In this document: positions 1 through 64,000 of the stretch, piece after piece
Layout: each line of letters opens with the position of its first letter
Position numbering within the stretch: position 1 is the first letter of the stretch
Assembly: GCA_965277255.1 (NCBI GenBank)
Contig: CBDICL010000005.1
Location: 28,963 to 92,962, forward strand
Direction of reading: 5' to 3'
Length of the DNA stretch: 64,000 nucleotides
Source of the DNA: Flavobacteriaceae bacterium
Lineage (GTDB): Bacteria; Bacteroidota; Bacteroidia; Flavobacteriales; Flavobacteriaceae
Translations under genes and position numbers: made by a program
The notes under the pieces: model-generated
The model's database searches: none
What the model was told of the DNA's origin: nothing
Seen by the model: the letters and a program-made list of their open reading frames with translations, nothing else

Positions 1-2110
1 GTCTATTACAGGCCATTATAGCTAATCCTGAGCTTATCGTTGCATCAAACTTTGTTCTTTTATTTATATCAAATTTAGCCCAATCGTTTAATGTTCTATT
101 AAAATATATATTACCACCACCATCTTCATTAACACCTACATGTTTTTCTATATAAGTTTCAATTGCAGCAGCATGAGCTTGTTTAATATCTTCAGAGGTA
201 TTTGGTATTCCCCCAATTTCTTTTTCTGTTACAGATAGTTTGTTCCAGACTTTATCCGGTCTATTCATTGAAAACCCTCTATAACCTCTTCTCCTAATAT
301 GATATAATAAACGGGGCTTATTATTTTCACATAATATTGGCATACCATAAAATATAATAGCCATTAACATATCTTCAAAAAATATTTCAGCGGTTTGAGG
401 TCTTGCTACATATTCTAAAAAAAATGTGTTTGTTGGGGCATCTTCCATACTGAACTTAGTGAGCCCGTGTAACGATCCTTTAGATCCTACTCCATCAGTT
501 GTACCTGATATATCATATGAATCACAACCAAAAGCACCCATATGCTCATTACCTGGTTGTTTGACTCCATTCTTTACTATTACGTTGTTTTGCAGGTTCT
601 TAGGAGGAACCCATGAAACTAAAAACCTACCAGATGGATTTGGATTAAAAATAACCTTACTATCCTTAATACCATTTTCCCAAGAAAATGAACCTTTAGT
701 TATAACTCCTTGTCTTACAAGGTCTTCGTTATAATCTATTTGCTCATATATTTTTGTTAAATTAAATATACTATTTTTTGCTTCGTCTCTAAATGCATGC
801 TCTTCTGTTCTTGGGAATTGTCTATAATATTCATTTAAGCCATCTGAATCATGTTTTAATCCATCTACTTCGTTTTCCCAAAAATTAATTACACCTGTTT
901 CAATGTAATCTCCGTCATTGCCAAGGATGGGTTCTTCTGGAGTATCAAATACAGGGTATCCATAAGAATCAATGTATCCTTCGTAGTTCCATTCCATAGG
1001 TATGAACAAACTATATAGTCCCGAGCTAGTCTGTCCATTTTTATTTCTTCTGGTAACATCTGAGTCATTGTACAGTTTTTTAAAGTTTCCGCCACCTTTT
1101 TCTAAAGCATTTGACGTTGAACCCATCATACACTTTCCAATAATTCTGCTACCTAATCGTAAAGTAGTTTTTGTTACCCTCCAATTGTTTAATATATTAT
1201 CAGGTCTTTCCCATTTTCCTGATTCATCGTGAACTAACAGTCTTAATTTTTCACCATCATAACTGTTGTCACCTGTATTTTTCCAGTCTATTGTTGTATC
1301 TAATCCCTCTAGTATTTGCTTTTCACTGGTCTTTGTAATACTCTTTTTGGTAAGCTTTGAGGCGGGGACCCTATAGGCGAGTTCTGATTTTGGCCTGTCC
1401 ATTCCGTCTTGTATTGGCTTAAAGAAGAAGGGATAGTTAACCGATATTGGCACGACTTTGTCAGTAAACATCTTTTTCGCATCTGCTCCAGTCTTAGAAA
1501 GTATTCCAAATCTTGAATCGGATGATATTGTTGCTTGGTTAACGGTCTCCCCTGACGCCATAAAACTAAAGCCTGATCGTCTGTTTTTGAGGTAGCAAAG
1601 TCCGTAGCATCGTTTATCAGCTTTGCAAGCTTCCCAGAAGATAAAAAATAATCTGTTGGCTTCTCTAAAATCGGGTTGCCCAACGTCAATTTTAGTCCAC
1701 TGCAAGTACATGTAGTGAGTACCAGTAATATAAGTAGCATTACCTTTATTATTGAACCAATGACCTTCTTCACGTTTTGTAAACTCTTTATCAATATATT
1801 CATACCAATTGGATTTAAATGTTTCTGGATAGCTTTCCCAATCAAATATACTTTTTATTTGATTTAATTCTTTTGGGTATTCTGCCGGAGTCCATCTATC
1901 AGTTTTTTTACTAATGTCTTTAGGCTGCTCTGGTAATGCTATACACAAATTTTGAATCTCTATTATCTCGCCAATCTTTCCATCCTTGCTTATGACTATT
2001 ATATCATATTCCTTATTATAGCCATAATCCCATTTGTTATAGCGATTCATTCGCTTTATAACATTAGGCTTAATAGGTGTTATTGTCTTTACTAGATATT
2101 GCTCGTACAT
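1..2110 (-). CDS. terL: Terminase large subunit, copy A (3' end runs off the left edge; absent from the ORF track)
   Basis: Sampled manual translations from ATG at 2110 (MYEQYLVKTITPIK...) stay in one frame to position 2 (~703 codons). ATPase motifs YLKNRRSGFS and LLVHDESGKW; nuclease motif GAFGCDSYD. Homologous to the ORF that precedes the portal at the right edge. Confidence 0.93.
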   Translation of the reverse strand, partial: MYEQYLVKTITPIKPNVIKRMNRYNKWDYGYNKEYDIIVISKDGKIGEIIEIQNLCIALPEQPKDISKKTDRWTPAEYPKELNQIKSIFDWESYPETFKSNWYEYIDKEFTKREEGHWFNNKGNATYITGTHYMYLQWTKIDVGQPDFREANRLFFIFWEACKADKRCYGLCYLKNRRSGFSFMASGETVNQATISSDSRFGILSKTGADAKKMFTDKVVPISVNYPFFFKPIQDGMDRPKSELAYRVPASKLTKKSITKTSEKQILEGLDTTIDWKNTGDNSYDGEKLRLLVHDESGKWERPDNILNNWRVTKTTLRLGSRIIGKCMMGSTSNALEKGGGNFKKLYNDSDVTRRNKNGQTSSGLYSLFIPMEWNYEGYIDSYGYPVFDTPEEPILGNDGDYIETGVINFWENEVDGLKHDSDGLNEYYRQFPRTEEHAFRDEAKNSIFNLTKIYEQIDYNEDLVRQGVITKGSFSWENGIKDSKVIFNPNPSGRFLVSWVPPKNLQNNVIVKNGVKQPGNEHMGAFGCDSYDISGTTDGVGSKGSLHGLTKFSMEDAPTNTFFLEYVARPQTAEIFFEDMLMAIIFYGMPILCENNKPRLLYHIRRRGYRGFSMNRPDKVWNKLSVTEKEIGGIPNTSEDIKQAHAAAIETYIEKHVGVNEDGGGNIYFNRTLNDWAKFDINKRTKFDATISSGLAIMACNR

Positions 2111-2385
2111 TACTTAGATCTTCTTTCAGCAAATCCACTAAAGCTTTGTTTATCTTCAGCGGGTTTATTTTCCATTAGGTTTTTTTCTGCTTCAATACGG
2201 GTTAATATTTCAAAAGCATCAAAAATTGCTAATTTTTTAGTAGCAGCCGCGTTTTTTAATCTATCAGCAGCAAGTTCGTCTTCGCCACCTTCAACTATTA
2301 TTTCTTCTTCAGCTACTCTTATAAGTTCATGTACTGCTTTATATCCAGCTTGGATTATATTCGACTTCAGGTCCTTTACGTTCAT
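2110..2385 (-). CDS. Small helical protein coupled to terL (TAATG overlap), possible terminase small subunit
   Basis: 91 aa ORF whose stop overlaps the terL start; function inferred from position only. Confidence 0.55.
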   Translation of the reverse strand: MNVKDLKSNIIQAGYKAVHELIRVAEEEIIVEGGEDELAADRLKNAAATKKLAIFDAFEILTRIEAEKNLMENKPAEDKQSFSGFAERRSK

Positions 2386-2926
2386 ATTTAATTGAGATTG
2401 AATTTAGTGGTACTCTATATAATTTTTCGTTATCTATAACGAACTCATATTCGCTATTTGGTGTAAAACCTATTAAGTCATTATCTTGTAAGCCAAAGCT
2501 TCTTAGATCGTCTCCTAGGTGCTTTAAAACACCTGTTAACGGCTCTTCTTTGTCTTCTGTAAATTTATTTAAGCTATGTATTGGTTTTACAAAACAGTAT
2601 CCCGGTGGCGTGTGCCATTTATTATTTCTTTTGTAAAGAAATATTTGGTCGTCATAACAGAAGTATTTATTTTCTTCAAAATAACTACCACTGTTCTTTT
2701 CTTTCCCACGGACATCATAGAATCTTCTAAACACATTGTGATGTACAATTACTTTATCATTTACTTGCAAATAATTATTTTCTACATTAATAGGTAGTTC
2801 TTTTATAATACCCTCTCTATTTACAAATTTATGATCTTCAATCGATGTATTTAATATAAGATTTTCACTTTTGTTATTGTATCTACCATTTATTGGTTCA
2901 ACAATATAACAGTGTAAATGTTTCAT
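2339..2926 (-). CDS. Tandem (two-domain) GroES/Cpn10-like protein
   Basis: Two GroES-like patterns: 'YIVEP...LIL...EGIIKELP...LQVNDKVIVHH' and 'YCFVKPI...GVLKHLG...LQDNDLIGF...EYEFVIDNEKLYRV...I'. Confidence 0.55.
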   Translation of the reverse strand: MKHLHCYIVEPINGRYNNKSENLILNTSIEDHKFVNREGIIKELPINVENNYLQVNDKVIVHHNVFRRFYDVRGKEKNSGSYFEENKYFCYDDQIFLYKRNNKWHTPPGYCFVKPIHSLNKFTEDKEEPLTGVLKHLGDDLRSFGLQDNDLIGFTPNSEYEFVIDNEKLYRVPLNSISIKYERKGPEVEYNPSWI

Positions 2927-2941
2927 TTAATTTAATTTATA

Positions 2942-3160
2942 TTAATAATTCAAGTCGTATTCAATGCTTATAGCCATATTTTCATTAAAATGTTTCCATA
3001 AAATTACTTCATCTTCTTTTTGAATATATATATTGTAAGAAGTATCTTCTTGTATTATATCACATATTTTATGACCTCCAAAAACTTCCTGCCCTACTTG
3101 ATAATGCATCGCGTCATTTTTATAGTCTCTCCCAATGCTTATTTTTCTAATTTTATTCAT
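2942..3160 (-). CDS. Hypothetical protein
   Basis: 72 aa ORF in the operon with an A-rich leader. Confidence 0.75.
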   Translation of the reverse strand: MNKIRKISIGRDYKNDAMHYQVGQEVFGGHKICDIIQEDTSYNIYIQKEDEVILWKHFNENMAISIEYDLNY

Positions 3161-3187
3161 TTTATTTAATTATGTATATTATATTTT

Positions 3188-3559
3188 TTATTCTGTTATT
3201 AAATCCCAAGTTCCTAAATCTTCATTCCAGATATACATATTATCGTCATCTGGATAAGCTGTAGGAGCTTCCCATAAACAACTAGTTTCATTTAATATCC
3301 AGCTATTAAAAGGTTTTGGAGGGATGAAAGCATCACGGGTGGCATCGTATGTATATCCTATCCCAGCATAATTTTTTCTAAAGGGAGTACCGCCTTCTGA
3401 ATGAACTCCTCCTATTGTATTGTACGATGTTCTTTTACAAGTCTGGTTTTTGAAATTGCCATAAGCCATCTCCCAGTTTGTTGGGCCATCTGTTTCATCC
3501 TTACCGACTATCACCTCAGTAACAATGTTTTGCATATTCAAAAAAGCATAATGAGCCAT
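3188..3559 (-). CDS. 'MAHYA' family small virion-associated protein (paralog of 15822..16340)
   Basis: Shares MAHYA, CKRTSYNT.GG.H, FRKNYAGIG..YD.TRDAFIPPK and SWILNE.(S/T)CLWE with 15822..16340. Confidence 0.85.
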   Translation of the reverse strand: MAHYAFLNMQNIVTEVIVGKDETDGPTNWEMAYGNFKNQTCKRTSYNTIGGVHSEGGTPFRKNYAGIGYTYDATRDAFIPPKPFNSWILNETSCLWEAPTAYPDDDNMYIWNEDLGTWDLITE

Positions 3560-3578
3560 CTCTTGTTGTTTATATTAA

Positions 3579-4637
3579 TTAACTAAATGTTATTGTTCCC
3601 GTTCCAGCCGTGATTGTTGTTACGTCATAATCTGTATATGTCGAGGTGTCTGTACTACTTGTTAAACCAGAACCTATTGCTATAGTGTAAGTATCTGGAT
3701 ATTTTAAAATAACTATTCCAGAGCCGCCGCTTCCGCCAGCCTGTCCTGTTGGATTAGTAGCTCCGCCACCACCGCCTCCAGTATTTGCTCCGCCATTTCC
3801 ACCTCTATCATTTCCTGGAGCATCTTGACCATTATTAATACCATCTAAACCGCCATCACCAGTCCGAGCGCCGCCGCCGCCGCCTCCTTGACCTCCATCA
3901 CCACCACCAGCACCACCACCACCGCCCCAGTAGTAGTTATTTCCATCAATATCTATTTGCACACCATCGCCACCAAATCCAGAACCATCAATGTTTCCAG
4001 CCTCGCCAGCTCCACCTCCGCCCGCACTGTCGGTTAAAGTAACTCCATCAGCACCATCATTACCATAAACAGTAGCTCCAGCTGGCGCTACATTAGTGGT
4101 TACAGCAGCTCCTCCAGCCTGTGAACTATTTTGATCCCCATCTCTTGTGCCACCACCACCAGACCCTCCATCTAAACCTGCTCCAGCTTGTGATCCGCCA
4201 CCACCACCACCTTTAGCTCTTACTATATAAGTGCTTGATTGTTGTATATAAGAATCAGTTCCATTTGATCCCCTAGAATTATTTCCACCGCCAGATCCTC
4301 CAGAACCTACATTCACGTCATAAGTATTCCCTACAATTATAGATGATGCTTGTTGTTCATAAATTACAGCACCCGCACCTCCACCGCCTGGTGAATCGCT
4401 AGAAAGACCTCCTCCACCGCCACCACCGCCAGCAACTACTAAGTAATCAACTGTTAAAGCAGCAGCAGCAGATCCTATAGGTGCCCAATCCGTCCCGTTA
4501 TAAACTTCTGCGTAACTTTCGGTTGTATTCCATCGCATATATCCACTAGCTGGGCTAGAAGGACGCTGAGCTGTTGTGCCAGAAGGTAGCCCCAAATATC
4601 CAGTGTCATTAATCAATGTATTTTTAAGACTTGCCAT
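3579..4637 (-). CDS. Glycine-rich virion/fibre-associated protein (paralog of 16342..17439)
   Basis: VDYLVVAGGGGGG, GGGGAG repeats and C-terminal GGSGIVILKYP. Confidence 0.85.
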   Translation of the reverse strand: MASLKNTLINDTGYLGLPSGTTAQRPSSPASGYMRWNTTESYAEVYNGTDWAPIGSAAAALTVDYLVVAGGGGGGGGLSSDSPGGGGAGAVIYEQQASSIIVGNTYDVNVGSGGSGGGNNSRGSNGTDSYIQQSSTYIVRAKGGGGGGSQAGAGLDGGSGGGGTRDGDQNSSQAGGAAVTTNVAPAGATVYGNDGADGVTLTDSAGGGGAGEAGNIDGSGFGGDGVQIDIDGNNYYWGGGGGAGGGDGGQGGGGGGARTGDGGLDGINNGQDAPGNDRGGNGGANTGGGGGGATNPTGQAGGSGGSGIVILKYPDTYTIAIGSGLTSSTDTSTYTDYDVTTITAGTGTITFS

Positions 4638-7600
4638 TCTCTAATTGTTTTATTCTTTCCTCTTGTTCTTGAATCTTTTTAACTAAAAATGGGATTAGCT
4701 TAGTATATTTAATACCTATAAGCTGACCATCTTCTTCCTTTGTGGTTAATATAGAATCTAATTCATCAACTTCTTCTGCAATAAACCCATAATCTTTATC
4801 ACCAGTTTCTTTCCAATCATAAGATACAGGTCTTAATTTATCTATAATAGAAGTGTCTACATCTTCTTGAATGTTTTCTTTGAATCGTAGTGCTGAGGTT
4901 TCTGTTAATGAAGTACATTCTATTGTACCAACAACATCTAACTTAGCGCTAGGACTAACAGTCCCTATCCCTATATTACCATTAGATTGAATACGCATAC
5001 GTTCGTGAAATATATTTACAGTATCTCTTGTATGGATTCTAAATCCACCACCATATCCTGCACCTCCACCATCAGCAAATCCATCAATATAAAATCTTTG
5101 ATTATTACCGTTACCTCCAGTAGACGTCATATATAATTTAGGGTCATTACTCGAGCCAATAGTAATATCTCCCCCACTTGAAATGCGCATACGTTCTGCG
5201 CTGTTAGTATCAAAAACAAGGGGATGATTACTATAAGTACCTATGTGTGAGTTATCATTTTGAGCATAAGCTAATAGTGTTACGTTAGCTGTAGTATCTT
5301 TTATTGTTAAAGCAGGGGAACTTGCACTTTCTAAATGAAGCATAGAAGAAGGACTATCAGTCCCTATCCCCACGTCGACACTAGCATAAATTCTCTGAAA
5401 TGAAGTTCCTGTTGAAATAAAATCTAGTTCTCTAAAAGTAGTGCCACCTACAGTACCATTTGGAAGAGTGCCTGTCGTATATGCAGACAGTGATGCATTG
5501 TAGCCTAACAAACCATCAAAGTAAATCTCAAAAGCAACAGCATAGGCAACTGGCTTATAAACTTCTAAATAGTAAGTGCTATTAGTGGAATCAAACTGTA
5601 CTCTTGCTTTGTTTATATAGCCAAAACTTCCATATGCTTCAAGTTTTAATGTTGAGACATCCGACCAATTTTTATAAGCTTTTATCACATACGTTCCAGG
5701 CGAAAAACTTCCACCTGTTGTTGAAAGTTTAATAACTCCTCCTCCTCTGTTTGAAGACGTATTCCAAACGCCAACCCTATACCATCCTGCAGCAGCAGGT
5801 GTAGATACTGAACCTCTGGAAAGTGATATAATACCGCTTGTTTGGGTTACCCCATTAACATGTAACTTAGAAGAAGGCCCTGTAGTGCCTATTCCAACGT
5901 TGCCGCCACTTGTTATACGCATATGCTCCGCGCCTAATCTTGAAAACCTTGTGTAAGTTGTAGTATCTAAAGTAATAGCGTATCCGCTATCTAACAACAA
6001 TCCATCTGTACTTCTATTATCATATTCAATTCCAATAGAAGCATAAGCTGTAGAATTAGAATTAAACAACCATTGTATATCCCCTTTTGTTCCAGTTACA
6101 CCTGATTTAATTTTTATGTTAGCATTATTAGCGTCTAAAATAACGTTTCCTGCTACTTCTAGTTTCTCACTAGGACTATCAGTCCCTATCCCAACGTTGC
6201 CTGAATTTTCAATTCTAACCACAGGTGTAGGCGCAATATCAGCTTGAGCGGTATTCATTAGGATATCTAAGTGTTGTCTATAATCACTTGTTCCTACGGC
6301 TCTAATTATTGTCTTCGCATTAGTAGCATTAAATGCAGGAAACTGTAATTCTCTTGTACCTCCTATTGAAGGAAGATTAAATGATACGTTACCGCTCGAG
6401 TCTATGCGCATTCGTTCGGTATTGTTAGTCGCAAAAGTTAAAGGGTGATTTGTCTGTACATTTATGGTACCTGCAGAACTACCTGAATATAATGAAGTAC
6501 CAACTGTATTGTTAGCATTTGAAACTCTAATTAATCCAGTTCCTGTTCCAGTAGCTCCTCTAACTTCCAAAGTTTTAGATGTTGCACCATAAGACGTTGG
6601 ACTCGTAGTACCTATCCCTACGTTGCCCTCACTCGTTATGTGCATTCGTGGTGTGGCGTTGGTGTATAGTACAAGAGAATGATTAGTAATTGTTCCTATA
6701 ATACCTTCATCCGAGCCAGTAACTCCTAAAATATTTGTTACATTTGGAGAAGTATATCTAATTTGATTTCCTGCAGGACCATTAACGTGTAACTTTGTTG
6801 AAGGACTCGTAGTCCCTATTCCCAATCTTGCAGTACTAGCATCCCAGTAGAAAGCTTCGTTAGCTGAAGTATCTCTAAAGGATATGTCGCCTCCCTGAAG
6901 GATACGCATACGTTCTGAACCTGCATTTTTATAAACAAAATCAACCCCTCCAGAACTGAAAGTTGATGCAATTCCAACTTCTCCATTTGTATCATCAAGG
7001 TAAAATGAAGCTCTCCTGTTATTAGTTCCTTCATTAGAATAAAGTGAATATCCTAAAACATCTCCATCTGTTTGACTTTGTAAATAAACTCCCCTGTCTA
7101 AAGTTGGAGTAGTAGCTTTAGAAGTTCCACCAATACGTAAGTCGCCACTCGAATCTATACGCATACGTTCTACACCCGTAGTAACAAAACCTAATGTATT
7201 AAAGGCAGGTCTATAAAATCCTGTATCTACATCTCCAATTCCTATAGCAACTTTTGATACAGTTCCTACCGACGCTGTAGTGTCTCCAACTTGAAATATA
7301 GCTTCTGGGTCATTTACGTTTATCCCAACGTTGCCACCAGATTTTAAAAATAATTGATTGTAATCAGTTTCAGTCCCCCTAAATTCCATATTCCCAGAAG
7401 AGGAAAAAATAAAAGCAGAATTATTTCCATTACTTTCGGAAAATATAGCTTGCCTATTTGGACCTATTTTTGCAGTCCCTACTACATCTAATTTAGCACT
7501 CGGACTTGAACCAGCCCCTATCCCAACATTAGTCCCATTATCATATATAATAGAATTTGTTAAGGTATCAGTATCTAGCCATTTACTTATATAATTTGTA

Positions 7601-8667
7601 GTACCCGAACCATTTAAATCTGATTCAGATATTCCTGTAAAATGTACTACTTCAATAGAAGCTCCATCTGCAGGGGCATCTGTAAATGTCAATGTTGTAC
7701 CCGAAGTGGAATAATTATCTTTTGATTGATAAACACCATCAATATATATTTGTGTAGCAACCTCTTCAGATATAGCACTACTTAAGGTGAAGGCTGTTTC
7801 TACAGCGTCTCCAGTAAATGAATCAACATCTATGCTTGCTGCATTAGCACCACCAATAGGTGCCCATTCAGTTCCATTGTACCCTTCAAATTCATTTGTT
7901 GTAGTATTAAACCTAAACATCCCAGAAGCCGGGGTAGGCCTGTCACTTGTCAATCCTTTTGGTACTTGTATTGCATCTGTTCCTGAAATATCTAAGCTAA
8001 CAGAAGGGGTTATGGTGTTTATTCCTACGTTGCTATTTAATTCATCTAAATGGACAATGGTAGAAACAGTTGTATTACCATCCCCAACCCATATTTTACC
8101 TTCTGGTAAATTAGGTATATCGTTTGTTCTTAAAATAGCAGAAACAACTAAAGACCCGTTTGATCCATGAACCCTTGCAACTTTTGCAATGTTTTGTATT
8201 AACGCAGTTCCAGTAGGCTTAGTTAATGTTAAACCTCCTCCAGACTTTACATAAACAGTTTGGTTGGCAGTAGGTGTTTGTCCATCAATTGTTGCGGTAG
8301 CTAAGTTTTCTAAAAGCCCTGCTTGTACACAAAATCCTTCACCGTTGTCAGATAAAGTACTTTCTAACAGCCCCAACACAGGCATTTTATTTACATTACC
8401 AGCATCAGCAGCAGCAATTTCAATCTTACCTGAATTACCTGTTTCTCCTGTTATATAAACTGGTGTTCCTTTTGAAATGGATACACCAGATGTATTTTTT
8501 ACGGGTATGTGAACTGATTCTGAATTATCAGCAGAAGCGGCTGCTGCACTACCAAATGTTAGGTTCCCCCCCCCATCAGTAATAATTGCCTGGCCAACAG
8601 ATCCATCGGTGTTTGGAAATGTATACTCACCGTTTATGTTTATGGTATCTTTAAATTTAACAGCCAT
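4624..8667 (-). CDS. Long tail fibre/adhesin with C-terminal peptidase S74-type intramolecular chaperone
   Basis: 1347 aa; about 9 (N/G)VGIGTxxP repeats and ERMRI motifs; C-terminal TSALRFKENI...LRPVSYDWK...GFIAEEV...YTKLIPFLVKKIQE chaperone signature. Confidence 0.88.
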   Translation of the reverse strand: MAVKFKDTININGEYTFPNTDGSVGQAIITDGGGNLTFGSAAAASADNSESVHIPVKNTSGVSISKGTPVYITGETGNSGKIEIAAADAGNVNKMPVLGLLESTLSDNGEGFCVQAGLLENLATATIDGQTPTANQTVYVKSGGGLTLTKPTGTALIQNIAKVARVHGSNGSLVVSAILRTNDIPNLPEGKIWVGDGNTTVSTIVHLDELNSNVGINTITPSVSLDISGTDAIQVPKGLTSDRPTPASGMFRFNTTTNEFEGYNGTEWAPIGGANAASIDVDSFTGDAVETAFTLSSAISEEVATQIYIDGVYQSKDNYSTSGTTLTFTDAPADGASIEVVHFTGISESDLNGSGTTNYISKWLDTDTLTNSIIYDNGTNVGIGAGSSPSAKLDVVGTAKIGPNRQAIFSESNGNNSAFIFSSSGNMEFRGTETDYNQLFLKSGGNVGINVNDPEAIFQVGDTTASVGTVSKVAIGIGDVDTGFYRPAFNTLGFVTTGVERMRIDSSGDLRIGGTSKATTPTLDRGVYLQSQTDGDVLGYSLYSNEGTNNRRASFYLDDTNGEVGIASTFSSGGVDFVYKNAGSERMRILQGGDISFRDTSANEAFYWDASTARLGIGTTSPSTKLHVNGPAGNQIRYTSPNVTNILGVTGSDEGIIGTITNHSLVLYTNATPRMHITSEGNVGIGTTSPTSYGATSKTLEVRGATGTGTGLIRVSNANNTVGTSLYSGSSAGTINVQTNHPLTFATNNTERMRIDSSGNVSFNLPSIGGTRELQFPAFNATNAKTIIRAVGTSDYRQHLDILMNTAQADIAPTPVVRIENSGNVGIGTDSPSEKLEVAGNVILDANNANIKIKSGVTGTKGDIQWLFNSNSTAYASIGIEYDNRSTDGLLLDSGYAITLDTTTYTRFSRLGAEHMRITSGGNVGIGTTGPSSKLHVNGVTQTSGIISLSRGSVSTPAAAGWYRVGVWNTSSNRGGGVIKLSTTGGSFSPGTYVIKAYKNWSDVSTLKLEAYGSFGYINKARVQFDSTNSTYYLEVYKPVAYAVAFEIYFDGLLGYNASLSAYTTGTLPNGTVGGTTFRELDFISTGTSFQRIYASVDVGIGTDSPSSMLHLESASSPALTIKDTTANVTLLAYAQNDNSHIGTYSNHPLVFDTNSAERMRISSGGDITIGSSNDPKLYMTSTGGNGNNQRFYIDGFADGGGAGYGGGFRIHTRDTVNIFHERMRIQSNGNIGIGTVSPSAKLDVVGTIECTSLTETSALRFKENIQEDVDTSIIDKLRPVSYDWKETGDKDYGFIAEEVDELDSILTTKEEDGQLIGIKYTKLIPFLVKKIQEQEERIKQLENGKS

Positions 8668-8683
8668 GCTATTTTAATATATT

Positions 8684-10006
8684 TTAATACATTTTTTGAA
8701 TAAGTACTCTTAATCCTCCAACTACTGGTATATTACCGGCTATATTTGCTACAGTAACTGCTACAGTATTTAAAGTGGGTCTTGTTACATCTAACATAAC
8801 AGTTTCATAAGTGCTAGTATCATATACTTGTACAATTACATCCCTTGTTTCAAAGTTATGAGTTATAGTAAAAGAGGTAGATGAATTATCACCAACACTA
8901 GCAACTACTTGATCTTTTCCGGTAACTATATTATAATAATTAGTTCCATCTTCTGTAATTTGCCATTTATCTGTTGACTCTTCCCATCTTAATTGCACAT
9001 TTGTAGAAGTGCCTCTTTCAATTTCAATACCACCATTTTCACTTGGAGCGTCAGTTACATTACTATTAAGTAATATAATGTTATCCGCTATTGTAAGTGT
9101 TTCTGATTTTACTGTAGTCGTAGTTCCTTCTACTACTAAATCACCCCATACAGTTAAATTTTTTGCATTACTAGCATCTCCAATAATTGTATTACCGTTT
9201 AACTGTACTGTATTAGTTGCACCAGCAACACCAGTTATAAAGTTACCATTTATAGTTAAGTCAGCATTGTTGCCAGATGTACCAAGCGTTGTGTCACCAT
9301 ATATAGTTACTGTATCTGTACCAGCAAAACCGTCTCTACCTAATTCAGTAGTACCTTTAACTGTTAAACTAGCATCACCCGCAATACCCGTTTCTCCCGA
9401 CGGAGGGTTTATTGCCGCTTCATTTTGAATGATTACATCTGAAGGCAAACCTATTTTAATTACTGCACCTTCTGTAATACCAGGATTTAATTGTTCTGCT
9501 GGCGTTCCATAAACATCAGTATCATCTGAGAACACGTCAATTTCATTTGAAGTACCTGAAATAGTAACAAATTCTTTTAAGTATTCAAAAATGTGCTTAC
9601 TACGTACAAGAAATTCGCCTTTATCACCATTAGCTGGTATATCTTCATATATACTATCAGTTTCTAAAACCCTAAGGTCTACAATTCCATGATCATGACT
9701 ACCATTACCTCCTGTATTAGTTCCCGTATCAGATTCATTAACCTCAACAAGCGGCGGATTGTTTGATGCACCAGGAGTAGATGCAGATACTATTCCATTT
9801 ACATTTATAGAATTACCCTCTATTGTGTGTAAATCACCAACAGGTTGCCAATCTGAACCGTCGTATACATATATATTTTCATCCGTAGAATTGTAATATA
9901 TTTGCCCCAGTGCTGGAGAGGATGGGGCAGTAGCTAAAGGTTGAAGAACAGCATTTTGTAATTCATTCTTATTAAGATCAATATTGTTTAAATACTTTAT
10001 AGACAT
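8684..10006 (-). CDS. Structural, tail-associated protein
   Basis: 440 aa, G/T/N-rich beta-strand composition; GQIYYNST motif; located between fibre genes. Confidence 0.7.
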   Translation of the reverse strand: MSIKYLNNIDLNKNELQNAVLQPLATAPSSPALGQIYYNSTDENIYVYDGSDWQPVGDLHTIEGNSINVNGIVSASTPGASNNPPLVEVNESDTGTNTGGNGSHDHGIVDLRVLETDSIYEDIPANGDKGEFLVRSKHIFEYLKEFVTISGTSNEIDVFSDDTDVYGTPAEQLNPGITEGAVIKIGLPSDVIIQNEAAINPPSGETGIAGDASLTVKGTTELGRDGFAGTDTVTIYGDTTLGTSGNNADLTINGNFITGVAGATNTVQLNGNTIIGDASNAKNLTVWGDLVVEGTTTTVKSETLTIADNIILLNSNVTDAPSENGGIEIERGTSTNVQLRWEESTDKWQITEDGTNYYNIVTGKDQVVASVGDNSSTSFTITHNFETRDVIVQVYDTSTYETVMLDVTRPTLNTVAVTVANIAGNIPVVGGLRVLIQKMY

Positions 10007-10013
10007 GGTTTTG

Positions 10014-10349
10014 TTAGTTTAAATACGCTTTTCCAGAAAAAGGCGCTGTGAATGTTAATGTTATTTGGTTTATGTTATTATAGTTTATATATCCTACGAC
10101 AACATTGCCTGAAGAATCTACAACTGTTACTGATGGATGTCTTTCTAAATCGTGTTGTATAGTCCAGACTGAAGAGGCAGAAGACTGTATAAATGTATAT
10201 GTAGAATTAAATACTAAATCTTCTACAAATTCAGCTATACGTGTTAAGGTAAAATTTACAGTTGCGTTTAAATTGTCGCTATCTGTACCAATTACTTTAT
10301 CTTCTCCAGATAAGTGTGTGTCTTTTGTATAAGTGGATATTCTAGCCAT
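10014..10349 (-). CDS. Small structural protein
   Basis: Likely start MARISTY at 10349; C-terminal WTIQHDLERHPSVTVVDSSG...FSGKAYLN resembles the C-terminus of 8684..10006. Confidence 0.7.
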   Translation of the reverse strand: MARISTYTKDTHLSGEDKVIGTDSDNLNATVNFTLTRIAEFVEDLVFNSTYTFIQSSASSVWTIQHDLERHPSVTVVDSSGNVVVGYINYNNINQITLTFTAPFSGKAYLN

Positions 10350-10809
10350 TTTTATCTTCTTTTTTAACGGCAGATCCAAAATAATAACCAAATATACTTA
10401 GAGCAACACCTTCAACAATACCAATCATGTGAATAAAGATTTCTTTATTTGTTTCTGGTACTTGTGTAGTCACTACAGTATATACTAAAAAACCAAAAGC
10501 AGATAATCCAACAACACCCGTTAGGGTCATCATCCAATCCCTACCTCCTGATGCAATAATTGCAGCCTCACGCTTTCTAGCTGAATCTCTATCTTCTACT
10601 TCTAAACGATATAATTCAACCAATTGATCGTGTGCTGCAGCTTTTTCATCTTCAGTCATATCAGGATCACCATCAATAAGATTTTTCAATACACCCATCA
10701 TGCCGCTATCTGGCAAGAATTTAGATGCACCTTTAACAACACCAGGCAAAACACCCGTAAGTATTTTACCTAATCCTGTATCTTTGAAAGGCTTTTTAGT
10801 TTCACTCAT
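10342..10809 (-). CDS. Holin-like membrane protein (3TM/GTA-holin type)
   Basis: Two hydrophobic helices ending in SIFGYYFGS; near the peptidase gene. Confidence 0.6.
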   Translation of the reverse strand: MSETKKPFKDTGLGKILTGVLPGVVKGASKFLPDSGMMGVLKNLIDGDPDMTEDEKAAAHDQLVELYRLEVEDRDSARKREAAIIASGGRDWMMTLTGVVGLSAFGFLVYTVVTTQVPETNKEIFIHMIGIVEGVALSIFGYYFGSAVKKEDKNG

Positions 10810-11087
10810 TATTTTTTCTTTCTACCTGTTCTAGTTTTTCCTGCTACAGCAGCTGGAATATCACCTAATTGGTTTCCAACTTCTTTTACAGCGTCTTTTA
10901 CATCTTGCATCTCTTGAACTACTCTTTTAGCTCTTTCTTTAATTTCAGCTGCAGCTTCTTCTGCAACATCTGCAATCATGTCTTTATCATCATCTTTAAT
11001 TTTACCAGTATACATATATACTAAATAAAAGTTTAATAAGATTGATAAAATAGAAATTGTGATTAGTGTAATAGTTAGTGTATTCAT
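10809..11087 (-). CDS. N-terminal TM plus coiled-coil protein (paralog of 40055..40333)
   Basis: 62/92 residues identical to 40055..40333 by manual alignment. Confidence 0.85.
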   Translation of the reverse strand: MNTLTITLITISILSILLNFYLVYMYTGKIKDDDKDMIADVAEEAAAEIKERAKRVVQEMQDVKDAVKEVGNQLGDIPAAVAGKTRTGRKKK

Positions 11088-11102
11088 AATATAAAATTTA
11101 AA

Positions 11103-11435
11103 TTAACAGTTCCATCTTCTACGAGCAGCTTTACCTCTTTCTGAGGACCAGCTTTTTGATCTCGCACAAAATGCTTTTCTTCTTTTAGCAGCTTTACTTC
11201 CAGGCTTTAATTCACTAGGAGGTGTTGTTACTGCTGTCTTTAGTTTACTTCCAGGATTATCACGTCTATATTTAGCCGTACCTTTAGCTGTCATTCCTCC
11301 GCCTGCAGCAGCACCTGTTCCAGTTGGTTTAGCTTCATTATAGTATCCTAATGATTTCTTTTTAGACGGAGCTGGCGGTTTAGCTTTCTTAAATAAAGGC
11401 GATTGCTGAACTCTTGATGTAATTGGCTTATTCAT
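11103..11435 (-). CDS. Basic conserved phage protein
   Basis: 110 aa, K/R-rich; GGGMTAKG..KYRRDNPGSKLKTAVT...RRKAFCAR...AARRRWNC. Confidence 0.8.
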   Translation of the reverse strand: MNKPITSRVQQSPLFKKAKPPAPSKKKSLGYYNEAKPTGTGAAAGGGMTAKGTAKYRRDNPGSKLKTAVTTPPSELKPGSKAAKRRKAFCARSKSWSSERGKAARRRWNC

Positions 11436-11807
11436 TTGTAATGTTTATATATTTAGTCCTGCCATTTTCTTTAATAGCTTTTAGTACTCGCATCCTATTG
11501 TTACCAAGTCGGTAACTAACATGCACCCATGCGGGGTTATATACACGTCATCAATATCAATAGCTTCTCCTAAGCAGTGTTGTGATGTTTTACTACCGCC
11601 TATTGCTTGGTTCAATTCAGGGGAGCGATAAAATGAAGAAACATATATTTGTTCATTAAAATGATTTCTTAATGGCTCAAATACATGTTCAGATGTAATT
11701 TGCATTGTAATCAGCGTTTCATTATCAGGCATATTACTTATGCTTAATCTTTCAGCTGTATTAGAGCGTACAGCCTCTTTTAAGGAGATATGTTCGCTAA
11801 TCCTCAT
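11428..11807 (-). pseudogene. Peptidase M15-type endolysin interrupted by a frameshifting internal deletion at 11540/11541
   Basis: Frame 1 reads MRISEHISLKE...SFYRSPELNQAIGGSKTSQHCLGEAIDIDDVY. The canonical C-terminus NPAWVHVSY...RVLKAIKENGRTKY continues in another frame and stops at 11428. Confidence 0.85.
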
Positions 11808-11808
11808 A

Positions 11809-11928
11809 CTACTTCTTATTTCCTCTTTTAGCGCAACCACAGCTTCCTATGGGCTTCATGCAAGTTTCACAAACTTTACTTGGAGCTTTCTTCTGTGCGT
11901 GTACTTTTTTTGTAATAGGTAAATCCAT
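11809..11928 (-). CDS. 39-aa basic, Cys-rich peptide (below ORF-track cut-off)
   Basis: MDLPITKKVHAQKKAPSKVCETCMKPIGSCGCAKRGNKK fills the gap between neighbours exactly. Confidence 0.6.
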   Translation of the reverse strand: MDLPITKKVHAQKKAPSKVCETCMKPIGSCGCAKRGNKK

Positions 11929-11930
11929 GA

Positions 11931-12254
11931 TTATTTTTTCTTTTGTTTGTTATAAGCTTCAGCTTCCCACTCTAATTTAGGAAAGCCCTCTTTCATTGTT
12001 TTTCTAGGATATTTTTTTCCTTTCCAATATACATTATCTTCATCATAGCTTAGGTCTTTTCTAAGTATTTGATCTCTATGTACTTTTTCATGGCTTAATG
12101 CTATTTTTTGTTGTACTGGAGATAACTTACTATTAATATAAATAGTACCATCACCTTCAGTAACACCATGCACACCATCTTCCATTGGAGTTTTTACTAC
12201 TTTACCGTTTGTCATTATAATATTTTCAACGGTATTTTTCATTTTATATCCCAT
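11931..12254 (-). CDS. Small HExxH metallopeptidase-like protein
   Basis: GTIYINSKL...IALSHEKVH...EWEAEAY. Confidence 0.6.
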   Translation of the reverse strand: MGYKMKNTVENIIMTNGKVVKTPMEDGVHGVTEGDGTIYINSKLSPVQQKIALSHEKVHRDQILRKDLSYDEDNVYWKGKKYPRKTMKEGFPKLEWEAEAYNKQKKK

Positions 12255-12694
12255 TATCTATTTGGATCTTTAATCATTTGTTCTATAGCAGAATTAAATA
12301 CTTTTTCTGTATAAGATTTGTTTTTATTAAAAACACTTCTTTGTGAGATTGGTAAATCTTCTTGCCCTAAAAGTATTCTATATATTCTAGAAACAAGGTG
12401 CTTACACTGCGTCGAAACTTCGTAAACATTATATTTAATCGTTGTATGGTTCCTTTTAGTGTATACTTTGATCCATCCATTTTTTCTAAGCTTTTCCCAC
12501 CTGTGTTTATCCCAAGTGTGTATATATGTTCCTTTTATGTAATCATCACGTGTAAATTTACCTATACAATCAAAATGAATAAGTAATTCTAATTCGCCAT
12601 CTGTTAATCCATAAGTTTTACAGGCCCATTTGCGAACGAGCCTGTAATATTTAAATAATCCTATCTCTTTTATATCCGCTGCCTCTAGTCTCAT
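12254..12694 (-). CDS. Hypothetical protein (possible winged helix)
   Basis: 146 aa, coupled to neighbours; LTDGELELLIHF...WEKLRKNGWIKV. Confidence 0.7.
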   Translation of the reverse strand: MRLEAADIKEIGLFKYYRLVRKWACKTYGLTDGELELLIHFDCIGKFTRDDYIKGTYIHTWDKHRWEKLRKNGWIKVYTKRNHTTIKYNVYEVSTQCKHLVSRIYRILLGQEDLPISQRSVFNKNKSYTEKVFNSAIEQMIKDPNR

Positions 12695-12951
12695 AAAACC
12701 ACTACAACATCTTGTTCTCTTATTACTTGTAAGTATTCCCCATCAAAATCTATACCATACCCAGCGTGCCGGTCATAATAAATATAGTCTCCTGTAGAAA
12801 TTCCCTCAACGTAATTACCAACAGACCTAACTTCAGCTTTTCTATATCGTATATCATCTTGATGTTTTTCAGTAAGAATAAGTCCACCTTTGTTTGGCTT
12901 TGGCTCTTCTTTAATTGATTTTATTATAATAAATTTATTTACAGCCTTCAT
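12691..12951 (-). CDS. groES: Co-chaperonin GroES (Cpn10)
   Basis: KAVNKFIIIK...GGLILTE...AEVRSVG...GDYIYY...GEYLQVIREQDV; adjacent to groEL. Confidence 0.9.
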   Translation of the reverse strand: MKAVNKFIIIKSIKEEPKPNKGGLILTEKHQDDIRYRKAEVRSVGNYVEGISTGDYIYYDRHAGYGIDFDGEYLQVIREQDVVVVL

Positions 12952-14498
12952 TATTCTCTAACATTAGATATTACACAATTTGCTGACATTATAGTTGTAG
13001 CAACAGATATTGCATTTTTTAATGCTGTTTTTGTTACAAGCACGGGATCTATAATTCCTTCTTTAAGTAAATTACAACTTTCACCTGTTATAACGTTAAT
13101 GCCCCACCCTTTTTTATGGTATGGACCATATGCGATACCTGCATTAATAAGAATTGTTTTGTATGGAGCTTTGATAGCTTCTTGTAGTATTTTTCCGCCA
13201 TTACCGTTGGCGCTAATATTATCAGCTGCATTATGCAAAGCAATACCAGCACCGGGAACAATACCCTCACGTAACGCTGCTTTAACAGCATAAATAGCAT
13301 CTTCAACACGATCTTTCTTTTCTTTTAATTCAATTTCAGAATCAGCTCCTACATATATAATACCAACTGATCCAGATAGCATGGCTTTTCTTTCTTCAAG
13401 CTTTTTCTTAACATAAGGATTTGCCTCTTCCTTAAACTGACTATCTATTTCTAATATTCTTTCTTTTATTTGGTCTGTTTGTTCCCCAACGGTTATTACA
13501 GTATTATTGTCATCTGTAACAGCTCTTGCTGCAGAACCTAAAAAACTTTCATCTATTAAATCTAAATCATCACCTAACTCTTCGCTAATTACTTTAGCTC
13601 CTGTGATTATAGCTAAATCCTCAAGCATATCTCTACGTGTAAGAGAAAACCCGGGAGGATCAATAACATTTACTTTTATATGTCCTTTAACTTTATTCAT
13701 TATTAAAGCTGAAAGAGGTTGTGCAGCAATATTCCCAACTATAAGCATGGGTCTTTTACTTTTAATAGCAAATTCTAATACAGCTTGTATTTTTCTTATT
13801 GTTGTAATTTCAGAATCAACCAACAATACTAAAGGATCATCTAATACAGCTTTATTTTTTTCTTTATCTGTTATAAGATGTGGTGACTTTAAACCTGAAT
13901 CAAATTGCACTCCATCTACGATTTCAACGTGCGTTTCATTAGTTTCAGAGTCGTCCATCAATACCACACCATTATCGCCAACTTTCTTATAAGCGTCTGC
14001 AATAATGTTACCTAAAACTTTGTCGTTATTTGTAGAAATTTGTGCAACATGGTTTAACATATCACCCTTAACTTTTACAGCAGAACTTTCTAGGTATCTA
14101 ATTACTTTTTTAGCTGTTATGTTTAGATCTTCTTTAATTTTTCTTAAATCAGGATCTTTTTGATTCCAGTATTCTTTTAATATAGAGTGAGCAAGGACGG
14201 TACTAGTCGTAGTACCATCACCTGCTTCTTTAACTGTTTTTTGAGCTGCCTCTTTAATGAGGGTTGCACCTATGTTTTCTACAGAATCCATAAGCACCAC
14301 GCTATTAGCAACAGTAACTCCATCTTTTGTGACTATAGGCTTTCCTAATGCATCTTCATATATAACACATTTACCAGAGGCACCTAGTGTTGACGATACA
14401 GCATTAGTAAGTTTTTCAACACCAGCCATAATTTTGTTTTGCGCGTCTGCGCTAAAAGTAAGATCTTTTACAATCTCACTTGGATGATTAAATTGCAT
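12951..14498 (-). CDS. groEL: Chaperonin GroEL (Cpn60), phage type without GGM tail
   Basis: TKDGVTVA, AGDGTTT, ERVED-like DRVEDAIYAVKAA, GIVPGAG, GIIDPVLVTKTAL. Confidence 0.96.
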   Translation of the reverse strand: MQFNHPSEIVKDLTFSADAQNKIMAGVEKLTNAVSSTLGASGKCVIYEDALGKPIVTKDGVTVANSVVLMDSVENIGATLIKEAAQKTVKEAGDGTTTSTVLAHSILKEYWNQKDPDLRKIKEDLNITAKKVIRYLESSAVKVKGDMLNHVAQISTNNDKVLGNIIADAYKKVGDNGVVLMDDSETNETHVEIVDGVQFDSGLKSPHLITDKEKNKAVLDDPLVLLVDSEITTIRKIQAVLEFAIKSKRPMLIVGNIAAQPLSALIMNKVKGHIKVNVIDPPGFSLTRRDMLEDLAIITGAKVISEELGDDLDLIDESFLGSAARAVTDDNNTVITVGEQTDQIKERILEIDSQFKEEANPYVKKKLEERKAMLSGSVGIIYVGADSEIELKEKKDRVEDAIYAVKAALREGIVPGAGIALHNAADNISANGNGGKILQEAIKAPYKTILINAGIAYGPYHKKGWGINVITGESCNLLKEGIIDPVLVTKTALKNAISVATTIMSANCVISNVRE

Positions 14499-14518
14499 TA
14501 AATTATATTTTAAATTAG

Positions 14519-14809
14519 TTATTTGAATGTTTTAACTACTACAGGTCCTTCTAAAGATTTTAATCTTTTGTTGTAGTGGTCAATAGAAGAATCAATTGCT
14601 TTTTCAGCTTCTTCTACAGTTTCACGCCTTGTAACGCTAGTCCATCCGCCATCTTCTATATTAAACTCTGTTTGATAGAATCCGTTTGGTAATTGGGTAA
14701 TTCTCCAGTTTTTCTTTTTTGATAAATTTTTCCACTGGTTTTTGGCCTCTTCGGATACTTGTGGTTCTGAATTGGTCCATGAGTTAGTTTTGTAATAAAA
14801 ATAAGTCAT
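14519..14809 (-). CDS. Hypothetical protein
   Basis: 96 aa ORF in the operon. Confidence 0.75.
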   Translation of the reverse strand: MTYFYYKTNSWTNSEPQVSEEAKNQWKNLSKKKNWRITQLPNGFYQTEFNIEDGGWTSVTRRETVEEAEKAIDSSIDHYNKRLKSLEGPVVVKTFK

Positions 14810-14842
14810 TTTTTTTGGTTTTTTGGTTAATAAAAAGTTTTG

Positions 14843-15100
14843 TCACCATTTAGCAGCGGGACACTGCGAAGCAGGAGATAAAGCTTTAGCTGCTATATTG
14901 CAGCCGCATCCCTTAACAAACTCTCCTGTTATTTGGTTTTTAATTTGGCTATTTGGGTCACAAACATTATTTTTACGCACTGGGCAGACATTACAGTGAA
15001 CAAGTCTTATTGATGCAATTCTTTTTGTATTTTCATCCAATAAGCCAAATTTGTCTTTTACAAGATTTGCCCACCCGGTTAGTATATTATTTAGCTGCAT
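14843..15100 (-). CDS. Cys-rich small protein
   Basis: CNVCP...C...GCGC...CPAAKW metal-binding pattern. Confidence 0.7.
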   Translation of the reverse strand: MQLNNILTGWANLVKDKFGLLDENTKRIASIRLVHCNVCPVRKNNVCDPNSQIKNQITGEFVKGCGCNIAAKALSPASQCPAAKW

Positions 15101-15106
15101 TTTTTT

Positions 15107-15379
15107 CTATTCAGTAGCAACAAGTTCTTCTTGCTCATCTTCAACAGGTGTTAATTCCCCAGTTGTTATGTCTAATGTAGATTTACCATGCTCTTCTTCA
15201 ATTTCTTTTACAATCTCATTCATTTTGTTTTGAATGACAGAGTATTCTGAAAGTAAAGCGCTTTTTTGAAAACTGTATTGCATTTCTAAATCTCCAAGAC
15301 TATTTTTAATTTTTGCAATTGCTGAATAGTTTTCTTGAACTTTTTTAAGTTCTTTTTCTGATAATTTTTGTTTTTCCAT
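15107..15379 (-). CDS. Coiled-coil hypothetical protein
   Basis: 90 aa with heptad pattern and acidic tail. Confidence 0.75.
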   Translation of the reverse strand: MEKQKLSEKELKKVQENYSAIAKIKNSLGDLEMQYSFQKSALLSEYSVIQNKMNEIVKEIEEEHGKSTLDITTGELTPVEDEQEELVATE

Positions 15380-15422
15380 TTTATTAAATATTAATTAATT
15401 GTTATATAGTATATTACGAATA

Positions 15423-15776
15423 TTATTCATTATTTATGTCTTCAACTATTTCATTTGTAGCTCCTATTGTTTTAGTCACTACCGTGGGTGTTACTTGTTC
15501 TGCAATTTGAGCATCTATACTAGTTTTTAATTCAGCAACTCTTTCTTCTCCTAATGCTGTTTCAACCCATCCATTAATATCTTCTTCCGTAATATCAACA
15601 AATGCTGTAAAATTAGAAAGGTCTGAAGTTTCTAAAGATTGGGTTCCGTAAGTGCTACCTACGTTTCCATTTTCGTCTTCTCCTGTAAGTCTCCAATGAA
15701 CATTAAAGATTACGTCGTTATTACCCTCTAGTGTAGGGTAAGTATCTACTGTTTTGTTATCCCAAGTGTAAGTCAT
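15423..15776 (-). CDS. Small fibre-associated protein (paralog of 17442..17786)
   Basis: Shared TY.W...DVI..(V/I).(W/F)...G.D...F.....(I/L)TE.D(I/V)..WV pattern. Confidence 0.75.
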   Translation of the reverse strand: MTYTWDNKTVDTYPTLEGNNDVIFNVHWRLTGEDENGNVGSTYGTQSLETSDLSNFTAFVDITEEDINGWVETALGEERVAELKTSIDAQIAEQVTPTVVTKTIGATNEIVEDINNE

Positions 15777-15821
15777 TATTTATTTATTTATTTGTAAAAA
15801 TTTTTAAATTATATCATCGTA

Positions 15822-16340
15822 TTAAATAATTGAATCCCAAGTTTGTTCGTCTTCACTCCAAATATATGGCTTACCATCATTTGGTATTGGTATTGGTGGA
15901 ACCCATTCCCATTTTTCTTCATTCCAACTCCAAGAATTGTATATTTTTTTAGGAATATATAAATCCCATTGCATTAAATTTTCATTCCAAGTATAAGGTT
16001 TACCATCATCTGGATAATCAATAGTGGATTCCCAAAGACAAGTTTCTTCATTTAATATCCAAGAATCAAAAAGTTTAGGCGGAATAAATGCATCTCGCGT
16101 TTCATCATAAATAAATCCAATACCAGCATAATTTTTACGAAATCCGTTTTTTACACTTACCTCTTGTGTAATTACACTAAAGTGCTTCCCTCCAAATGTA
16201 TTATAAGAAGTTCTTTTACAAGTTTTACCAAATTGATTACCATAAAATTGCTCCCAATCTTGTGAATTGTCAGATTCATCAATTCCACTTATAACTTGCA
16301 TTACAACATTATTTTCATCAAGTATTGCGTAGTGTGCCAT
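15822..16340 (-). CDS. 'MAHYA' family protein with extra Trp-rich C-terminal repeat
   Basis: Paralog of 3188..3559; repeated PxDGKPYxWxE motif. Confidence 0.85.
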   Translation of the reverse strand: MAHYAILDENNVVMQVISGIDESDNSQDWEQFYGNQFGKTCKRTSYNTFGGKHFSVITQEVSVKNGFRKNYAGIGFIYDETRDAFIPPKLFDSWILNEETCLWESTIDYPDDGKPYTWNENLMQWDLYIPKKIYNSWSWNEEKWEWVPPIPIPNDGKPYIWSEDEQTWDSII

Positions 16341-16341
16341 A

Positions 16342-17439
16342 TTAATTAAATTGTATGTTACCGCTTCCGCTTGTTATTATTGTAACATTAAAACTACCAT
16401 CAGCTGAAGTATTTCCACTTAATCCAGACCCTATTGTTATTGTATATGAGTTTGGGTATCTTAAAACAACAACGCCTGAACCTCCATTTCCACCGCCAGG
16501 ACCAATTCCATAAATTGAAGAAGTAGTGTTTCCGTTATGTGCTCCACCACCCCCACCAAGATTAGGCGTTCCATCTCTTCCAGTGCCATAATAAGGATAA
16601 GAAGTGTAACCTCCATTACCACCGCCACCTGCACCTCCATCACCACTGTATTGGGGATAACCAGAATATGATGCACCACCACCTCCTCCTCCATAATAAG
16701 CAGAAGTACCAGTAATTGCAACAGCTACTCCATTTCCACCATCTCCAGCAACAATTGAACTCCCAGCAACAGAACCGCCCTTTGCACCTGTTCCACCTCC
16801 TCCAGCGCCAGCAACTCCCGCATATGTAGTGTCCCCATCAGTACTGTAATAAACTATCTGGCCCAAACCATTATAAATATTTCTTTGAGAATCCCCACCT
16901 TCATACCCTTGATTTGCAGTTCCAAGATTTCCCCAAGTTGCTCTTGCACCACCACCCCCACAACCTCCGTTAGTTGAGGGTACAGCTGTAAAGGTATTGT
17001 TAAAATATCCTCTACCGCGCCCACCACCAATTGAAGTAATTGTGTGAAATACACTATTTGAACCATCTGAATAAACTGAAGAATGACCTGTTCCACCTCC
17101 TCCAATGGTGATTGAATAATTTGTTCCAGTTTGAAGAGCGATTTGGGTTTCTGATGAAGCACCCCCACCTGAAGTTGTGCCATAGGAAGTTCTTAATCCG
17201 CCTGCACCCCCGCCTCCTGCAGGAAATGTTTGATTAGTAAAAGAAGAAAACCCGCCTGCACCACCACCAGCAACAACGAGATAATCAACCAATAAGGGTT
17301 GATAACCATAAAATTCGCTTATAGCGTCAGGAGTTGATTTACCAGCGGCAGCCGATAAAGTTCTTAAAGAACCACTTGAGTTACCTAACTCTGTTTTTAT
17401 ATCACCTATAGATAAAGGTCCGCTGCTAGGTAAAGCCAT
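16342..17439 (-). CDS. Glycine-rich virion/fibre-associated protein
   Basis: MALPSSGPLSIGDIKTEL N-terminus, VDYLVVAGGG, GGSGVVVLRYP. Confidence 0.85.
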   Translation of the reverse strand: MALPSSGPLSIGDIKTELGNSSGSLRTLSAAAGKSTPDAISEFYGYQPLLVDYLVVAGGGAGGFSSFTNQTFPAGGGGAGGLRTSYGTTSGGGASSETQIALQTGTNYSITIGGGGTGHSSVYSDGSNSVFHTITSIGGGRGRGYFNNTFTAVPSTNGGCGGGGARATWGNLGTANQGYEGGDSQRNIYNGLGQIVYYSTDGDTTYAGVAGAGGGGTGAKGGSVAGSSIVAGDGGNGVAVAITGTSAYYGGGGGGASYSGYPQYSGDGGAGGGGNGGYTSYPYYGTGRDGTPNLGGGGGAHNGNTTSSIYGIGPGGGNGGSGVVVLRYPNSYTITIGSGLSGNTSADGSFNVTIITSGSGNIQFN

Positions 17440-17441
17440 TA

Positions 17442-17786
17442 CTATTCAGGTATTTGTTCTGCGGGTGCCCATGGCATATCTGCTTCTACGTTAGTCGGAG
17501 ATACTTTTTGGGTAATTGCTTTTGTGATAACTTCATTCATGTGATCTGTAGGATGATTTGCTTTTACCCACTCAATAACATCTGCTTCTGTTAAAGAAGC
17601 TAACTCTGTAAAGTTTTCCGTATCAGGCAAGCCAATAGGGCAAGCTCCAGGAAAAACGTGTGTTTCCCCAGAATCTGCATCTGTACCCGTATAATCAAAT
17701 CTAATATGTGTGATAACATCTGACAACCCCTCAAGCACTGGCGCTTTTTTCATAGCCGTTATTTTCCAATCGTATGTAATATTCAT
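17442..17786 (-). CDS. Small fibre-associated protein
   Basis: Paralog of 15423..15776; immediately downstream of the fibre gene. Confidence 0.75.
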   Translation of the reverse strand: MNITYDWKITAMKKAPVLEGLSDVITHIRFDYTGTDADSGETHVFPGACPIGLPDTENFTELASLTEADVIEWVKANHPTDHMNEVITKAITQKVSPTNVEADMPWAPAEQIPE

Positions 17787-17810
17787 AATACTTATTTAAA
17801 ATTTTAATAA

Positions 17811-20800
17811 TTATTTATTTTCTAACGCTTTAACTTTATCTGAAAGTTCTTTTATTGCTTCAATAAGCAAAGGTACTAATTTTTCGTATTTAACAGCCTT
17901 ATATCCGTTATCTCTTGTATTTACTATTTCAGGTGCAATTTTTTCAACTTCTTGTGCAATTATACCAATATCATGACCTTCATAAACATCTTGCTTATCA
18001 TTCCAATCAAACTCAACACCATTTAATGATTCAACTTTTTTAAGAGCATTTTCAATATTTTTCTTATTGTCTTTAAGCCTTTCGTCTGAAGAAGAATAAG
18101 CAACTACATCCCCATTAAAATGAGCGTTTCCTGTTCCAGAAATACTAGCTACTAGATTTGTGCTGTGCTTAAATATCCAACCCCTAGATGTAGACCCGCT
18201 CATAGTGAAATAAGTAGCCCAATCACCTGTAACAGAACCATGCGTCCCTAAACTTGTTCCTGTAAATAATAATCCGTACGTCGGTTCAGCTGTACTATAT
18301 CCACCATAAAGAGATATACCATGCCTACTTGTGCTGCTTGAGCTCCTATTGACACCTATTCTCGTGGTATGCACAGCATTTAAATTGGTAGCAGCCTTAG
18401 GCTCTAAATAATACCCAGTGTTATCAGAATCGTAGAAGATAGGGGCTCTTAAACTAGAAACACCATAGCCAATACCCCAATAATGATTAGAAAAACTTGT
18501 TGAAGTCCCGGCTCTCCAATACCAATTTTGTGGTGTTTGACTAGTACTTGCGGTATTATTACAATATCTATAATTTACATGCATAGTATTTGATCCAGCC
18601 CCAATCATCATTTCACTACCAAATCCTTTAAGCTCTAAAGTATGATACGCATAATTTCTACCAAGTTTAGCATCCCCAGAGACTGCGGAACTTGATATTA
18701 TCTCATTTAAGCTTATAGAACCTATGTTACTAAGGCTTTGCGGATCTAAATAATACCCAGTATTATCAGAATCGTAGAAGATAGGGGCGCGTAAATCACC
18801 TCCTGAGTAGGGGGCTTGGCCAAACATGACAAATTCTTTCCATGCATCATAGTCATTACTCCAGCCAGTTCTAGCCCAAATTCCATTTCCATCTGTAGCA
18901 TTATGTGGTGCGTATAATTGAAATTTATTTGCCGCACCAATAGAAAAATTTAATTCAGTACCATAAGCATAAGCAGAAGGCCTGTTTGAGCCCGTCGCAT
19001 TATTAACTCTATACCAGCCTGCTTCAGTCCCATCAATATAAGTATTCCAATCTTGAGTACTTATGATACCTCTATATCTTATATCAGTTGCATCAACAAC
19101 TTGCACTTGAACATTATTTATATAAAGATTTTTATTAAAATAAAAAGCAGGTCTATCAGTATATATATGTGCCCATGTGGAATTGGCTGGCCCTAATTGT
19201 ATATAGCCGCTATCTGTTTGATGTAAAGTACCCCAGTCGCCGTGGTTTACAAACCTACCGTTGTTAGAAGAACTAGGGCTTTTAAGTTGTGAGTAATCTA
19301 TTACGTTTATTCTACTTGTACTTGCAGGATGTAAATAATACGAAGTGTTATCAGAGTCGTAGAAGATAGGAGCACGCATGTCAACATTAGCAGTGACAGA
19401 ACCCCCACTCGTTATGCTCATTCGTTCGGTGTTGTTAGTTCTAAGAATAAGAGGTCTACCTCCTCCTGCTGCTCCAGAATCTATGTTTAACCCAAAACTT
19501 TCATATATACGAGAACGATGGCTTAAGGTTGTATCTGAACCAAAAGTAACTCCACCGTTTACTTGAAGATTATCAGCAGGACTAACAGTCCCTATCCCTA
19601 CATTACCGCTTGTGGATAGAAACATTGCGTTTGCGTTAGTGTTAGGGTGAAAAGCTATTGGTCCGTTACTGGTATATATGTTTAACGCGCTTACTCCTCC
19701 CCATGAGCTATAAGATGTACCAGCTTTCCATATTTGTCCCAACCCGGAGTTAGTATTAAAAATAACACTAGAATAAGATGTAGTGGAAGAAGCGTCCCCT
19801 ATATTTACGTTACTATTAGCTGCAGTTGATCTAAATTTGGCAACACTATCGACAGAAGAAATTACCTCTAATTTAGAGCTAGGATTAGTACCCCCTATTC
19901 CTACATTGCCCCCACCGGCAGCTATAGCAATGTTATCGCTAGAGTACCAATTTAATCCTAATATACCCCCACTAGAATCTATTATTAGATACCCACTATC
20001 ATCTGTTCCTGCCTTAATAGTAGGCTGTCCGCTATACCTACCTAATGTTAAAGTTGCTGATGCAGAAGTTGCATCTATAAAGCTATTTCCAGATACATGT
20101 AATTTATATCCAGGATTTGTAGTGCCTATTCCAACGTTGCCTGCAATCGGTTGTAATAATAAGTTTTTCCAACCAGTGCCGTTATGTACAACGCCAATAA
20201 ATCCAGCGTCCGCTGTAGCATTGTAACCCATATTAATCCCTTTAGCAGTTATACCTGCCGCAAGTGATATATTGTATGCTGCGCCAAAATCTCCACTTCC
20301 AACGTAATTACCAAAAGCTCCTTTACCTCCAACCAATAATCCGCTACTTGAAGCAGCACCTGTCGTGCCTATTGATGCATTGCCAATTATATGCAACTTA
20401 GAAGTAGGGCTCGTAGTCCCTATCCCAACGTTTAAATTATCATCAATACAAAAAGCATCCCCTTCAGTACCTGATGCCCAAGTAACCATAAAAGGGTATG
20501 TTCCTCCATTCCCGCCAGATTTTATAGATAACCCATTATTAGAAACAGCACCTTCAATTTTAAGTTTAGCATTAGGACTCGTAGTCCCAATTCCTACGTT
20601 GCCGCTAGAATTGATAACCATACGTGGACTTGCTGAACCCGCAACATCTACAAATGAAAAACCACCATTATCAGACATATCTATTCTCGTTTGAATAGTG
20701 CCTGTTTCATCTATATATCTAATTTGACTTGAAGCAGCTCCTTTTAAATCCAAAAACGGAATACCACTTGGATGTGTTGATTCTATTCTTACTGCTGGAG

Positions 20801-20996
20801 TTGAGCCTACAGATGATATATGAAGTTGAGTAGCAGGACTATCAGTCCCTATCCCAACGCTATTAGTAGAAGAATCAACAAATAAAGTGTTAGTGTCAAC
20901 TGTAAGGTCGCCTGTAATAGCTATATTAGTATCCAGCTTTGCTGAGGTTACCGCCCCGTCTTTTAATACCGATGTTGAAACTTGAGTTATAGCCAT
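17811..20996 (-). CDS. Long tail fibre/adhesin 2 with S74-type chaperone
   Basis: 1061 aa; GNVGIGTxxP repeats; three RAPIFYDSDNT(G/S)YY repeats; C-terminal SSDERLKDN...LNGVEFDW...GIIAQEVE...VKYEKLVPLLIEAIKEL. Confidence 0.9.
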   Translation of the reverse strand: MAITQVSTSVLKDGAVTSAKLDTNIAITGDLTVDTNTLFVDSSTNSVGIGTDSPATQLHISSVGSTPAVRIESTHPSGIPFLDLKGAASSQIRYIDETGTIQTRIDMSDNGGFSFVDVAGSASPRMVINSSGNVGIGTTSPNAKLKIEGAVSNNGLSIKSGGNGGTYPFMVTWASGTEGDAFCIDDNLNVGIGTTSPTSKLHIIGNASIGTTGAASSSGLLVGGKGAFGNYVGSGDFGAAYNISLAAGITAKGINMGYNATADAGFIGVVHNGTGWKNLLLQPIAGNVGIGTTNPGYKLHVSGNSFIDATSASATLTLGRYSGQPTIKAGTDDSGYLIIDSSGGILGLNWYSSDNIAIAAGGGNVGIGGTNPSSKLEVISSVDSVAKFRSTAANSNVNIGDASSTTSYSSVIFNTNSGLGQIWKAGTSYSSWGGVSALNIYTSNGPIAFHPNTNANAMFLSTSGNVGIGTVSPADNLQVNGGVTFGSDTTLSHRSRIYESFGLNIDSGAAGGGRPLILRTNNTERMSITSGGSVTANVDMRAPIFYDSDNTSYYLHPASTSRINVIDYSQLKSPSSSNNGRFVNHGDWGTLHQTDSGYIQLGPANSTWAHIYTDRPAFYFNKNLYINNVQVQVVDATDIRYRGIISTQDWNTYIDGTEAGWYRVNNATGSNRPSAYAYGTELNFSIGAANKFQLYAPHNATDGNGIWARTGWSNDYDAWKEFVMFGQAPYSGGDLRAPIFYDSDNTGYYLDPQSLSNIGSISLNEIISSSAVSGDAKLGRNYAYHTLELKGFGSEMMIGAGSNTMHVNYRYCNNTASTSQTPQNWYWRAGTSTSFSNHYWGIGYGVSSLRAPIFYDSDNTGYYLEPKAATNLNAVHTTRIGVNRSSSSTSRHGISLYGGYSTAEPTYGLLFTGTSLGTHGSVTGDWATYFTMSGSTSRGWIFKHSTNLVASISGTGNAHFNGDVVAYSSSDERLKDNKKNIENALKKVESLNGVEFDWNDKQDVYEGHDIGIIAQEVEKIAPEIVNTRDNGYKAVKYEKLVPLLIEAIKELSDKVKALENK

Positions 20997-21242
20997 CTAT
21001 GCTTTTTTAGTGTTGTTTATTTTTGTGCCTTTGCCAAAACCAGATCTATTTCTCGATGCTGCTACAAATGACGATGTTGTATGATCATAGTCCATACCAT
21101 CTATATTCTTACCTTCTTTCTTAGCAGCACGCCGCTTACGTTGGTTCTCCGCTTTCATAGCCGTACGTCTGGGCGTCATTGCTGTGGCTTTATCTCTCGC
21201 GGCTTTGCGGCGTTTTGCTGCTGTTGAAAGTTTTTGTGGCAT
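20997..21242 (-). CDS. Very basic small protein with degenerate HNH-like DYDH...NR
   Basis: 81 aa, K/R-rich. Confidence 0.7.
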   Translation of the reverse strand: MPQKLSTAAKRRKAARDKATAMTPRRTAMKAENQRKRRAAKKEGKNIDGMDYDHTTSSFVAASRNRSGFGKGTKINNTKKA

Positions 21243-21754
21243 TACTTTTTCTTTTTACCGTACATTTTAGCAGGTGACTTTTTACCAGCGTTTTTTAGTT
21301 TAGACTTAACAGTAGCCTCAACTACAACCTTTGTCCCGTCAGGTAAAGTTCTATACTTAGTTCTACCGCTTGCATCTTTTGCAGTACCAGCTAATCCAGT
21401 TTTAGCTTTTTTACTACTACCGGCTGTTATTGTAGTTTTAGTACCTAATCTGCCTTCACCTTGTCTAGCAGCTGTTGTGTTTTCAGCTTTTCTTTCTGAA
21501 GAAGTTTTTTTTCCAGCAGAACGAGGTACCACTCTTTTTACAGTCTGTTTAGTTACTTTTGCTTTTCCTACTCCTCCTTTTATCTCAACTTCTTTAGATT
21601 CCGCTTTGTCCACATCTACATCAACAAATTTGTTTGTCTTCTTAGTTGGTGCAGCTTTGATTGCATCCTGTAGTTGTTGAGGTAAGTTACCTTGCTTTCC
21701 CGTTAACGCTTTCATTAAAGGCGTCTTTGGATTCATTTTAAATGGTGATCCCAT
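21242..21754 (-). CDS. Lys-rich protein, first gene of the late arm (possible DNA-condensing core protein)
   Basis: 170 aa with K/T/A/G bias; SPFK and SPAK motifs. Confidence 0.7.
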   Translation of the reverse strand: MGSPFKMNPKTPLMKALTGKQGNLPQQLQDAIKAAPTKKTNKFVDVDVDKAESKEVEIKGGVGKAKVTKQTVKRVVPRSAGKKTSSERKAENTTAARQGEGRLGTKTTITAGSSKKAKTGLAGTAKDASGRTKYRTLPDGTKVVVEATVKSKLKNAGKKSPAKMYGKKKK

Positions 21755-21831
21755 AATATTGTTTTTTATTAATTAACATGCATGTATTTGATAAGTTTAT
21801 TATTACGCCATATATATAAGACTTAAAAAAG

Positions 21832-21878
21832 TGTGACGTTAGCCCCCTATTATATAACCTTAACAGGCTATTGTCGCA
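21832..21878. promoter_or_regulatory. Dyad (operator-like) site, copy 1
   Basis: TGTGACGTTAGC-N23-GCTATTGTCGCA; the same half-sites recur at 25083..25120 and 28112..28158. Confidence 0.7.
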
Positions 21879-22036
21879 TTACGCTGAAACTGTTGTTAGA
21901 TGTATAGATTTTTATGTTAGATATATAGAGGTTTTGTATTACACATAACTATTTGACAACCAGCGCTTTATATAAAACCCATTATTTTAACCCACCCCCC
22001 TAGCTATTGGTAACCAAGCACTTAGGTTTTTACCTT

Positions 22037-22067
22037 TTTGTTATGTGCAAATTGCACTATAATTTTG
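22037..22067 (+). promoter_or_regulatory. Bacteroidota sigma-A type promoter (-33/-7)
   Basis: TTTG (22037-40), 19-nt spacer, TAATTTTG (22060-67): exact match to TTTG-N19-21-TAnnTTTG at the head of the plus-strand arm. Confidence 0.6.
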
Positions 22068-22151
22068 AACTATTTCGTAGTAACCTCGCCCACACCCTGT
22101 TACCGTTTCGGGATTTAACCTCAGCACTTACTTCGAACCGATCTGTGTTTT

Positions 22152-22185
22152 TTACATACTAAACACGGTACCATCTGGATAATAT
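22152..22185 (+). repeat. 34-nt early-region element, copy 1
   Basis: TTACA TACT AAACACGG TACCATCT GGATAATAT. Confidence 0.8.
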
Positions 22186-22231
22186 AGTTAGGCTCCGACC
22201 TCAACCACACCCATCGACGGTAACATATTTT

Positions 22232-22265
22232 TTACAACCTTAACACGAACCTCTTTGGATAATAT
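22232..22265 (+). repeat. 34-nt early-region element, copy 2
   Basis: TTACA ACCT TAACACGA ACCTCTTT GGATAATAT; 27 nt upstream of ATG 22293. Confidence 0.85.
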
Positions 22266-22292
22266 AAGTGTAACAAATAAAACAAATACACA

Positions 22293-22454
22293 ATGTACAA
22301 AGTAATTAAAGAATCAAATTGGACAGACTCAAAAGGTAAAGTAAGAAACTTCTACAGTTTTGTAAGAGCAAATAGCATTGAAGAAGCTACAAAGTACAGT
22401 GCTCAAAAATGGGGATTAGATAATATAAAAGAAGTAATTGAATTTACAAACTAA
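22293..22454 (+). CDS. 53-aa early protein
   Basis: MYKVIKESNWTDSKGKVRNFYSFVRANSIEEATKYSAQKWGLDNIKEVIEFTN; stop lies inside element copy 3. Confidence 0.7.
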   Translation: MYKVIKESNWTDSKGKVRNFYSFVRANSIEEATKYSAQKWGLDNIKEVIEFTN

Positions 22455-22477
22455 ACACGAACCTCAACGGATAATAT
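22444..22477 (+). repeat. 34-nt early-region element, copy 3
   Basis: TTACA AACT AAACACGA ACCTCAAC GGATAATAT. Confidence 0.85.
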
Positions 22478-22500
22478 AAATGTAACTAAATATAACAAAC

Positions 22501-22605
22501 ATGAACACACTAACTAAAGTTGAACTATACATATTAGAAGATGCAATTATGGATTATTACTATTCCAGAGATAAGAATCCAAAACACTTAGAGTTACAAA
22601 GCTAA
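22501..22605 (+). CDS. 34-aa early protein
   Basis: MNTLTKVELYILEDAIMDYYYSRDKNPKHLELQS; directly downstream of element copy 3. Confidence 0.55.
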   Translation: MNTLTKVELYILEDAIMDYYYSRDKNPKHLELQS

Positions 22606-22710
22606 AATAACAAATATGATTAATAATATTAAGTAAAATAAGTTAAAACACACACATTCACACACTACAACACTCTCACTAAAAATATTAACAAATAAAC
22701 AACAACCATT

Positions 22711-22806
22711 ATGAGTAATGAATTAAGATTAAAAATAGAAAAGCAAAATGACAAGAACAGAAAGAGATTTTTCCTTCTATGGTCTTGGTATGAAACGAGT
22801 TACTAG
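22711..22806 (+). CDS. 31-aa early peptide (overlaps an alternative 46-aa ORF at 22748..22888)
   Basis: MSNELRLKIEKQNDKNRKRFFLLWSWYETSY with AAACAAC leader; which frame is real is uncertain. Confidence 0.4.
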   Translation: MSNELRLKIEKQNDKNRKRFFLLWSWYETSY

Positions 22807-22876
22807 AGTTACATTCTCACGAGGTCCTAGATGGAACAACATCAACTCAACTAAGATTTACTATGCACACACTAAA

Positions 22877-22910
22877 CTACAAGCTTAATACGACTTTAAA
22901 TGGATAATAT
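22877..22910 (+). repeat. 34-nt early-region element, copy 4
   Basis: CTACA AGCT TAATACGA CTTTAAAT GGATAATAT. Confidence 0.85.
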
Positions 22911-22929
22911 AAATGTAAAACAAACAACT

Positions 22930-23106
22930 ATGAAATACAACACTGCATTACACAACTACTTCAACCAACATAAAAACCTCGGCAAGTTATTCAATGAGAT
23001 GGATGCTATAGATATTGAAATTGATCCACTACATAATAAAAAACTATACTTACAAAGTCTAGGTTTCAGTCAAGAAAAAATAAACCAACTATTAAAAATA
23101 AAATAA
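22930..23106 (+). CDS. 58-aa early protein
   Basis: Likely start MKYNTAL at 22930; the track ATG at 22900 lies inside the repeat element. Confidence 0.7.
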   Translation: MKYNTALHNYFNQHKNLGKLFNEMDAIDIEIDPLHNKKLYLQSLGFSQEKINQLLKIK

Positions 23107-23107
23107 T

Positions 23108-23287
23108 ATGTCACAACTAACAAGACTACACGAGCTGAATGGTAAACTAGATATGCTACAAGATCTTAAAATATCTGGTCTAGGTTTATCACTTGACCAA
23201 CAACAAAAGTTGCTATACACACACCAACAAGTTCTTGACCAACGTTTCGAATTACTAAAACAAATTAAAAAAGAATATATACTATGA
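23108..23287 (+). CDS. 59-aa early protein
   Basis: MSQLTRLHELNGKLDMLQDLK...KKEYIL; ATGA-coupled to the next ORF. Confidence 0.65.
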   Translation: MSQLTRLHELNGKLDMLQDLKISGLGLSLDQQQKLLYTHQQVLDQRFELLKQIKKEYIL

Positions 23288-23436
23288 AAAAACCAAACCA
23301 ACTAATTGCACACGAAATATTTGAAGACAACCTTGAAGATTTCAAACAAAACAAAAGCTATAATGAGTTAGATAAACCAAACCAAATTGTGGTCTGTAGA
23401 ATTGTAAACAACTTAATAAGACAAGAATACTACTAA
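23284..23436 (+). CDS. 50-aa early protein
   Basis: MKKPNQLIAHEIFEDNLEDF...LIRQEYY. Confidence 0.65.
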   Translation: MKKPNQLIAHEIFEDNLEDFKQNKSYNELDKPNQIVVCRIVNNLIRQEYY

Positions 23437-23437
23437 T

Positions 23438-23551
23438 ATGATAATAATAAACAAATACACAGGACGTGACGTCTCAAGAGAATTCCTAGCCTTAATGGAA
23501 GGTATAATAACAAACGAAGAATTTGAACTAATAACATTAACACTAAAATAA
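23438..23551 (+). CDS. 37-aa early peptide
   Basis: MIIINKYTGRDVSREFLALMEGIITNEEFELITLTLK. Confidence 0.6.
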   Translation: MIIINKYTGRDVSREFLALMEGIITNEEFELITLTLK

Positions 23552-23556
23552 ACAAC

Positions 23557-23886
23557 ATGAGCTATACAAATTACAAAATAGATGAACTAGCACAAGATTT
23601 TTCTGAGGATGCATGGAATGCATTTCACAATGCAGAAATAAACGACCAAGATGATCTATATGATTATAGACACCAATGGATTGACGACAAAGTAATATAC
23701 ACACACGATTGCAAAAGATATATTGACGATTTAAACTATGATATATTTGAAGATCATGATTTATTTGGCCGTGCAGAAAACTGGTCGCAAGCAGCATATA
23801 ATGCTATCTACGACGCTCTAGATGAGTCCGATGACACTGTCTCTTGGTATGATATGGAACAGGTATTACAAGAAGCCACAAACTAA
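23557..23886 (+). CDS. Ocr (T7 gp0.3)-like acidic DNA-mimic, putative anti-restriction protein
   Basis: About 28 D/E versus 6 K/R in 109 aa; EINDQDDLYDYRHQWIDDKV...FEDHDL...AIYDAL aligns with Ocr [20 protein letters not shown]...FEDSGL...RIYEQL (Ocr sequence recalled). Confidence 0.65.
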   Translation: MSYTNYKIDELAQDFSEDAWNAFHNAEINDQDDLYDYRHQWIDDKVIYTHDCKRYIDDLNYDIFEDHDLFGRAENWSQAAYNAIYDALDESDDTVSWYDMEQVLQEATN

Positions 23887-23892
23887 ATAACA

Positions 23893-24018
23893 ATGGAAGA
23901 AATAACATTTGAACCAATTTACTGTAACTCTTGCAACAATACAGATCTTACATACAACCAAAGTATTATGGATTCATATTGTGCAAACTGTGGCGAATGG
24001 CAAGGCGGTGAATATTAA
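23893..24018 (+). CDS. 41-aa zinc-ribbon peptide
   Basis: CNSC...CANCGEW. Confidence 0.7.
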   Translation: MEEITFEPIYCNSCNNTDLTYNQSIMDSYCANCGEWQGGEY

Positions 24019-24023
24019 TACAA

Positions 24024-24057
24024 TTACAAACTAAATACGAACAACAATGGATAATAT
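24024..24057 (+). repeat. 34-nt early-region element, copy 5
   Basis: TTACA AACT AAATACGA ACAACAAT GGATAATAT. Confidence 0.85.
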
Positions 24058-24110
24058 ATACGAATCAGAAATAACAGAATATACTTATAACTTAATATGC
24101 TATACACACA

Positions 24111-24311
24111 ATGACTAACACATGGATATTTTATGGTAAAGACCATAGCGGAATTAAAACAATACACCACATTAAACAATGTAAACGCCCTGAAGCAACA
24201 AGCGAATACAAAGAAATGATGCACTTACTAGAAAATAATACTTATTACACAACAGGATATATGACTAGTAAAGCATGGAATAAAAATAACCAATATATAA
24301 AAGTAATATGA
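24111..24311 (+). CDS. 66-aa early protein
   Basis: ORF track; downstream of element copy 5. Confidence 0.65.
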   Translation: MTNTWIFYGKDHSGIKTIHHIKQCKRPEATSEYKEMMHLLENNTYYTTGYMTSKAWNKNNQYIKVI

Positions 24312-24645
24312 ACAAATTATAATTTACTACAGGTGTAGAAACAAGTAGCGGAAAAATCAATACTTGCTTAACGAATATCAGATCTCTGATAAATTTGGAA
24401 ACTACTGGATAAGTAATAAACCTTGTAAAAATTACAACTTAGATCATATATAAAAATTCACTAATGTATTGACAAAACAATACACTGGCAACTTACAGAT
24501 AATAATGATGATATGCTAATAACCCTGATTTATGAATTAGAATTAAAAATTAAACAACAAATATTATTTACATAAACCATTGAACAACTAACAAAAATTT
24601 AAAATTCGACTATTAGAATAAATTTGCATATCTACACACAAACAA

Positions 24646-24881
24646 ATGAAATCTATGTAGTATTACACGATCCATTAAATGAACTGGGAAAATAATGTAT
24701 TCTATTAAGACCAGACTTTGATATTCTAATAGAAACTATATCAGAATTAGATGAAGATGCTATTGTATACTGCTCAGATGTAGATGAATTCTTTCCTGAG
24801 TATGAAGTTGAAAACTTTATTGAATGCAATGATGAAGAATACAAAGTTGATAATGGAGTAATTAATTATTTTACAAAGTAA
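24646..24881 (+). pseudogene. Interrupted acidic ORF (start out of frame by one base; in-frame TAA at 24693)
   Basis: One frame reads IYVVLHDPLNELGK*CILLRPDFDILIETISELDEDAIVYCSDVDEFFPEYEVENFIECNDEEYKVDNGVINYFTK*; stop lies inside element copy 6. Confidence 0.45.
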
Positions 24882-24904
24882 ACACGAAGCATAACGGATA
24901 ATAT
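24871..24904 (+). repeat. 34-nt early-region element, copy 6
   Basis: TTACA AAGT AAACACGA AGCATAAC GGATAATAT. Confidence 0.85.
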
Positions 24905-24935
24905 TAACAAATAACAAACACAATTATATAAACAC

Positions 24936-25082
24936 ATGACACTACACGACGTATACATACTAGATAAAATAAATGAAAACAAAATGCATACAATGCATGA
25001 GAAAGCTTATATCGCTAAAAATAAATATCGAATAAAGTTACCAACTGAAACATTAAATGACTACTTTTACAATAACAAATAA
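24936..25082 (+). CDS. 48-aa early protein
   Basis: MTLHDVYILDKINENKMHTMHEKAY...YFYNNK. Confidence 0.6.
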   Translation: MTLHDVYILDKINENKMHTMHEKAYIAKNKYRIKLPTETLNDYFYNNK

Positions 25083-25120
25083 TACGACAATAGCAATTTA
25101 AATAACAGGCTAACGTCACA
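25083..25120. promoter_or_regulatory. Dyad (operator-like) site, copy 2
   Basis: TACGACAATAGC-N14-GCTAACGTCACA; intergenic; orientation inverted relative to copy 1. Confidence 0.7.
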
Positions 25121-25132
25121 AAACAAACAACA

Positions 25133-25282
25133 ATGGGTAAATTAATTATAACATATAAAGGTGAACAACTAGAATACTTAATCAATACAAAAGTAGCTGA
25201 CCACATATCTATGAAAGCTATTGAACACATATTAAAAGAATTCCCACCTGAGGCACCCGTTGATTTTATAGAACTATATTAA
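25133..25282 (+). CDS. 49-aa protein
   Basis: MGKLIITYKGEQLEYLINTKVADHISMKAIEHILKEFPPEAPVDFIELY. Confidence 0.65.
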   Translation: MGKLIITYKGEQLEYLINTKVADHISMKAIEHILKEFPPEAPVDFIELY

Positions 25283-25287
25283 ATATT

Positions 25288-25434
25288 ATGGCAGGAAATA
25301 AACACAACACACAATTTGCTATACACAAACCTAATACATATCAGTTAGTGTATAAAGATTTATACAACGAAAAATGTATAATGACTGGAACACCAAAACA
25401 AATTATAAACTACATACTTAACCAGCAACTATAA
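25288..25434 (+). CDS. 48-aa protein
   Basis: MAGNKHNTQFAIHKPNTYQLVYKDLYNEKC...ILNQQL. Confidence 0.6.
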   Translation: MAGNKHNTQFAIHKPNTYQLVYKDLYNEKCIMTGTPKQIINYILNQQL

Positions 25435-25439
25435 CATAT

Positions 25440-25602
25440 ATGATGGTCCTCTACCCCGTTGGCTTCGGCGAGGATAAGGATTAGCTACCTGAAGAACCCG
25501 CACAAGGGACACCATCATTATAATATTAAAAGCTACAGAGGATTACCGACGGGTAAATATAATCTCGAGATGAAGTAAGGGTAATGTTCCTTCTCCTCTG
25601 TA
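25440..25602 (+). ncRNA. Candidate structured RNA (two tandem multi-stem domains); strand uncertain
   Basis: GC-rich intergenic island. Closing stems ATGATGGT/ACCATCAT (25440-47/25511-18) and TACAGAGGA/TCCTCTGTA (25534-42/25594-602); inner hairpins TTACC-GACG-GGTAA, AAGGG-TAATGT-TCCTT, C-UUCG-G. Confidence 0.5.
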
Positions 25603-25637
25603 CCATATTAAATAATAACTTTAAAACAACAATTAAA

Positions 25638-26210
25638 ATGAAAAAAACTATCTTAACATTAATTACAATTGCAAGTGTATCTTGCACAGTAGACTTTGAC
25701 GATATGAATTTTTATATCGATGAGCTTAAAATGATTGAACAAATAAATTTAAATGAAGCCACACAAACACAAACGCAATCAACAACATTAACTACAACTG
25801 TATCTAATACATTATATAATAATATACAAAGTAAATTAGATTGGGTTGCTTATTTTAACACTTGGTCTGTTAGAGATCATCAATGGCTTCAATACATAGA
25901 GGCTCAAGAACCGGGTTTTACAATGTTATTTAACTTTGAAAACAATCAAATAAACATACCTAATATGCCTACTTGGAGTTATCCTTTAGATGGTCAATAC
26001 AAAATTGAAAATCAAAATAATATTATTGTGGCCTTAATTAAAGATGAATCTAAACGTATTGCAGATATACCTGAAAATTCAACACATATAAGATTTGTAT
26101 ATAGATATTCAAGTGATGAAACATTATATACACCTTATGTTGAAATTAAAGAATTATATAATAAATTCTTTGTAAACTATCAAGGAGAAATAACATATTC
26201 AAACAATTAA
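25638..26210 (+). CDS. Predicted lipoprotein
   Basis: Likely start MKKTILTLITIASVSC: signal peptide with lipobox Cys, followed by a T/Q-rich linker. Confidence 0.7.
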   Translation: MKKTILTLITIASVSCTVDFDDMNFYIDELKMIEQINLNEATQTQTQSTTLTTTVSNTLYNNIQSKLDWVAYFNTWSVRDHQWLQYIEAQEPGFTMLFNFENNQINIPNMPTWSYPLDGQYKIENQNNIIVALIKDESKRIADIPENSTHIRFVYRYSSDETLYTPYVEIKELYNKFFVNYQGEITYSNN

Positions 26211-26214
26211 TATT

Positions 26215-26379
26215 ATGTCAAAACAATATAAAAAGAAAAAAGAATTAATAATAACTGATCCTACAAAATTCCCTGATGACTTTTGGAACTACTGGGTAAA
26301 CCCTATTGTTGGTTATTATATACCACAAAAAAGATCACAAACAAGAAAAGAATCAAGAAAAAAACAATTACAATCTTAA
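26215..26379 (+). CDS. 54-aa protein
   Basis: MSKQYKKKKELIITDPTKFPDDFWNYWVNPIVGYY...KQLQS; stop lies inside element copy 7. Confidence 0.65.
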   Translation: MSKQYKKKKELIITDPTKFPDDFWNYWVNPIVGYYIPQKRSQTRKESRKKQLQS

Positions 26380-26401
26380 CACGAACATTAACAGATAATT
26401 A
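26368..26401 (+). repeat. 34-nt early-region element, copy 7
   Basis: TTACA ATCT TAACACGA ACATTAAC AGATAATTA. Confidence 0.75.
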
Positions 26402-26419
26402 ATTAAACAAACAAACATT

Positions 26420-26632
26420 ATGAGAAACGTAAAAAAAGAAACAATTAAAGTAAAGTCAGAAGCTATTAAAAAAGCTAAATACCATTACAGAAAAAAAATA
26501 CTTTCTGTTAAATTTCACAACGGCGATATATATTACTATCCTGAAATTGAACCATTTATATTTGAAGGTTTAAAAGCATCTGATTCAGTAGGTAAATTTT
26601 TAAACAAATATATTATTCATGCAAAAAATTAA
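26420..26632 (+). CDS. KTSC-domain protein
   Basis: VKSEAIKKAKY...LSVKFHNGDIYYY...LKASDSVGKFLNKYI. Confidence 0.75.
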   Translation: MRNVKKETIKVKSEAIKKAKYHYRKKILSVKFHNGDIYYYPEIEPFIFEGLKASDSVGKFLNKYIIHAKN

Positions 26633-26834
26633 AGAAGAAGCATTAAACAAAATGCATGCAAAACTAATTAATCAAACCAGAAAAGTAAGAGAAGCTGAAG
26701 AGTTTAAAGGTTTTTGGTGGGATGATAGTGCAGATGAAATTGAATCGTCTAAACAAATGTTATTAGATGATGCTATTAAAAATCAAGAAGTATACGAATA
26801 CATATATAAATTAATAAAGAATGACATTAACTGA
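26619..26834 (+). CDS. Hypothetical protein
   Basis: 71 aa, overlapping operon gene. Confidence 0.7.
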   Translation: MQKIKEEALNKMHAKLINQTRKVREAEEFKGFWWDDSADEIESSKQMLLDDAIKNQEVYEYIYKLIKNDIN

Positions 26835-27108
26835 TGGAGACATTGAGCGTATTGCTCAACTAATATTTGAAAAGCTTCTTGAAAAACAAAAAAGCTTTGA
26901 AGAAGAAACTGAACAAGTATATCATATATATGATGAATTAGGTAAAGTTGAAATAGTAAGCGAACAAGAATTTTATGAATATGAATTAGACAGACTAATT
27001 GATTTAGAAAGAAAATATGTAGAAAATGAAGAATTTGAAAAAGCTAATATTATTAAAAATAAAATACGTAAAGTCAAATTGAAAATTAAAAAACAAAATG
27101 GAATCTAA
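26821..27108 (+). CDS. Hypothetical protein with UVR (UvrB/C)-like C-terminal motif
   Basis: YVENEEFEKANIIKNKI. Confidence 0.6.
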   Translation: MTLTDGDIERIAQLIFEKLLEKQKSFEEETEQVYHIYDELGKVEIVSEQEFYEYELDRLIDLERKYVENEEFEKANIIKNKIRKVKLKIKKQNGI

Positions 27109-27301
27109 AAAAATAAAAACAAGATTAATAACTTTAGGCACACCAGATAATTATAACACTATGAATTACAGAGTGTTATGGAAACACAAAGACGGAATTT
27201 ATGCAAATTATAAAGACTTCTCAAATATAAATGAAGCAAAAAAATACGAACAAGAAATACCTAACAATTTAAAATTAAACACATGGATGGACAAACGATA
27301 A
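27098..27301 (+). CDS. Hypothetical protein
   Basis: 67 aa, operon context. Confidence 0.65.
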   Translation: MESKKIKTRLITLGTPDNYNTMNYRVLWKHKDGIYANYKDFSNINEAKKYEQEIPNNLKLNTWMDKR

Positions 27302-27681
27302 CACCAACAATATCTTTAGCAGCTTTAAAACATTTAGTTGAAAAAGAATTAAACATTAAAGACTTAAGCAATAAATGCAGATCAAGAGAATTAGCTCAAG
27401 CAAGATTTGTTTATTTTAAATTAAGCCGTAAATTCTGCCCACTTAGAAGCTTAACAGCTATAGGTAGAGAAGTTAAAAGAGATCATGCTACAGTTATTAA
27501 TGGATTAAAAAAATGGGATGTAGAAATTATATATGACCCATATATGGAGATGGTATATGATAAGATTAGTTCTATATTAACTAATTCATCTATAACAGTT
27601 AGTTCTGGAGAAAACGCAATGACGTTTCAAATATTGGAAGAAAGAATATCTAAACTAGAAGAAAAATTATGCTTCGTTTAA
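27283..27681 (+). CDS. Stand-alone DnaA C-terminal (domain IV) DNA-binding protein
   Basis: RSRELAQARFVYFKLSRK...SLTAIGREVKRDHATVINGLKK matches the DnaA-IV signature (SL..IG..F.RDHTTV). Confidence 0.75.
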   Translation: MDGQTITPTISLAALKHLVEKELNIKDLSNKCRSRELAQARFVYFKLSRKFCPLRSLTAIGREVKRDHATVINGLKKWDVEIIYDPYMEMVYDKISSILTNSSITVSSGENAMTFQILEERISKLEEKLCFV

Positions 27682-28037
27682 TTATGCTATACACACTTGT
27701 TGTATTTATTAATACTGAACAGCAAGTTACAGCTACAATATATCACGCTGTTGAAGGACAAACTGATTCAACACCAGATACGACTGCAAGTATGTTTAAA
27801 ATTGATTTAAACAACCCTAGAGGGCATAATATAATAGCTGTATCAAGAGATCTTGAAAGCTTAGGGTTTACTTTAGGTAGTAAAGTTAAAGTAACAGGAG
27901 CAGGTGATCTTGATGGTATATGGAACATAGAAGATAGAATGAATAAACGTTTTACTAAACGCATTGATTTTCTAGTAAATACAACACGTAAGGGTGGTAA
28001 ATGGGAAAATGTAAAAATTACAAAATGGGAAGAGTAA
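27669..28037 (+). CDS. 3D-domain (MltA-like) peptidoglycan-acting protein
   Basis: VTATIY...QTDSTP..TAS...IIAVSRDL...GSKVKV...IEDRMNKRF..RIDFLV; hydrophobic N-terminus. Confidence 0.75.
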   Translation: MLRLIMLYTLVVFINTEQQVTATIYHAVEGQTDSTPDTTASMFKIDLNNPRGHNIIAVSRDLESLGFTLGSKVKVTGAGDLDGIWNIEDRMNKRFTKRIDFLVNTTRKGGKWENVKITKWEE

Positions 28038-28111
28038 AAGAATTGCTTATGCAATTAAATCAACAGCAATTAAATGATTTAGAAATAACATACGAAGTAA
28101 TTTATCCAGAG

Positions 28112-28158
28112 TATGACGATAGATCGTTATAATATTATAGTAATAAGCTAATGTCGCA
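28112..28158. promoter_or_regulatory. Dyad (operator-like) site, copy 3, overlapping the start codon of the HTH gene
   Basis: TATGACGATAGA-N23-GCTAATGTCGCA; ATG 28151 lies in the right half-site. Confidence 0.65.
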
Positions 28159-28765
28159 TAGAAATACAAAATATCTTGACAATAAAAGAATAGTGTACAG
28201 GAGAAATCCTATAACAGATATACCAACTATATCTTTTGATTGGGGTAATTTTTATGAAGAAGGCACTTATGAATGTTATGAGTTATTTAGAAGCAAAGCC
28301 AAAATAACAACTTATAAGTCACTTAAATGGCATGTCTTAGTATTATGGTATTTAAATCCTCAATTAAATAAAGAGGAATTTGAAGATATAATTTATTTTA
28401 TAACAGATAAGGAAAATGGATTTGTTACATTTTTTACTCCTGAAAAAGTTATAAGGGAAATTATTACCCACGTAATGCTGCATGATTTAGAGGAACCACC
28501 AAAAAATAAACTCAGAAAAATAATCTTTAAAGACAACTCAGGATTACTTATATCCGAAAAGATGTCAATAGTAGGTAAATTGATTGGAAAAATAAAAAAA
28601 GCCGATCATAGTGATATTTACGAAACAATGTTGTACCTTCATGACGGTAATGAAAGGATTACAATAAAAAAGATCGCAAATATATTAGATGTATCTACTA
28701 GAACAATATATCGAAACATGAACGATAAATTGAATAAAGAAAAAGAATTATTAAATGAGTTATGA
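28151..28765 (+). CDS. C-terminal HTH DNA-binding protein (regulator or replication-initiator-like)
   Basis: ITIKKIANILDVSTRTIYRNM helix-turn-helix. Confidence 0.75.
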   Translation: MSHRNTKYLDNKRIVYRRNPITDIPTISFDWGNFYEEGTYECYELFRSKAKITTYKSLKWHVLVLWYLNPQLNKEEFEDIIYFITDKENGFVTFFTPEKVIREIITHVMLHDLEEPPKNKLRKIIFKDNSGLLISEKMSIVGKLIGKIKKADHSDIYETMLYLHDGNERITIKKIANILDVSTRTIYRNMNDKLNKEKELLNEL

Positions 28766-29526
28766 AAAAATATAATATACAGAACTATGTAAGATATAAG
28801 GAAGATGTATTAAATTCAATAAGGTTAATAGAAAATAAACAATTGAATGAATATACTAGAGATGAGCTTATAATAACATTTTTGCCATTAGTTGAGAATA
28901 TTGCAAGAAAATTTGCTACTTCACAACAAGCTTCAGGCGTTATGGATATTACTGATTTAATTCAAGAAGGTTCAAAAGGTTTAATAAATGCTGCTGATAA
29001 AATAATATGGGAAACCATTACAGAATCAACGGACCCAGAGAAAACTATTAAATCATTTTTATCAAAAAGAATTAAAGGTGCAATTAGAAGAGCTATAGAT
29101 ATAAATAGAGGAGATATAAGAATACCGGAACATAAGTTAAATGAAATAAGAAAAGATAACGGTAAGAATGAAAAAATGGTTTCAATGTTTTTTAATTCTA
29201 TTTTTTTAAGTATTGAAGAACAAGCTAGTTCATTAGATGATGAAAATATGGTTTATCAAATACCAGATCAAGCTGAACCGTATAATATTAATTTAATGAA
29301 TAAATATTTAGAAGGCTTACTGAAAAAACATTTAAATAAAAAAGAGTTTGAAGTATTAAGATTATCTTACGGATTAGATTGCGATAAACATTCAGCTAAT
29401 GAAATTGCTGAAATATTAAACATTGATGGCCCTAGTGCATACGTAAGAATATCAGAGTTAAAAAAGCAAGCAATAAATAAATTAATAGAAAATGTAGATG
29501 CAGGCCAAGTGCTTGATTTCCTGTAG
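28762..29526 (+). CDS. Phage-encoded sigma-70 family RNA polymerase sigma factor
   Basis: Region 2 FLPLVENIARKF...DLIQEGSKGL; region 3 IRIPEHKL; region 4 LNKKEFEVLRLSYGL...EIAEIL...RISELKKQAINKL. Confidence 0.9.
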   Translation: MKKYNIQNYVRYKEDVLNSIRLIENKQLNEYTRDELIITFLPLVENIARKFATSQQASGVMDITDLIQEGSKGLINAADKIIWETITESTDPEKTIKSFLSKRIKGAIRRAIDINRGDIRIPEHKLNEIRKDNGKNEKMVSMFFNSIFLSIEEQASSLDDENMVYQIPDQAEPYNINLMNKYLEGLLKKHLNKKEFEVLRLSYGLDCDKHSANEIAEILNIDGPSAYVRISELKKQAINKLIENVDAGQVLDFL

Positions 29527-29579
29527 GTTACATAGTAATAAACAAGTAAATTTTAACCTTAACATGTAATATATATATT

Positions 29580-30140
29580 ATGAGTATTAAACAAAAACTA
29601 AGTTCAATTCAACAAGATTTTAAAGCAAAAAAATCTCGTTACAACTCATTCGGTAAGTACAACTTTAGATCTGCCGAGGACATTCTGGAAGCATTAAAAC
29701 CTATGAATAAAAAGCATGGAGTTTATTTTACGATTAGCGAAGAGCTAATTGCAAGTGATCCTATGCCTATTATTAAAAGTACGGCTAAAATAGTTGATGC
29801 TAAAGATGGTGATTCTATTCAAGCTGAAGCAATTGTTGGTGTAGATTTAAATCAAAAAGGTATGCAAGTACCTCAACAGTTTGGTTCTGCGTCTAGTTAT
29901 GCTAAAAAATATTCATTAGGTAATTTATTACTTATTGATGATACGGCTGATTCTGATGCAACAAATACTGGAGGCAACCAACCTAAAAGTAATTTAGTTA
30001 GAAATACGGCTAAACCTGAAATTAATATGGATAACATTGAACAAGCTAAGAAATTTTTAGCAAGTGGAGGTTCTATAGAAACATTGCATGAAAAATACAC
30101 TATTAGCCCAACTATGTTGAAAATATTAAAAAATGGATAA
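29580..30140 (+). CDS. ERF-family ssDNA annealing protein
   Basis: YNSFGKYNFRSAEDILEALKP...QQFGSASSYAKKYSLGNLLLIDD..DSD. Confidence 0.88.
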   Translation: MSIKQKLSSIQQDFKAKKSRYNSFGKYNFRSAEDILEALKPMNKKHGVYFTISEELIASDPMPIIKSTAKIVDAKDGDSIQAEAIVGVDLNQKGMQVPQQFGSASSYAKKYSLGNLLLIDDTADSDATNTGGNQPKSNLVRNTAKPEINMDNIEQAKKFLASGGSIETLHEKYTISPTMLKILKNG

Positions 30141-30864
30141 AAATAAAATTTTAAAAAAATTACAAGAAGATGAGCATTACTATGGAGAATTTGGTAGGCA
30201 ATATTTAAGTAATTCTGATATAATGGCATTACTTAATAATCCTTTGGATTTTAAAAAGCCATCACAAGCATCCTCAGCTTTTTTAATTGGAGGATATTTT
30301 CACACTTGTATATTAGAACCAGATAAATTAAAAAAATATAAAGTTGTTCAATCATCAAATAGAAATACTAAAGTATATAAAGAAATATCTGAAGGAGAAT
30401 TATGTTTGTTACAACATGAAGTAGATATGGTTGAAATGCTTAGAGATAAAATGTTTGATAATCAAATTTGTAAAGACTTTATACAAAATCCAAATAATGA
30501 TTATGAAGTACCAGGTATTGTTGAATTACAAGGCAATATGTGGAAAGGTAAAGCTGATATTATTAATCATGATGAAAAGTTAATTATAGATTTAAAAACT
30601 ACAAATGATATATCAAAATTTAAATGGAGTGCATCTAAATATAATTATGATAGTCAGGCTTACATTTATAGAAAAATGTTTGGATATGATTTTTTATTTA
30701 TAGTTGTAGATAAAAATACACAACAAATTGGTATCTTTGATTGTTCAGACAGATTTTACGAATCAGGAGCTGATAAAGTAGTGAGAGCTACAGAGGCTTA
30801 TGAATTATTTTATAAAACCGAAGGATTTGACCCTTCACAATATTTTTTAACTAAAACCCTTTAA
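30133..30864 (+). CDS. PD-(D/E)XK exonuclease (RecE/ExoVIII-like)
   Basis: YLSNSDI...GGYFHTCILEP...KGKADI...IIDLKTT...Y..QAYIY. Confidence 0.85.
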   Translation: MDKNKILKKLQEDEHYYGEFGRQYLSNSDIMALLNNPLDFKKPSQASSAFLIGGYFHTCILEPDKLKKYKVVQSSNRNTKVYKEISEGELCLLQHEVDMVEMLRDKMFDNQICKDFIQNPNNDYEVPGIVELQGNMWKGKADIINHDEKLIIDLKTTNDISKFKWSASKYNYDSQAYIYRKMFGYDFLFIVVDKNTQQIGIFDCSDRFYESGADKVVRATEAYELFYKTEGFDPSQYFLTKTL

Positions 30865-30866
30865 CA

Positions 30867-31187
30867 ATGGCAGGAATATTAAAAGGAAGCATTAACTTAA
30901 GTGCAATTCCAAAAGACAAGATTATCGCAGGTAAGAAAGGACAATACCTTCCGGTAACAATTACTTTTAACGATGAAATAGATCAATTTGGCAATCAAGG
31001 CCCTATTATCGTTGAACAAACTAAAGAAGAAAGAGATGCTAAAGCACCTAAAACTTACTTAGGAAACATTAAAATTGTTTGGACTAATGGTCAAGTTGAA
31101 GCGGCACCTAGACAAGATCAAGGTATGCAACAACAAATTAACGCAGCTGTACCACAACCACCATCAACACCAGATTTACCATTTTAA
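30867..31187 (+). CDS. Probable single-stranded DNA-binding protein
   Basis: OB-like KKGQYL.VTI...YLGN core, Q/P-rich linker and C-terminal DLPF tail; lies between exonuclease and primase. Confidence 0.65.
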   Translation: MAGILKGSINLSAIPKDKIIAGKKGQYLPVTITFNDEIDQFGNQGPIIVEQTKEERDAKAPKTYLGNIKIVWTNGQVEAAPRQDQGMQQQINAAVPQPPSTPDLPF

Positions 31188-31197
31188 ATTAAATTAA

Positions 31198-32907
31198 ATG
31201 AACACAACGGAGATCAATGGATTTTTGATTGATAAATTCAATCAACATGATCTACCAGAAGGCAAAACGCAGGGGATTTGTCCCCTGTGTTCTTTTGATA
31301 GAAAACCTGAACACAAGAAGGCAAAATGTGCTTCTTATGATTGGGAACGTGGTCTTGGTACTTGTCATAATTGCAACAAAACATTTCAACTACATTCATA
31401 TCAGCGTAAAGGCTCATCTGAAAAAATATATATTCGTCCAACAACGCCTATAATATTACCAGATATAAGCACTAACGTTGAAAAATGGTTTGAAGGTAGA
31501 GGTATATCTAAAGATACTCTTAAAGAACTTAAAGTTACTGAAGGATCTGAATTTATGCCACAAACCGGAAAATCTGAAAATGCTATTCACTTTAATTATT
31601 TTATAGGAGACCAATTAATAAACGTCAAATATAGAGACGGCCGCAAAAACTTTAAATTATATAAAGGAGCGGAAAAAGTATTTTACAACATAAATAGTGT
31701 TGTTGGATATGAGTATTGTGTTATAGTAGAAGGTGAGATGGATGTGCTAAGTCTGCATGAAGCGGGAGTATCAAACGCCATATCAGTACCAAATGGGGCT
31801 ACATTAACATCTAACAATTTAGATTATCTTGACAATTGTATTGAATATTTAATTGACAAAGAGAAAATAATTATAGCTGTAGACAATGATGACGCAGGGC
31901 AAGCGTTACAACAAGAGCTTGTTAGAAGATTAGGAGCTGAGGTATGTTATATATCTACATTTGAAGATTGTAAAGATGCAAATGAATATTTATTAAAGTA
32001 TGGAAAAGAAAAATTGGTTCAGCGTATTACCGCAGCAAAGCCCGTTCCCCTCGAAAACGTTACCACGTTTAGAGATATTGAAGCGGAAATTACTGACTTT
32101 GTTGAAAATGGCTTTAAGCCCGGTTTCCAAATTGGATTACCTAATTTCGATAGCATTTTCAGCACTTACACTGGTCAGTTTATTACTGTTACTGGTATTC
32201 CTTCTAGTGGGAAGTCCGATTTTGTTGATCAAATGGTTATTGGATATAACATAAATTATCAATGGAAAACAGCTTTTGCTTCTCCTGAAAATGCACCAAC
32301 ATATTTGCATGCTCATAAATTAATGAGAAAAGTGTGGCAAGACATGCCATCTAAAAAGGATATTGGTACAGATAAATGGAATCAAGTAGCAGAACATATT
32401 AATGATAATTTTTTTTTTATTGATATGGATAAATACAGTTTAGAGGCTGTATTACGTAAAGGTGCTGAGTTGGTAAAGCGCAAAGGAATTAAATGTTTAG
32501 TTATAGACCCTTTTAATAAAGTAAGATCAAATGATGCTTCTGGTGATGTTAATGTATATACTCTTGACTACTTATCTAAAATAGAGATATTCGCAAAAAA
32601 ATATGACGTTTTAGTTATTGTGGTTGCACACCCTACTAAAATGTATAAAGATGCTAATGGGCGGATTGAAGAGCCCACAATGTATAATATTAAAGGTGGA
32701 GGTGAATGGTATGATGCCAGCTACCATGGCATATTAGTTCACAGAGACTATGAGCAAAGAACTGTTAAAGCTAAAATATTGAAAGTCAAATTTCAAAACC
32801 TTGGCGAAAATGGTGCTGAAGCTCATTTTAAATGGGAACCAAAATCAGGTTGCTTTATACCACACGAGCCTTTAGATTTAACTGAGGAAAAAATGCCTTG
32901 GGAATAA
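31198..32907 (+). CDS. Bifunctional primase-helicase (T7 gp4/Twinkle-like)
   Basis: Zn finger CPLC/CHNC; Toprim VEGEMD and DNDDAG; Walker A GIPSSGKS; VIDPFN; VVAHP. Confidence 0.93.
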   Translation: MNTTEINGFLIDKFNQHDLPEGKTQGICPLCSFDRKPEHKKAKCASYDWERGLGTCHNCNKTFQLHSYQRKGSSEKIYIRPTTPIILPDISTNVEKWFEGRGISKDTLKELKVTEGSEFMPQTGKSENAIHFNYFIGDQLINVKYRDGRKNFKLYKGAEKVFYNINSVVGYEYCVIVEGEMDVLSLHEAGVSNAISVPNGATLTSNNLDYLDNCIEYLIDKEKIIIAVDNDDAGQALQQELVRRLGAEVCYISTFEDCKDANEYLLKYGKEKLVQRITAAKPVPLENVTTFRDIEAEITDFVENGFKPGFQIGLPNFDSIFSTYTGQFITVTGIPSSGKSDFVDQMVIGYNINYQWKTAFASPENAPTYLHAHKLMRKVWQDMPSKKDIGTDKWNQVAEHINDNFFFIDMDKYSLEAVLRKGAELVKRKGIKCLVIDPFNKVRSNDASGDVNVYTLDYLSKIEIFAKKYDVLVIVVAHPTKMYKDANGRIEEPTMYNIKGGGEWYDASYHGILVHRDYEQRTVKAKILKVKFQNLGENGAEAHFKWEPKSGCFIPHEPLDLTEEKMPWE

Positions 32908-33165
32908 ATGGCTAAAAAAAAAGAAACAATTTGGATGCCAGAATATATGACTTCTAAGAATGAAAATGAATGGTATGCTTGGGGAGTTAACAATAATATT
33001 AGAATTTCACCTAAGCCAGCGACTCAGGGCCCAAACCCTAAAGAATGGTATTTAGAGGTTTTTAATAATGGTAGATGGTATAAGTCTCCTAATGTTTATG
33101 GACCAAAAGAAATATGGTATGAATTTTATTTAATGTATAAATTTTATTATGATAAATATAGATGA
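32908..33165 (+). CDS. Hypothetical protein
   Basis: 85 aa, aromatic-rich. Confidence 0.7.
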   Translation: MAKKKETIWMPEYMTSKNENEWYAWGVNNNIRISPKPATQGPNPKEWYLEVFNNGRWYKSPNVYGPKEIWYEFYLMYKFYYDKYR

Positions 33166-33976
33166 AGAATATAGAGGATTACTCTCTGGAGTATTTCACG
33201 CAGGCAAAGACAAAGAAGACCGCACAGGTACTGGCACAAGATCAGTATTTGGTAGAACTATAAGACATGATATGCGTGCGGGTTTTCCATTATTAACAAC
33301 TAAAAAAATATATTTTAAAAATGCAGTTACGGAATTATTATGGATCTTACAAGGTCGCACAGATATGCAATATTTGCATAATCACAATCTCACTTATTGG
33401 GATGCAGACTATACCAGAAGCGGTAGAACTGACGGAACACTTGGTAAAGTTTACGGTTATCAGTGGAGAAATAGTAATGGCGTTGATCAGCTTTATAATT
33501 TACTTCAAGAAATCACATCTAACCCGTCTTCAAGAAGACTTATGGTTAATTCGTGGAACCCTGGTGACCTCAATGATATGGCACTCCCTCCTTGTCATTA
33601 CAGCTTTCAAGTTTATATAAATGATGGTAAACTAGATTTAATGTGGCAACAAAGATCAGTAGACATATTTTTAGGCTTACCTTACGATATAGCTATGTAT
33701 GGATTATTATTATTGATGCTAGCTAAAGGGTTTAACTACGAGCCTGGAACTTTAATTGGTCAATTAGGTGATTGTCATTTATATAATAATCATTTAGATC
33801 AAGCGAGCTTGCAATTAGCAAGAGAACCTAAAAAACTCCCAACAGTAGATGTTGACTTTGGCTTAAAATTAGTTAAAGGTGCAGGAGATTTTGTTTTTAT
33901 ACCAACACATAATATGATTAAATTAAATAACTATGAATCACACAAAGCAATCAAAGCCCCACTCTCAGTCGGATGA
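33149..33976 (+). CDS. thyA: Thymidylate synthase
   Basis: DRTGTGT, FPLLTTKK, ELLW, SRRL, MALPPCH, QRSVDIFLGLPYDI, GDCHLYNNH. Confidence 0.97.
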   Translation: MINIDEEYRGLLSGVFHAGKDKEDRTGTGTRSVFGRTIRHDMRAGFPLLTTKKIYFKNAVTELLWILQGRTDMQYLHNHNLTYWDADYTRSGRTDGTLGKVYGYQWRNSNGVDQLYNLLQEITSNPSSRRLMVNSWNPGDLNDMALPPCHYSFQVYINDGKLDLMWQQRSVDIFLGLPYDIAMYGLLLLMLAKGFNYEPGTLIGQLGDCHLYNNHLDQASLQLAREPKKLPTVDVDFGLKLVKGAGDFVFIPTHNMIKLNNYESHKAIKAPLSVG

Positions 33977-34061
33977 CATTTGGTTTAAAAAAACCAATTA
34001 TCCAGGAGAATGGCTAAGTAAAAAAAGCAAAGATATAATTAACCAAATAAACCAGAAAAAC

Positions 34062-34484
34062 ATGAAAAATTTATTATTTACATTATTATTATTATTTCCT
34101 TTAATGTCCTTTGGGCAATTAGATCATAAAAGAGCCTTAACATTTCAAAACGATATTAGGTCTTTTCATGATTTAAATAAATTAAAATACGATAATTCAT
34201 TAGCAGAATCCGCTAAAGTATGGGCAATATATTTAGCTGAAACAAATAAATTTGAATTTAGCGATGATGATAAAGGAGAATTAATTTATTATTATAAAAA
34301 AAGAGAAAATATAAAAATTGAAGATTACTTATTAGATGCATCTATAGGTTGGGCAATAAGATATAATGAGGAAGAAACATTCAAACAAATAATTTGTGAA
34401 GATTGTGAGTACATTGGATTTGGTATTGCAGAGAATATTGACTATATTTACGTAGTCGCTAGATACAATAAACTTTATAATTAA
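34062..34484 (+). CDS. Secreted CAP/SCP-like domain protein
   Basis: Likely start MKNLLFTLLLLFPLMSFG (signal peptide); QNDIRSFH..LKYDNSLAESAKVWA..LA...IGFGIA...VVARY. Confidence 0.65.
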   Translation: MKNLLFTLLLLFPLMSFGQLDHKRALTFQNDIRSFHDLNKLKYDNSLAESAKVWAIYLAETNKFEFSDDDKGELIYYYKKRENIKIEDYLLDASIGWAIRYNEEETFKQIICEDCEYIGFGIAENIDYIYVVARYNKLYN

Positions 34485-34485
34485 T

Positions 34486-35238
34486 ATGTATTATATTTAT
34501 CACATATTCGGTAAAAAAATAGGAGTCGCACGTAATTTAAAAAGTAGAGTTACGCTTGCGCAGGGCTATAAGCCTAATGAATATGAAGTTCTTGATTCTT
34601 CTGATGATATAGATTATATATCTCACAAGGAAATAGAACTTCAAAAGTCTTATGGCTATAGAGTAGATAGAAAATTATATAAAAATTTATTTAAGAAAAT
34701 GAAAATTAATGCTACAGAACAAACGTCAACTTTTCCATACTCTATCGTAGAGTTAAAAGCTAATTTAGATAGTGATATTGGATTTAAATGGGAAACATCA
34801 TTAGGTGAATTTGAATTAACAAAAGAATCTGTTAATTGGATAAAAGCTAATGCTAAAAAATCAATGTATAATGATAACCGTACGTACATTTATAATAAAG
34901 CTTTTTATGAAGCTTTTTTGGCAGAACCACTATATGACAAAGAAAACATATTTGGACTCATTAGAGGGTGGGCACAAGAACGTGGTTTATATGATAAGGG
35001 AGATTTTAAAACTCAATATATAAAACTTATGGAAGAGTCAGGTGAATTAGCTCAAGCTATATTAAAAAATGACGAACCAGAAGTTATTGATGCTATAGGA
35101 GATATGGTTGTTGTATTAACTAATTTAGCTAAGTTACGAGGACACAATATTGAAGATTGTATTCAGTCTGCTTATGACGAAATATCTAATCGTAAAGGCA
35201 AGATGGTTAATGGTACATTTGTAAAAAATACGCTATGA
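34486..35238 (+). CDS. MazG-like nucleotide pyrophosphohydrolase with N-terminal extension
   Basis: C-terminal KLMEESGELAQA...DAIGDMVVVL.NLA...CIQSAYDEISNRKG; N-terminal YYIYHI..KIG pattern. Confidence 0.85.
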   Translation: MYYIYHIFGKKIGVARNLKSRVTLAQGYKPNEYEVLDSSDDIDYISHKEIELQKSYGYRVDRKLYKNLFKKMKINATEQTSTFPYSIVELKANLDSDIGFKWETSLGEFELTKESVNWIKANAKKSMYNDNRTYIYNKAFYEAFLAEPLYDKENIFGLIRGWAQERGLYDKGDFKTQYIKLMEESGELAQAILKNDEPEVIDAIGDMVVVLTNLAKLRGHNIEDCIQSAYDEISNRKGKMVNGTFVKNTL

Positions 35239-35465
35239 GAGATAAAGTAATACAAGATGTAGTTGAAAAGTTTCAACAACGCTCAGATGTTGGTTATAAA
35301 AAATATGGTGTTACTCTTCATGATGATGAACCTAATTTGCATAAATGGCTTAATCATTTGCAAGAAGAATTAATGGATGCAGTTAATTATATTCAGAAGC
35401 TCAAGATGGAATCTACTACAGCTTTAGAAGAGAAGCTATTAAAAGACTTTGAAGAAGATGCTTAA
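35235..35465 (+). CDS. Small all-alpha NTP-PPase-like protein
   Basis: GYKKYGVTL...WLNHLQEELMDAVNY (EExxD motif). Confidence 0.55.
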   Translation: MRDKVIQDVVEKFQQRSDVGYKKYGVTLHDDEPNLHKWLNHLQEELMDAVNYIQKLKMESTTALEEKLLKDFEEDA

Positions 35466-35916
35466 TAGAAATAGAAAAGGAAGAAGAAAAAGGGGTCCTG
35501 TTAGAGCTAAAAAAGTTAGCTTTGACGGGATTGACTTTGCTTCAGGCTTAGAAAAGTATATGTATATTGCTTTAAAAAAAGCAAAGATTAAAAATAAATA
35601 TGAAGGTGAAACGTTTGTTTTAATTAATGGATTTCATTTTGAAAATGAATCTTATGAAAGACAAGCTAATGGCAAAGGGGAATTAATTAATAGAGGTAGT
35701 AAAAGAATATTACCTATTAAGTATACACCTGATTTTATTGGTGAAGATTTTATAATAGAAACAAAAGGTAGAGCTAATGAATCTTTCCCAATTAGGTGGA
35801 AACTGTTTAAAAAATTAGTTACTGAGCAATTTCCACAGTATACTTTATATAAACCACAAAATCAAAAAGAATGCGACAGAGTAGTAGAAATAATCCTGAG
35901 CAAGAAAAAAAAGTAG
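35449..35916 (+). CDS. T7 endonuclease I-like Holliday junction resolvase
   Basis: FASGLE...KYEG...YTPDF...IIETKG. Confidence 0.85.
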   Translation: MKKMLNRNRKGRRKRGPVRAKKVSFDGIDFASGLEKYMYIALKKAKIKNKYEGETFVLINGFHFENESYERQANGKGELINRGSKRILPIKYTPDFIGEDFIIETKGRANESFPIRWKLFKKLVTEQFPQYTLYKPQNQKECDRVVEIILSKKKK

Positions 35917-36044
35917 CTCGGCTTAGATATGCTGAAAGGCAGATTGAAAAATGGATTAAGTGGTCTATCCAAAATAGAGGATATGTAAAATACAAAGAAA
36001 TAGTTGAAATACATGATAAATATAATATAAAATGCTATGGCTAA
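35871..36044 (+). CDS. 57-aa protein
   Basis: MRQSS...YAERQIEKWIKWSIQNRGYVKYKEIVEIHDKYNIKCYG. Confidence 0.5.
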   Translation: MRQSSRNNPEQEKKVARLRYAERQIEKWIKWSIQNRGYVKYKEIVEIHDKYNIKCYG

Positions 36045-36171
36045 AGTAATATCAAATAATTATAAAGGTAATCCAAAAGTTAAAAGACCAGGAGTACATG
36101 CTAAATCTAAAACCTCTAACTTAAAAACAAGTAAAAATTATACTAAACAATATAAAGGACAAGGAAGATGA
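36037..36171 (+). CDS. 44-aa basic peptide
   Basis: MAKVISNNYKGNPKVKRPGVHAKSK...YKGQGR. Confidence 0.65.
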   Translation: MAKVISNNYKGNPKVKRPGVHAKSKTSNLKTSKNYTKQYKGQGR

Positions 36172-36308
36172 CAGGCTGGGAAATTAGTGTTGGATTATAT
36201 CCTGGTGTTTTATTAGGAATTAGAAGCTATGTAGAAAACGGATCAACAGACCATGTTTTATATATACCTTTTGTAGAATTATGTTTAACTATATATTATG
36301 AAAATTAA
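36168..36308 (+). CDS. 46-aa hydrophobic peptide
   Basis: MTGWEISVGLYPGVLLGIRSY...LCLTIYYEN; coupled to nrdB by TAATG. Confidence 0.6.
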   Translation: MTGWEISVGLYPGVLLGIRSYVENGSTDHVLYIPFVELCLTIYYEN

Positions 36309-37276
36309 TGGGATTATTTGATGAAAGAATTGCGTACAAACCATTTGAGTACCCAGAGTACTATACTGAGGGATGGCTTAAACAAGCTCAGGCATTCTGG
36401 TTACATACCGAAATACCAATGTCAGGTGACGTTAAGGATTGGAATGAGAAATTAACGCCTGAAGAAAAAAGCTTAGTAGGTAATATACTACTAGGATTTG
36501 CACAAACAGAATGTGCTGTTAGTGACTATTGGACACAAAAAGTAGTTGGTTGGTTTCCAAAACACGAAATACAACAAATGGCTATGATGTTTGGCTCTCA
36601 AGAAACAATTCACGCTGTAGCTTATAGCTATTTAAATGAAACACTTGGATTAGAAGATTTTGAAGCATTTCTTCAAGATGAGGCAACAATGGAACGATTT
36701 GATAATTTAGTTAGTTATGATGGAAATAATAAAACCAGAATCGCAAGAAGCCTTGCAATCTTTAGTGCTTTTGCAGAAGGAGTTAGCCTCTACTCTGCTT
36801 TTGCTGTTCTTTATAGTTTTCAATTACGTAATCTCCTTAAAGGGATTGGGCAACAAATGAAATGGAGTGTAAGGGATGAATCATTACATTCTAAAATGGG
36901 TTGTAGACTTTTTAGACATATGTGCGAAGAAGATAAAAGTTTATTAGAAGATTGTAGAAAAGATATTATTGATGCGGCAACAGCAATGCTTAAGGCAGAA
37001 GAAAAATATATTGACAGAATGTTTGAAGCCGGAGACGTTGAAGGAATTAAAGCCTACGATCTTAAGCAATTTATTAGAAAAAGACTTAACGAAAAATTAC
37101 AAGAACTTGGTTACTTCGACCTCGGGCAGCACTTTGAATTTAACAAAAAAGCATCAAGTAATCTCGATTGGTTTTACCATCTTACTGGTGGTCATACCCA
37201 TACTGATTTTTTTGCTGTACGTCCAACTGATTATTCAAAAGCAAATGAAGGTGAAGATTTTGAAGATATTTGGTAA
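36308..37276 (+). CDS. nrdB: Ribonucleotide reductase class Ia beta subunit
   Basis: FWLHTEI, QETIHAVAY, EGVSLYSAF, VRDESLH, TDFFAVRPTDYSK. Confidence 0.96.
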   Translation: MGLFDERIAYKPFEYPEYYTEGWLKQAQAFWLHTEIPMSGDVKDWNEKLTPEEKSLVGNILLGFAQTECAVSDYWTQKVVGWFPKHEIQQMAMMFGSQETIHAVAYSYLNETLGLEDFEAFLQDEATMERFDNLVSYDGNNKTRIARSLAIFSAFAEGVSLYSAFAVLYSFQLRNLLKGIGQQMKWSVRDESLHSKMGCRLFRHMCEEDKSLLEDCRKDIIDAATAMLKAEEKYIDRMFEAGDVEGIKAYDLKQFIRKRLNEKLQELGYFDLGQHFEFNKKASSNLDWFYHLTGGHTHTDFFAVRPTDYSKANEGEDFEDIW

Positions 37277-37291
37277 ATTAAATAAAATAAA

Positions 37292-37519
37292 ATGAAAGAA
37301 CAAAAATTAGTAGAATTAGTTAATAAGGTAAATGGTTTAGAAAATATTGTTAAACAATTAATAACTGAATTATATAACTTAAAAGATTTAAGTGTAGGCA
37401 CACTAGAGGCGGTTAAATTAATGCCTGGTTATGACGATGCAATAATTGAATTAACAAAACAATTAGAAGAAGCAAATAAAAAACAACAAGAAAAAAAATT
37501 AGATTTAAATGTGGAATAA
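37292..37519 (+). CDS. Coiled-coil hypothetical protein
   Basis: 75 aa between nrdB and nrdA. Confidence 0.7.
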   Translation: MKEQKLVELVNKVNGLENIVKQLITELYNLKDLSVGTLEAVKLMPGYDDAIIELTKQLEEANKKQQEKKLDLNVE

Positions 37520-39251
37520 TGAATGGGTAAAAGGTGAGGATTATCCAGCATGGGGTGATACTGAAGTTTATAAAAAAACAATTACAGGTGGTTATTTATT
37601 TCAAGGAGAATCGCCTAAAGATGCTTATATGCGTGTTTCAACCGCAGTAGCTAAGCGTTTATACAAGCCAGAATTAGCTGAAAAGTTTTTTGATTACATA
37701 TGGCAGGGTTGGCTGTGTTTAGCCTCACCAGTGTTGTCTAATACAGGTACAGATCGAGGTTTACCTATTAGTTGTTTTGGGATTGATGTTGCTGATAGTA
37801 TAAATGATATTGGACAAAAAAATTTAGAAATGATGCTCTTAGCCAAGCATGGAGGCGGTGTTGGCATAGGAATTAATATGATAAGACCCGCTGGTGCTAA
37901 AATTACAGGTAATGGAACAAGTGATGGAGTGGTCCCGTTTTGCAAGATATACGATTCAACAATACTTGCCACTAATCAAGGATCTGTCCGCAGAGGAGCT
38001 GCGTCAGTTAACATCAATATTGATCACCCCGACTTTGAAGAATGGGTGGAGATCAGAGAACCTAAAGGAGATGTCAATAGGCAGTCCCTCAATCTACACC
38101 AGTGCGCTGTGGTCGGTGACAAGTTTATGCGAAGACTTGAACAAGGAGATACAGAAGCTAGACGCAAGTGGGGAAAACTATTACAAAAGCGTAAAGCAAC
38201 TGGAGAGCCTTATATCCTCTTTAAGGGAAATACAAACAAAAATAACCCAAAAGCATACAAATCAAATGGGCTCAAAGTTCATATGACAAACATATGTAGT
38301 GAAATTGCATTACATACAGACGAATCACACTCTTTTGTGTGTTGCTTATCTTCTCTTAACTTAGATAAATACGACGAATGGAAGAACACGAATTTGATAT
38401 ACGACGCGACATGGTTCCTAGACGGTGTGCTCGAAGAATTTATCCAGAAGGCAAAGAATATGAAGGGATTCGAGAACTCTGTACGCAGTGCGGAAAAAGG
38501 TCGGGCACTTGGGTTGGGTGTCCTTGGGTGGCACAGTCTGTTACAAAAGAACGGAATTGCTTTCGAAGGTTTATTAGCACAATTCAAAACGCGAGAAATT
38601 TTTTCAAAATTAAAAATTGAAACTGAAAGAGCATCAAGAGATTTAGCTGAAACTTATGGTGAACCTTTATGGTGTGTAGGTACTGGAATGCGTAATACAC
38701 ATTTAAGAGCTATTGCACCTACTGTATCTAACAGTAAACTTTCAGGTAATGTTTCACCCGGCATTGAGCCATGGGCTGCAAACGTATTTACAGAGCAATC
38801 TGCTAAAGGTACATTTATTAGAAAAAATAAAGAACTTAAAAAAGTATTAAGAAAAATTGGAATTGATAGTAAAGAAACTTGGGATAAGATTTTGGAAGAT
38901 GGTGGATCCATTCAAGACATTAAAGAGCTCGATGGATGGAATTATGATCACCAAGGAAGACTTACCGAAGAAGATGGTGAGTCTGTAAAAAATGTATTTA
39001 AAACATTTAAAGAGATTAATCAATTAGAATTAGTTAATCAAGCTGGTATACGTCAAGATTATATAGATCAATCAGTAAGTTTAAATTTAGCGTTTCCTTC
39101 TGTAGCGGATCCTAAATGGCTTAATAAAGTACATTTAGAGGCATGGAAGCGTGGTATTAAGACTTTATATTATATGAGAACTGAATCTGTATTAAGAGGT
39201 GATATTGCTGCTAAAGCAATGGATCCAGATTGTATATCCTGTGATGGATAA
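37509..39251 (+). CDS. nrdA: Ribonucleotide reductase class Ia alpha subunit (no ATP cone)
   Basis: ASPVLSN, LPISCF, GGGVG, RRGA, TNICSEI, CCLSSLN, AIAPTVSNS, QSVSLN, KTLYY. Confidence 0.96.
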   Translation: MWNNEWVKGEDYPAWGDTEVYKKTITGGYLFQGESPKDAYMRVSTAVAKRLYKPELAEKFFDYIWQGWLCLASPVLSNTGTDRGLPISCFGIDVADSINDIGQKNLEMMLLAKHGGGVGIGINMIRPAGAKITGNGTSDGVVPFCKIYDSTILATNQGSVRRGAASVNINIDHPDFEEWVEIREPKGDVNRQSLNLHQCAVVGDKFMRRLEQGDTEARRKWGKLLQKRKATGEPYILFKGNTNKNNPKAYKSNGLKVHMTNICSEIALHTDESHSFVCCLSSLNLDKYDEWKNTNLIYDATWFLDGVLEEFIQKAKNMKGFENSVRSAEKGRALGLGVLGWHSLLQKNGIAFEGLLAQFKTREIFSKLKIETERASRDLAETYGEPLWCVGTGMRNTHLRAIAPTVSNSKLSGNVSPGIEPWAANVFTEQSAKGTFIRKNKELKKVLRKIGIDSKETWDKILEDGGSIQDIKELDGWNYDHQGRLTEEDGESVKNVFKTFKEINQLELVNQAGIRQDYIDQSVSLNLAFPSVADPKWLNKVHLEAWKRGIKTLYYMRTESVLRGDIAAKAMDPDCISCDG

Positions 39252-39272
39252 AAAAAGTAAATAATTATTTTT

Positions 39273-39303
39273 ATAGCGCGAATAAGTTGTATATTCACGC
39301 TAT
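39273..39303. terminator. Hairpin downstream of nrdA
   Basis: ATAGCGCGAAT-N9-ATTCACGCTAT (11-bp stem, 1 mismatch) followed by GTTTTGT. Confidence 0.5.
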
Positions 39304-39338
39304 GTTTTGTATTTGTTGTTACAAATAGTTGTTTGTTT

Positions 39339-39374
39339 AAAGGGGTAGAATTAGCGTTCTACCTCTTTTTTTTT
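39339..39374 (+). terminator. Rho-independent (likely bidirectional) terminator between the convergent arms
   Basis: AAAGGGGTAGAA-TTAGCG-TTCTACCTCTTT followed by a T tract. Confidence 0.8.
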
Positions 39375-39755
39375 GTCATCAAAATCCATTGCAGCTTTTA
39401 ATATGAATTTATCCATCATATTATCTTGATTTTCTAACATTTGCTTTTGCAAATTAATAATCATATCTTCAAGATTATCTTTAGCTGCCACTAATAATTC
39501 AATTTGATCTTCTTTCTTTTCAATTGTTGCTTTAAGTGCATTTATATCATCAGGCTTGGAACCTGTAATAGTGCTTATGACCATGGCTAAACTAGCTGAT
39601 AGTGTACCCACGAGCATCATTACAACTTCTTTATTAGATTCTAAAACTGGATATTGAATAAATACTACAACTAAAGCTACTATAAAGAAAAATATTAATA
39701 ATGCCCCGCTATAAGAACGTAATTCTTTTGCTACTCCGTTTTTAGGTAATTTCAT
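39351..39755 (-). CDS. Two-TM membrane protein with C-terminal coiled coil (holin-like)
   Basis: PVLESNKEVVMMLVG...ITGS resembles VPETNKEIFIHMIG...YFGS of 10342..10809. Confidence 0.65.
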   Translation of the reverse strand: MKLPKNGVAKELRSYSGALLIFFFIVALVVVFIQYPVLESNKEVVMMLVGTLSASLAMVISTITGSKPDDINALKATIEKKEDQIELLVAAKDNLEDMIINLQKQMLENQDNMMDKFILKAAMDFDDKKKEVER

Positions 39756-39758
39756 ATT

Positions 39759-40047
39759 TTATCTTTTTTTACGATCAATGTCTCTTCTTAAATATTCTAT
39801 ATCTTTCATAAAAGCCCTCATTTCAGTCTCAAGAGCTTTTACTTCTTCTTCTGTTTTTCTTTGACCAAGTATATTTTTGTTCGTTTTCTTTTAATTTATT
39901 AGCTTTCACTTCAACAGCACCAACACGAGCATTTAAAGTATAATAAGAGCCTATAATAGAAGCAAACATTACAAATATTGTAATTATTTGTGGAATGCTT
40001 ATGGAGACATCCGCTTTTCCATCACCATCTAAATCTATTTTTGCCAT
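39759..40047 (-). pseudogene. TM plus coiled-coil gene with a frameshift at ~39864
   Basis: MAKIDLDGDGKADVSISIPQIITIF...ENEQKYTW then a frame switch to QRKTEEEVKALETEMRAFMKDIEYLRRDIDRKKR*, which ends 3 nt before the next start; span 289 nt. Confidence 0.6.
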
Positions 40048-40054
40048 AAATAAT

Positions 40055-40333
40055 TTATTGTTTTTTTCTCCCAGATCTTTGTTTACCAGTTGCTGCAGAA
40101 GGTATATCTCCAATTTGATTACCAACTTCTTTAATAGCATCTCCTACGTCTTTAATTTCTTTTACAACGTTTTCAGCTCTTGATTTAATTTCAGCAACAG
40201 CCTCTTCAGCCGCATCCGCAATCATATCTTTATCTTTGTCTTGTATTTTACCAGTATATAATGATATTAAATAAAAATTTAATAAAAGTGATAGTCCAGT
40301 AAAAATGCTTAATGTAATTGTAATTGTGCTCAT
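40055..40333 (-). CDS. N-terminal TM plus coiled-coil protein (paralog of 10809..11087)
   Basis: About 67% identical to 10809..11087. Confidence 0.85.
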   Translation of the reverse strand: MSTITITLSIFTGLSLLLNFYLISLYTGKIQDKDKDMIADAAEEAVAEIKSRAENVVKEIKDVGDAIKEVGNQIGDIPSAATGKQRSGRKKQ

Positions 40334-40335
40334 AA

Positions 40336-43300
40336 TTATTTAATACCTGTTTTAATGTTTGATTTACTTATTCCTGTACTTATTTTTGAAGGCTTAACTA
40401 TTTTAGCCTTTTTTTTCTTTTCTTCTTTCATACCAATTTCCCAATCTTGCCATCCTGATAATAAAGCAACTCGTTGCCACATTTCAGCATCTTCAGATAA
40501 AGCATTTTGTACGTTATCTATTTTTCTTAATGCTCTATCAACAGGTAAGTTAGTAGCCCCAGCTATAATTTGAGCGCCAGCCATAGCAGCAGGGTTTTCT
40601 AAACTTAAACCTTTTTCTCGTATTTCTTTTCTATTCCAACTAATTTGTCTACCAGCTGATCTAAATTTAGAAATCTTAGATGATATTGGTGGTGATATTT
40701 CAAGTAACTTCCAAGCAGCTTCTTCAAACTTAGGTGCTTTTTTATCAGATTCTTGTGCTATTTTAATAGCTACATTTTTAGCAACAGAAACAGCAGCACC
40801 AGCAAATCCTAATCCTCTTAAAATACTATCCGACATACTATTAGCCATGCGAATATATTTTTTATTCATTTCATCTTCTTCTTCATCATCACCAAATGCA
40901 ACAGCAAATAATGCTTGCTGTAAAGCGGTAAATATAATGTTCTGAACAACCATATAATATATAATCTTAGAAACATTTGTTTTAAGGTCACCACGGCCAT
41001 TCTTAATGTCCAGAACAGCTTTTTTAGTTAATCTAGCATACTGAGCTGGGGTGTTTGCAAAAGCCAATACAATGCGTCCTAATGGTCCCGCTTGCTGTTG
41101 ACTAATACGTGAAGGATCAGAAGATTGTTGAGATTCAGTTGCTGTTTCTCTAAAGTCACGCATAGCTATTGCTTCAGCCTCTTCTTTTGTATATCCTTCT
41201 TTAACTAAAGAATTAAATCTATTTCTATAAAAACTAGCTCCACCTGATGCAATTGCAAAACTATCTGCAATTTGTGTAGGTAAGAAACCAGCCTTTAATA
41301 GTTGACCCATGATTGCTTTAGCTTTATTAGTAGACGTTTTGGCTAGATCTGCGATTTCAGATTCGTTTACATCGATCTTTAAACCATTACGTCTTTCAAC
41401 TAAGAACGGTGAGTTCATAAGCATCATAAAGTCTTTAGTCCATTGTTTTGGGTTTAAAAATGCTTTAGCAGCAGCTAATACATTATTATCACTCCAATTT
41501 ATAAAGTTTACAGCAGAAATTGTTTGAAGTACAGCTGATCTTGAATTTAAAAACATAATAGTACCAATTGAATTAGAAATCCAATCAGTAAATCTACTAG
41601 TTAAAGCATCTCCACCAAAGCTTCTATTTCTACCGCTTTTCATTCTTCCAAGAATGTTTTCTAAAGCTATTCTATAAGGTTTACCATAAGCAGCCTCTAG
41701 TTTATTTAAATTATCTTTTGAAAATATAGCGTTTACATTTTCTGTCCATCCAGACTCTTCTAAATATTTTGTTCTTCTTGTTGTGCTTAATGTTTTTAAT
41801 AAATCTGCATCAATAGATCCTGCATCCCACCATTTTGCACCAGGAGAAGCATATTCTCCTTGCGTTATTTCCATTAATTGATCTGCAAATTTTAAAAGAT
41901 TAGGATCTTTTTTAACAAACTTAATTAATTGATCTAAATCAGCCTTATCCATACCGTTTTCTTCAGTAAGCATGTCAACACCTTGCTTGTTCCAAATATA
42001 AACACGAACCGCATCTTGCTGAGAATATTGAGTACCTGGTAATTTTTTACGTAAGTTTTTAGGTACAATTTTTAATTGCTTTTTAAGCTCTTTAAAGTCC
42101 TTAGCTAATTGTACGCGATCACGAGTTATATTATTAAGAGCATCTGTATATGGATTTAATAAGTTGTACTTATACCATGCCATCTGTTGATCTCCTAATT
42201 TATCCTTTCCTAATGTAGCATATAATAATCCTACAAAATCTTCAGCCCCTGGTGGAATAAAAAATTTCCATTTACCTTTACTAGCACCTTCAACCTCTGC
42301 TTTTGCTTTTTTATAAACTTTATCAGCAGCAATACCAGTTTTATCTTCAATAATTTTATTAAAGTCTTCGCTTAATGTTGCGTTTTCTTTCGCGCTATTT
42401 TTTTGGTCAATTAAGTATTCTAAATCTTTTTCAACATTTAAAATATTATTATATCTTTTAGGAAATGTACCTTTCTCTTTTAGTTCAGATTTATTAAGTT
42501 TTTTAGTATTTTTTTCTGTAATAAAATCAACAAAACTTTTATTTAATTCATTCTTTACTAAAATGTAATTTTCTTCTTTAGATTTGTTTTTATCTATAGC
42601 TTTTTTAATATTACTTCTTAATTCTTTAATAGGTGGAGTATGCTCATAAACAAGTTTCTCTCCTGGTTTACCTTTTTCTACAGATCTAATTTTTCCCGCA
42701 AACCTTAATGCGCTATCACTAGCAGCACCCATTATTTGTAAATATTCATCTACTCCTTTTTCATTACCTTCGCTAATTAATTTAGCTATTTTATTTGCTA
42801 AATAATTGCTATAGTCTTTATTCATATTGTCTTGAGCAGACTTTTGTTTAATTAATGTATTATAAAAACTTTTCCATCCACTTTTTCCTAAAACAATAGA
42901 GTTTTGACTAGGTCGATATTTACCTTCAAAATCATTTAATGCAACATTTTTATAAAATATACCTTGGCCTCCAAACTTCCCTGATTCAGCTAATTTAAAG
43001 TTTTTAATAGTTTCTTTATCAAAAACATTTTGTTCATTAAACCATGTCCACGCATGTTTTACCGCCGCTGACTTTTTATTAAATATATAACCTTCTTTAC
43101 CTAATTTAAGTTTAGCTATTCCAGATAACTCATATTTTAAAAAATTATAAATAGCCGTTTCCTTTTCTTCAATAGTTTTGGCTAATTTTACATTATTTTT
43201 TAAATTGCTTATGCTGTTGTTTAAAACATTAAAAGTTCTAATTTTAATAACTCCACTATCAATATCTTCAGTAGCAGTTTCTATTTTAGTTATATCCCCT

Positions 43301-46300
43301 AAATCTTCTACTTTTTTATAAATATTTTCAAGCTTTTCTTCAACAACAAGTTTTTCTTCTTTTGTTTCAAAAAGATCTTGAGCGGCTTTTATACCAGCTT
43401 TTAGTGCTTTAGCAAAGTCATTAGTTAATTTTAAAGTTGCTTTTGTTGCTTTTAAGAACGCTTTTGCAGCGGCAATAGATAATTCAGGTATACCTAATGA
43501 TACATACAAATTTTGGTTATTTTTCTGTAAATTATCAAGATAATTAATAGCTCTATCAATTTTTTCAGAAATAATTTCAATAAAATTAGCAGGAACTTCT
43601 TGTCCTTGCAATTCTTGCACTGCTACAAATTTATTTTTTATGTCTTCTTTTGACAATGCATTTAATACATTATCTAAACCTATTTCATCAGCTAATACTT
43701 TTGCTAATGATGTTTTACGGGCTCCTTTAACATTACCAGGTGCATTTAAAAAATACTTTATAAACTCAGCTTTAGTTATATCACGTTTTTTAAATACTTT
43801 TTTACCCTCAGCTGTTTTTTCTCTTAATTGTTTACCTGTTTCAGGGTCTACAACAGCCTCGTTAAATTCTTTAAAATTACGGTTTATAGTTTCTTGTGGA
43901 ATTGCAGGATATATTTTTTCAAAATTATCTCTTAAAAATTGCTCGTATGATGCTTGACGACCAAATACCGTTTTAAATGTATTAGTTAATTCATTTCTAA
44001 AACCAGTAGTTAAAGCTTGTCTAAACTTTTTATCTGTTACAGCGGGTAATTTAGTACCTAATGTTTTTTCAACAGCTTTTACAATATCATTTTGAGTTGT
44101 TTCATCTAAGTTTAAATCCTTAGCTAATGCTGTTTTTACTTCTTGCTTTACTTGCTCTTGTTGTGTAACAATATCTTCCGCGGTTTCAGTAGCGGTAACA
44201 GCTTTAGCCTCAGTAACATCTTGTGTAAATTCTTTACCTAAAATTCTTTGAGAAGCCTCAATTGCTCTATTAGGTAATTGTTTATTTATAAAACCAGCTA
44301 ATGGTGCTACAGGTTGATTAGCAGCTTCTTGTTTTTCTACATATTTAGGGTATGCGTTAACTAAATCAAGAATACCTCTTTTACCTACTTGTATTTCAGA
44401 AGTAAGCAACTCTCTGTCAAAATTGGGAGCATCTCTACGCTTGTCAACTATTCTATCTACTATAGGTTTAAATTCTTTAAATATTTCGTTAATGCCTTCA
44501 ACACCTTTATCATTGTAAATTTGTTGAACTTTGCTAGAGGCTACTTTTTCTTTTGTTATAATTTTTTGTACAGCTTGTTCTGCTTCTGTTAATGGAGCAG
44601 TTTGTTCTTGTGTATCTATTTCTTCAGATACAACTTGTTCTGGTTTAGTTTCTGCAGAATCAGCAATGCCTTTAATCCTGTTTTTTGCGTTAATATAAGT
44701 TGTCTTATAACCTTCTAAAGCAATTAAATAATCACTTCTTTTAATATTACCCTCATCTAATTCTTTATTTAATTCTTTAACGCGTTGAACTTGCAAATTA
44801 GCAAGATCACCCATTGAATTAACCTCATCAATTTCTGTTTTATTTAATTTAGGTATTATAGCATTACTTTTAGTAATCCTTGAAGATAATCTGCTGTTTA
44901 CATCATTAATTTTTTGTTGTATACCTTCCTTACCTACTTTGCTTTCTGTAGAATTATACTGTTTTTGCAATTCAGATAATTCGTTTATATCTGCTTGTAT
45001 ACCTTCGTTGTCAGCAGGTGCTCTTAAATTGCTTGCTGCTTTTAAAAGATATCTGCTGCCTTTAATTCCAACCGCGCCACCTAATCCCTGTAAGCCACTT
45101 TCAAGACCTTCTTGTGATGCCATACCCTCTACCATAGCTAATGCTGCTTTTGAGGAGTCTCCAGTTTTTCCTAAAACTCTATTGTATTCATCAATTCCAA
45201 ATTGAAAATTTTCTGTTATAAATTCCGTTTTTCCAGAACTATATATATCTAATACTTTAACACCTAATGGTGAATCTAAAAATTTATTTGAAATAACTTT
45301 TATACCATTCTTTTTTATAGGTGAAAGCATGGATGATAAACCAACAACATCAGACACGGCTTGTATACCAGCTAAAGCAACGGGGGCTTTGGCATTATCT
45401 TTCCCTTCAATTATAAGATTTTCAAGAGTTGTATTTTCTCTTTTAGCTAATTCTTCATTAAAAGTTACATAATTTTCTGCAGCAAAATCCGCATAAAAAC
45501 CTGAACCAACAGTACCAGCACCAAAACCAGCGGAACCAACCATACTCACCATTGAACTTAGTATAGCAGCTCCTCCTTTAAGAATTTCACCTTGCTTAAA
45601 ACTTTCAATAATAGGTAATGTTTGTTTTCTTTTTTCTTGCTCCGCTTTTAATTTAGGTATACTTTTAAGTATCTCTTTAGTCCCAAGACCTTTTGTTAAT
45701 GAAACAGGAAGCCCCATTACGGGTATGCTCACTCCGCGATATTTTTCTACAAATTCATCGACATTCTCTTGCCCAAAAATAGCCTTATATACAGCTGCAG
45801 TAGCTAGGTCTAAAGCTGGAGATTCACCTGACCAAAAACTTTTTATTTTTTTAACATCTTGTCCAACATTTAAAGCAGCATTGCTTAAAGATTCAGACAT
45901 GTCCATATTAATAACACTGTTAATTTTTTCCTGCTCTTCTTGTGCTAATTTATTTGCTTCATTTAAAATATTTCTAGCGCCTGTATCAATTTGTTCTGCT
46001 GTAAAATTATAATTTTGAGGGTCTGGAGCATTATTTATTAATTGCTCTTGAGCTAAATCTTGAATATATAAGCGATCTTCATTAGACAATTCTTCTAAAT
46101 TAAATGCTTCAAATGATTCTGCAATATCTTCTACTTCATTATTTAATATTTTTTCTTCTTTTCTTTTTAAATCACCTTCTCTAGTTTTTTTTCTAATACT
46201 AGTTTTTGGTGACTCCAAAGAAATATCCTCCAATACTAATTCCGTAGCTTGACTTTCGGGTGCTGCAGTTTCCTCCACAACCGCACCCGGTGCTGTGGGG

Positions 46301-46413
46301 GTTTCCTTTCCCTCTTCTTCAACTAATACAGCTGTAGGGTTATCTAATATAAAATCATTTACAACATCATCAGGGATGTTATATATGGTACCGTTTAAAT
46401 TAAATTTTGGCAT
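40336..46413 (-). CDS. Large internal virion / DNA-ejection protein (2025 aa)
   Basis: Size, helical composition and position as last of three genes after the tail genes (T7 gp14-16-like synteny); inference. Confidence 0.65.
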   Translation of the reverse strand: MPKFNLNGTIYNIPDDVVNDFILDNPTAVLVEEEGKETPTAPGAVVEETAAPESQATELVLEDISLESPKTSIRKKTREGDLKRKEEKILNNEVEDIAESFEAFNLEELSNEDRLYIQDLAQEQLINNAPDPQNYNFTAEQIDTGARNILNEANKLAQEEQEKINSVINMDMSESLSNAALNVGQDVKKIKSFWSGESPALDLATAAVYKAIFGQENVDEFVEKYRGVSIPVMGLPVSLTKGLGTKEILKSIPKLKAEQEKRKQTLPIIESFKQGEILKGGAAILSSMVSMVGSAGFGAGTVGSGFYADFAAENYVTFNEELAKRENTTLENLIIEGKDNAKAPVALAGIQAVSDVVGLSSMLSPIKKNGIKVISNKFLDSPLGVKVLDIYSSGKTEFITENFQFGIDEYNRVLGKTGDSSKAALAMVEGMASQEGLESGLQGLGGAVGIKGSRYLLKAASNLRAPADNEGIQADINELSELQKQYNSTESKVGKEGIQQKINDVNSRLSSRITKSNAIIPKLNKTEIDEVNSMGDLANLQVQRVKELNKELDEGNIKRSDYLIALEGYKTTYINAKNRIKGIADSAETKPEQVVSEEIDTQEQTAPLTEAEQAVQKIITKEKVASSKVQQIYNDKGVEGINEIFKEFKPIVDRIVDKRRDAPNFDRELLTSEIQVGKRGILDLVNAYPKYVEKQEAANQPVAPLAGFINKQLPNRAIEASQRILGKEFTQDVTEAKAVTATETAEDIVTQQEQVKQEVKTALAKDLNLDETTQNDIVKAVEKTLGTKLPAVTDKKFRQALTTGFRNELTNTFKTVFGRQASYEQFLRDNFEKIYPAIPQETINRNFKEFNEAVVDPETGKQLREKTAEGKKVFKKRDITKAEFIKYFLNAPGNVKGARKTSLAKVLADEIGLDNVLNALSKEDIKNKFVAVQELQGQEVPANFIEIISEKIDRAINYLDNLQKNNQNLYVSLGIPELSIAAAKAFLKATKATLKLTNDFAKALKAGIKAAQDLFETKEEKLVVEEKLENIYKKVEDLGDITKIETATEDIDSGVIKIRTFNVLNNSISNLKNNVKLAKTIEEKETAIYNFLKYELSGIAKLKLGKEGYIFNKKSAAVKHAWTWFNEQNVFDKETIKNFKLAESGKFGGQGIFYKNVALNDFEGKYRPSQNSIVLGKSGWKSFYNTLIKQKSAQDNMNKDYSNYLANKIAKLISEGNEKGVDEYLQIMGAASDSALRFAGKIRSVEKGKPGEKLVYEHTPPIKELRSNIKKAIDKNKSKEENYILVKNELNKSFVDFITEKNTKKLNKSELKEKGTFPKRYNNILNVEKDLEYLIDQKNSAKENATLSEDFNKIIEDKTGIAADKVYKKAKAEVEGASKGKWKFFIPPGAEDFVGLLYATLGKDKLGDQQMAWYKYNLLNPYTDALNNITRDRVQLAKDFKELKKQLKIVPKNLRKKLPGTQYSQQDAVRVYIWNKQGVDMLTEENGMDKADLDQLIKFVKKDPNLLKFADQLMEITQGEYASPGAKWWDAGSIDADLLKTLSTTRRTKYLEESGWTENVNAIFSKDNLNKLEAAYGKPYRIALENILGRMKSGRNRSFGGDALTSRFTDWISNSIGTIMFLNSRSAVLQTISAVNFINWSDNNVLAAAKAFLNPKQWTKDFMMLMNSPFLVERRNGLKIDVNESEIADLAKTSTNKAKAIMGQLLKAGFLPTQIADSFAIASGGASFYRNRFNSLVKEGYTKEEAEAIAMRDFRETATESQQSSDPSRISQQQAGPLGRIVLAFANTPAQYARLTKKAVLDIKNGRGDLKTNVSKIIYYMVVQNIIFTALQQALFAVAFGDDEEEDEMNKKYIRMANSMSDSILRGLGFAGAAVSVAKNVAIKIAQESDKKAPKFEEAAWKLLEISPPISSKISKFRSAGRQISWNRKEIREKGLSLENPAAMAGAQIIAGATNLPVDRALRKIDNVQNALSEDAEMWQRVALLSGWQDWEIGMKEEKKKKAKIVKPSKISTGISKSNIKTGIK

Positions 46414-46414
46414 A

Positions 46415-47983
46415 TTACTCTTGTTTGTACTGTGAATATTTATCCTCTTCTACATTTGGTGGAATAAATCCAGCAGTATAAGATTTTTCTTTAGCTTCTT
46501 TTGCAGTTGCACCTTTACTAAGAAGCATTTTTTCCATTAACTTTTGTGGAGTTACATTTAATAAAACTTCAAAAGCAGCAGTGCTTGCTTTACCCTCAGG
46601 CTTTAATTTATAGCCAATAATTTGTGGCTCTTCATCATTATCTTTTTCTTCTTGAGTTTGTTTTGCAGTAACAGAAGAAACACTAAATCCACTATTAATT
46701 ATTTTATCTTGAATACCAATATCATTCATATCAACTTTACCTATATATAATCCCGCGGAATTTCTTTTAACGGGTAATTTTTGAAATAAAAGATTTATAT
46801 CTTTTTCGGTTTCACTTAAGTTTTCAAATCTTCTGTTTTCTTTCTTTTCCGCTTCGGTTGGTTTTGATACTGTAGGTTCTTTAAATGTAACTAGCTGAGG
46901 TTTGCTGCCTTGGAAGTAAACTATTTCACCATTTATTTCTGCTGATTCAATTTTAGCTTCTTTTAATAGTTCTGTTCTAGCAACATCTTTATAAGCTTGT
47001 TCAATTTGCTCTGGTGTTGCATTTAAAGCCCCCTCGTAGCCCGTGTTTTGTTTTAATTGATTTCTCCATACAAATGCTTTTCTTTGATTACTCATAGCAT
47101 CAAAAGCGGCCGCTTGCCCTTTAAAAACATCAGTACCTTTATTAATTATCCCATTAACATCAATTCTATTAATTTGTTGTTGAAAGTTATCTTTACCTGT
47201 TTTAAACCTTCTAATCTCAGGATCTGAAATAAAATCCGAGCTTAAGCCCCCAGCATCATTTTTTATTTGAGCATCTAATTCTTTTTGCATTTCAGTAATA
47301 GTATCAGGAGCATCAAAAATTAATTCATTACCTGATTGACCGTACTTTGTTGAATTAACAGTTCTAATTGGTTTACCATCAGCAAAAGCGGTAAGATCTA
47401 TTCCTCCGTTTTCATTTAGTTGCATTGATATGTTACTATTTGGTAATTTTCCCGAAATAGCTGCTAAAAACATTTGATTAGTAGCTTGAGTATCAATTTC
47501 ATTTCCAGCTATACCAACAGTACTTCCAAAGTCAGCACCATTTTTAATTGTACTATATCTCCCTACATCACCTTGTATTGATTCTGTAAAAGTTTTAGCA
47601 TCCATCATAGTTGCATAGCTTTTTTGCATTTCTTTTTTATAAAAGGCACGCATTTCTGGATTTTTTTCCGTTAACAAAGCAATTTTAGCATCTCCATAAC
47701 CTTCTATAGCTTGTGTTAAAATAGGAGCTAACTGATCTCTTAATTGAAAATCTTTAATTTTTTGAGTCATATCAGCCTGCATTTCTGCATTCTCTATGTC
47801 AATTTTATTATAAATTTGTCTATTAACTTCAGCTTCTGCATTTGCGGCTTTTTCTTCAGTTCTTTTTTTATCACCAATAGCTTGTATAGTACCTGCAACT
47901 TGTTTTCCAAAATTGCCAATAGCAGCGGCATAAATTTCTCCAGCTTTACTAGGTTGTACTATTTGTGGATTTCTATAACTCAT
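46415..47983 (-). CDS. Internal virion / ejection protein (522 aa)
   Basis: Helical, A/Q/E-rich; synteny. Confidence 0.6.
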   Translation of the reverse strand: MSYRNPQIVQPSKAGEIYAAAIGNFGKQVAGTIQAIGDKKRTEEKAANAEAEVNRQIYNKIDIENAEMQADMTQKIKDFQLRDQLAPILTQAIEGYGDAKIALLTEKNPEMRAFYKKEMQKSYATMMDAKTFTESIQGDVGRYSTIKNGADFGSTVGIAGNEIDTQATNQMFLAAISGKLPNSNISMQLNENGGIDLTAFADGKPIRTVNSTKYGQSGNELIFDAPDTITEMQKELDAQIKNDAGGLSSDFISDPEIRRFKTGKDNFQQQINRIDVNGIINKGTDVFKGQAAAFDAMSNQRKAFVWRNQLKQNTGYEGALNATPEQIEQAYKDVARTELLKEAKIESAEINGEIVYFQGSKPQLVTFKEPTVSKPTEAEKKENRRFENLSETEKDINLLFQKLPVKRNSAGLYIGKVDMNDIGIQDKIINSGFSVSSVTAKQTQEEKDNDEEPQIIGYKLKPEGKASTAAFEVLLNVTPQKLMEKMLLSKGATAKEAKEKSYTAGFIPPNVEEDKYSQYKQE

Positions 47984-48088
47984 AATATTTATTATTATTG
48001 ACTTGTAAATGGATTATTTTGCGTATTCACCCCACCCGCTGCGTTGATGGAGATGGCAAAGAGGTATTGCTATTTACGTCTTGAAATA

Positions 48089-48877
48089 TCAAATTGATTT
48101 AGAAGAAATATTTACAGAAGAAACAGGTTGTCTTTGTACAGGTGTAGAGGGGGAGTAATTCTGCATAAATGAAGATGCCACATTACCAACAGCTGAAACA
48201 CCCCCAGCTATAGCAGAAGCTTGATTTGATAAAGCTTGATTTTTATCAACAGCAGCCTGCGTGGCTAATCCAGCAGATCTATCTAAATTTCTTTCTAACC
48301 TTGATTCTTCTTGTCCAAATACAAATTTTTGACCCTGTATGTCTGCTTCTTGCAATCTTCCAGCCTCACTTAATTGTATTCCCTGCAATCTTTGAGCCTC
48401 AGCCATTTTAGCCTGTTGCATTTGCTGTTCACCTTGTGCTTTAAGTTTTTCATTTTGTGCTTCTTGTTGTTCAATAGAGGCAGCAACACCTTTTTTACTT
48501 TGTAAAGCAGCTTGAGCTAATGCAGTTGCGCCACCAGCGCTTGCACCTGAGGCTCTTAATGTATCTAATGTATTTGCCAAAGCAATATCAGATTGTTCCA
48601 TTTGTATTTCTGCTGCTTGTGTTGCAACAGCTAAATCTCCAAATGGATTTGAAATCATTGAGCTTAAATCAGCAGCCATACTACTAATATCCTTTACATT
48701 GCTATAAGGATTTATAATTGGCTTTCTTGAGTCTTCAAGTGTTTTAATTTTAGCGTCTGCTCTTGCACCCGCTGCCTCTGCAGATTTTCTTTGTTTGTTT
48801 GCTGCTCTAGCACTAATTGCTGTCCCAACTAAAGATGTAACTCCTCCGATTATTGCGGCTCCTACTATAAATGCCAT
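48089..48877 (-). CDS. Internal virion protein (gp14-like)
   Basis: N-terminal AAIIGGVTSLVG amphipathic segment and A/Q-rich coiled coils. Confidence 0.65.
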   Translation of the reverse strand: MAFIVGAAIIGGVTSLVGTAISARAANKQRKSAEAAGARADAKIKTLEDSRKPIINPYSNVKDISSMAADLSSMISNPFGDLAVATQAAEIQMEQSDIALANTLDTLRASGASAGGATALAQAALQSKKGVAASIEQQEAQNEKLKAQGEQQMQQAKMAEAQRLQGIQLSEAGRLQEADIQGQKFVFGQEESRLERNLDRSAGLATQAAVDKNQALSNQASAIAGGVSAVGNVASSFMQNYSPSTPVQRQPVSSVNISSKSI

Positions 48878-48880
48878 AAC

Positions 48881-49291
48881 TTATTGTTTTTTAATTTTAA
48901 ATTCATCTTCATCTAACAAAACTATTTCATCCTCAAGTTTTTTAATATTTTTAATATTATTTGGGTTCTTATGTACATTAATAAATATTGAATCTTCATT
49001 TGCATAAATAATTCTTTGTGCACCAGGTTTTGATATTGTATAACAAGGTGCTATATGATTTATTAATTCATCACTTTCTTTAATATTTACATTACCGGAT
49101 AATAAAAACCATACATGCTCGTGATTATGTTTTGCGCCAACCACAACAGTTCCTTTTTTTAAAACCATTTTTCTTAAATAAATTTGATCTGCAAATTCAT
49201 GAGTTATTGGTATTAAATCTGGTACATTAAGAATTTTACCATCATTATGTAGCAAAATGTCTTTATCATTATTTATTTGTTGTAATTCCAT
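48881..49291 (-). CDS. Cupin-like protein
   Basis: HEFADQIYLRKM...GTVVVGAKHNHEH...LLSG...SKPGAQR. Confidence 0.65.
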   Translation of the reverse strand: MELQQINNDKDILLHNDGKILNVPDLIPITHEFADQIYLRKMVLKKGTVVVGAKHNHEHVWFLLSGNVNIKESDELINHIAPCYTISKPGAQRIIYANEDSIFINVHKNPNNIKNIKKLEDEIVLLDEDEFKIKKQ

Positions 49292-49296
49292 TTAAT

Positions 49297-50718
49297 TTAA
49301 TATGATGATTCAACATAATCAGATGATACCGCAAATAATTCTTTTGCACCACCATAATCTGTTACATTGTCTGTTGATACTGTTACTGTAGCAAAGTAAC
49401 CTTTAATACCAGTCATTGCTGCGCCCCAAGATATTTCACCTGCAGCCGCTGGACTATTATTAATAAGATTTGCTGCATATTTATTTTCTTTTCTTACAAA
49501 ACCAGCGTAATTAATAGGTGGTATAAGTGTGGCTGGATATTCATTGCCATAATTATCGTAAGAACCTTGATTATAACTATAAACCAAAGTCGTGCTGTCT
49601 TGGGTATTACTTGCTCTTGTTATAGGACTTCCAATGCCTGTAAAGTCAGATTCAAAGGAATTTACTTCCCAGCCATTACTTCCTTCGTAATTAATAGTCT
49701 TAAATACTTTAGACATGCTTACATTAGGATTAAACACAAATTTTACTGATGAATCTTTAACAACACCATAAAATTCATTTCTTTTAACACTTGCATCATA
49801 ATGTCTATAAATAGCACCATTATGGAATGTATAAAAATTATTTTTTAAGCTGGTCCCCATTGTAGGTTTATAACTATAAAAACTTGTCCATCCTTTAGGA
49901 CCTTCGTCAAAAGACAATGTATCGTAACTGCCACTTCCTGCGGGCTGTAAAGATAATGTATAATTTTTATTATATATATCCCACATCCCCTGCGCCTTAC
50001 CAGTCAGCCCTTGGTTATTATCTAACGTACTTAAATTATCTCTAAAGTAATCAGACATGCCGTAATTTGAAATCTCTGTTATACCGTCATTAGATAATCT
50101 TAACACAGCGTTTCTATCTTTATCTGTAAAGTATTTTCTATAACCATAAACAGCAAAACTTTCTGGATTTCTACTAATACCATATTCACCGCCGAATGCT
50201 TGAACTTGTCCTATTACATTTGGTCCAGTGGTAACAGTTGCGTTTCCTTCAGCAGAATATATTGCATCTTTATCAATTAATGCTCTACTTACTTTATTTT
50301 CTTGAAATACAATTAAGTTTGTATCTTCAGCATAAAGCTTTTGTATTGAGCCGTTAGCTGGGTCAACACTTTTAACAATATCTTCACCTACTGAAAATAC
50401 ATTAGTGTTATTAATTCCTGTTCTTGAATTAAATATTCCAGAATAAATCATAGAATTAATTCTATTTGAAGAATTAGGTTCTTCTTCTACAAGATAAGCT
50501 TTTACACCATATCCTGCGGTAGTATTATTATAACCACCACGTATTCTAGCTTCTTCAATACTCCAGTTTTTAGTACTAGCAGGATCTGCAGGTGTTGGAG
50601 ATGAACCAATTGGGTACTGTGTACCATTACATCCGTTCCATACTGGAGCGCCTGAGCTACTAACTGTCTTTCTTAAAATGAAGCTATTAAAATACTTTAC
50701 TTCTATTATTGCAGGCAT
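49297..50718 (-). CDS. Tail stabilisation/muzzle protein, C-terminal part (P22 gp10/crAss-like beta-propeller)
   Basis: GSIQKL...LIVFQENKVS...GEYGISRNPESFA.YG...YFTDK.RNAVLRL...GWTSFYSY.P. Confidence 0.7.
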   Translation of the reverse strand: MPAIIEVKYFNSFILRKTVSSSGAPVWNGCNGTQYPIGSSPTPADPASTKNWSIEEARIRGGYNNTTAGYGVKAYLVEEEPNSSNRINSMIYSGIFNSRTGINNTNVFSVGEDIVKSVDPANGSIQKLYAEDTNLIVFQENKVSRALIDKDAIYSAEGNATVTTGPNVIGQVQAFGGEYGISRNPESFAVYGYRKYFTDKDRNAVLRLSNDGITEISNYGMSDYFRDNLSTLDNNQGLTGKAQGMWDIYNKNYTLSLQPAGSGSYDTLSFDEGPKGWTSFYSYKPTMGTSLKNNFYTFHNGAIYRHYDASVKRNEFYGVVKDSSVKFVFNPNVSMSKVFKTINYEGSNGWEVNSFESDFTGIGSPITRASNTQDSTTLVYSYNQGSYDNYGNEYPATLIPPINYAGFVRKENKYAANLINNSPAAAGEISWGAAMTGIKGYFATVTVSTDNVTDYGGAKELFAVSSDYVESSY

Positions 50719-50751
50719 ATATTATTATTACTTATTTATAGTATAAATTAC

Positions 50752-53700
50752 TTATTGGTTTTTTCTATTAGGCTGAGCAGTTTGTTTAATTTTCTTACCA
50801 TTAGAATCAAATTGAGCAGTCCATCTTCTATCTTGATCAGTATAAGTAGAAGTTGTAGTTTGACCTATTCCATTTGTGTGAGAATTTGAATTACCATGTT
50901 CACTGTTTATAGACCCATCTGTAGCGGCACAATACGAATGAAAACCTCCCGCTGTTTGATTTAATCCATTAGCTGTAGTTAATGGAATTGTTAAATTAGG
51001 ATCTTTATATAGTTGTGTTATATATTTAAAATGCCATTCCCTTGCATATACTTCTGTTGCTATTGGTTGTGTATTTTGTGCAGTAGTTCTATTAGCTTGT
51101 CCACTTGAAATCCAATAAGAAAAAGAAGTTGCTGTGCCGTAAGCAGATGGATAATAAAAATCACCAAAAGTTATTTGTGTTTGGAATTTACCAGAAAACA
51201 TTTCTGTACTATGATAAATACTTCCGCTTGGTGGACATACACCCTGGTTAAGTATTGTTCCAGTTACTGTTATTGGCACACTTGTGCTACCACTGTTAGC
51301 AATTCCGTATGGAAAACCTATTATTAATCTGTAATCACCAAATTTATCTGGTGTTGATTCATAACCCTGATCTTTACCTATAGCAAAAGTTCTATTTGCT
51401 TTTGCTGATAAGCTAGATGAGTTTTGACTTGATTTTGCCTGTACAAAAACATTAGCTACATCTGTTGAAAATAAAGTATTACTACCACCCTCTGGAGTTC
51501 CTTGAAGATTAAGAGAACTTGTTTCATTTTTGTTTAATAAAACCCCTTTATTACTAACTGAATTAGTATCATTAGGCAAGGTTGCAGGATAATCACTTTT
51601 TTGTTGCCCTCCAAATTGTATAGGTAAACCTTCAACATCAACAGCTTGTACCCAATTATCATTTCCTGCTAAACTATCAGCAGCAGAGCGATATTGTAAA
51701 TATGCAGGCCATTTTAAATTTAAAGTATCATTAGTGTTAGATGAATTAAAAGAATATTGATTTAAAATAAAATCAACACTTATAAAACCAGTTCCAGCGG
51801 ATAAATCACAATCTTCTTGATCACAGCTTACTTTAGCTTTAGAATTAAAATTGCTATTTTTCATTTCCCCTTGACTAAACCCGCCAATGTTTGTACAATT
51901 AGATGGTCCCGTAAATCTTTTTTGCTTATAGCTTTCTGCTAAATCAGCATCTAATTCTAAATCAAGCTCTCCTTGGTTTCTACTTATTGGTTCATTAGCT
52001 GATGCGTTGGTTTTATTAGCAACAAAATAAATTCCATAAGCTTGGTTTTGAACACCTATAAAAGAAGGAGTATAAGGAAAAACATTATTGTTAAATCCAC
52101 AATTAGCAGGTTCTTCGCCAAATATAATATTAGTAGTGCAGGTAGTAGATAGGCCACCTGCATCGGATAATTTTATAACTGCAGAAGTAACGCCGGAAGC
52201 TTCCCCAGATGATTCAGTCATAACCCCAGTAGTGGGGTTAATAGACAAAGTATTTAAGCTAGGTGTTGTTGAAACAAGTTCCCATGTTAAGTTTTCTGTT
52301 TGTTTATTGCCCGCCACAATAGACCCATTAACTCCTGTAAAAGTCGCAACAGTAGTTTCGCCTTGTTGTACACTTGTTGAGGCATTGCACGGCGTTATTG
52401 TAGGCGCAACATTTGTTAATGAACCTGTTGCTGTAAGCGTGGAATTTATCCCACCTCCTACAACACCTAAAGTAAATGTATATGATTCCTTAGTAGAACC
52501 ATTAACCCCGTAATAAAAATTACTTGTTGTTTTTAAATACCATCTATTAGGGGTACCTGGTACTTCAACTAATTCCCAACCAGATCTAGGAGTCCCAGTA
52601 CCATCAACAACACTATTTAATGTTACTACAGATGAATTTATAGGCTGATCTGTAATGTCTAAAGGAGCAAATTCTCCCGTAACTGCTGTACCAATAGGAT
52701 CAGCTTCAGATTGAGAAAAGTTCCATAAATCTAAACCAGTAGCTTGGTTTGTTCCAGTTGCAATTGCTTCATTTAAATCAGATATTAATCCAGTTGTTGA
52801 AGTTTCCCAAAATATATCTAATCTTGATTCTTCTGGATTTGTTTCATAAACACCTAATAATATATTATAGTTTCCACCACTGTGTACATTAGCACCAATT
52901 GGATTAGCTAAATCACCTTGAGTTAATCTAGCTAATGAAGGGTTTGATGCAGATTGATAAACATCTACATAATTAGTAGTGTTACCTAACAGCTCATCTT
53001 CTTCACCTATTGTAGATACAGTGTGGGATTCTCTGCCGGGATAATACTGTTCATTAAAAGTAGGCCCTCCGGATAAAAGGTTATCTGGGGTTACTCTACC
53101 AAACAATTGAACAGAGCTTCTATACTGTTTTTGATTTGGACCAACTTCGCTTAAATCTCTTGGTACTTTATTAATATTATCATTTAAAAGAGTAATATAA
53201 GCAATGGTATTTTTTGGATCGTCTAAATTACCACCAGGATCTTCATTTAAAATACCTGGTAAATAAACATTGTAATAATCTTGTTCTGTTTGTTTTACAA
53301 CAATTTTATAAGAATACCATCCTAATGGATTATAATTAGATGAATTAGAATTACCATTATATAATCCTGGCCAACCGGTTTGTAGGTCTGCTGGATTATT
53401 AGGTATAATACTATTAAATAATACTTTTAAAGCATCTCCAGGCCATGTAGCTGGGACATTATCTGTGGAATCTTTATATGGATGATAATATGTTGATCCA
53501 CCAAAAGAGCCTGAGGCCCCTCCAATATCACCATCATTTACTATAGATAATATTGTTGATGAAGATCTGCCGTATTTATCAGATAAAACCACACCAACTT
53601 GGTAGTTCCTATTTTGTTTTATAGTATGTGTGGGGTATTCAACAATGCTTGTGGTGTTTGTTGAAATGTTTCCACTGGTAACATTAAAGGAAGATTTGTT

Positions 53701-54936
53701 AAATGCTCCTACATTATAATCTAAATATTCTGGAGGTGTATGTTTATCCTGAAAATTACTATATACAATTCTATTGCTTATTATTTCTTGGCCTAATGCT
53801 CTTACAGGTATTTTATCATATACTCTTATTATATCGGAATCAGGTAATGTTCTAAAAGGCTTTCTTGCTTGATAATTGTATTCAAAAACAGAAGTTGTTG
53901 TTTCTTTAATTTCTTCTTGTGTAATAACATCTACCACTTGAACAGCAATTTGATCTGATTCTTTGTAAAGAATTTCTATTTCTGTTATTTTAAAGTCATT
54001 AAATGTATTGCTACCAATTGTCGGCAATGGGATTTGAAGTAAAATATTATCTACCTTATTTTCCATAAATTCAACAATAGTACTTCTATATGCCGCATTT
54101 TCTGCTTCAGTATTACCACTAACATTAGTATCTTCTGCTAAAAAATAACCGTCTTGTTTTGGTATAAAGGCTGGTTGAGTAAAAGGAGCAATTATAGAAT
54201 GTTCACCATCATCAAATATATATCTATAACTAAACCTAACAAATTTATCCTCTAAAAAATCAGGATCCCCTGCGTATTGAGCATCATAATTTGGATTAGC
54301 AGTAACGCCATCAGGAAGCAATAAACTAGTTTTATCTAGCATTGTAGTTTCCCATATAGAATTAACCTCTCTGTATAATTCAATAGGCTCATAAGGGTTT
54401 AACTTTGCTACAGAGATTTGATCTTCCGTTGTATAATAACCAGGAACTTGAGTAGCAGAGGTAATATTTATTTTTCTTGGTTGATTTCTATTGTCAGTCC
54501 AAAATAATAAATTTTCTAATATATTAACTCCATATACTGTATTGGTAGTTGAAAAATTTAAAAAACTTCCCTCTACAAGTTTAGCTGTATCTCCGTTTAA
54601 TACATTATAAGAATATATAAAGTTTTTTGCAGAAGAACTATATGTTGGTTGAAAGCTAGGATTAGGATCAGTATAATTAGTTAAAAATACATATATAACA
54701 TTATTTGTAGCATCTGTAAATTGGCCTATTGTAACCAAATCATTTACTCCAGTTATAACCCTAAAGTCTACTGCTTTTTTATTACCTAAAACGTTTTGTA
54801 ATGCACCTACATCAGCACCTTCTGATTTACTAACTTGTATATTAATTCCTTCACGATATTCCCCAGATGGTATTAATCTATCATCTAGGTCTTGATTCAT
54901 TTTGGATTTAATAAAAGCATTTTTAACTTCTGCCAT
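50752..54936 (-). CDS. Tail stabilisation/muzzle protein, N-terminal part with a long variable C-terminal extension
   Basis: MAEVKNAFIKSKMNQDLDDRLIPSGEYRE...LLFWTDNRNQPRKIN...RFSYRY..DDGEHS..APF...NRIVYSNF; later Ig/cadherin-like TNVAPTI...SINPTTG...LSDAGGLS. Confidence 0.7.
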   Translation of the reverse strand: MAEVKNAFIKSKMNQDLDDRLIPSGEYREGINIQVSKSEGADVGALQNVLGNKKAVDFRVITGVNDLVTIGQFTDATNNVIYVFLTNYTDPNPSFQPTYSSSAKNFIYSYNVLNGDTAKLVEGSFLNFSTTNTVYGVNILENLLFWTDNRNQPRKINITSATQVPGYYTTEDQISVAKLNPYEPIELYREVNSIWETTMLDKTSLLLPDGVTANPNYDAQYAGDPDFLEDKFVRFSYRYIFDDGEHSIIAPFTQPAFIPKQDGYFLAEDTNVSGNTEAENAAYRSTIVEFMENKVDNILLQIPLPTIGSNTFNDFKITEIEILYKESDQIAVQVVDVITQEEIKETTTSVFEYNYQARKPFRTLPDSDIIRVYDKIPVRALGQEIISNRIVYSNFQDKHTPPEYLDYNVGAFNKSSFNVTSGNISTNTTSIVEYPTHTIKQNRNYQVGVVLSDKYGRSSSTILSIVNDGDIGGASGSFGGSTYYHPYKDSTDNVPATWPGDALKVLFNSIIPNNPADLQTGWPGLYNGNSNSSNYNPLGWYSYKIVVKQTEQDYYNVYLPGILNEDPGGNLDDPKNTIAYITLLNDNINKVPRDLSEVGPNQKQYRSSVQLFGRVTPDNLLSGGPTFNEQYYPGRESHTVSTIGEEDELLGNTTNYVDVYQSASNPSLARLTQGDLANPIGANVHSGGNYNILLGVYETNPEESRLDIFWETSTTGLISDLNEAIATGTNQATGLDLWNFSQSEADPIGTAVTGEFAPLDITDQPINSSVVTLNSVVDGTGTPRSGWELVEVPGTPNRWYLKTTSNFYYGVNGSTKESYTFTLGVVGGGINSTLTATGSLTNVAPTITPCNASTSVQQGETTVATFTGVNGSIVAGNKQTENLTWELVSTTPSLNTLSINPTTGVMTESSGEASGVTSAVIKLSDAGGLSTTCTTNIIFGEEPANCGFNNNVFPYTPSFIGVQNQAYGIYFVANKTNASANEPISRNQGELDLELDADLAESYKQKRFTGPSNCTNIGGFSQGEMKNSNFNSKAKVSCDQEDCDLSAGTGFISVDFILNQYSFNSSNTNDTLNLKWPAYLQYRSAADSLAGNDNWVQAVDVEGLPIQFGGQQKSDYPATLPNDTNSVSNKGVLLNKNETSSLNLQGTPEGGSNTLFSTDVANVFVQAKSSQNSSSLSAKANRTFAIGKDQGYESTPDKFGDYRLIIGFPYGIANSGSTSVPITVTGTILNQGVCPPSGSIYHSTEMFSGKFQTQITFGDFYYPSAYGTATSFSYWISSGQANRTTAQNTQPIATEVYAREWHFKYITQLYKDPNLTIPLTTANGLNQTAGGFHSYCAATDGSINSEHGNSNSHTNGIGQTTTSTYTDQDRRWTAQFDSNGKKIKQTAQPNRKNQ

Positions 54937-54942
54937 TTAATT

Positions 54943-56172
54943 TTAGTGTTTAATCCATTTAGATTTACCTCTCATTACTTGAGTTATTTCTTCAAGCTTT
55001 ATGTTCGATAATCTTATTTTAGTATTTCTAATTTTTGTGCTTTTATCTTTCTTTAAACGATTTACAATGTACTCAGGTACATTCATACGCCCATGCATAA
55101 TCGCATGCAACACATAAGCATATATTGCATCCTCAGCTAATTTTGGGATACGCATATCAGCAGTATAAGCTAATCCATCAGAAATATATTCTAATATAAT
55201 TACCGCATTAACTAAGTCACTTGAAAAAGAAAACTTACCTTCTCTTTCGTTTATTGTAAACCATCCGTTAACTTGTGATGTTTCAGGATCAGTTCCGTAT
55301 CTTTGACCATAAAAACCTCCGGGTCCCCACGCACCCCACCAATCAATATCTAATCCAGCACTAATGTCTGCAACATTAAAACCTCCATTAATTAATTTTT
55401 TATTAGCAGTACCCCATCTTTCTTCTGTGGCATATTGACTAGCCAATAAATTGTCGTCATAATTATCTTGTAACGGCAAACCATCATCATCTTGTGGTAA
55501 TAAAGAGTATGGGTTTGATGTTAATGTTGTAGGATATATAATGTGCTTAACGCCTAAAGAGTCTACCCATGAGCATTTAACATAATTGACATAGTCTTGC
55601 GGAATGGGAACAGATAAACTTGCAGGAACTTGTAGCTCTTGTGACTTAATACTTTTTAAAGTATCATAACTAAGTTCTTGTAATCCACGTTTTACATGGA
55701 ATATTACATCTGTTCTTTTAACGCTTTGTATTAGCTTTCCAGTGCCTACATAAGCAACCATAAAGTTATTTATAACATCATTTACGCTTAAATATGAATA
55801 GTTATTATAATTCTCTTGTACAGTAGTGCCAAAAGCATCTTCATTACCGTAATTACCACCTGTTTCAGATTTTAATTGTACAACAACAAAGCTATTAGTA
55901 AGAGGTGCTGCGGCTAATGTTATAGTATTTTTAGTTACCGTGTATTCTGCCACATACTCTGCAAAACTACCAGGTAAACCTGTTTGGCTTAAATAAAGAA
56001 CAAAGTTGTTCAAAGCATAAGCATTAATAGTAGGACTATAACTTCCAAATTTTAAATCCGTATCAAATGTGCAAACAAAACTTGTTTGTCCTTCTGTAAC
56101 TAAAAACCCTTGAGCTCCGCTATAATATTGTCTATTTGTTTCGGTTATTAAACCGCCATCAGGTTTTGCCAT
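54943..56172 (-). CDS. Tail ring/adaptor protein
   Basis: DVIFHVKRGLQELSYD...IPQDYVNYVK...LEYISDG...IPKLAEDAIYAY; position after the capsid genes. Confidence 0.65.
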   Translation of the reverse strand: MAKPDGGLITETNRQYYSGAQGFLVTEGQTSFVCTFDTDLKFGSYSPTINAYALNNFVLYLSQTGLPGSFAEYVAEYTVTKNTITLAAAPLTNSFVVVQLKSETGGNYGNEDAFGTTVQENYNNYSYLSVNDVINNFMVAYVGTGKLIQSVKRTDVIFHVKRGLQELSYDTLKSIKSQELQVPASLSVPIPQDYVNYVKCSWVDSLGVKHIIYPTTLTSNPYSLLPQDDDGLPLQDNYDDNLLASQYATEERWGTANKKLINGGFNVADISAGLDIDWWGAWGPGGFYGQRYGTDPETSQVNGWFTINEREGKFSFSSDLVNAVIILEYISDGLAYTADMRIPKLAEDAIYAYVLHAIMHGRMNVPEYIVNRLKKDKSTKIRNTKIRLSNIKLEEITQVMRGKSKWIKH

Positions 56173-56178
56173 TGCTTA

Positions 56179-56934
56179 TTAACTTTTTTTATTTATTTCT
56201 TCTGCTTGAACTTGCTGTGCAGCAATTTGTACAATTTGTGGATCTCTTATTACAATACCAGCATATATTAATATTTTTAATATCACTTCCGTTTGCTCTG
56301 ATTCGTGCAATTCAAATTGAACAGAGCCATTTGGCTGTGTTGTAGCATCATATGTATTTTTGTTATATATATATTGCCCTAAGTTACCAGTTGTAAAACC
56401 CCAAACAACATTATTAGGTTTTCTAACATAATCAACCTGAATATTACTTATTATAGTTGTGGGTTTAACAAAAAGCTTTTGATTCTCGTATAAATATACG
56501 GGCCAATCTATTGAGGGTTTTGTTATAGGTGATTTATCAATGTAAGTAAATTCACCTCTTTGAAGTCTTTGTAGTTCTACTTCATTGTCATATGTTACAG
56601 TACCAAGCCTATAAAAAGATACAGTGGCTCCATAGCCATCAGTTGTTGGTAGTGTAAAATAAGTATTAGTGGGTGTAGTATTATTATATACCGCATCACC
56701 AAATGTTTTAAATATAGATATTTTTTCATCTAAGTTAGCAACTCTGTCCGCATAATCTGTATCTGTTTGCTGAACACGCAATTGTTGATTCAAGTCTTCA
56801 AAATACTTTTCAAATATTTCAAGTTGAACTTGTGTGCCAATCTTATTAAATTCAGCAGGAGTCATATATCCTCTCTGTTCTTTATTAAGTATTAGCAACA
56901 CTGTTTGATATACAGTATTTACGTTTATTGCCAT
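56179..56934 (-). CDS. Tail ring/head-tail adaptor protein
   Basis: LNKEQRGYMTPAEFN...IQVDYVRKP...FELHESEQTEV; crAss-like ring protein pattern. Confidence 0.65.
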   Translation of the reverse strand: MAINVNTVYQTVLLILNKEQRGYMTPAEFNKIGTQVQLEIFEKYFEDLNQQLRVQQTDTDYADRVANLDEKISIFKTFGDAVYNNTTPTNTYFTLPTTDGYGATVSFYRLGTVTYDNEVELQRLQRGEFTYIDKSPITKPSIDWPVYLYENQKLFVKPTTIISNIQVDYVRKPNNVVWGFTTGNLGQYIYNKNTYDATTQPNGSVQFELHESEQTEVILKILIYAGIVIRDPQIVQIAAQQVQAEEINKKS

Positions 56935-56961
56935 TTTGTATTTTTTATTATTTACAGCAAA

Positions 56962-56984
56962 TAAGCCACCATAATAGCGGCTTA
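56962..56984 (-). terminator. Hairpin terminator
   Basis: Minus strand TAAGCCGC-TATTATG-GTGGCTTA followed by TTTG. Confidence 0.55.
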
Positions 56985-57007
56985 CCTACTATAAAATATA
57001 TTACATG

Positions 57008-57847
57008 TTATTTTAGTTTTTTCTCTATTGATCTAAAAACTTCTGTGCCTTCATCTGTTTTAAAGAAAGCTGCCATAGCTGAGTATGGATTTTCATCAAA
57101 CGGAACAGTCATTAGTTTGCGATCATTTGCACCCCACATAAATGTTCTTTGATCCTGAGATATTTTTATGATTCCTTCTTCAGTAGCTCTAATTGCTACA
57201 TTACGAAGTTGAACGTTATCATCACTAGCTAATTCCATAAATAAACTAGGATTACGTTTTGCGAATAATAATAAATCTCTTTTTATTTCTTTAGAACCCA
57301 TTGTAGATACAGTAGAACCAATTTCAACTCTTAAAATAGCTTCTGCTTGATCTATATCCATATTCTTAGCTGCATTTAATGCATCAAGTTGTAATTCTAA
57401 ATCAGTTAATTCATCTGCAGCCTCTAAAACAGCATCAAATTCTTCAAATACTTTACCTTTTTTAGGATGAAATATTGATAATAATTTTTGTAAATTTTGT
57501 TTTTCTTTAGGTACTGTTAGTGTACCGTTTTGAAAAATAATGTGACCTAAAGTAGCCTCACCTTTTTGTTCGCTAACAAATACAGAATTTTGATTTGTTG
57601 CGTATCTTATTTCTTTTTGTTCCCCTAAAGTAGCATCAAACCATAATAATGGAAACCTACTGGTATGTTTAGAAGCTAATGTATACGTTAATGGGCTATG
57701 AGCTCCAGTTAAATAATAACTTCTATCTTTTATTTCCCATTCCGGTTTAGCGGGAGTTTTAACTTTTTTTTCTATTACTGTTGTGTTAACAGTTTCTTCT
57801 TGTTGTGGGATGTCAATAACATCATCCACGATTTTCTTTTTTGCCAT
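57008..57847 (-). CDS. Conserved capsid-associated protein downstream of the major capsid gene
   Basis: 279 aa; IRYATNQNSVF..EQ...HIIFQNGTL.VP...LQKLL..HP. Confidence 0.6.
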   Translation of the reverse strand: MAKKKIVDDVIDIPQQEETVNTTVIEKKVKTPAKPEWEIKDRSYYLTGAHSPLTYTLASKHTSRFPLLWFDATLGEQKEIRYATNQNSVFVSEQKGEATLGHIIFQNGTLTVPKEKQNLQKLLSIFHPKKGKVFEEFDAVLEAADELTDLELQLDALNAAKNMDIDQAEAILRVEIGSTVSTMGSKEIKRDLLLFAKRNPSLFMELASDDNVQLRNVAIRATEEGIIKISQDQRTFMWGANDRKLMTVPFDENPYSAMAAFFKTDEGTEVFRSIEKKLK

Positions 57848-57870
57848 GATATAATATAATTAAATAATTT

Positions 57871-57910
57871 AAAAAAAGGTTAGCCGGAGAAGTTAATCCC
57901 CGGCATTACC
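57871..57910 (-). terminator. Rho-independent terminator after the major capsid gene
   Basis: Minus strand GCCGGGGA-TTAACT-TCTCCGGC...CC followed by T7. Confidence 0.8.
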
Positions 57911-57924
57911 TTTATAGTAATTGA

Positions 57925-59370
57925 TTATGCAGAAGCAGTAAACAATACAAAGTTGTTAGCTGCTTGTACAACTAAACATCTTTCAGAAAGGAAGTGAACT
58001 TCCATTGCATCAAGATCAGAAGTATAAGCTCCACCAACAGAACCAGTTAACCAAGATTTCATTCTACGATCATCAGCTTGTGAAGCTCTATAACGTACGT
58101 GTAAGAATGGTCTACGGATATTAGTTCCAAGAATTTGATCGTATACAGTTGAAGTACCAGCAGGTACAAGTACACCATCAATACCAGATCCTACTTCACC
58201 AGCGCCATTAGTAGCACCACGAGTAGAAGCATCGTTTAAGTATTTCCAGTCAGTCTTATAGAAATCATAAGATCCTCTACGGAAACCAGTGAATCCAAGA
58301 TTCAATGCCATTTCTTCAGAGTTTTCAAATAATCCATAAGCAGTTCCACCGTTTGCTCCAGCAGAAAGACCAGCTAACATATCATCAAAATCAAGAGACG
58401 TTTGGCGATTTAAGAAAAGCATGTTTTCTTCAATAGCTCCTTGAGTATCTAAATTTTTAAGAATGTTATCAAAAGATCCAAGACCACCAACAGCAGTAAA
58501 GTTATTAATAACGTTACCTCTTGCTTGAATAGCAGCAAAAAGACCTTCAGTTCCTTTATAGCCATCAGCTCCTAATGTAGATGTTCCAGAAACTAATTCT
58601 CCTTCAACTACAGACATTTCAAGATAATCTTCAAAACGTAAACGAGTTTCAGATTCAGCTTTTAAATACCATAAATATCCAGATGCTCCAGCTTCAGTAG
58701 CAACTTCAACCCATCCGATTTGAGCAGTATCAGATCCAGAGATAGAATACTTTTCTTTAATAATGATAGGTGAATTACTATACTGAGTAAAAGAAGGAGT
58801 TACCGATTTAATATCAGAATCAGTTGTTCCTTTTTTGTATTCAGAACCATATACAAAGATTTTAAGTGCTCCTGCTGTTGCAGAAAGAGCAGTCATATCA
58901 GCCGCTGTATAAGGTTTAACTGTAATAGTAGCTAGAGTAGCAGAAGTGTTTACACTATCTGTTACAAAAACTTTAAGATCTTGCCCAGTTGCAGGATCAA
59001 CTACTACTAATGTTTGATTTTTAGAAATAACGTTAGCTACAAAACTAGGTCCAGCTGTTGCGTTTAATGCAAAAGTTAAAGTAGTTTCAGTTGCTTTAGT
59101 TACATCGTTGTATGCAATATGCAATCTATTTTGTTCTGACCATACTACTTGATCAGAAGTCATTGGCATTTCAGCACCGACCATACGTAAGAATCCAGAA
59201 AGTGTACGGTTTCCGTAACGCTCTACTTCTGCTTCATAAATCTCAGGAAGATACTGTTGTGCGAAATCATTGGTTCCATTTGTGAAATCCAAATAGTTAC
59301 TCTCAAGAAGTTGTTGCTTCTGTGAGGGTTTAATTGACCCATACTCGGGTGCTACAGGTACTACTGCCAT
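57925..59370 (-). CDS. Major capsid protein (HK97-fold, crAss-like/flavobacterial phage type)
   Basis: 481 aa; QQYLPEIYEAEVERYGNRT...VVWSEQNRLH...WYLKAESETRLRFEDYLEM...GFTGFRRGSYDFYK; after scaffold and portal; strongly biased codons. Confidence 0.85.
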   Translation of the reverse strand: MAVVPVAPEYGSIKPSQKQQLLESNYLDFTNGTNDFAQQYLPEIYEAEVERYGNRTLSGFLRMVGAEMPMTSDQVVWSEQNRLHIAYNDVTKATETTLTFALNATAGPSFVANVISKNQTLVVVDPATGQDLKVFVTDSVNTSATLATITVKPYTAADMTALSATAGALKIFVYGSEYKKGTTDSDIKSVTPSFTQYSNSPIIIKEKYSISGSDTAQIGWVEVATEAGASGYLWYLKAESETRLRFEDYLEMSVVEGELVSGTSTLGADGYKGTEGLFAAIQARGNVINNFTAVGGLGSFDNILKNLDTQGAIEENMLFLNRQTSLDFDDMLAGLSAGANGGTAYGLFENSEEMALNLGFTGFRRGSYDFYKTDWKYLNDASTRGATNGAGEVGSGIDGVLVPAGTSTVYDQILGTNIRRPFLHVRYRASQADDRRMKSWLTGSVGGAYTSDLDAMEVHFLSERCLVVQAANNFVLFTASA

Positions 59371-59381
59371 AATTGTAAATT

Positions 59382-60560
59382 TTAATTGTTAAATTTTTTT
59401 GTTTTTACTTTTAGTTTCGAAGAATCAGCACCGCTTATAGCTCTAACTTTTAAACCTTGTATGTAGACATCACCTGGTGATTGTCTAGGTGTAGCATCAA
59501 TGTTTTTGGAGCTATTTACAACTTCCTTAACAGCGTCTGCTTTACCTTGTTCATAAAAATGGTTTGCAATTTTGTCCACATTTTCAGCGGCATACATAGC
59601 TTTATGATAACCTTTAGTGTCAACAACATCTCCTTTATCATTCAAGAACTTCTTGATTAGATTGTTTATATTTGACTGGTTTTCAGCAACTTGATTAGTG
59701 TTTTGAACATTGTATCTAAATTTCTTTTCTCCAATAGCGAAATCAAAACCTTTGAAATCATTGTTAAAAAGTTCTTTAGTATTGTTTTTAAAACTTTCAT
59801 GTTGTTGTTGAGCTACGTTCTGCTCTTCATTATATCGATTAAAAAACTCCATCGCTTTTTGTTGTTCTTGGGTAGTACCAGGTCTCAACTTGATTTCCTC
59901 GTAATATTTACCTTTAAGATCTTCTAAATGCGTTTTTGCTTTTGCAACCTCTTCTTTAAAAGCGAGTTTTTTCTTTCTGATGTCTCGCTCATCATCAATA
60001 TCTTCATCCCAGCTAAAAGCATCTTCTATTAAAAAGGAAACTTCTTCTGCATCTAAATGAGGCCGGGTTGTTTTATAATATTCTTTTAATAATGCAGTGT
60101 TATCTATGTTTGAATAATCAGCATTAAGGCGAACATAATCTTCTACGCTTCCACCTGTTTCTTCCATAAATGAAACAAGTTTTTCAATATTTTCAGGTAA
60201 TTGTTTTCCAGTAGTTTCTTTGTTTTCAATTGCTTCATTAACTTCTTCAGTTAACTTAGTCGCTTCTTCAACAACTTCTTCTTCTGTAATTTCCTGAATT
60301 ACTGTTACTTCTTCTTCATTAACCTCTTCGGCAACGACTGTGGGCTCTTCGTTTCCTTCGACCACTTCTTGCAATCCCACTTCGGGTTGTTCTGTGCGTA
60401 ACACGCTTTCATCTGTGCTTTGCTCTTGAATGGCATCTTCTTCTTCTTTTTTAGGGGTTAAATCAACTTTAATAAGATCAGCATTCTGTGCTAATTTTTT
60501 TATTGAAGGTTTTTTCTTTTGTATTTTAAAATCCCCTTCTTGTTTTACTTGTTCTGACAT
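59382..60560 (-). CDS. Scaffolding protein (putative)
   Basis: Highly acidic coiled-coil protein between portal and major capsid genes. Confidence 0.65.
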   Translation of the reverse strand: MSEQVKQEGDFKIQKKKPSIKKLAQNADLIKVDLTPKKEEEDAIQEQSTDESVLRTEQPEVGLQEVVEGNEEPTVVAEEVNEEEVTVIQEITEEEVVEEATKLTEEVNEAIENKETTGKQLPENIEKLVSFMEETGGSVEDYVRLNADYSNIDNTALLKEYYKTTRPHLDAEEVSFLIEDAFSWDEDIDDERDIRKKKLAFKEEVAKAKTHLEDLKGKYYEEIKLRPGTTQEQQKAMEFFNRYNEEQNVAQQQHESFKNNTKELFNNDFKGFDFAIGEKKFRYNVQNTNQVAENQSNINNLIKKFLNDKGDVVDTKGYHKAMYAAENVDKIANHFYEQGKADAVKEVVNSSKNIDATPRQSPGDVYIQGLKVRAISGADSSKLKVKTKKFNN

Positions 60561-60591
60561 GATATAATAATATAAAATTGGTTAATAAATG

Positions 60592-63003
60592 TTACCTAGG
60601 CGTAAATTGTTCTAGGCCAAATCCACCCAGGCTGTCGTTACCGGATGATTCAAAGTTCTTAGGTAATAAATCATTTTGTCTTTGATCTATTAATTCAGAC
60701 TGTTGAGTTCCTTGTATACGAACTCTTTTATCTTTTCTGTCTTCAATCTGTCTTTCTTTTTGTGTATCAGCTTGAGCTTTAATTTGAGCTAACTGCATTT
60801 GATAATTAAATTCTTCTGCCATTAGTTCACGTTTAATTTGAGCTTCAGTTTGTAATCTTTGAATTTCAAATTGTGATTTAGCTTGCTCAATACTTACTTT
60901 TTCTTGAGTTAAAGCTTGTTGTTTTTGTACTTCTGATAACGCAGCAGCTTCTGAGGCTTGAGCATTTGCTTGTGCTTGTGCTTGAATATTAGCAATCTGC
61001 TGTGCCTCTGCTGCTTCTTGTTTTTTCTTTCTTTTAAACTTAAGTAATTGATTAGCTAATTTTAAGTTTTTAATCTCTCTAATATCTATTGCATCTTCAA
61101 GATCAATACCACCAGATTGTAAAGCTACTTGTATGTTTTGTTCAAGCTGTGCTTTTTCTTCATCATCAGGTTCTAACTCTAAATAAATACCAAAATCATG
61201 TAAATTAAGGTTTGAAATTTCTTCTAATGTTTTAACATTAAATGTTGAAATACTATTTTTTAAAGCGTTAGCTGTAAGTGGAAAGCTTAAAGCATCTGCA
61301 ATTCTTAAAGAAATATTTTCACATACTCTTAAATATATATACATTCCACCTTGTAATATATGTCTTGTAGCAACATTAGATGCATTAGCAGCCATTTTTT
61401 GCAGACCAACTAAAGCATTTTTGTCTGGATTACTTCCATCTACTGCTTCATTAAGGCCAGTTACGTCACGTATCATTTGTAAATAATACTGATATGTATT
61501 TATTAAAGAAGTTATTTTGCCTTGACCAGATGAAGTTGCTAATTCTTGTACAGGTATTTTACCTCTATTTAAATCACCGTCTTGAGTTAATGATCTACCA
61601 ACAATACTACCCGTTTGAAAATACATATTCAATGCTTCAGCAGGATTATAATTAGTTCCATTACCAAGATCTACTTCCGCTAATCCATCCATATCTAAGA
61701 ATACACCATCAGGAACTATTCTTGACATGACTTGCTGTAATTTTAAATGAGTTAATTGAATCATATCAGCAAAACTTGTAACTCTGCTAACTATTGACTC
61801 AATTTTACCTTTATACATTCTTGGTGCAGCAATTGTATAATTCATTTTAACTTTAGTAGTATCAGCATAAGGTCTAGTCATATGCTCAGCTAATCTCCAG
61901 TCCAGCATTGTATTAGTTCCTAATACTTTAGCACCAGAATATAAAACTTCTATACTTCTTGACACTCTTTTAAAGTTGTCATTTTCCGGCGGATTAAATT
62001 CATCTGTTTTTTGAATAACTTTTTCTAATCCACTTTCAGTTTGTTTTATTTTAAATACTTGATTATTATATGTCTTGTATTCAAAGTAAAGTACTTGAAC
62101 AGTATTACTATCATAATTTCCCCAACCAGTAACATATTGGCTGTTGCCAGGCATGTTTTGAATATTTTTTAATTCTTCTTCAGATATATTAGGAAATTCT
62201 TTTTTTAATTCTGGAATTGTTATTGCTTTAATTTCCCCAGCATAATAAATATCTTCAAAATTAGGATCTTCTGTATATGAATAAACTAAATAGGATGGAT
62301 CTACATAATCAACAGTAATACCGTTGCTTTTATTAAAGCTTGTTTTTGCTGCCCCAATACCAATAACAGTTAAATCGTAATTTACTCTTCTTTTAATTGA
62401 TTCGTATTTATTAAAATCAAGTACATTATTAATAGCTTCTTCTTCCGCTATTTCAATAGCCTCCTTATAACTAGTTTGTAACATTATTTCTAGTTCTTCT
62501 GGTGTTTCTGGCAATTGATCTGCGGGTATAGATGAATTAGAAAAATCTTCTCCTAATATTTGATTACCAATTTGCTGAAGTTCTTGTGTATACATGTCAC
62601 GTAATACAGCTTTAGCATAATTTGTTTTTTTCTCAATAGACGCTGGGTCTTGAGCATATGCTTTTATTTCAACTTCTTTTTCTGATATACCATTTACTAA
62701 AATATCTACAAATTTTGGTATTACAGGAACTGGTTTCCAATCTAAATTAAGATAAGATAAATCACCATTAATAGATAATTCATCTTTATATTTTTGTATT
62801 GATTGTTCACCTCTTGCATATAATCTTAATGAATGAAAATTATTCCAATTAGTTAAATATCTATTACCGCTAGTTCTACCTTGATCAAACCATTCTTGTT
62901 CTATAGCGTGTGCTACTTGAGTACCATATTCTAAACTAGATTTTTCAGCATCGCTAACTACTTGGCTAGGAAAAGAACTATTAGTATTTGTTTGTATATT
63001 CAT
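60592..63003 (-). CDS. Portal protein
   Basis: 803 aa directly after terL; LNLDWKPVPVIPKFVDILVNG...YQYYLQMIRDVTGLNEA.DGS.P..LVG.QK.A; Q-rich crown. Confidence 0.88.
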   Translation of the reverse strand: MNIQTNTNSSFPSQVVSDAEKSSLEYGTQVAHAIEQEWFDQGRTSGNRYLTNWNNFHSLRLYARGEQSIQKYKDELSINGDLSYLNLDWKPVPVIPKFVDILVNGISEKEVEIKAYAQDPASIEKKTNYAKAVLRDMYTQELQQIGNQILGEDFSNSSIPADQLPETPEELEIMLQTSYKEAIEIAEEEAINNVLDFNKYESIKRRVNYDLTVIGIGAAKTSFNKSNGITVDYVDPSYLVYSYTEDPNFEDIYYAGEIKAITIPELKKEFPNISEEELKNIQNMPGNSQYVTGWGNYDSNTVQVLYFEYKTYNNQVFKIKQTESGLEKVIQKTDEFNPPENDNFKRVSRSIEVLYSGAKVLGTNTMLDWRLAEHMTRPYADTTKVKMNYTIAAPRMYKGKIESIVSRVTSFADMIQLTHLKLQQVMSRIVPDGVFLDMDGLAEVDLGNGTNYNPAEALNMYFQTGSIVGRSLTQDGDLNRGKIPVQELATSSGQGKITSLINTYQYYLQMIRDVTGLNEAVDGSNPDKNALVGLQKMAANASNVATRHILQGGMYIYLRVCENISLRIADALSFPLTANALKNSISTFNVKTLEEISNLNLHDFGIYLELEPDDEEKAQLEQNIQVALQSGGIDLEDAIDIREIKNLKLANQLLKFKRKKKQEAAEAQQIANIQAQAQANAQASEAAALSEVQKQQALTQEKVSIEQAKSQFEIQRLQTEAQIKRELMAEEFNYQMQLAQIKAQADTQKERQIEDRKDKRVRIQGTQQSELIDQRQNDLLPKNFESSGNDSLGGFGLEQFTPR

Positions 63004-64000
63004 TTAAAGTATAATTTTTGAGGTACCACCATCATTATTGTATTTTTTAAAACCTAAATTAAAACTTGGTCTTATTGTCTTATTAATAGGTGCATACCTA
63101 TTTTTATTACAAGCCATTATAGCAAGACCGGAGCTAATAGAAGCATCATGAGCAGTTCTTTTGTTTATATTAAATCTAGCCCAATCGTTTAATGTTCTTT
63201 GAAAATACATATCTCCATAGCCTTCACCTAAAAATCCTACATAAGTTTCAATGTACGATTCAATTGCTGCTGCGTGAGCTTGTTTTATATCTTCACTAGA
63301 GTTTGGTATTCCACCTATTTCTTTTTCAGTTACAGATAATTTATTCCAAATTTTATCCGGTCTATTCATTGAAAACCCTCTGTAACCTCTTCTTTTTAAA
63401 TAATATAATAGTCTTGGTTTGTTATTCTCTGCTAATATTGGCATTCCATAAAATACCAAAGCCATTAAAACATCTTCAAAAAATATTTCAGCAGTTTGTG
63501 GTCGGGCAATGTATTCTAAAAAGAAATGGTTTGGCGGAACATCTTCCATTGAAAATTTAGTTAAACCATGTAGAGATCCGTTAGACGCTCTTGTATCAAC
63601 TGTACCCGATATATCATAACTATCACAGCCAAATGCTCCTAGGTCTTCATTGCCAGGATGTTTCAATCCATTCTTTATTATCACTCGGTTTTGAAGGTTT
63701 TTATTAGGAACCCAAGAAACTTTAAATCTACCTGTTTTATTTGGTACAAATATTACCCTTGTATCTTTTAATCCATTCTCCCATTGAAAACTTCCTGTAG
63801 TAACTACAGATGTGTTTCTTAAATCTTCGTTATAATCTACTTGCTCATATATTTTTGCTAGATTAAATAAAGATTGTTTTGTTTCATCCCTAAAAGCATG
63901 CTGCTCTGTTCTGGGAAATTGACGATAAAATTCATTTAAACCGTCTTGATCACTTTTTAATCCTTCAACTTCGTTGTCCCAGTGCTCAATAACTCCAATG
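63004..64000 (-). CDS. terL: Terminase large subunit, copy B (C-terminal 331 aa; 5' part beyond the right edge)
   Basis: Frame open to the edge: IGVIEHWDNEVEG...GAFGCDSYDISG...ENNKPRLLYY...SSGLAIMAC; precedes the portal. Confidence 0.93.
   Translation of the reverse strand, partial: IGVIEHWDNEVEGLKSDQDGLNEFYRQFPRTEQHAFRDETKQSLFNLAKIYEQVDYNEDLRNTSVVTTGSFQWENGLKDTRVIFVPNKTGRFKVSWVPNKNLQNRVIIKNGLKHPGNEDLGAFGCDSYDISGTVDTRASNGSLHGLTKFSMEDVPPNHFFLEYIARPQTAEIFFEDVLMALVFYGMPILAENNKPRLLYYLKRRGYRGFSMNRPDKIWNKLSVTEKEIGGIPNSSEDIKQAHAAAIESYIETYVGFLGEGYGDMYFQRTLNDWARFNINKRTAHDASISSGLAIMACNKNRYAPINKTIRPSFNLGFKKYNNDGGTSKIIL

Follow-up and report, generated by a model that had tools for sequence, protein, structure and literature searches.

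The window analysed here is a stretch of 64,000 nucleotides from Flavobacteriaceae bacterium GCA_965277255.1 (contig CBDICL010000005.1, positions 28,963-92,962 of the forward strand). It includes a phage, whose host is a marine-type bacterium, and two tail-fibre genes lie within this phage:

4624-8667, minus strand: fibre gene g1 (1347 aa), with a conserved N-terminal anchor (aa 1-211), 8 junction motifs, 7 ERMRI-type motifs and a C-terminal Peptidase_S74 chaperone.
17811-20996, minus strand: fibre gene g2 (1061 aa), with 6 junction motifs, 2 ERM-type motifs, 3 RAPIFYDSDNT repeats and a C-terminal Peptidase_S74 domain carrying SDERLK.

Pfam matches in the two fibres were confined to DUF4183 and Peptidase_S74 (PF13884), the latter closing both proteins (g2, 4e-16; g1, 1.5e-8). 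The catalytic cleavage motif of the S74 chaperone, S-D-x-x-x-K (PMC10769870), is present as SDERLK in g2, and the equivalent place in g1 reads SALRFK, with the Asp absent. The junction motif, x-G-N-V-G-I-G-T-x-S-P, occurs in 14 in-frame copies (8 in g1 and 6 in g2), all of them direct repeats on one strand and separated by blocks of 60-180 aa, while an E-R-M-R-I motif, upstream of the junction motif, has about nine copies over the two genes. These copies are given below, together with the ends of blocks shared with four related contigs (L149, L150, L151 and L152):

8002-8037, minus strand: g1 junction 1, NSNVGINTITPS; an extra 832 nt (L151) or 811 nt (L152) lies here, with motif copies at both flanks.
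7501-7536, minus strand: g1 junction 2, GTNVGIGAGSSP; 98% identity to L151 stops within the motif (window position 7512).
7303-7338, minus strand: g1 junction 3, GGNVGINVNDPE.
6595-6630, minus strand: g1 junction 4, EGNVGIGTTSPT.
6169-6204, minus strand: g1 junction 5, SGNVGIGTDSPS; matches g2 junction 1; a block also present in L150 runs to 15 nt beyond the motif.
5872-5907, minus strand: g1 junction 6, GGNVGIGTTGPS; matches g2 junction 4; a block common to L152 and L150 (93-94%) starts.
5347-5382, minus strand: g1 junction 7, SVDVGIGTDSPS; the L152 and L150 block from junction 6 ends, and a block found in the g2-position gene of L151 starts.
4948-4983, minus strand: g1 junction 8, NGNIGIGTVSPS; matches g2 junction 6; L151 has an additional 1275 nt, and the matches on either side share 22 nt at the motif.
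20832-20867, minus strand: g2 junction 1, TNSVGIGTDSPA; the overlap of two L149 matches, drawn from different places, falls exactly here (g2 nt 139-161).
20571-20606, minus strand: g2 junction 2, SGNVGIGTTSPN; an L149 block ends and an L150 block starts.
20403-20438, minus strand: g2 junction 3, NLNVGIGTTSPT; an L150 block ends.
20109-20144, minus strand: g2 junction 4, AGNVGIGTTNPG.
19878-19913, minus strand: g2 junction 5, GGNVGIGGTNPS; an L150 block (87%) starts within the motif.
19575-19610, minus strand: g2 junction 6, SGNVGIGTVSPA; an L150 block ends within the motif.
5182-5196, minus strand: g1 ERMRI motif at aa 1158, GAA CGT ATG CGC ATT, a second class of handle; within 1 and 11 nt of it lie the start and end points of two L151 blocks.
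7156-7170, 6901-6915, 6637-6651, 6403-6417, 5914-5928 and 4990-5004: other ERMRI-type copies in g1.
19413-19427, minus strand: g2 ERMSI motif at aa 524; matches g1 6409-6429; an L151 block starts 12 nt upstream.
20613-20627: second ERM-type copy in g2 (PRMVI).
18381-18456, minus strand: RAPIFYDSDNTGYYL repeat, a third junction class, in distal g2.
18723-18798 and 19308-19383: other copies of the RAPIFYDSDNTGYYL repeat.

When homologues are compared as proteins, their block ends in distal g2 concentrate at aa 735-737 and 847-851.

The preliminary description of this DNA had reported near-identical junctions joining dissimilar blocks, and recounting reproduced each match: 25/25 between 6172-6196 and 20835-20859 (24/25 against 5350-5374), 29/30 between 4951-4980 and 19578-19607, 24/24 between 5881-5904 and 20118-20141, and 20/21 between 6409-6429 and 19419-19439. 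Beyond the motifs, BLASTN found no DNA similarity between g1 and g2 or between one block and another.

At the protein level, the motif aligns to the Bdellovibrio MAT fibre structures 8OND, 8OJN and 8OL4, with the window and MAT fibres agreeing residue for residue over ERMRIxxSGN(V/L)G(I/L)GTxxPxxxLHV. Equivalent loops in the MAT fibres cap trimeric beta-helix domains (Caulton et al. 2024, PMC10769870), and the window motif fits, except at one position, the consensus printed there for the capping loops that bound these domains (V-G-G/N-pi-x-x-P-x-x-x-L). These alignments support a reading of the junction motif as a structural beta-helix capping loop that would be exploited by general homologous recombination, and the solved homologues suggest that the g1 and g2 fibres are intertwined trimers. 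A literature search on the junction peptide string (e.g. NVGIGT) returned nothing relevant.

The DNA of the junctions is more uniform than the peptide requires. Comparison with a codon-usage null, a check proposed with the earlier claim of conserved synonymous sites, gave a codon identity at same-residue positions among the 14 copies of 0.60, against 0.39-0.40 (z 6.7-7.5) when codons were redrawn 1000 times from the usage of the phage or of the fibres. This excess was limited to a 12-codon core, as the six codons on each side showed identities of 0.46 vs 0.41-0.43 and 0.45 vs 0.44-0.47 under the null. Recent whole-block duplication was rejected as the source of the identity, because codons just outside the core are at null level and the blocks lack mutual DNA similarity. 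Exact in-register runs of at least 20 nt were found in 5 of 91 copy pairs (null mean 0.09, maximum 3 in 1000 simulations); the median exact run was 8 nt, which means that most copy pairs have similarity but little uninterrupted identity and that each joint is a weak substrate. Codons reported as rare elsewhere are indeed those used at the junctions: GGG, which makes up 8% of Gly codons in the other ORFs of the window and 10% in the host, stands at the two glycines of G-I-G in 9/14 and 9/12 cases, and Arg in xRMx[IV] motifs is CGN in all 13 codons tallied, whereas AGA accounts for 54-70% elsewhere.

The resulting spelling is a lineage-specific dialect and not a universal handle. The window lineage writes the motif as GGC AAC GTW GGR ATA GGG ACT nnn AGT CCT, with CGN for Arg in ERMRI, and 34 motif copies of the four relatives share this dialect, giving 48 copies lineage-wide. 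Fibre genes on two other contigs of the same bacterial assembly (C10 and C21) spell it AAC GTC GGG ATC GGG ACG ACT TCG CCT, encoding the identical peptide with other codons for Val, Ile, Thr and Ser; ATA serves as the Ile codon in 13/14 window copies vs 0/8 copies in C10 and C21 (P = 3e-5). A degenerate scan of IMG/VR for the peptide retrieved 221 copies (ORFs >=150 aa), and their codons track the GC content of each locus with a between-locus codon identity at the null level (0.38), which rules out a universal DNA handle. Among the multi-copy loci of that collection, 12/17 had z > 2, each around a consensus of its own.

The four relatives, which are metagenome contigs reached through protein search, allowed breakpoints in fibre homologues to be located, the second check proposed with the earlier claim. 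Species-representative genomes of the same family held no close relatives, with the chaperone end alone matching at 30-57%, and the sole match in the INPHARED phage collection was 58 nt in a cyanophage. Backbone DNA identity to the window was 96.5-98.7% for L151, 93-97% for L152 and 97% downstream of g2 for L150, while the fibres share with the window only discrete blocks at 83-98%. Internal block ends lay at most 10 nt from a motif in 21/31 cases vs 14% expected (binomial P ~2e-11), although the 31 ends are not independent, as some events are common to L151 and L152. BLAST matches run into any conserved motif, and the ends thus show sharing of whole blocks and not the exact crossover base. 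Three-way alignments showed the window switching, inside the motif, from one motif copy of L151 or L152 to another copy of that relative, at the indels of 832, 811 and 1275 nt listed above; block indels ranged over 0.36-1.3 kb with motif copies at their flanks, and a 364-nt block was present in the window only.

Blocks have also moved between the two genes. The g2-position gene of L150 interleaves g1 and g2 segments, with g2 aa 129-197 followed further on by g1 744-838, g2 363-470, g1 921-1107 and g2 961-1062, and two of its neighbouring block pairs overlap at motifs, by 48 and 23 nt. Joints were always in register, with flanking matches overlapping by 22-48 nt. As the relatives are metagenome contigs, some possibility of assembly chimeras remains; against this, assembly k-mers are much longer than the repeats, two independent contigs concur on g1 junction 1, and every frame stays open. 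The breakpoints and the blocks moved between g1 and g2 support the proposal that the junctions act as homology handles for swapping modules within and between genomes. The further suggestion of a "module-shuffling system" stands as far as swapping at junctions is concerned, and nothing points to a dedicated system.

The enzymes that had been put forward for these exchanges are encoded in the window by adjacent genes, the second of which overlaps the erf stop by 8 nt:

29580-30140, plus strand: ERF-family single-strand annealing protein (186 aa; phrog_155 8e-40, PF04404 1e-36).
30133-30864, plus strand: PD-(D/E)XK exonuclease (243 aa; phrog_412 exonuclease VIII 5e-30, PF12684 1e-22).

An Erf/Exo pair recombines short, diverged homology efficiently (De Paepe et al. 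2014, PMC3945230), and the ERF-exonuclease pair of this phage may catalyse the fibre exchanges.

We consider it highly probable that unrelated beta-helix blocks are exchanged by homologous recombination at capping-loop DNA repeats, a process that homogenises the silent sites of these repeats. The products of both genes would be trimeric beta-helix tail fibres whose S74 chaperone ends are self-cleaving; a fibre would be a chain of unrelated beta-helix blocks, each closed by a conserved capping-loop peptide, G-N-V-G-I-G-T-x-S-P-x-x-K-L-x-V, often preceded by E-R-M-R-I. Because this peptide recurs in every block of g1 and g2 in the same reading phase, the DNA offers direct repeats of ~8-30 nt, between which homologous recombination could take place within a gene, between g1 and g2, or between co-infecting or co-resident related phages. 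Whole blocks would be deleted, duplicated, inserted or swapped while frame and fold stay intact, and an altered host range would be the expected outcome. Repeated exchange would homogenise silent sites by concerted evolution, so that a recombining lineage gains its own motif dialect. An identity of ~8 nt is short even for annealing proteins, and exchange per pair would therefore be rare and visible only after selection. Selection may also have favoured uniform handles, beyond their being a mere by-product of exchange. A stronger form of this idea, which we regard as rather unlikely, takes the dialects as recombination compatibility codes: phages of the same spelling would trade blocks even between different fibre genes, those of different spelling would be isolated within the same host, and the spelling would be kept by second-order selection for host-range evolvability, not only by passive gene conversion.

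The strongest competitor to exchange at the repeats is that recombination is illegitimate, or strikes anywhere in the gene, and that selection keeps the chimeras joined at domain boundaries, making the DNA identity of the motif irrelevant. Joints placed elsewhere than at a structural domain cap would probably misfold, and for most copies the exact identity is short, both of which suit this explanation. It nevertheless accounts neither for silent-site homogenisation confined to the core, nor for a dialect held in 48 copies and an equivalent effect in 12/17 other phage loci, nor for joints that keep register with overlapping flanking matches, and we judge it improbable.

Less probable still is that uniform rare codons (GGG, CGN) were selected for translation, for example for a ribosome pause per capping loop aiding co-translational trimer folding, with recombination incidental. 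Both codons are rare in phage and host alike, and GGG-x-GGG also spells the two glycines in C10, an unrelated element in this host, so that a host-level codon preference may apply to those two codons. C10 and C21 nevertheless depart from the window in the codons for four other amino acids despite sharing its host, and in other AT-rich lineages the codons that have become uniform are common ones (GGT ATA GGT ACT in L051, GGT ATT GGT ACT in L064). Moreover, GGG is not preferred in AT-rich IMG/VR loci (7/41 and 4/41), and an effect on translation is silent on the breakpoints.

That protein constraint and codon bias yield the matches by chance, with no nucleotide-level signal, is hardly credible: the peptide is almost invariant and ATA, ACT and CCT are common in the genome, but codon identity in 1000 null draws never exceeded 0.52 and same-peptide simulation gave P(longest run >= 25) = 0.005, bearing out the earlier argument that protein constraint alone would not fix the silent positions. 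We give equally little credence to a programmed generator acting on the repeats, either a diversity-generating retroelement or an invertase-driven shufflon, even though fibre genes are the usual targets of both; as the preliminary description had stated, such enzymes were not found, since RVT_1 (reverse transcriptase) had no match in the whole genome (99.8% complete) and neither a serine resolvase/invertase nor a tyrosine recombinase matched on the phage contig (C7), resolvase and integrase matches being confined to other contigs, while the motif copies are direct repeats and the relatives differ by whole-block indels and replacements, not by adenine-directed substitutions or inversions.

Tail fibres set host range, and how they manage to diversify so fast matters in practice to phage ecology and engineering. 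Exchange at capping-loop repeats is recorded at this locus with unusual clarity, as near-identical backbones carry fibres that differ by whole blocks, joined in frame at a 30-nt motif, and these joints offer natural places to splice chimeric fibres together in laboratory phage-host pairs.

Distal tail fibres are known to be diversified by invertase switches (Mu Gin, P1 Cin, p15B Min), which need a site-specific recombinase and inverted sites, and by diversity-generating retroelements, which need a reverse transcriptase and a template repeat. The window differs from both, with neither enzyme found within the searches described above and with direct repeats. Closer to it is the relaxed homologous recombination by phage Rad52-like recombinases (Red-beta, RecT, Erf) that drives mosaicism (PMC3945230): Erf and exonuclease are likewise adjacent and exchange likewise occurs at short, imperfect homologies between related phages, although the homologies here are mostly <30 nt, compared with the 700 bp tested in that work (a short, diverged lambda-Rac region). 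The MAT fibres of Bdellovibrio bacteriovorus share with the window fibres the peptide motif, mosaic tips, an S74 end and, as predicted for the window, capped trimeric beta-helix domains. They are, however, fibres of a cellular predator, and the account of them covers protein mosaicism and structure, the word "recombination" occurring in its main text in the methods only (PMC10769870); the DNA-level handles, breakpoints and dialect shown for the window phage go beyond it.

The reshuffling of host-recognition proteins at shared motifs is already known in phages, and the window is a clear new example. As summarised by Trojet et al. 2011 (PMC3157838), T-even gp37 carries conserved motifs and glycine-rich motifs of gp38 separate hypervariable segments (Tetart et al. 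1996/1998), and the exchanges that yielded chimeric adhesins, in nature as well as in the laboratory, map to the conserved motifs or close to them. The window fibres resemble the adhesins described there in having short conserved motifs that part variable segments, with exchange breakpoints at or near them. They showed no sequence homology to gp37 or gp38, the sole T-even-like PDB match being a weak one of the S74 region to 6F45, and so behave like the T-even case outside those protein families. Set against that summary, the blocks here are whole beta-helix domains (60-180 aa) and not loops, at least 14 handles are spread over two genes, and sequence comparison alone reveals blocks moving between the genes and a measured silent-site dialect. 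Two further points reach beyond the T-even adhesins: the joints correspond to capping loops, known from structures, of a very widespread superfamily of fibres that includes thousands of homologues in addition to the cellular MAT fibres, and lineage-wise silent-site homogenisation provides a measurable signature of phages that share a recombining pool.

The two large fibre genes of the window, g1 and g2, encode proteins that match mosaic adhesive trimer fibres of Bdellovibrio with solved structures (8OND, which is Bd2133, 8OJN and 8OL4), with the stretch ERMRIxxSGN(V/L)G(I/L)GTxxPxxxLHV aligning residue for residue. The motif x-G-N-V-G-I-G-T-x-S-P at the junctions between their blocks is present in 14 copies (8 in g1, 6 in g2), some of which are preceded, at a distance of a few residues, by one of nine E-R-M-R-I-type motifs. 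Such fibres were described by Caulton et al. 2024 as intertwined trimeric beta-helix domains with edges closed by capping loops, which are common to S74 and non-S74 fibres and whose consensus is printed in the text as V-G-G/N-pi-x-x-P-x-x-x-L (PMC10769870); in the main text of that paper, the term “recombination” is found only in the methods. By this comparison, conservation of the motif is explained by its capping role at each beta-helix domain, and an exchange joint at the capping motif keeps both frame and fold.

Fibre genes and associated features of the window.
4624-8667, minus strand: g1, 1347 aa, with a C-terminal Peptidase_S74 chaperone domain
12691-14498, minus strand: phage-encoded Cpn60/Cpn10 (GroEL/GroES) pair between g1 and g2, kept in the metagenomic relative L151 (L151:3977-5784)
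16342-17439, minus strand: 365-aa gene downstream of g2 in which Gly codons often occur in runs (repeat family D8, TGCACCACCACCCCCAC-like), 97% conserved in the metagenomic relative L150
17811-20996, minus strand: g2, 1061 aa, with a C-terminal Peptidase_S74 chaperone domain
18381-18456, 18723-18798 and 19308-19383, distal g2: three RAPIFYDSDNT(G/S)YYL repeats, a further junction class
29580-30864: erf-exonuclease pair, overlapping genes

At its C-terminus (4624-4800), g1 has SALRFK in place of the S-D-x-x-x-K of g2 and of the S74 consensus, and its self-cleavage may be different or lost.

The preliminary description had proposed that junction DNA, conserved even at synonymous sites between otherwise dissimilar blocks, provides short homology handles for swapping fibre modules within and between genomes. 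All five DNA matches it quoted were confirmed as given, and BLASTN found no similarity among blocks or between g1 and g2 outside the motifs. For a codon-usage null, the same peptides were encoded in 1000 draws, with codons chosen according to the usage of the phage and to that of the fibres minus the motifs. The silent-site signal is real: in this test, which had been named beforehand, codon identity at same-residue positions of the 14 copies was 0.60 versus 0.39–0.40 under the null (maximum of the draws, 0.52; z ~7). Over the six codons on each side of the motif, including the conserved K-L-H-V, codon identity was at the null level. Exact in-register runs of ≥20 nt occurred in 5 of 91 copy pairs against 0.09 expected. 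The near-identity reported for the junctions held for the quoted pairs, which represent the upper tail of the distribution, but not for typical ones, since the median exact run was only 8 nt. The junctions are also rich in rare codons, as had been noted, with GGG encoding 9/14 and 9/12 glycines at two motif positions versus 8–10% elsewhere, and CGN encoding all 13 arginines of the xRMx[IV] motifs, whereas AGA accounts for 54–70% elsewhere. Motif codons further included ATA in 13/14 and ACT in 10/11 cases.

Protein searches revealed g1 and g2 as mosaics, with matches of 60–96% identity covering only 9–26% of the query and ending preferentially at GIG motifs, ERMRI motifs, RAPIFYDSDNT repeats (g2 aa 735-737 and 847-851) and the start of the S74 domain. 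Four relatives, all metagenome contigs, were then compared at the DNA level. L151, a 33-kb scaffold with both fibre genes, has a backbone 96.5–98.7% identical to the window, and that of L152 is 93–97% identical; in L150, the stretch that begins at the g2 chaperone domain and takes in the downstream genes shows 97% identity, and L149 has one g2 block in common. Within the fibres, these relatives match only as discrete blocks (83–98% identity). The anticipated clustering of breakpoints was evident, as internal block ends fell inside a motif in 11/31 cases (9% expected; binomial P = 4e−5) and within 10 nt of a motif in 21/31 (14% expected; binomial P = 2e−11), the 31 ends being partly non-independent because some events are common to L151 and L152, and the crossover being placed to the motif rather than to the base because BLAST matches extend into conserved motifs anyway.

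Individual junctions illustrate these exchanges. At g1 junction 1 (8002-8037), L151 and L152 carry 832 and 811 nt of extra sequence between two motif copies, and the window's match jumps from the left to the right copy inside N-S-N-V-G-I. L151 has an additional 1275 nt at g1 junction 8 (4948-4983), where the 22-nt overlap of the two flanking matches coincides exactly with the motif, and L152 lacks the segment from g1 junction 7 to junction 8 (364 nt), with flanking matches overlapping by 35 nt. Two L149 segments lying ~800 nt apart in L149 meet at g2 junction 1 (20832-20867), overlapping on g2 nt 139-161. The single fibre gene of L150, in the g2 position, interleaves g2 aa 129-197, followed further on by g1 744-838, g2 363-470, g1 921-1107 and g2 961-1062, and two neighbouring block pairs overlap at motifs by 48 and 23 nt; the g2-position gene of L151 includes a block with 84% identity to g1 aa 1094-1166. 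Transfer of blocks thus takes place between g1 and g2 as well as between genomes, in agreement with the proposed swapping.

To compare DNA spellings of the motif, IMG/VR was scanned with a degenerate pattern covering all synonymous spellings of GNVGIGTxxP, which yielded at least 221 copies in ORFs ≥150 aa, with codons tracking the GC content of each locus. Among the matches listed, AT-rich loci showed no preference for GGG (7/41 and 4/41), and taking one copy per locus gave a codon identity of 0.38, the null level, which together with the dependence on GC ruled out a universal DNA version of the motif. Loci with ≥3 copies among these matches had z > 2 in 12/17, each with its own consensus spelling, and motif copies of the four relatives used the window spelling in 34/34 cases, with mostly CGN arginines in their RM motifs (first Arg, 16/20; second Arg, 15/15). 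Host codon selection was weighed against five more large fibre genes of the same bacterial assembly (C10:45841-55241 and C21:7198-16521), which have the NVGIGTxSP peptide and, in 3/5, an SDxRxK chaperone end. They spell the identical peptide mostly AAC GTC GGG ATC GGG ACG ACT TCG CCT (GTC / ATC / ACG / TCG), and ATA for Ile occurs in 13/14 window copies versus 0/8 in C10 (P = 3e−5). Different spellings under the same host and tRNA pool argue against host codon selection and point to homogenisation within a recombining lineage; for GGG at the two motif glycines, host-level preference is possible, since it is common to the window phage and the C10 element. Copies combining ACT for Thr with AGT for Ser contain a 5-bp palindrome, GGACT nnn AGTCC (e.g., 6173-6185 and 20836-20848), which might allow single-stranded DNA or RNA to fold into a small hairpin, but is probably incidental because other spellings (ACG ... 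TCG) lack it.

Homologous recombination or annealing at the motif repeats is the best explanation of these data. Short in-phase direct repeats, arising from a structural motif, would be used by ordinary recombination or annealing, and concerted evolution of the repeats would be a consequence of exchange. An ERF and an exonuclease are encoded, as the preliminary description had said; the Erf/Exo pair of phage D3 was far superior to RecA in recombining short, diverged homology (PMC3945230), and the window phage's pair may act in fibre exchange. Recombination partners are at hand in a second related phage and in the further fibre genes of the assembly (4.48 Mb, 25 contigs, 99.8% complete). The window belongs to its 117-kb contig C7 (C7:28963-92962), which consists of two related, non-identical phage genomes of ~63 kb each, head to tail, with self-matches at offsets of ~62.5–65.5 kb and identities from 66% to 99%; C7 could be a hetero-concatemer or a tandem double lysogen, or the assembly could have joined two co-resident phages. 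Phage DNA in the window region includes terminase-side genes, the two fibre genes, the GroEL/GroES pair and a sigma factor, along with genes for ERF, exonuclease, primase-helicase, thymidylate synthase and ribonucleotide reductase, and a search of C7 found no integrase or resolvase. The host is likely a marine Flavobacteriaceae, based on the family's ≥200 genera in the reference set and the label Polaribacter sp. on one homologous fibre from the protein search. A programmed diversification system acting on the repeats is unlikely, given that reverse transcriptase is absent genome-wide and invertase or tyrosine recombinase from C7, consistent with the preliminary description, and that all motif repeats are direct.

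In T-even phages, exchange between adhesin genes at their conserved motifs was established by work from 1996 and 1998, as cited by Trojet et al. (PMC3157838). The window fibres exchange blocks at conserved motifs in the same way, although they are not sequence relatives of the T-even adhesins. Beyond the T-even case, their architecture is a different one that is very widespread, their handles are many and lie across two genes, and they add direct evidence of between-gene transfer and a measured, lineage-specific silent-site homogenisation that also occurs in most other multi-copy loci sampled (12/17 among the IMG/VR matches listed).

Follow-up and report, generated by a model that had tools for sequence, protein, structure and literature searches.

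Two copies of one directional regulatory element were found in the phage DNA of the window (the whole stretch of 64,000 nucleotides that was analyzed), and their arms are probably the operators of an orphan-fold helix-turn-helix (HTH) protein, flanking two phage-specific promoters in an early-to-late switch. The sequence-only reading had proposed an autoregulated DNA-binding protein that also controls another promoter, and this idea stands as far as sequence comparison reaches: the dyad is nearly universal at the HTH start, a second copy is found at the late arm, and the HTH gene is the only one that tracks the dyads.

Direct reading of the DNA recovered all six half-sites where the sequence-only reading had placed them, with spacers of 23, 14, and 23 nt (Table 1). 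It was also right that the third pair lies over the start codon of the HTH gene (the ATG at 28151 is inside the last arm) and that this gene is coupled to a sigma factor gene, as the stop of the 204-aa open reading frame (ORF) overlaps the sigma start by 4 nt. The half-sites are 12 bp long, or 18 bp counting the inner TTA. The significance check suggested at that stage gave eight half-sites with at most one mismatch against 2.64 expected, a number reached by none of 100 shuffles, and six of these eight are the three pairs; the two-mismatch tier was background (44 versus 40). Across the 4.48-Mb assembly, phage contigs C7 and C18 were the only carriers of inverted pairs, apart from one weak chromosomal pair with three mismatches and a 30-nt spacer. 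Since the consensus came from the very six sites being tested, the real proof has to come from independent loci.

TABLE 1 Sites, arms, promoter-like cores, and neighboring genes in the window
Feature	Coordinates	Strand	Description
First ORF of leftward late arm	21242..21754	-	170 aa, no family match
Site 1 arms, direct reading	21832-43; 21867-78	+; -	TGTGACGTTAGC; TGCGACAATAGC (as listed in the sequence-only reading)
Site 1 proximal arm	21832..21843	-	GCTAACGTCACA; over the predicted late transcription start region
Site 1 core	21844..21866	-	Reads nnnTTAAGG, then TTATATAATAG; -10-like TATAAT at 21854-21849
Site 1 distal arm	21867..21878	-	TGCGACAATAGC; about -35 to -24 of the predicted leftward late promoter
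Site 2	25083..25120	+	Two arms, 14-nt spacer, between two small early ORFs
Site 2 arms, direct reading	25083-94; 25109-20	+; -	TACGACAATAGC; TGTGACGTTAGC
Site 3 arms, direct reading	28112-23; 28147-58	+; -	TATGACGATAGA; TGCGACATTAGC
Site 3 distal arm	28112..28123	+	TATGACGATAGA
Site 3 core	28124..28146	+	-10-like TATAGT at 28136-28141, then an invariant A
Site 3 proximal arm	28147..28158	+	GCTAATGTCGCA; holds the HTH start codon at 28151-28153
HTH gene	28151..28765	+	204 aa; N-terminal alpha/beta domain of unknown fold and C-terminal helical HTH domain
Sigma-70-family factor	28762..29526	+	254 aa, translationally coupled to the HTH gene

Such loci were available among relatives, where the co-conservation proposed as a check could be followed. 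The element covers the HTH start codon in 85 distinct relatives, and 58 carry a second copy 4 to 8 kb upstream, at the head of the late arm. All 23 independent fresh loci had the dyad at the HTH start, whereas a looser threshold gave a match in 2.7% of random segments. The HTH ATG fell inside an arm in 22 of these 23 loci and, by the definition of the filter, in each of the 85 HTH-start-class sequences; a dyad-symmetric site thus overlaps the start of the regulator's own gene, as expected of an operator. Spacers were mostly 22 to 24 nt, and positions G4, A5, C6, A10, and G11 of the arms were invariant. Complete genomes contained exactly two long-spacer dyads each, and reversed-pattern controls gave none. 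A protein search matched at least 8,000 protein clusters, while no cultured relative was found in the phage collection. The uncultured Flavobacteriia phages in which the element is conserved thus form a very large family.

The same alignments bear on whether the arms, being inverted 12-mers, pair in the RNA, giving a hairpin that terminates transcription, is processed, or sequesters the start codon (the right arm of site 3 contains an AUG). Variable arm positions paired no more than in shuffled controls, i.e., there was no covariation, position 8 was systematically mismatched (16% Watson-Crick), the "loop" of 22 to 24 nt has conserved positions of its own, and no U-tract follows. An RNA hairpin is therefore extremely improbable, and both an intrinsic terminator and a regulatory RNA hairpin were rejected as candidates.

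Of the three dyads, sites 1 and 3 are the elements found throughout the family, whereas site 2 is lineage specific, being restricted to close relatives (L010/L090, the second copy on C7, and C18), and has no -10-like core. Its inner flanks are both of the GCnnnTTA type and its arms are those of site 1 inverted (23 of 24 bases), so that it probably arose recently as an inverted duplicate of site 1. The geometry of all three differs from that of a compact operator, in which half-sites lie about one helical turn apart: arm centers are separated by 34 to 36 bp and, at site 2, by 26 bp, i.e., 9 bp closer. Nor do they follow the TGTGA-N6-TCACA spacing of CRP/FNR-type sites, the TGTGAC and GTCACA blocks being about 35 nt apart instead of 6. 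Arm centers this far apart are more than a simple HTH dimer would be expected to bridge, so the binder would have to be flexible or multimeric, or each arm would have to be bound independently.

The 23-nt spacers of sites 1 and 3 are more than neutral spacing, as both the consensus scan and the family spacer profile revealed a directional promoter-like core within them. The scan gave GCGACA-17-TATAAT on the minus strand at site 1 and ATGACG-17-TATAGT on the plus strand at site 3, that is, a -35-like hexamer, 17 nt, and a -10-like hexamer, as in sigma-70-type promoters, on the strand facing the downstream genes. The region is AT rich, and -10-like hexamers abound in it (45 found versus 49 expected). 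In the family profile, spacer positions T18 and A19, which correspond to the last T of the -10-like hexamer and the A that follows, reached 2.0 bits and A16 reached 1.7 bits; conservation of the -10-like core was moderate (A2 at about 1.1 bits). The long-spacer elements, with the order distal arm, nATART-A core, and proximal arm, are directional: the one at site 1 points left into the late arm and the one at site 3 points right into the HTH-sigma operon. Among the relatives, 29 of 34 upstream elements matched the HTH-start class only as the reverse complement, and the other five were misfiled HTH-start sites. The proximal arm of site 1 lies 78 nt ahead of the first late-arm ORF, a variable gene present in only 6 of 59 relatives. 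Host Bacteroidota sigma-A promoters have TTG at -33 and TAnnTTTG at -7; the latter motif was found in 511 of 2,201 host upstream regions versus 140 inside genes, and the host-type sigma-A motif is missing from the dyad cores. Sites 1 and 3 are therefore predicted to be operator-flanked promoters of opposite direction.

A link between the sites and a particular protein came from one clade (L068, L096, and L100) that retains the sigma factor at 63 to 66% identity, with its region 4.2 helix unchanged, and has no dyads. Searches with positive controls found no HTH homologue in its two near-complete genomes. At the head of their late arm, the core TTATATAATA(G) is kept and the GAC/GTC triplets of the arms are lost; the 11-mer TTATATAATAG is identical in L100, where the arms have decayed, and a 10-mer version is kept in G005. 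On contigs C9, C10, and C21, the HTH gene, the sigma gene, and the dyads are all absent. A presence profile of the 78 window ORFs over nine complete genomes (ORFs of <60 aa and host factors lie outside it) singled out the HTH protein, present in seven of seven dyad-bearing genomes and in neither of the two without dyads. The element is most likely the operator of this protein because no other gene's presence tracks it. Site and regulator gene thus co-occur and were lost together, in one loss event, since the HTH-less genomes form one clade and represent a single evolutionary event. The loss of site 3 along with the gene it overlaps is trivial, and only the arm decay at site 1, several kilobases from the HTH locus, is informative. 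Arm covariation between the two sites within genomes was weak and confounded by relatedness.

This clade also helps to judge whether the arms serve the phage sigma factor as promoter elements, with no part for the HTH protein in their recognition. They could act as the -35 elements of inward-facing promoters, making the module bidirectional, or as an outward single-element promoter such as tAATGTAtA of phiEco32. GTGACA and GCGACA do resemble a -35 hexamer and lie 17 nt from -10-like hexamers, site 3 shows such an arrangement on both strands, and two outward promoters would be plausible in the divergent intergenic region that holds site 1. Moreover, the proximal arm contains TAATGT, which matches six of the nine positions of the phiEco32 gp36 element (PMC8948821). 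Nevertheless, the sigma-keeping clade has lost the GAC/GTC arms genome-wide with an unchanged recognition helix and a conserved core, a transcript beginning 6 to 8 bp past the arm would leave out the conserved start codon of the HTH gene, outward transcription from the left arm of site 3 could only give antisense RNA, and half-site scans found no single arms upstream of other genes. We consider promoter function of the arms improbable, and a gp36-type single-element promoter was discarded, as the arms are absent where the sigma factor occurs without the HTH protein and its start would skip the ATG.

The suggestion that the dyads mark a replication origin fares worse, and an origin, packaging site, or other site of DNA transactions appears very improbable. 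Site 1 does lie in an AT-rich divergent intergenic region, with genes for a primase-helicase and a DnaA-domain-IV-like protein close by. However, the element always faces downstream genes, and one of its copies always covers a start codon. Each site is one inverted pair and not an array of DnaA boxes or iterons, the DnaA-C-like gene is sporadic (14 of 59 dyad-bearing loci), and the dyad-less clade keeps the primase-helicase, Erf, and exonuclease.

The 204-aa protein is the candidate binder of the arms. HTH_11, HTH_7, and HTH_23 all match its residues 157 to 192 below the Pfam cutoffs; HTH_11 (PF08279) scores 23.6 bits, short of the gathering cutoff of 25 bits, and matches 36 of 47 family members at an E value of <0.01. 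Its C terminus is HTH-like, and under the Pfam rule the protein is not a PF08279 member. Residues R184, T185, and R188 are invariant across the family. We found no NCBIfam match for the protein, and its structure model (pLDDT of 88.4) had no significant fold match in the PDB. The neighboring gene product belongs to the sigma-70 family (TIGR02937, 56.1 versus a cutoff of 42.9, residues 33 to 239), with further matches to phrog_351 (1.9e-20) and SigA in the PDB (8e-9); no sequence relative of it was found in the phage collection. The two genes are adjacent, and usually overlap, family-wide. No sign of integration was seen, and the phage looks lytic.

Taken together, sites 1 and 3 would be the same directional module of about 47 bp, present twice. 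In its phage-specific promoter core, AT-rich sequence runs up to nATA(A/G)T and a following A, and inverted 12-bp arms would bracket this core at about -35 to -24 (distal) and +1 to +12 (proximal). The arms, above all their invariant GAC and TAG triplets, would be the half-sites bound by the HTH protein, and the enzyme that recognizes the core is probably the host RNA polymerase with the phage sigma factor bound to it. Site 1 would fire leftward at the head of the late arm, whose length of about 45 kb is unusual for a single promoter, and site 3 rightward at the head of the HTH protein's own operon, which includes the sigma gene. As the HTH start codon lies inside the proximal arm, the transcript from site 3 is assumed to be leaderless or nearly so. 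In this way, the HTH protein would autoregulate the HTH-sigma operon and gate late transcription.

If the protein does bind, we lean toward repression or gating as its mode of action because one arm covers the start region, because phages without the protein still have the late core, which presumably works there, and because a coreless operator such as site 2 is understandable only if it serves as a roadblock or decoy. It is less probable that the protein activates transcription as an adaptor in the -35 region. By analogy with the MotA box of T4 middle promoters, the distal arm could replace -35 recognition, so that the coupled HTH protein and sigma factor would together turn on the late arm and boost expression of the operon that encodes them. 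The position of the distal arm exactly over the -35 region, the family-wide adjacency of the two genes, cores unlike host promoters, and a two-domain protein of about 200 aa, as MotA, would all fit. This reading as a whole still seems unlikely, as it does not account for the other arm over +1 to +12, whose conservation is just as high, or for arms without a promoter core at site 2, and the HTH-less phages keep the late core, which makes the protein dispensable. A more specific and quite tentative reading is a phage switch not described before, shared by this abundant phage family, in which the orphan-fold protein clamps the -35 and +1 flanks of two phage-sigma-dependent promoters per genome, its fixed ratio with the sigma factor timing late transcription. 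Its targets would be the lone promoter of the late operon and that of its own leaderless mRNA, with the HTH start codon forming part of the operator.

To our knowledge, transcription control in Bacteroidota phages is almost unexplored, with few regulators or promoters defined, and their hosts use unusual promoters. The present data supply a sharply defined and near-universal cis element with one candidate trans factor; the element would fix where late transcription begins and predicts a leaderless regulator mRNA. The HTH-less clade is a natural knockout, and with these three components at hand the early-to-late switch is directly testable in vitro. The module could also find use in Flavobacteriia genetics, as a promoter part that can be regulated.

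Among known systems, p4 of phi29 is a small DNA-binding protein that recognizes long-spacer inverted repeats in the divergent early/late region (A2b, A2c, and A3) and sets the early-to-late switch through the promoters that its sites overlap. The inverted repeats with a long spacer and the early/late switch are similar here, but p4 resembles the HTH protein in neither sequence nor fold and acts together with the host sigma-A; phi29, as far as we know, encodes no sigma factor. In addition, p4 sites lie upstream of or over -35 regions and not on its own start codon, whereas here the arms bracket -35 and +1 and cover that of the HTH gene. Cro and CI of lambda are HTH proteins acting on dyad operators that overlap their own promoter and a divergent unit, and the combination of autoregulation and a genetic switch, with dyads over the protein's own and a second divergent promoter, is alike. 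Lambda operators, however, are compact 17-bp dyads with adjacent half-sites, in contrast to 12-bp arms at 34 to 36 bp with a core between them, and our phage looks lytic, with no similarity to Cro or CI detected in its protein. MotA of T4, a two-domain protein of about 200 aa, binds a box centered near -30, which takes the place of the -35 element in phage-specific promoters; these boxes are single, asymmetric, and present at tens of promoters, and MotA needs AsiA and the host sigma-70. Size, domain number, and a box in place of the -35 element are shared with the MotA/AsiA system, which differs in that MotA has a double-wing domain instead of an HTH and no arm lies over the start site. The lytic phages phiEco32 (gp36/gp79) and Salmonella phage 7-11 (gp47) have divergent early and late arms, with late promoters read by the host core enzyme and a phage sigma-70-family factor (PMC8948821, PMC12276001). 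In phiEco32, a second small phage protein, gp79, modulates the sigma factor by acting on RNA polymerase and not on DNA, and the promoters of the two phages (tAATGTAtA and GTAAtg-N16-aCTA) occur six to eight times per genome without flanking dyads (PMC8948821, PMC12276001). The phage sigma-70-family factor and the divergent early and late arms are thus shared, while the phage described here has two sites per genome, bracketed by inverted arms that are tied to a DNA-binding protein.

The window lies on a contig (C7, positions 28963-92962) that consists of two related phage genomes of ~62 kb placed head-to-tail, with early arms that are ~97% identical and structural genes at ~70%. The arrangement is either an assembly chimera or a genuine concatemer formed by relatives during co-infection. 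Further variants of these phages were found in contigs C18, C19, and C25 and more distant phages in C9, C10, and C21, the assembly as a whole being formed by a 3.9-Mb Flavobacteriia-type chromosome and many phage contigs. The host 16S contains the Cytophaga-Flavobacteria probe target, and the closest named GroEL phages have Flavobacterium, Cellulophaga, and Maribacter as hosts. The contigs carrying the HTH protein family are short or phage-sized, with no sign of integration among them, and no cultured relatives of the sigma or HTH proteins were found, nor any at the DNA level, in searches that may have left out near-identical records. The 2025-aa product encoded in the neighboring phage copy was tried as a virion RNA polymerase, but PDB sequence and PHROG searches gave no match.

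Coordinates of the features discussed (window positions unless a relative's locus, L068 or L100, is named)
Feature	Position	Strand or direction	Content
Late arm, head part	1-21754	leftward	Tail fibers, GroEL
Site 1	21832-21878		Dyad at the late-arm head
Early arm	22007-39251	rightward	Many small ORFs, DnaA-C-like protein, 204-aa HTH protein, sigma-70-family factor, Erf, exonuclease, primase-helicase, ThyA, RNR
Host-type promoter match	22038-22067	+	TTG-N19-TATAATTTTG, early-arm head
Early repeat elements	22148-26427	+ only	Seven copies of ~40 nt, TTTACAAnCTnAACACGAAC-N7-GGATAATATAA
Site 2	25083-25120		Dyad in the early arm
DnaA-C-like protein	27283-27681	+	132 aa
Site 3	28112-28158		Dyad over the HTH start codon
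HTH protein	28151-28765	+	204 aa
Sigma factor	28762-29526	+	254 aa, sigma-70 family
Late arm of the neighboring phage copy, far end	39351-64000		
2025-aa ORF	40336-46413	-	In the late arm of the neighboring phage copy
Region with the ATP-dependent DNA ligase	L100:6468-7916; L068:6959-7795		Directly upstream of sigma
Direct repeats	L100:2620-2945		Five of ~16 nt, ATGACATnnnG(A/T)CA(C/T)A, in the divergent region

The sequence-only reading had proposed that a 12-bp dyad occurs at three sites, one of them over the start codon of the HTH gene, as would suit an autoregulated DNA-binding protein that also controls other promoters. Direct reading found the six arms (the 12-bp inverted half-sites) exactly where they had been placed, with spacers of 23, 14, and 23 nt for sites 1, 2, and 3, and the ATG at 28151 inside the last arm of site 3. 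When at most one mismatch to TRYGACRWTAGC was allowed, the window contained 8 matches versus 2.64 expected (0 of 100 shuffles reached 8), six of which correspond to the three pairs; at the two-mismatch tier the count in the window was at background. Across the whole assembly (4.48 Mb), inverted pairs were confined to phage contigs C7 and C18. Site 2 has the arms of site 1 in inverted form (23 of 24 bases); each of its inner flanks is of the type GCnnnTTA, and it lacks the 9 bp in which the -10-like core resides. It seems to be a duplicate of site 1, inverted and of recent date, that turned into a promoter-less operator. Early ORFs lie on either side of it and six of the seven early repeat elements upstream of it, and it could serve as a roadblock or a decoy.

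Co-conservation of the site with the HTH gene had been put forward as a check. Homologues of the HTH and sigma proteins were taken from IMG/VR; nearly every locus carried the dyad, and those seemingly without one carried diverged versions. The dyad covered the HTH start codon in 85 distinct sequences, with spacers of 23 nt (51), 22 nt (21), or 24 nt (13), and a second copy was present 4.2 to 7.7 kb upstream in 58 relatives. Of 23 MAG-binned loci that served as a test set and were kept out of every consensus, all 23 had the dyad at the HTH start and 22 had the ATG within the arm; random segments passed a looser threshold in 2.7% of cases. Complete genomes contained exactly two long-spacer dyads each, versus zero for reversed-pattern controls, and the 14-nt-spacer form was limited to the closest relatives. 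Arm positions G4, A5, C6, A10, and G11 were invariant, and the symmetry continued to an inner TTA/TAA located 4 to 6 nt inward of each arm. An RNA hairpin or terminator was ruled out by a covariation test, in which pairing at the variable arm positions was no commoner than in shuffled controls and position 8 was systematically noncomplementary (16% Watson-Crick; one arm carries A, its partner T). Between the arms, the "loop" contains conserved positions, and a U-tract is absent downstream.

The spacers of the upstream-class dyads matched those of the HTH-start class only as the reverse complement (29 of 34; the remaining 5 were misfiled HTH-start sites), which means that site 1 is oriented leftward, toward the late arm, and site 3 rightward, toward the HTH-sigma operon. 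In this orientation, the consensus starts with the distal (upstream) arm wTGTGAC(A/G)ATAGs, followed by nnnTTAA and ~8 nt, and continues with (n)ATA(A/G)TA, nAG, and the proximal (downstream) arm GCTA(A/T)(T/C)GTCACA. A consensus scan of those strands gave GCGACA-17-TATAAT for site 1 and ATGACG-17-TATAGT for site 3, a layout with the distal arm at ~-35 to -24 and a -10-like hexamer at spacer positions 13 to 18. The predicted start falls among the initial bases of the proximal arm, 0 to 4 nt ahead of the HTH AUG, and the HTH mRNA would thus be leaderless or nearly so.

A host-type promoter within the dyads was rejected, as the cores (the promoter-like stretches between the arms) do not fit the host motif TAnnTTTG, which occurs in 511 of 2,201 upstream regions versus 140 inside genes; the cores are therefore phage-specific. 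Additional late promoters with a core like that of site 1 were not apparent (14 matches versus 8.4 expected), and the late-strand matches checked were never intergenic. The sole intergenic host-type match overlaps the palindrome GTGCAAATTGCAC and was not conserved, appearing with the strict pattern in 1 of 45 relatives versus 2 of 45 for the control strand. The early repeat elements, each ~25 to 30 nt before a small early ORF, are restricted to sigma-bearing phage contigs and are not enriched upstream of host genes. Their GATAATA part fits the dyad-core pattern nATA(A/G)TA, and a single mode of -10 recognition may serve both.

Within ±8 kb, only the HTH protein tracked the presence of the dyad, in a profile with L068 and L100 as dyad-less loci and nine further loci carrying diverged dyads. 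The DnaA-C-like protein, almost entirely a DnaA domain IV-like HTH (Bac_DnaA_C, 4.4e-12), was ruled out as the arm binder by its patchy distribution (14 of 59 loci). Genome-wide, the HTH protein alone showed a perfect profile among 78 window ORFs (≥60 aa) over seven complete dyad-bearing genomes and two dyad-less ones, the latter counting as a single loss event. HTH, sigma, and dyads were all absent from C9, C10, and C21. The HTH-less clade (L068, L096, and L100) retains the sigma factor at 63 to 66% identity, with arms at chance level and no relaxed dyads. An HTH homologue was absent throughout its genomes G005 (100% complete) and G001 (97%), where positive controls gave E values of ~1e-100. 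The place of the HTH gene is taken by a DNA ligase gene and by one resembling a glycosylase, the latter, of the pyrimidine-dimer type, lying between ligase and sigma in L100. The loss of site 3 alongside the gene is trivial, and what is informative is therefore that the arms of site 1, far from the gene, have decayed. There, the clade keeps the core (TTATATAATAG, identical to window 21847-21857) and the CTA/TAG of the arms, while the GAC/GTC triplets are lost; in G005 the proximal arm is also partly deleted. It is unlikely that the arms are the sigma factor's own -35 element, as this clade keeps sigma but has no dyads and the region 4.2 helix is essentially the same in both clades. The direct repeats of L100 may be sites of another regulator, or iterons, in a place where the dyad stands alone in HTH-bearing phages.

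The HTH protein belongs to a very large family (at least 8,000 candidates, almost all unnamed) for which NCBIfam has no entry. Its C-terminal HTH was detected in 36 of 47 members, every match being below Pfam cutoffs, and R184, T185, and R188 were invariant. The structural model was confident (pLDDT 88.4, pTM 0.80); compared with PDB folds it gave no match better than E ~1, one unnamed viral homologue was found, and the profile retrieved only marginal SlmA-type HTH matches among PDB sequences. The sigma factor scores above the TIGR02937 cutoff.

The most likely reading of these patterns, and in our view a probable one, is binding of the HTH protein to arms on either side of two phage-specific promoters. 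Through the arms, the protein would autoregulate the HTH-sigma operon and gate the single late promoter; the phage sigma is the obvious candidate for recognizing the cores. We lean toward repression on three grounds: the start region lies under an arm, the core is retained where the HTH protein is missing, and site 2 is coreless. Activation, in which the HTH protein would be a -35 adaptor, is a serious alternative.

The arm sequences were not found in the literature searched. The putative binding of the arms by the HTH protein recalls the working mode of the phi29 p4 control region and, likewise, of the lambda Cro/CI control regions, and the phage sigma part resembles the phiEco32 and 7-11 style (PMC8948821, PMC12276001), although the module is a member of none of these systems. 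It is set apart from all of them by the orphan fold of its protein, by arms that bracket the promoter at 34 to 36 bp, and by a regulator whose start codon lies within its own candidate operator.

Follow-up and report, generated by a model that had tools for sequence, protein, structure and literature searches.

Early promoters of T4- and T5-type phages are high-information sequences that are read by unmodified host RNA polymerase and keep the canonical −35/−10 spacing of the host. In coliphage N4, the early promoters are hairpins and a giant virion protein carries a T7-like polymerase domain; the reader is delivered together with the DNA in N4 and in crAss-like phages. Promoters of sigma-28 (FliA/SigD) follow the layout TAAA-N15-GCCGATAA. 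PeSL elements of T4-type phages have been described as promoters of the host sigma-70 type that are coupled to a terminator stem-loop, with mini-circles excised between adjacent cassettes (Arbiol et al. 2010, PMC2839356; Comeau et al. 2014, PMC4122927), and in the Cellulophaga crAss-like phage phi14:2 tripartite middle promoters are read by host RNA polymerase (Drobysheva et al., 10.1101/2020.03.07.982082).

The locus described here, located in a window of 64,000 nt (the whole stretch of DNA analysed), is of a kind already known (T4 PeSL-like). As with PeSL, repeated motifs, here putative early promoters, run across hyperplastic regions of small ORFan genes, and the junctions at which related phages differ by insertion, deletion or replacement fall at the motifs, in our case with a moderate effect. 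The element differs from PeSL in having neither stem-loop nor terminator, in that upstream ORFs end inside it, in its mismatch to the host consensus, in its Bacteroidota host and in the ~63-kb podovirus-like phage genome; it shows a GATAAT −10-like box and conserved geometry but does not fit the host consensus, and its early promoter is a predicted one. Many tandem putative promoters before small host-takeover genes, conservation well beyond two hexamers and a proposed use at time zero recall T4 and T5, whereas the upstream block of the element lies 20 nt from the −10-like box, with a third block between them. phi14:2, likewise a phage of Flavobacteriia, also has extended promoters built of three blocks, but its promoter 5′ of g070 is TTGACT-N17-TATATTTG with the host TAnnTTTG box, which the element does not have, and the present motif was absent when searched for in phi14:2. 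As in sigma-28 promoters, GATAA forms the core of the −10 region and an A-rich block stands upstream at a comparable spacing, and the phage's own sigma factor aligns with FliA over its full length; however, GCC is not conserved in the element family, C precedes GATAAT only in some lineages, the upstream block is CAAA at a 16-nt spacing (one extra base), and the middle block has no counterpart. Finally, several phage-specific putative promoters unlike those of the host open the early region as in N4, but no hairpin was seen here and no polymerase domain was seen in the giant protein of the virion module (2025 aa; residues 540-1010 and 1340-2025 modelled, plus a motif scan).

Seven element copies in the window

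A preliminary description had reported seven same-strand, fixed-spacing elements, and a scan of the window with its 34-nt pattern (≤3 mismatches) recovered all of them on the plus strand, at 22152, 22232, 22444, 22877, 24024, 24871 and 26368, with 0, 0, 0, 1, 0, 0 and 3 mismatches, respectively, compared with zero matches in 100 dinucleotide shuffles. A weight-matrix scan of both strands of the window revealed no copy beyond these seven. The reported 21 nt between TTACA and GATAAT is correct. The consensus given at that time describes a real pattern, but its fixed S8, T9, W10 and G26 are lineage-specific, and the strict form fits only 21 of 389 family copies.

Copy 1 (22152..22191, plus strand, as are all others; 33.8 bits), which no ORF follows, opens a tandem pair spaced by 80 nt; relatives also show a tandem pair, at 78-80 nt spacing, with conserved sequence 3′ of it. 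Copy 2 (22232..22271; 44.2 bits) lies 5′ of a 53-aa ORF (22293-22454), and the gene behind it is a different one in each of three variants within the assembly. Copy 3 (22444..22483; 50.9 bits) holds the stop codon of the preceding ORF and is followed by an ATG at 22501; in a three-way alignment, homology sets in at the left boundary of the element, whose left halves are chimeric. Copy 4 (22877..22916; 42.2 bits), a CTACA variant, contains the stop codon of ORF 22748-22888. The next good ATG after copy 5 (24024..24063; 50.6 bits) is at 24111, and copy 6 (24871..24910; 42.0 bits), 5′ of ORF 24936-25082, is missing in the C18 variant. The last in the array, copy 7 (26368..26407; 22.8 bits), is degenerate, with AGATAATTA, and lies 2.4 kb 5′ of the phage sigma gene. 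The next ATG follows the 34-nt element after 27, 23, 19, 31 and 18 nt in copies 2, 3, 4, 6 and 7, which bears out the claim that five copies stand about 18-31 nt before a start codon, and after 53 nt in copy 5. Stop codons had been placed inside four copies; those in copies 3, 4 and 7 are sound (ORFs 22293-22454, 22748-22888 and 26215-26379), whereas copies 1 and 6 need doubtful ORFs.

A clade-wide element and its predicted promoter geometry

The element is a feature of the whole phage clade, not a local repeat. It occurs in more than 120 IMG/VR stretches and is shared by hundreds of uncultured relatives, which belong to a clade of ~60-70-kb phages that is common in marine viromes and was not represented by any cultured member in the phage collection searched. 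The family consensus, built from 389 distinct copies in all of which GATAAT is invariant, comprises three blocks, TTACAAA-N3-AAYACGA-N9-GATAATATA, followed by a purine at position 39 (~40 nt). Relatives with enough upstream sequence carry 4-12 copies each, all on the strand of the phage sigma-factor gene and almost all upstream of it; in sigma-anchored loci, 440 of the 454 copies are 5′ of sigma on the same strand, a reverse check of this placement gave 6/7, and most relatives have one copy 2.2-2.9 kb 5′ of the sigma gene. Weight-matrix matches numbered 519 in 1.0 Mb of related phage loci versus two weak ones in the 3.9-Mb host chromosome (both strands). The motif and the phage sigma co-occur perfectly: three sister phages from this assembly, as well as two relatives known from culture or assembly, have neither.

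In the window, the sigma-70-family factor of the phage (254 aa; 28762..29526, plus strand; PHROG 351, E = 1.9e-20) is encoded 3′ of all seven elements. Pfam matches it weakly in regions 2 and 4, and its profile matches PDB chains of SigA and, over the full length, FliA. A sigma region-2-like segment was also considered in the 2025-aa virion protein, and failed in BLASTP (E = 4.2) and in profile-profile comparison (probability 0.2%). The divergent leftward (structural) operon has a dyad-flanked control region of its own (21835..21875, minus strand), which is no member of the element family but forms part of the same overall control region.

A start codon lies 55-64 nt from the element start in 157 of 334 cases, the sigma ATG falls at element positions 39-42 in six lineages, and the leaders 3′ of the element are A-rich and G-poor. 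No hairpin was found in the elements (folding energies of 0 to −4.3 kcal/mol; z-scores of −0.96 to +1.12), an Rfam search gave no match for them, and a terminator scan of the array returned nothing convincing, so that successive promoters would feed a common rightward transcript. We infer promoter activity from this anatomy, with a predicted transcription start at the conserved purine of position 39; TTACAAA would then span about −38 to −32, AAYACGA about −28 to −22, and the invariant GATAATATA would supply the −10-like hexamer GATAAT (−12 to −7). The mRNA leaders would be short (~17-25 nt) and A-rich, with leaderless transcripts predicted where the ATG is at positions 39-42. The elements would thereby act as promoters of the rightward early block of the phage, in the order of tiny accessory genes, regulators, the phage sigma, recombination genes and, in some relatives, replication genes. 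The earlier idea of a phage-specific promoter is well supported, although indirectly, by clade conservation, gene co-direction, the fixed start-codon distance, the invariant GATAAT, the mismatch to the host consensus and the absence from the host chromosome.

Gene arrays and proposed module exchange

The small-ORF array between the elements (22293..26379, plus strand; median ORF of 68 aa across the family) is highly variable. Arrays in 56 genomes yielded 253 ORF families, of which 128 were singletons and only seven were present in at least half of the genomes, and these mostly rare families fit the cassette-array picture drawn previously. Ends of homology blocks fell at elements in 27.7% (left) and 19.0% (right) of cases versus 7.4% for random positions (2.6-3.7 times), and 34% of gene starts with an element were breakpoints versus 21% of those without (odds ratio 1.9, with phylogenetically related data points). 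The expectation that gene-content differences between relatives begin and end at the element is thus borne out as an enrichment of moderate size. As for a recombination handle, which had also been proposed, a moderate case can be made: relative to other gene junctions, breakpoints are enriched about twofold, and some elements are chimeric, but many breakpoints lie away from elements, and spacer positions 18-24 show no homogenisation among copies within a genome. Selection for intact transcription units could produce the same enrichment. With respect to mechanism, we infer that the element and its leader (~60 nt) may serve as a shared junction for swaps of accessory modules between related phages, probably helped by the phage's own recombination pair, an ERF single-strand annealing protein and a PDDEXK exonuclease (29580..30864, plus strand; Pfam ERF, E = 1e-36; DUF3799, E = 1.4e-22), homologs of which recur in the loci of relatives.

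These data also bear on a reading in which the elements are not promoters at all and are instead recombination or DNA-binding sites, or RNA-level signals, for example for the processing or translation of a long early transcript. Breakpoint enrichment agrees with it, as do the strand-specific, intergenic placement with stop codons of upstream ORFs and the one upstream host-type promoter of the window, which could make a long transcript. However, the elements have no secondary structure or dyad symmetry, their spacers are not homogenised, relatives have no conserved upstream promoter for such a transcript, and an invariant GATAAT whose distance to a purine and to the start codons is fixed has the geometry typical of promoters; we regard this reading as the least probable of those considered.

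Candidate readers of the elements

The host box TAnnTTTG was found in 20 of 29 host tRNA upstream regions; it is the −7 box of Bacteroidota primary-sigma promoters, with a −33 TTTG ~19-20 nt upstream, and no element of the window or the family contains it. GATAAT matches TATAAT at five of six positions, whereas TTACAA lies 20 nt upstream compared with the 16-18-nt spacer between TTGACA and TATAAT in sigma-70 promoters; a sigma-70 two-hexamer scan left the TTACA...GATAAT pair undetected in every copy, and its sole match inside a copy was a 9/12 one, TAAACA-17-TATAGT at 22160-22188. The element therefore fits neither the Bacteroidota −33/−7 promoter nor sigma-70 spacing, as first described. A single host-type promoter-like site, TTTG-N19-TAATTTTG (22028..22067, plus strand), is present 85 nt 5′ of copy 1, and is not conserved in the two closest sister variants. 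Host-type promoters were found 5′ of only one of 33 arrays in relatives, and those on the sense strand in 448 kb of early regions were at chance level (9 versus 11.7 ± 3.2 in shuffles). Since no conserved host-type promoter precedes the arrays, the elements must already function when infection begins; the 'early' timing assigned to them beforehand follows in this way from logic (no other conserved promoter stands before the block with the phage sigma), not from data.

With moderate confidence, we consider the elements to be promoters of the rightward early block that are most likely read by the core RNA polymerase of the host together with a factor present beforehand, and secondarily a shared junction for module swaps. 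The pre-existing factor would probably be the primary sigma of the host, acting in a non-canonical mode, and the divergent leftward structural operon would be the target of the phage sigma. Within a genome, the base that precedes GATAAT is uniform (0.76), and between genomes it is random (0.26), an indication that the reader is not the same in different phages or different hosts. At least 19 changes of this base were counted on the sigma tree, while the region 2.4-3 residues of the phage sigma are invariant; these observations favour a host reader over the phage sigma. It also favours a host reader that, in an earlier study, RNA polymerase of the Flavobacteriia host Cellulophaga baltica transcribed the sigma-70-type T7 A1 promoter in vitro (10.1101/2020.03.07.982082); the −10 of this promoter is GATACT. 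Against a host reader, both host consensus boxes are missing and TTACAAA is too far from GATAAT for a normal −35; moreover, the strongly conserved middle block, unmatched in ordinary primary-sigma promoters, hints at an extra reader.

The main rival, which we hold to be unlikely although a serious contender, is that the elements are delayed-early or middle promoters for the phage sigma, with initial sigma supplied by read-through, weak host promoters or virion carriage, followed by a self-amplifying loop on all elements including that of its own gene. The arrays and the sigma gene strictly co-occur across the clade, sister phages having neither, and an element abuts the sigma ATG in several relatives. 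Besides the mismatch of the element to the host consensus, the full-length alignment with FliA is accompanied by a GATAA plus TTACAAA ~16 nt 5′ of an 8-nt −10 region, which loosely recalls the sigma-28 layout; furthermore, manual sequence comparison placed KRIKG in the phage sigma where the host sigma has WWIRQ, and on this argument the phage sigma must read a different −10. The window also offers one good host-type promoter 5′ of the array, but this site is missing in the two closest variants, and the sigma gene lies 3′ of the elements with no conserved independent promoter. Nor does the genome-specific base beside GATAAT follow the sigma tree; the −10-reading region of sigma is invariant, and the leftward structural operon would be left with no obvious dedicated factor. 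Far less probable is a reader carried in the virion, either an RNA polymerase or a specificity factor in the 2025-aa protein or another ejected protein. The time-zero requirement and non-host consensus would fit, as would the giant virion-module protein here and the ~3700-aa proteins at the same place in relatives; however, the 2025-aa protein has no DxDxD or T7-like polymerase motifs and matches nothing in Pfam, PHROG or the PDB, profile searches included, its two modelled, conserved parts fold all-helical with no polymerase or sigma structure match, and the elements lack hairpins of the N4 early-promoter type. No T7-like RNA polymerase gene was found among the annotated phage ORFs. Also doubtful, in our view, is a Bacteroidota phage promoter class read neither by canonical primary-sigma recognition nor by a newly made factor. 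In such a class, the host core at time zero would be guided by an unrecognised factor of the host or by a specificity factor that enters with the DNA, such as the phage sigma or a different virion protein, and the genome-specific base before GATAAT would be a private code between array and reader.

The element would be a defined template for studying how Bacteroidota RNA polymerase reaches promoters without the TAnnTTTG box of the phylum. A 40-nt signal at every early transcription unit may likewise allow the annotation of early, probably anti-host, gene arrays in metagenomic contigs. Moreover, the arrays would add to the T4-type phages a second, independent case in which accessory genes are exchanged as promoter-bounded modules.

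Distribution and consensus of the element

Scanning the window with the pattern of the preliminary description (at most three mismatches) recovered the seven copies it had listed, at 22152, 22232, 22444, 22877, 24024, 24871 and 26368, all on the plus strand, and no match to this pattern occurred in 100 dinucleotide-preserving shuffles of the window. A weight-matrix scan of both strands revealed no further copies in the window. The sequence confirmed the reported 21 nt between TTACA and GATAAT and, together with the ORF list, the ATG located 18-31 nt past the element in five copies. The stop codon of the preceding ORF, said to lie inside the element in four copies, does so for three firm ORFs, and one or two further cases rest on doubtful ORFs. 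The strict form of the proposed consensus fits just 21 of 389 distinct copies, because several positions are lineage-specific. The consensus built on these 389 copies comprises TTACAAA (positions 1-7), three variable bases, AAYACGA (positions 11-17), nine variable bases and GATAATATA (positions 27-35), in which GATAAT is essentially invariant, followed by a weak A/T stretch that leads to a T and, at position 39, a purine.

The assembly harbored 19 copies, all on the phage contigs C7 (which includes the window) and C18, and none on the host chromosome. An exact-pattern scan detected the element in at least 120 IMG/VR stretches, with contigs of 40-70 kb being the source of most of the matches listed, as well as in a small number of MAG contigs carrying a Bacteroidetes or Flavobacteriaceae label. 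So that the pattern would not bias the sample, 80 loci were gathered via the phage-encoded sigma-70-family protein (58-99% identity), the gene for which lies downstream of all seven copies. Every sigma-fetched locus with at least about 2.5 kb of upstream sequence contained 4-12 elements, and 440 of 454 copies in the sigma-fetched loci were located upstream of the sigma gene and on the same strand. In the reverse check, the sigma gene was present in six of seven pattern-derived loci with enough downstream sequence, the seventh starting past the sigma position. The element was absent from Flavobacterium phage elemoA, MW202828 and Cellulophaga phi14:2, and from the sister phage contigs C9, C10 and C21. 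Repeated words in these sister contigs turned out to be a coding repeat, an iteron array and palindromes; among them are a 19-nt AAAGTGATGTGTCACT-type iteron array (G000:C21:62040-62220) and the palindrome GCGTTTAAACGC, present six times in G000:C10:91-3713. The element is thus a clade-wide conserved signal, strongly non-random, rather than a local repeat. No description of the motif or of the sigma-bearing clade was found in the literature searched, and cultured phages of the collection searched contained no close homolog of the sigma factor, although this search may not have covered records closest to the window.

Phage genome and divergent control region

The window corresponds to G000:C7:28963-92962. 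The 117-kb C7 spans about 1.9 genome lengths and consists of two related, non-identical phages of about 63 kb arranged head to tail, and the window therefore wraps slightly more than one genome length. Either co-existing phage variants were joined during assembly or the arrangement is a genuine heterodimer. Comparison of the window ends (1-1460 and 62540-64000) revealed that 4-303 matches 63105-63404 at 79%, and the two portal copies of C7 are 58% identical, whereas its two early regions are 97% identical. The gene content is podovirus-like, and the portal is 43-52% identical to the portals of Flavobacterium 'elemo' phages and one uncultured phage; those of Cellulophaga, Tenacibaculum and Maribacter phages match it at <60% identity. 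No nucleotide similarity of the element region to phage records was found.

According to the annotation, leftward genes encoding the large terminase, GroEL-like proteins and tail fibres occupy 1-21754 (minus strand). The rightward genes (22.1-39.3 kb, plus strand) begin with tiny ORFs, a DnaA-C-like HTH protein, an HTH protein and the sigma factor, and further include those for an ERF annealing protein, a PDDEXK exonuclease, a primase-helicase and nucleotide metabolism. Leftward genes resume at 40336-64000 (minus strand) with a 2025-aa protein, other virion proteins and the portal; if the genome is circular or permuted, both minus-strand stretches are one long leftward operon, preceded by a single large gap, the divergent control region (21755-22290), in which elements 1 and 2 lie.

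Several further features were detected in and around this region. Upstream of the leftward structural operon, an inverted repeat, GACAnTAGCC-N21-GGCTAnTGTC (21835-21875, minus strand), surrounds an AT-rich TATATAA core and is kept in about 20 relatives; a second dyad lies within the array (25084-25119), and a half-site at 28146-28157 spans the HTH-gene ATG (28151). The 21835-21875 dyad region probably serves as the operator for this HTH protein and as the late-operon promoter. The control region also contains a C-rich box, CCCACCCCCC (about 21995-22005), which several relatives have 60-130 nt before the first element. In addition, at least six diverged relatives share the conserved downstream flank of copy 1 (22186-22231, beginning ATAGTTAGGCTCCGA), no ORF follows copy 1, and copy 2 is always found 78-80 nt after it; the conserved sequence may represent a short non-coding transcript or a binding site. 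Between small ORFs of the array, a GC-rich non-coding island with apparent stems (25434-25620) had no Rfam match at the gathering score or at an E-value threshold of 1.

Proposed promoter role and candidate factors

The proposal that the elements are phage-specific early promoters holds as the best reading, on the grounds of conservation, strand and spacing to the ATG, with "early" following from the lack of any other conserved promoter ahead of the sigma gene. The elements are co-directional with the genes, a lone opposite-strand copy being seen in just 4 of 126 loci, and the distance from element start to start codon is 55-64 nt in 157 of 334 cases. The flank 3' of the element is high in A and low in G, as are leaders in Bacteroidota. 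GATAAT would represent the -12 to -7 hexamer, with a predicted start site at the conserved T-purine step (positions 38-39). The sigma factor's own conserved start codon (MKKYNIQNY) falls at element positions 39-42 in six separate lineages, which would fit a leaderless message initiated at that point. Neither secondary structure nor dyad symmetry was found in the elements, and a structured RNA was rejected for want of an Rfam hit or tRNA. No convincing terminators were identified within the array, and successive promoters would therefore add to one rightward transcript.

The host chromosome (C1, 3.9 Mb) is typical of Bacteroidota, with TAnnTTTG upstream of 20 of 29 tRNAs, and encodes a primary sigma factor of 287 aa that has the usual WWIRQ motif. 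In the sense direction of the early block, the window has just two host-type promoter-like sites, TTTG-N19-TAATTTTG at 22028-22067 (plus strand) and TAAATTTG followed by CA at 24619-24626 (plus strand). The former was discarded as a conserved promoter preceding the arrays, since the relatives lack it; it is replaced by unrelated sequence in the two closest variants, and a host-type promoter was present upstream in only 1 of 33 arrays. Across 448 kb of early regions, sense-strand matches were at chance level (9 observed vs 11.7 ± 3.2). The latter site sits in a 400-nt stretch between copies 5 and 6 without a credible ORF, in place of which the C18 variant has an intact one. In the early regions of 57 relatives, antisense matches exceeded sense matches by five times (54 vs 9), probably because the sense strand is strongly skewed towards A over T.

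The annotated ORFs included no phage RNA polymerase gene. The 2025-aa virion-module protein (40336-46413, minus strand) contains no known domains and has hundreds of metagenome homologs of 1200-2900 aa, and it matched no phage record and, also when searched as a profile of 22 sequences, no family or PDB entry. A virion RNA polymerase within it was unsupported, with no catalytic or polymerase motifs detected, and host core polymerase would therefore be used. AlphaFold models of its two conserved parts, residues 540-1010 and 1340-2025 (pLDDT 72 and 65), were all-helical and had no Foldseek neighbours with E < 0.1. A sigma region-2-like segment was likewise dismissed (BLASTP E = 4.2; hhalign probability 0.2% over 18 columns), and no sigma structures were among the fold hits of the models. 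Because of the long hydrophobic helices in its C-terminal part, the protein may function in ejection or as a channel.

Taken together, we lean, by a narrow balance of probability, towards early promoters served by the host polymerase, a preference built on sequence comparison. Precedent exists in that Cellulophaga baltica polymerase transcribed the T7 A1 promoter (-10 = GATACT) in vitro (preprint 10.1101/2020.03.07.982082), which indicates that a Flavobacteriia polymerase can use sigma-70-like promoters. That the elements instead depend on the phage sigma factor is possible but doubtful. The motif and the sigma gene co-occur strictly, with the elemo phage, MW202828 and contigs C9, C10 and C21 lacking both; the element mismatches the host consensus, and the phage sigma is alignable with FliA over its full length and lacks the WW pair of the host factor, with different residues where the first base of the hexamer is read (a manual comparison using E. 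coli numbering). The GATAA core of the element is, moreover, reminiscent of sigma-28 promoters. Against this dependence, the elements precede the sigma gene itself and no other conserved signal could transcribe it; the elements would therefore have to act before any phage protein is made. Reading of the elements by a delivered factor is very unlikely, as is a non-promoter role.

The base at position 26, directly 5' of GATAAT, also bears on the phage sigma. It is identical in 76% of within-genome pairs vs 26% of between-genome pairs, and spacer positions 18-24 revealed no such uniformity within genomes; the effect is a position-specific constraint, not homogenisation. In this phage the nearly uniform base is G (e.g., 22177, 22257 and 22469), and between genomes it varies at random. 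Mapped on the sigma tree, the preferred base has changed at least 19 times; the sigma segment that would read it is invariant. A search for a residue tracking this base in the sigma factor, the neighbouring HTH protein, ERF and the exonuclease yielded clade-level associations only, no stronger than in controls, and the presence or absence of array genes likewise gave clade effects only. Thus, the phage sigma is unlikely to be the reader of position 26; a host factor varying between host lineages would fit.

Cassette structure and proposed module exchange

The arrays of 56 genomes comprised 253 ORF families, including 128 singletons; 212 families were confined to 10% of the genomes or fewer, and just 7 reached at least half of them. 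Array ORFs have a median length of 68 aa, the median element-to-element distance is 704 nt, and units contain 0-14 ORFs, most commonly one. The suggestion that the element acts as a recombination handle was borne out in part, in that homology ends cluster at elements, but many breakpoints fall at junctions without one. In an all-against-all comparison of 57 early regions, 27.7% of left and 19.0% of right homology-block ends lay in the zone from -20 to +60 nt of an element start, vs 7.4% of random positions. Left ends peak sharply at the first bases of the element, and right ends 50-65 nt in, directly before the ATG. With other gene starts as the fairer control, the predicted association of gene-content junctions with elements was again recovered, breakpoints being found at 115 of 334 gene starts with an element vs 216 of 1015 without (odds ratio 1.9, p = 2e-6, for phylogenetically related observations).

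Individual junctions were compared within the assembly. Each of its three variants has a different gene behind copy 2, with homology stopping about 16 nt past the element and resuming about 10 nt before copy 3. At copy 3, one shared element-plus-leader is joined to three unrelated upstream genes, and the element is chimeric, its right halves agreeing and its left halves differing. The ERF annealing protein and exonuclease, both of which recur in relatives, could exploit short homologies at the elements. As caveats to this role, uninterrupted identity between non-allelic copies is just about 10-17 nt, and no homogenisation of spacers was seen within genomes. Selection for intact transcription units alone could also enrich junctions at promoters.

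The closest concept is the promoter-early stem-loop cassette (PeSL), a repeated early promoter in the hyperplastic regions of T4-type phages where modules are shuffled (PMC2839356, PMC4122927). The elements share its placement, variable small genes and association with breakpoints but lack its defining stem-loop terminator and host-consensus promoter, and are therefore PeSL-like in their working without being classed as PeSL members. They are also distinct from the tripartite middle promoters known from Cellulophaga phage phi14:2, where the host box is retained, and from N4 promoters, which are hairpins. As far as sequence can indicate, the element is most plausibly a non-canonical early promoter, one that would also mark the borders of exchangeable accessory-gene modules.

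Follow-up and report, generated by a model that had tools for sequence, protein, structure and literature searches.

Two putative four-way-junction RNA modules in the early region of marine flavobacterial phages

We analyzed a 64,000-nucleotide stretch of DNA (the window) from the assembly of a Flavobacteriaceae bacterium. The window is phage DNA: it encodes tail fibers, an Erf-like annealing protein, an exonuclease, a primase/helicase, thymidylate synthase, ribonucleotide reductase, and a sigma-like factor. Its genes lack Shine-Dalgarno sequences, and by the primase/helicase, the nearest cultured relative is Cellulophaga phage phi10:1 (41%). From these three observations, we take the window to belong to a phage whose host is a marine bacterium of the Bacteroidota. 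The window is part of a 117-kb contig (C7), in an assembly of 25 contigs that includes several related phage-sized ones. C7 appears to join about 1.9 units of two related phage genomes of 62-65 kb, and it matches itself at 66-97% identity with an offset of ~62.6-65 kb. (Further related phage-like contigs are C9, C10, C19, C21, and C25.) C7 ends, at 117301, within a second copy of the module D1 that is described below, so the assembly graph was probably broken by conserved modules. The assembly is tangled around the window, and independent metagenome contigs confirmed the order of the 48-aa ORF, D1, and D2.

The region of interest lies in a plus-strand arm of tiny early ORFs, with a 48-aa ORF on one side and a lipoprotein-like gene on the other. 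An earlier note, made from the sequence alone, had pointed to a GC-rich island in AT-rich surroundings at this place. The island is indeed there: across 25436-25605, the GC content is 41-56%, as compared to ~27% in the background. (Measured over 100 nt, it is 0.41-0.46, and over 50 nt it reaches 0.56; the flanks are at 0.23-0.30.) The features in and around the island are:

24871..24904, plus strand: nearest upstream copy of a 34-nt early promoter-like motif, where the transcript with D1 and D2 likely starts
25288..25434, plus strand: 48-aa ORF directly upstream of the modules, a usual but not obligatory neighbor
25440-25518, perhaps 25436-25522, plus strand: module D1, a probable four-way-junction RNA of 79 nt
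25523..25533, plus strand: A/U-rich, single-stranded linker between D1 and D2, whose 3' part is conserved directly upstream of D2 in all lineages
25534..25602, plus strand: module D2, a very probable four-way-junction RNA of 69 nt
25603..25605, plus strand: CCA directly after the closing stem (P1) of D2, mostly conserved, but CAA or CCG in some homologues
25638..26210, plus strand: lipoprotein-like gene downstream of D2, with no functional tie to the element
26368..26401, plus strand: next downstream copy of the 34-nt promoter-like motif

The 48-aa ORF is 60-92% identical at the amino acid level (tblastn) across the group A loci, that is, the relatives that carry this ORF. Searches of Pfam and the Atlas gave no lead for it. 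Among the loci, the lipoprotein-like gene is present only in the window, L018, and L041. It had no match in Pfam or PHROG, and related viral loci were not found when we used it as bait. There are no RNA-related enzymes among the genes that neighbor D1 and D2. At ~24440-24580, the window has a frameshifted remnant of a small gene that is intact in another contig (C18).

The 34-nt promoter-like motif is present on the plus strand of the window at 22152, 22232, 22444, 22877, 24024, 24871, and 26368. Many related metagenome contigs also have it, and its distance upstream of the modules is similar there. Where we found it in the group A relatives, the motif nearest to D2 was about 0.3-1.2 kb upstream (mostly 540-680 nt) and was never adjacent. 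We did not find terminator-like sites on the plus strand of 24800-26400. Given a promoter-like motif well upstream and no terminator nearby, we infer that D1 and D2 are co-transcribed with the early ORFs; they are probably read through in an early polycistronic transcript that starts ~0.57 kb upstream. As for the rest of the early arm, its strongest other GC island (22056-22245, 0.52-0.54) covers the first two copies of the motif. The ~45-nt segment between those two copies ends in a T run and may be a very short transcript or a small RNA.

Exact-pattern scans of IMG/VR and of marine metagenome contigs found homologues in about 45 marine viral or metagenome contigs, as well as three obvious chance matches. 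These homologues are close relatives that were found by exact words, so their diversity is limited and their conservation is partly ascertained. In cultured phages, blastn did not find a homologue, just an AT-rich chance match. Beyond the source assembly, we did not find the element in bacterial genomes, either in the 60 related genomes that we searched with DNA or in the 150 genomes from the family that we searched with a model (R1). The model gave six weak matches, all at chance level; we checked two of them in context and they were ordinary sequence (the match in L057 lies within a protein-coding ORF of 386 aa). Scanning bacterial genome contigs for 18-mers gave one chance match. There is one copy of D1 and of D2 per genome, with no extra copies in the window, the other loci, or the rest of the assembly. 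Searching the literature did not turn up a description of the element.

The earlier note had suggested running Infernal's cmscan against Rfam, and this did not find a known family. At the gathering thresholds, there were no hits in the whole window or in four of the other loci. With E up to 10, the only match in 25300-25750 was a chance match to a CRISPR-DR family, outside of the element, and two homologous loci (L002 and L005) gave chance-level rows only. ARAGORN reported 0 genes at the default, 80%, and 60% thresholds and in mitochondrial mode. At the 60% threshold, 136 of 200 random windows (68%) score, and D1 and D2 do not. To see if the element mimics a host RNA, we compared it to the assembly with short blastn, which gave only chance words of 12-14 nt.

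The earlier note had folded the island by eye into two closed multi-stem domains, and all of the stems that it named are in the sequence. These include the closing stems of 8 and 9 bp, the 5-bp hairpin at 25543-56, another hairpin at 25577-92, and a 10-nt palindrome at 25562-71. Our models of the two modules, all on the plus strand, are:

25440-47 with 25511-18, plus strand: D1 P1, 8 bp, with a possible 3-bp extension with a bulge
25448-50 with 25471-73, and 25455-58 with 25466-68 and 25470, plus strand: D1 P2, with a 7-nt loop (25459-65)
25477-79 with 25488-90, plus strand: D1 P3, with an 8-nt loop (25480-87) that contains a 6-nt palindrome
25497-99 with 25506-08, plus strand: D1 P4
25534-42 with 25594-602, plus strand: D2 P1, 9 bp
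25543-47 with 25552-56, plus strand: D2 P2, 5 bp, with an invariant 4-nt loop (25548-51)
25562-64 with 25569-71, plus strand: D2 P3, 3 bp, part of the 10-nt palindrome
25577-81 with 25588-92, plus strand: D2 P4, 4-5 bp, with a loop of 6-8 nt across homologues
25557-61, 25572-76, and 25593, plus strand: D2 junctions

By thermodynamics alone, these folds are not convincing: the folding energy is unremarkable, with MFE z-scores of -1.26 for the whole region, -1.1 for D1, and -2.3 for D2. It is the comparative evidence that puts the element beyond chance.

For D2, 96.4% of pair cells are standard pairs across 19 distinct sequences from three phage lineages (although counts of pair cells are not counts of independent events). 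If the partners are slid, as a control, then just 45-58% are paired. Every helix of D2 has compensatory changes, which affect 7 of the 22 pairs (4 in P1 and 1 each in P2, P3, and P4), and none of 500 shuffles reached the covariation score. The MFE fold is the same across all variants. Among the wobbles, G.U occurs in 22 cells and A.C in 2, which indicates that the plus strand is the one that folds. (This asymmetry would also fit folded single-stranded DNA of the same strand.) D2 is 86-99% identical among the homologues, as compared to 72-88% for the adjacent coding sequence. Because the two halves of D2 were ascertained by different patterns, the invariance of each half can be tested with the hits from the other half's pattern. 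The P2 loop is invariant in the hits from the 3'-half pattern, and P3 and the P3/P4 junction are invariant in the hits from the 5'-half pattern. Compensatory substitutions beyond controls are the generic sign of a conserved structured ncRNA, and D2 has them. We are confident that D2 encodes a selected RNA structure, and an uncharacterized structured phage RNA on the plus strand, as the earlier note had proposed, is supported by this covariation and by the conservation of both domains.

For D1, 99.7% of pair cells are paired across 18 distinct homologues, but this reflects conservation more than covariation. There is just one compensatory pair, 25457:25467, which changes from C:G to U:A in three distinct sequences, along with 12 one-sided changes that are compatible with wobble pairing. 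The covariation score was reached by 28 of 500 shuffles, so the compensatory substitutions in D1 go beyond the controls only weakly. D1 is 92-99% identical, while the adjacent 48-aa ORF is 72-88% identical at the DNA level, and the variation in D1 is concentrated in the P3 loop, the P4 loop, and the length of P4. Because D1 is so conserved that only a single pair changes on both sides, its fold is probable rather than proven, and it probably encodes a selected RNA structure. The letters of the C-UUCG-G loop that the earlier note had placed in D1 are present, but this is not the favored fold. The pairing with the tetraloop shows zero double changes, and the covariation of 25457:25467 supports a 4-bp stem with a 7-nt loop (25459-65) instead.

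We also considered if a 39-aa ORF (25459-25578) might be coding, and rejected it. Such an ORF would run through D1 and D2 alike, and these are found apart from each other and in several orders; in addition, the length of D1's P4 changes by 2 nt. In two relatives (L002 and L003), there is an insertion of 34-50 nt between the 48-aa ORF and D1. The insertion opens with a mini-ORF of three codons (ATG, one sense codon, and a stop) and is delimited by a repeat of the 7-nt word in front of D1.

D1 and D2 share a common junction layout. In both, P1 leads directly into P2, the P2/P3 linker starts with AUA, the P3/P4 linker starts with GAAG, and the last linker, back to P1, is 1-2 nt (1 nt in D2). Some of the relatives carry another module in the same intergenic region, which we call H3 and which is absent from the window:

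L002:8642-8741, minus strand: H3
L013:4360-4459, minus strand: H3
L019:5027-5126, plus strand: H3
L053:4286-4385, plus strand: H3

H3 is a long imperfect hairpin of ~80 nt, with A-rich internal loops, no U tract, and one compensatory pair (A:U to G:C). Other GC-rich long hairpins follow D2 in L005 (11290-11380, minus strand), L003 (5540-5650, minus strand), and L004 (290-370, plus strand). These are mutually unrelated, lack a U tract, and have outer stems that are G/U-rich on one side and A/C-rich on the other. In L005, the loop of the hairpin and an 8-nt word just before the hairpin are complementary, so a pseudoknot is possible there.

Palindromes of 6 nt are found in the P3 loop of D1, at 25482-87, in P3 of D2, at 25564-69, and in the apical loop of H3. 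In D1, the hexamer is converted to another palindrome by two substitutions (in L019 and L051). In D2, a position that flanks the hexamer is swapped from U:A to A:U. The apical loop of H3 has 8 nt, with the palindromic hexamer inside and flanks that vary freely. These observations, from 3 of 7 loops and one double substitution, are suggestive of self-association between loops. We also considered palindromic hexamers as restriction sites, and their counts in the window are not unusual.

The earlier note had described a tandem structured RNA, but D1 and D2 are not a single tandem unit; in other loci, they are found apart and in different orders:

Window and most loci: 48-aa ORF, D1, D2
L002: D1, D2, H3
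L013, L019, L033, and L037: D1, H3, D2
L034: H3, D2
L053: D1, H3
L049: D2 before the 48-aa ORF
L005 group: D2 alone, following an unrelated gene
L018, L041, and L021: D1, and D2 with its 3' half deleted

Both modules are always in the sense orientation relative to the flanking genes. Where H3 lies between D1 and D2, it is inserted exactly at the linker. The phage with L005 shares just 1.4 kb with the window's contig, at 44% amino acid identity, yet its D2 is 91% identical; and this D2 lies in the same kind of early arm of small ORFs, upstream of replication genes, as in the window. By their distribution, D1 and D2 appear to have been traded among distantly related marine flavobacterial phages and recombined with H3 in several orders.

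The modules are also lost from close relatives. L018, L041, and L021 are the closest relatives of the window (97% identical lipoprotein), and they carry a D2 that lacks its 3' half (in L018, the truncated D2 is at 11085-11153 on the minus strand). In L018 and L041, the deletion joins similar 9-nt words, one in D2 and one in H3. The loss of the 3' half implies that D2 is not essential even where D1 is kept. In the same assembly as the window, C18 is 96.6% identical upstream of the modules and 99.2% identical downstream (C18:2051-2860 as compared to 24024-25700 of the window), but it lacks both D1 and D2. In C18, the 48-aa ORF and the lipoprotein gene overlap, the stop codon of the former with the ATG of the latter. 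With losses in such close relatives, any benefit of the modules must be conditional. Overall, D1 and D2 are separate modules that behave as accessory genes: they are single copy, dispensable, and apparently gained or lost between near-identical phages.

The earlier note had also suggested that the element might be a leader for the lipoprotein gene. Depending on the locus, the genes downstream include the lipoprotein, a homologue of the ORF at 26215, two other unrelated ORFs, and the 48-aa ORF, and at least six different genes follow the element in relatives. Because the downstream genes differ, the element is not a lipoprotein leader. Similarly, near-identical C18 joins the upstream ORF straight to the start of the lipoprotein, with the element absent.

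Given the strong selection on both the fold and the loop sequences, the patterns of conservation, loss, and reshuffling fit accessory RNA modules. The explanation that we lean towards, tentatively, is that D1 and D2 are stand-alone folded RNAs whose invariant loops let them act, early in infection, on a partner protein or on one another. Each module would be a compact four-way junction with a closing stem of 8-9 bp. Without a promoter motif of their own, the modules would be carried in the early polycistronic transcript. Once folded, they might persist there or else come away from the A/U-rich linkers as RNAs of ~70-85 nt. The invariant loops and junctions could then bind a host or phage protein, and the 6-nt palindromic loops might allow kissing-loop homodimers. 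The likely role would be in early host takeover or counter-defense, and the neighboring gene would not be regulated. As to a phage-encoded partner, no protein consistently co-occurs with the modules (even the 48-aa ORF is missing from the L005 group). A bolder possibility, which we think is unlikely, is that D1, D2, and the relatives' H3 are phage "RNA morons", that is, self-associating (kissing-loop) or catalytic RNAs that are exchanged as cassettes and neutralize a host factor or defense early on. If this is true, they would be the RNA-only counterpart of the small anti-defense proteins that are encoded around them.

Alternatively, the modules and the H3-type hairpins might be punctuation that acts in cis on the early polycistronic mRNA, as signals for processing or stability. 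By analogy, RNase P or Z-like enzymes would cut the four-way junctions and an RNase III-like enzyme would cut the long hairpins, which would separate the cistrons and protect their ends. Parallels for this include the tRNA punctuation of mitochondria, the mascRNA element in MALAT1, and the RNase III sites in the early mRNA of T7. Several observations are consistent with punctuation. The modules lie between genes, in the sense orientation throughout, and lack their own promoter or terminator. The topology of D2 is tRNA-like: its closing stem has 9 bp, just 1 nt links this stem to the last arm, and the CCA that follows is mostly conserved. The H3-type modules are long and imperfect hairpins that lack U tracts. 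At the cassette-free locus in C18, the two genes are translationally coupled. We nevertheless consider it improbable. The early arm has many gene junctions, but there is only one copy of each module per genome, and the loops and junctions are conserved far beyond what a generic nuclease signal would need. Also, T-loop and D-loop features are absent (ARAGORN was negative even at 60%), and CCA is replaced by CAA or CCG in several homologues.

Known small ribozymes occur in the intergenic regions of phages, often with several classes side by side. It is conceivable, but quite unlikely, that one or both modules belong to a new class of self-cleaving ribozymes and process the early transcript. This would fit with the phage setting, with having several unrelated structured modules in one intergenic space, and with the combination of invariant junction nucleotides, covarying stems, and peripheral loops and stem lengths that vary freely. 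However, we did not find a candidate for an active site in a pseudoknot or an internal loop, and no known class matched at E up to 10 (for twister-sister, twister, pistol, and hatchet, we checked the window, L002, and L005). The hammerhead is a three-way junction with CUGANGA, stem II, GAA, stem III, and the cleavage site. The earlier note had remarked on hammerhead-like words in D1, and a CUGANGA-like word is there, but the core segment that should come after the putative stem II is absent (25509-11 is not GAA), the junction is four-way, and Rfam's models did not match. Twister-sister requires conserved nucleotides in the P1-P2 internal loop and in one hairpin loop (PMC5660989); these are absent from the plain helices of the modules, and P1 of D1 and P1 of D2 have no internal loop.

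We also doubt that the modules act as DNA, whether as recombination joints, protein-binding sites, or single-strand-DNA structures (such as an origin or priming signal) that would mediate the exchange of cassettes. Insertions, deletions, and swaps do tend to end at module borders or at short shared words, as in the L018 deletion and the C18 junction; assembly breaks fall inside D1; and the modules contain perfect palindromes of 6-10 bp. But recombination at such places follows from their conservation and does not have to be the reason for it. Furthermore, four nested helices are preserved by compensatory changes, and 22 G.U wobbles versus 2 A.C would not be expected at double-stranded protein sites. 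The closest parallel for a DNA-level element would be the PeSL (promoter-early stem-loop) cassettes of T4-type phages, which have an early promoter and a terminator-like stem-loop and are present in many copies per genome (PMC2839356, PMC4122927). The modules share one trait with PeSLs, as rearrangements end at the cassette. We rejected a PeSL-type cassette because the 34-nt motif is never in or next to the modules, which also lack a terminator-like site and are present once per genome.

It is very unlikely that the element is a riboswitch or another cis-regulatory leader that controls the downstream gene. It does lie upstream of a gene, in the sense orientation, with conserved core nucleotides and with tandem domains that recall the arrangements of glycine and glutamine riboswitches. 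But a riboswitch would keep its place in the 5' UTRs of genes with related functions and would have an expression platform. Here, the downstream genes differ among loci and can be separated from the element by other modules, and we found neither a terminator nor a platform for sequestering the start codon. The earlier note had seen a partial resemblance to the glnA glutamine riboswitch, whose model is a three-stem junction with an E-loop and a pseudoknot; neither the Rfam model for glnA (RF01739) nor the Downstream-peptide model matched at E up to 10.

Finally, it is scarcely credible that D1 and D2 are tRNA genes, however degenerate or highly unusual, or that they mimic tRNAs as decoys for tRNA-targeting defenses. 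They are tRNA-sized (79 and 69 nt) and have a cloverleaf topology, and most homologues have an RCCA-like sequence after the closing stem of D2. But detectors recognize a tRNA by its 7-bp acceptor, its D arm, an anticodon arm with a 5-bp stem and a 7-nt loop, and a T arm with a T-loop, and ARAGORN was negative in all four settings. At E up to 10, there was no match to Rfam's tRNA and tmRNA models either. Where the anticodon arm would be, the arm has 3 bp and a 4-nt loop, the T-loop motif is absent, and the linkers are unlike those of tRNA.

If D1 and D2 are accessory RNAs, as we tentatively favor, then they bear on how the early regions of phages are understood. These regions are generally seen as series of genes for tiny accessory proteins. 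D1 and D2 appear to be folded RNAs that evolve like accessory genes (single copy, dispensable, traded, and reshuffled), and they are under stronger sequence constraint than the adjacent proteins. To our knowledge, almost no ncRNAs have been described from phages of marine Bacteroidota, and D1 and D2 provide them with a well-supported new RNA family, with covariance models ready to use. Furthermore, C7 and C18 form a natural pair, with and without the modules, in one assembly, which makes a functional comparison straightforward. If the modules turn out to be catalytic, self-assembling, or anti-defense, they would represent a new class of phage accessory function.

How do D1 and D2 compare to known systems? 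The RNase III hairpins in the early mRNA of T7 and the put antitermination RNAs of phage HK022 consist of one or two simple hairpins, and their positions are fixed. As with D1 and D2, these are structured elements between or ahead of phage early genes, and theirs act at the RNA level. D1 and D2 differ in being four-way junctions that are movable and dispensable (homology to these systems was compared through Rfam only). With the glnA riboswitch and the hammerhead, the element shares a few short words and a multi-stem junction, but Rfam gave no match at E up to 10, part of the hammerhead core is missing, and the downstream gene is inconsistent. The modules resemble tRNAs and mascRNA-type elements in their size, the four-helix cloverleaf, the long closing stem, and the mostly-conserved CCA after D2. 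Unlike tRNAs, they have no anticodon arm and no T-loop/D-loop signature, their junction linkers differ, and ARAGORN and the Rfam tRNA models were negative.

Two RNAs are relevant to the palindromic loops: the pRNA of phi29, which is a phage early-region RNA that oligomerizes, and the DIS of HIV-1, which is a site of kissing-loop dimerization. As in the HIV-1 DIS, there are 6 self-complementary nt within an 8-nt apical loop in P3 of D1 and in H3, and P3 of D2 is palindromic, although dimerization is hypothetical here. As for phi29, the pRNA model in Rfam did not match, and the window's phage has terminase-type packaging.

Like PeSLs, D1 and D2 are conserved intergenic cassettes in a plastic early region, where genes are inserted, deleted, or swapped between close relatives (PMC2839356, PMC4122927). 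Unlike PeSLs, they are single-copy four-way junctions with covarying helices, and both the phage's promoter motif and a terminator are absent from them. Taken together, D1 and D2 are an undescribed structured RNA family that is absent from Rfam. They resemble the orphan structured RNA motifs (PMC2864571) in forming a GC-rich intergenic island in an AT-rich genome, with conservation and covariation. They differ from those motifs in that none of the listed families matches and in that several unrelated modules are reshuffled inside a phage early operon.
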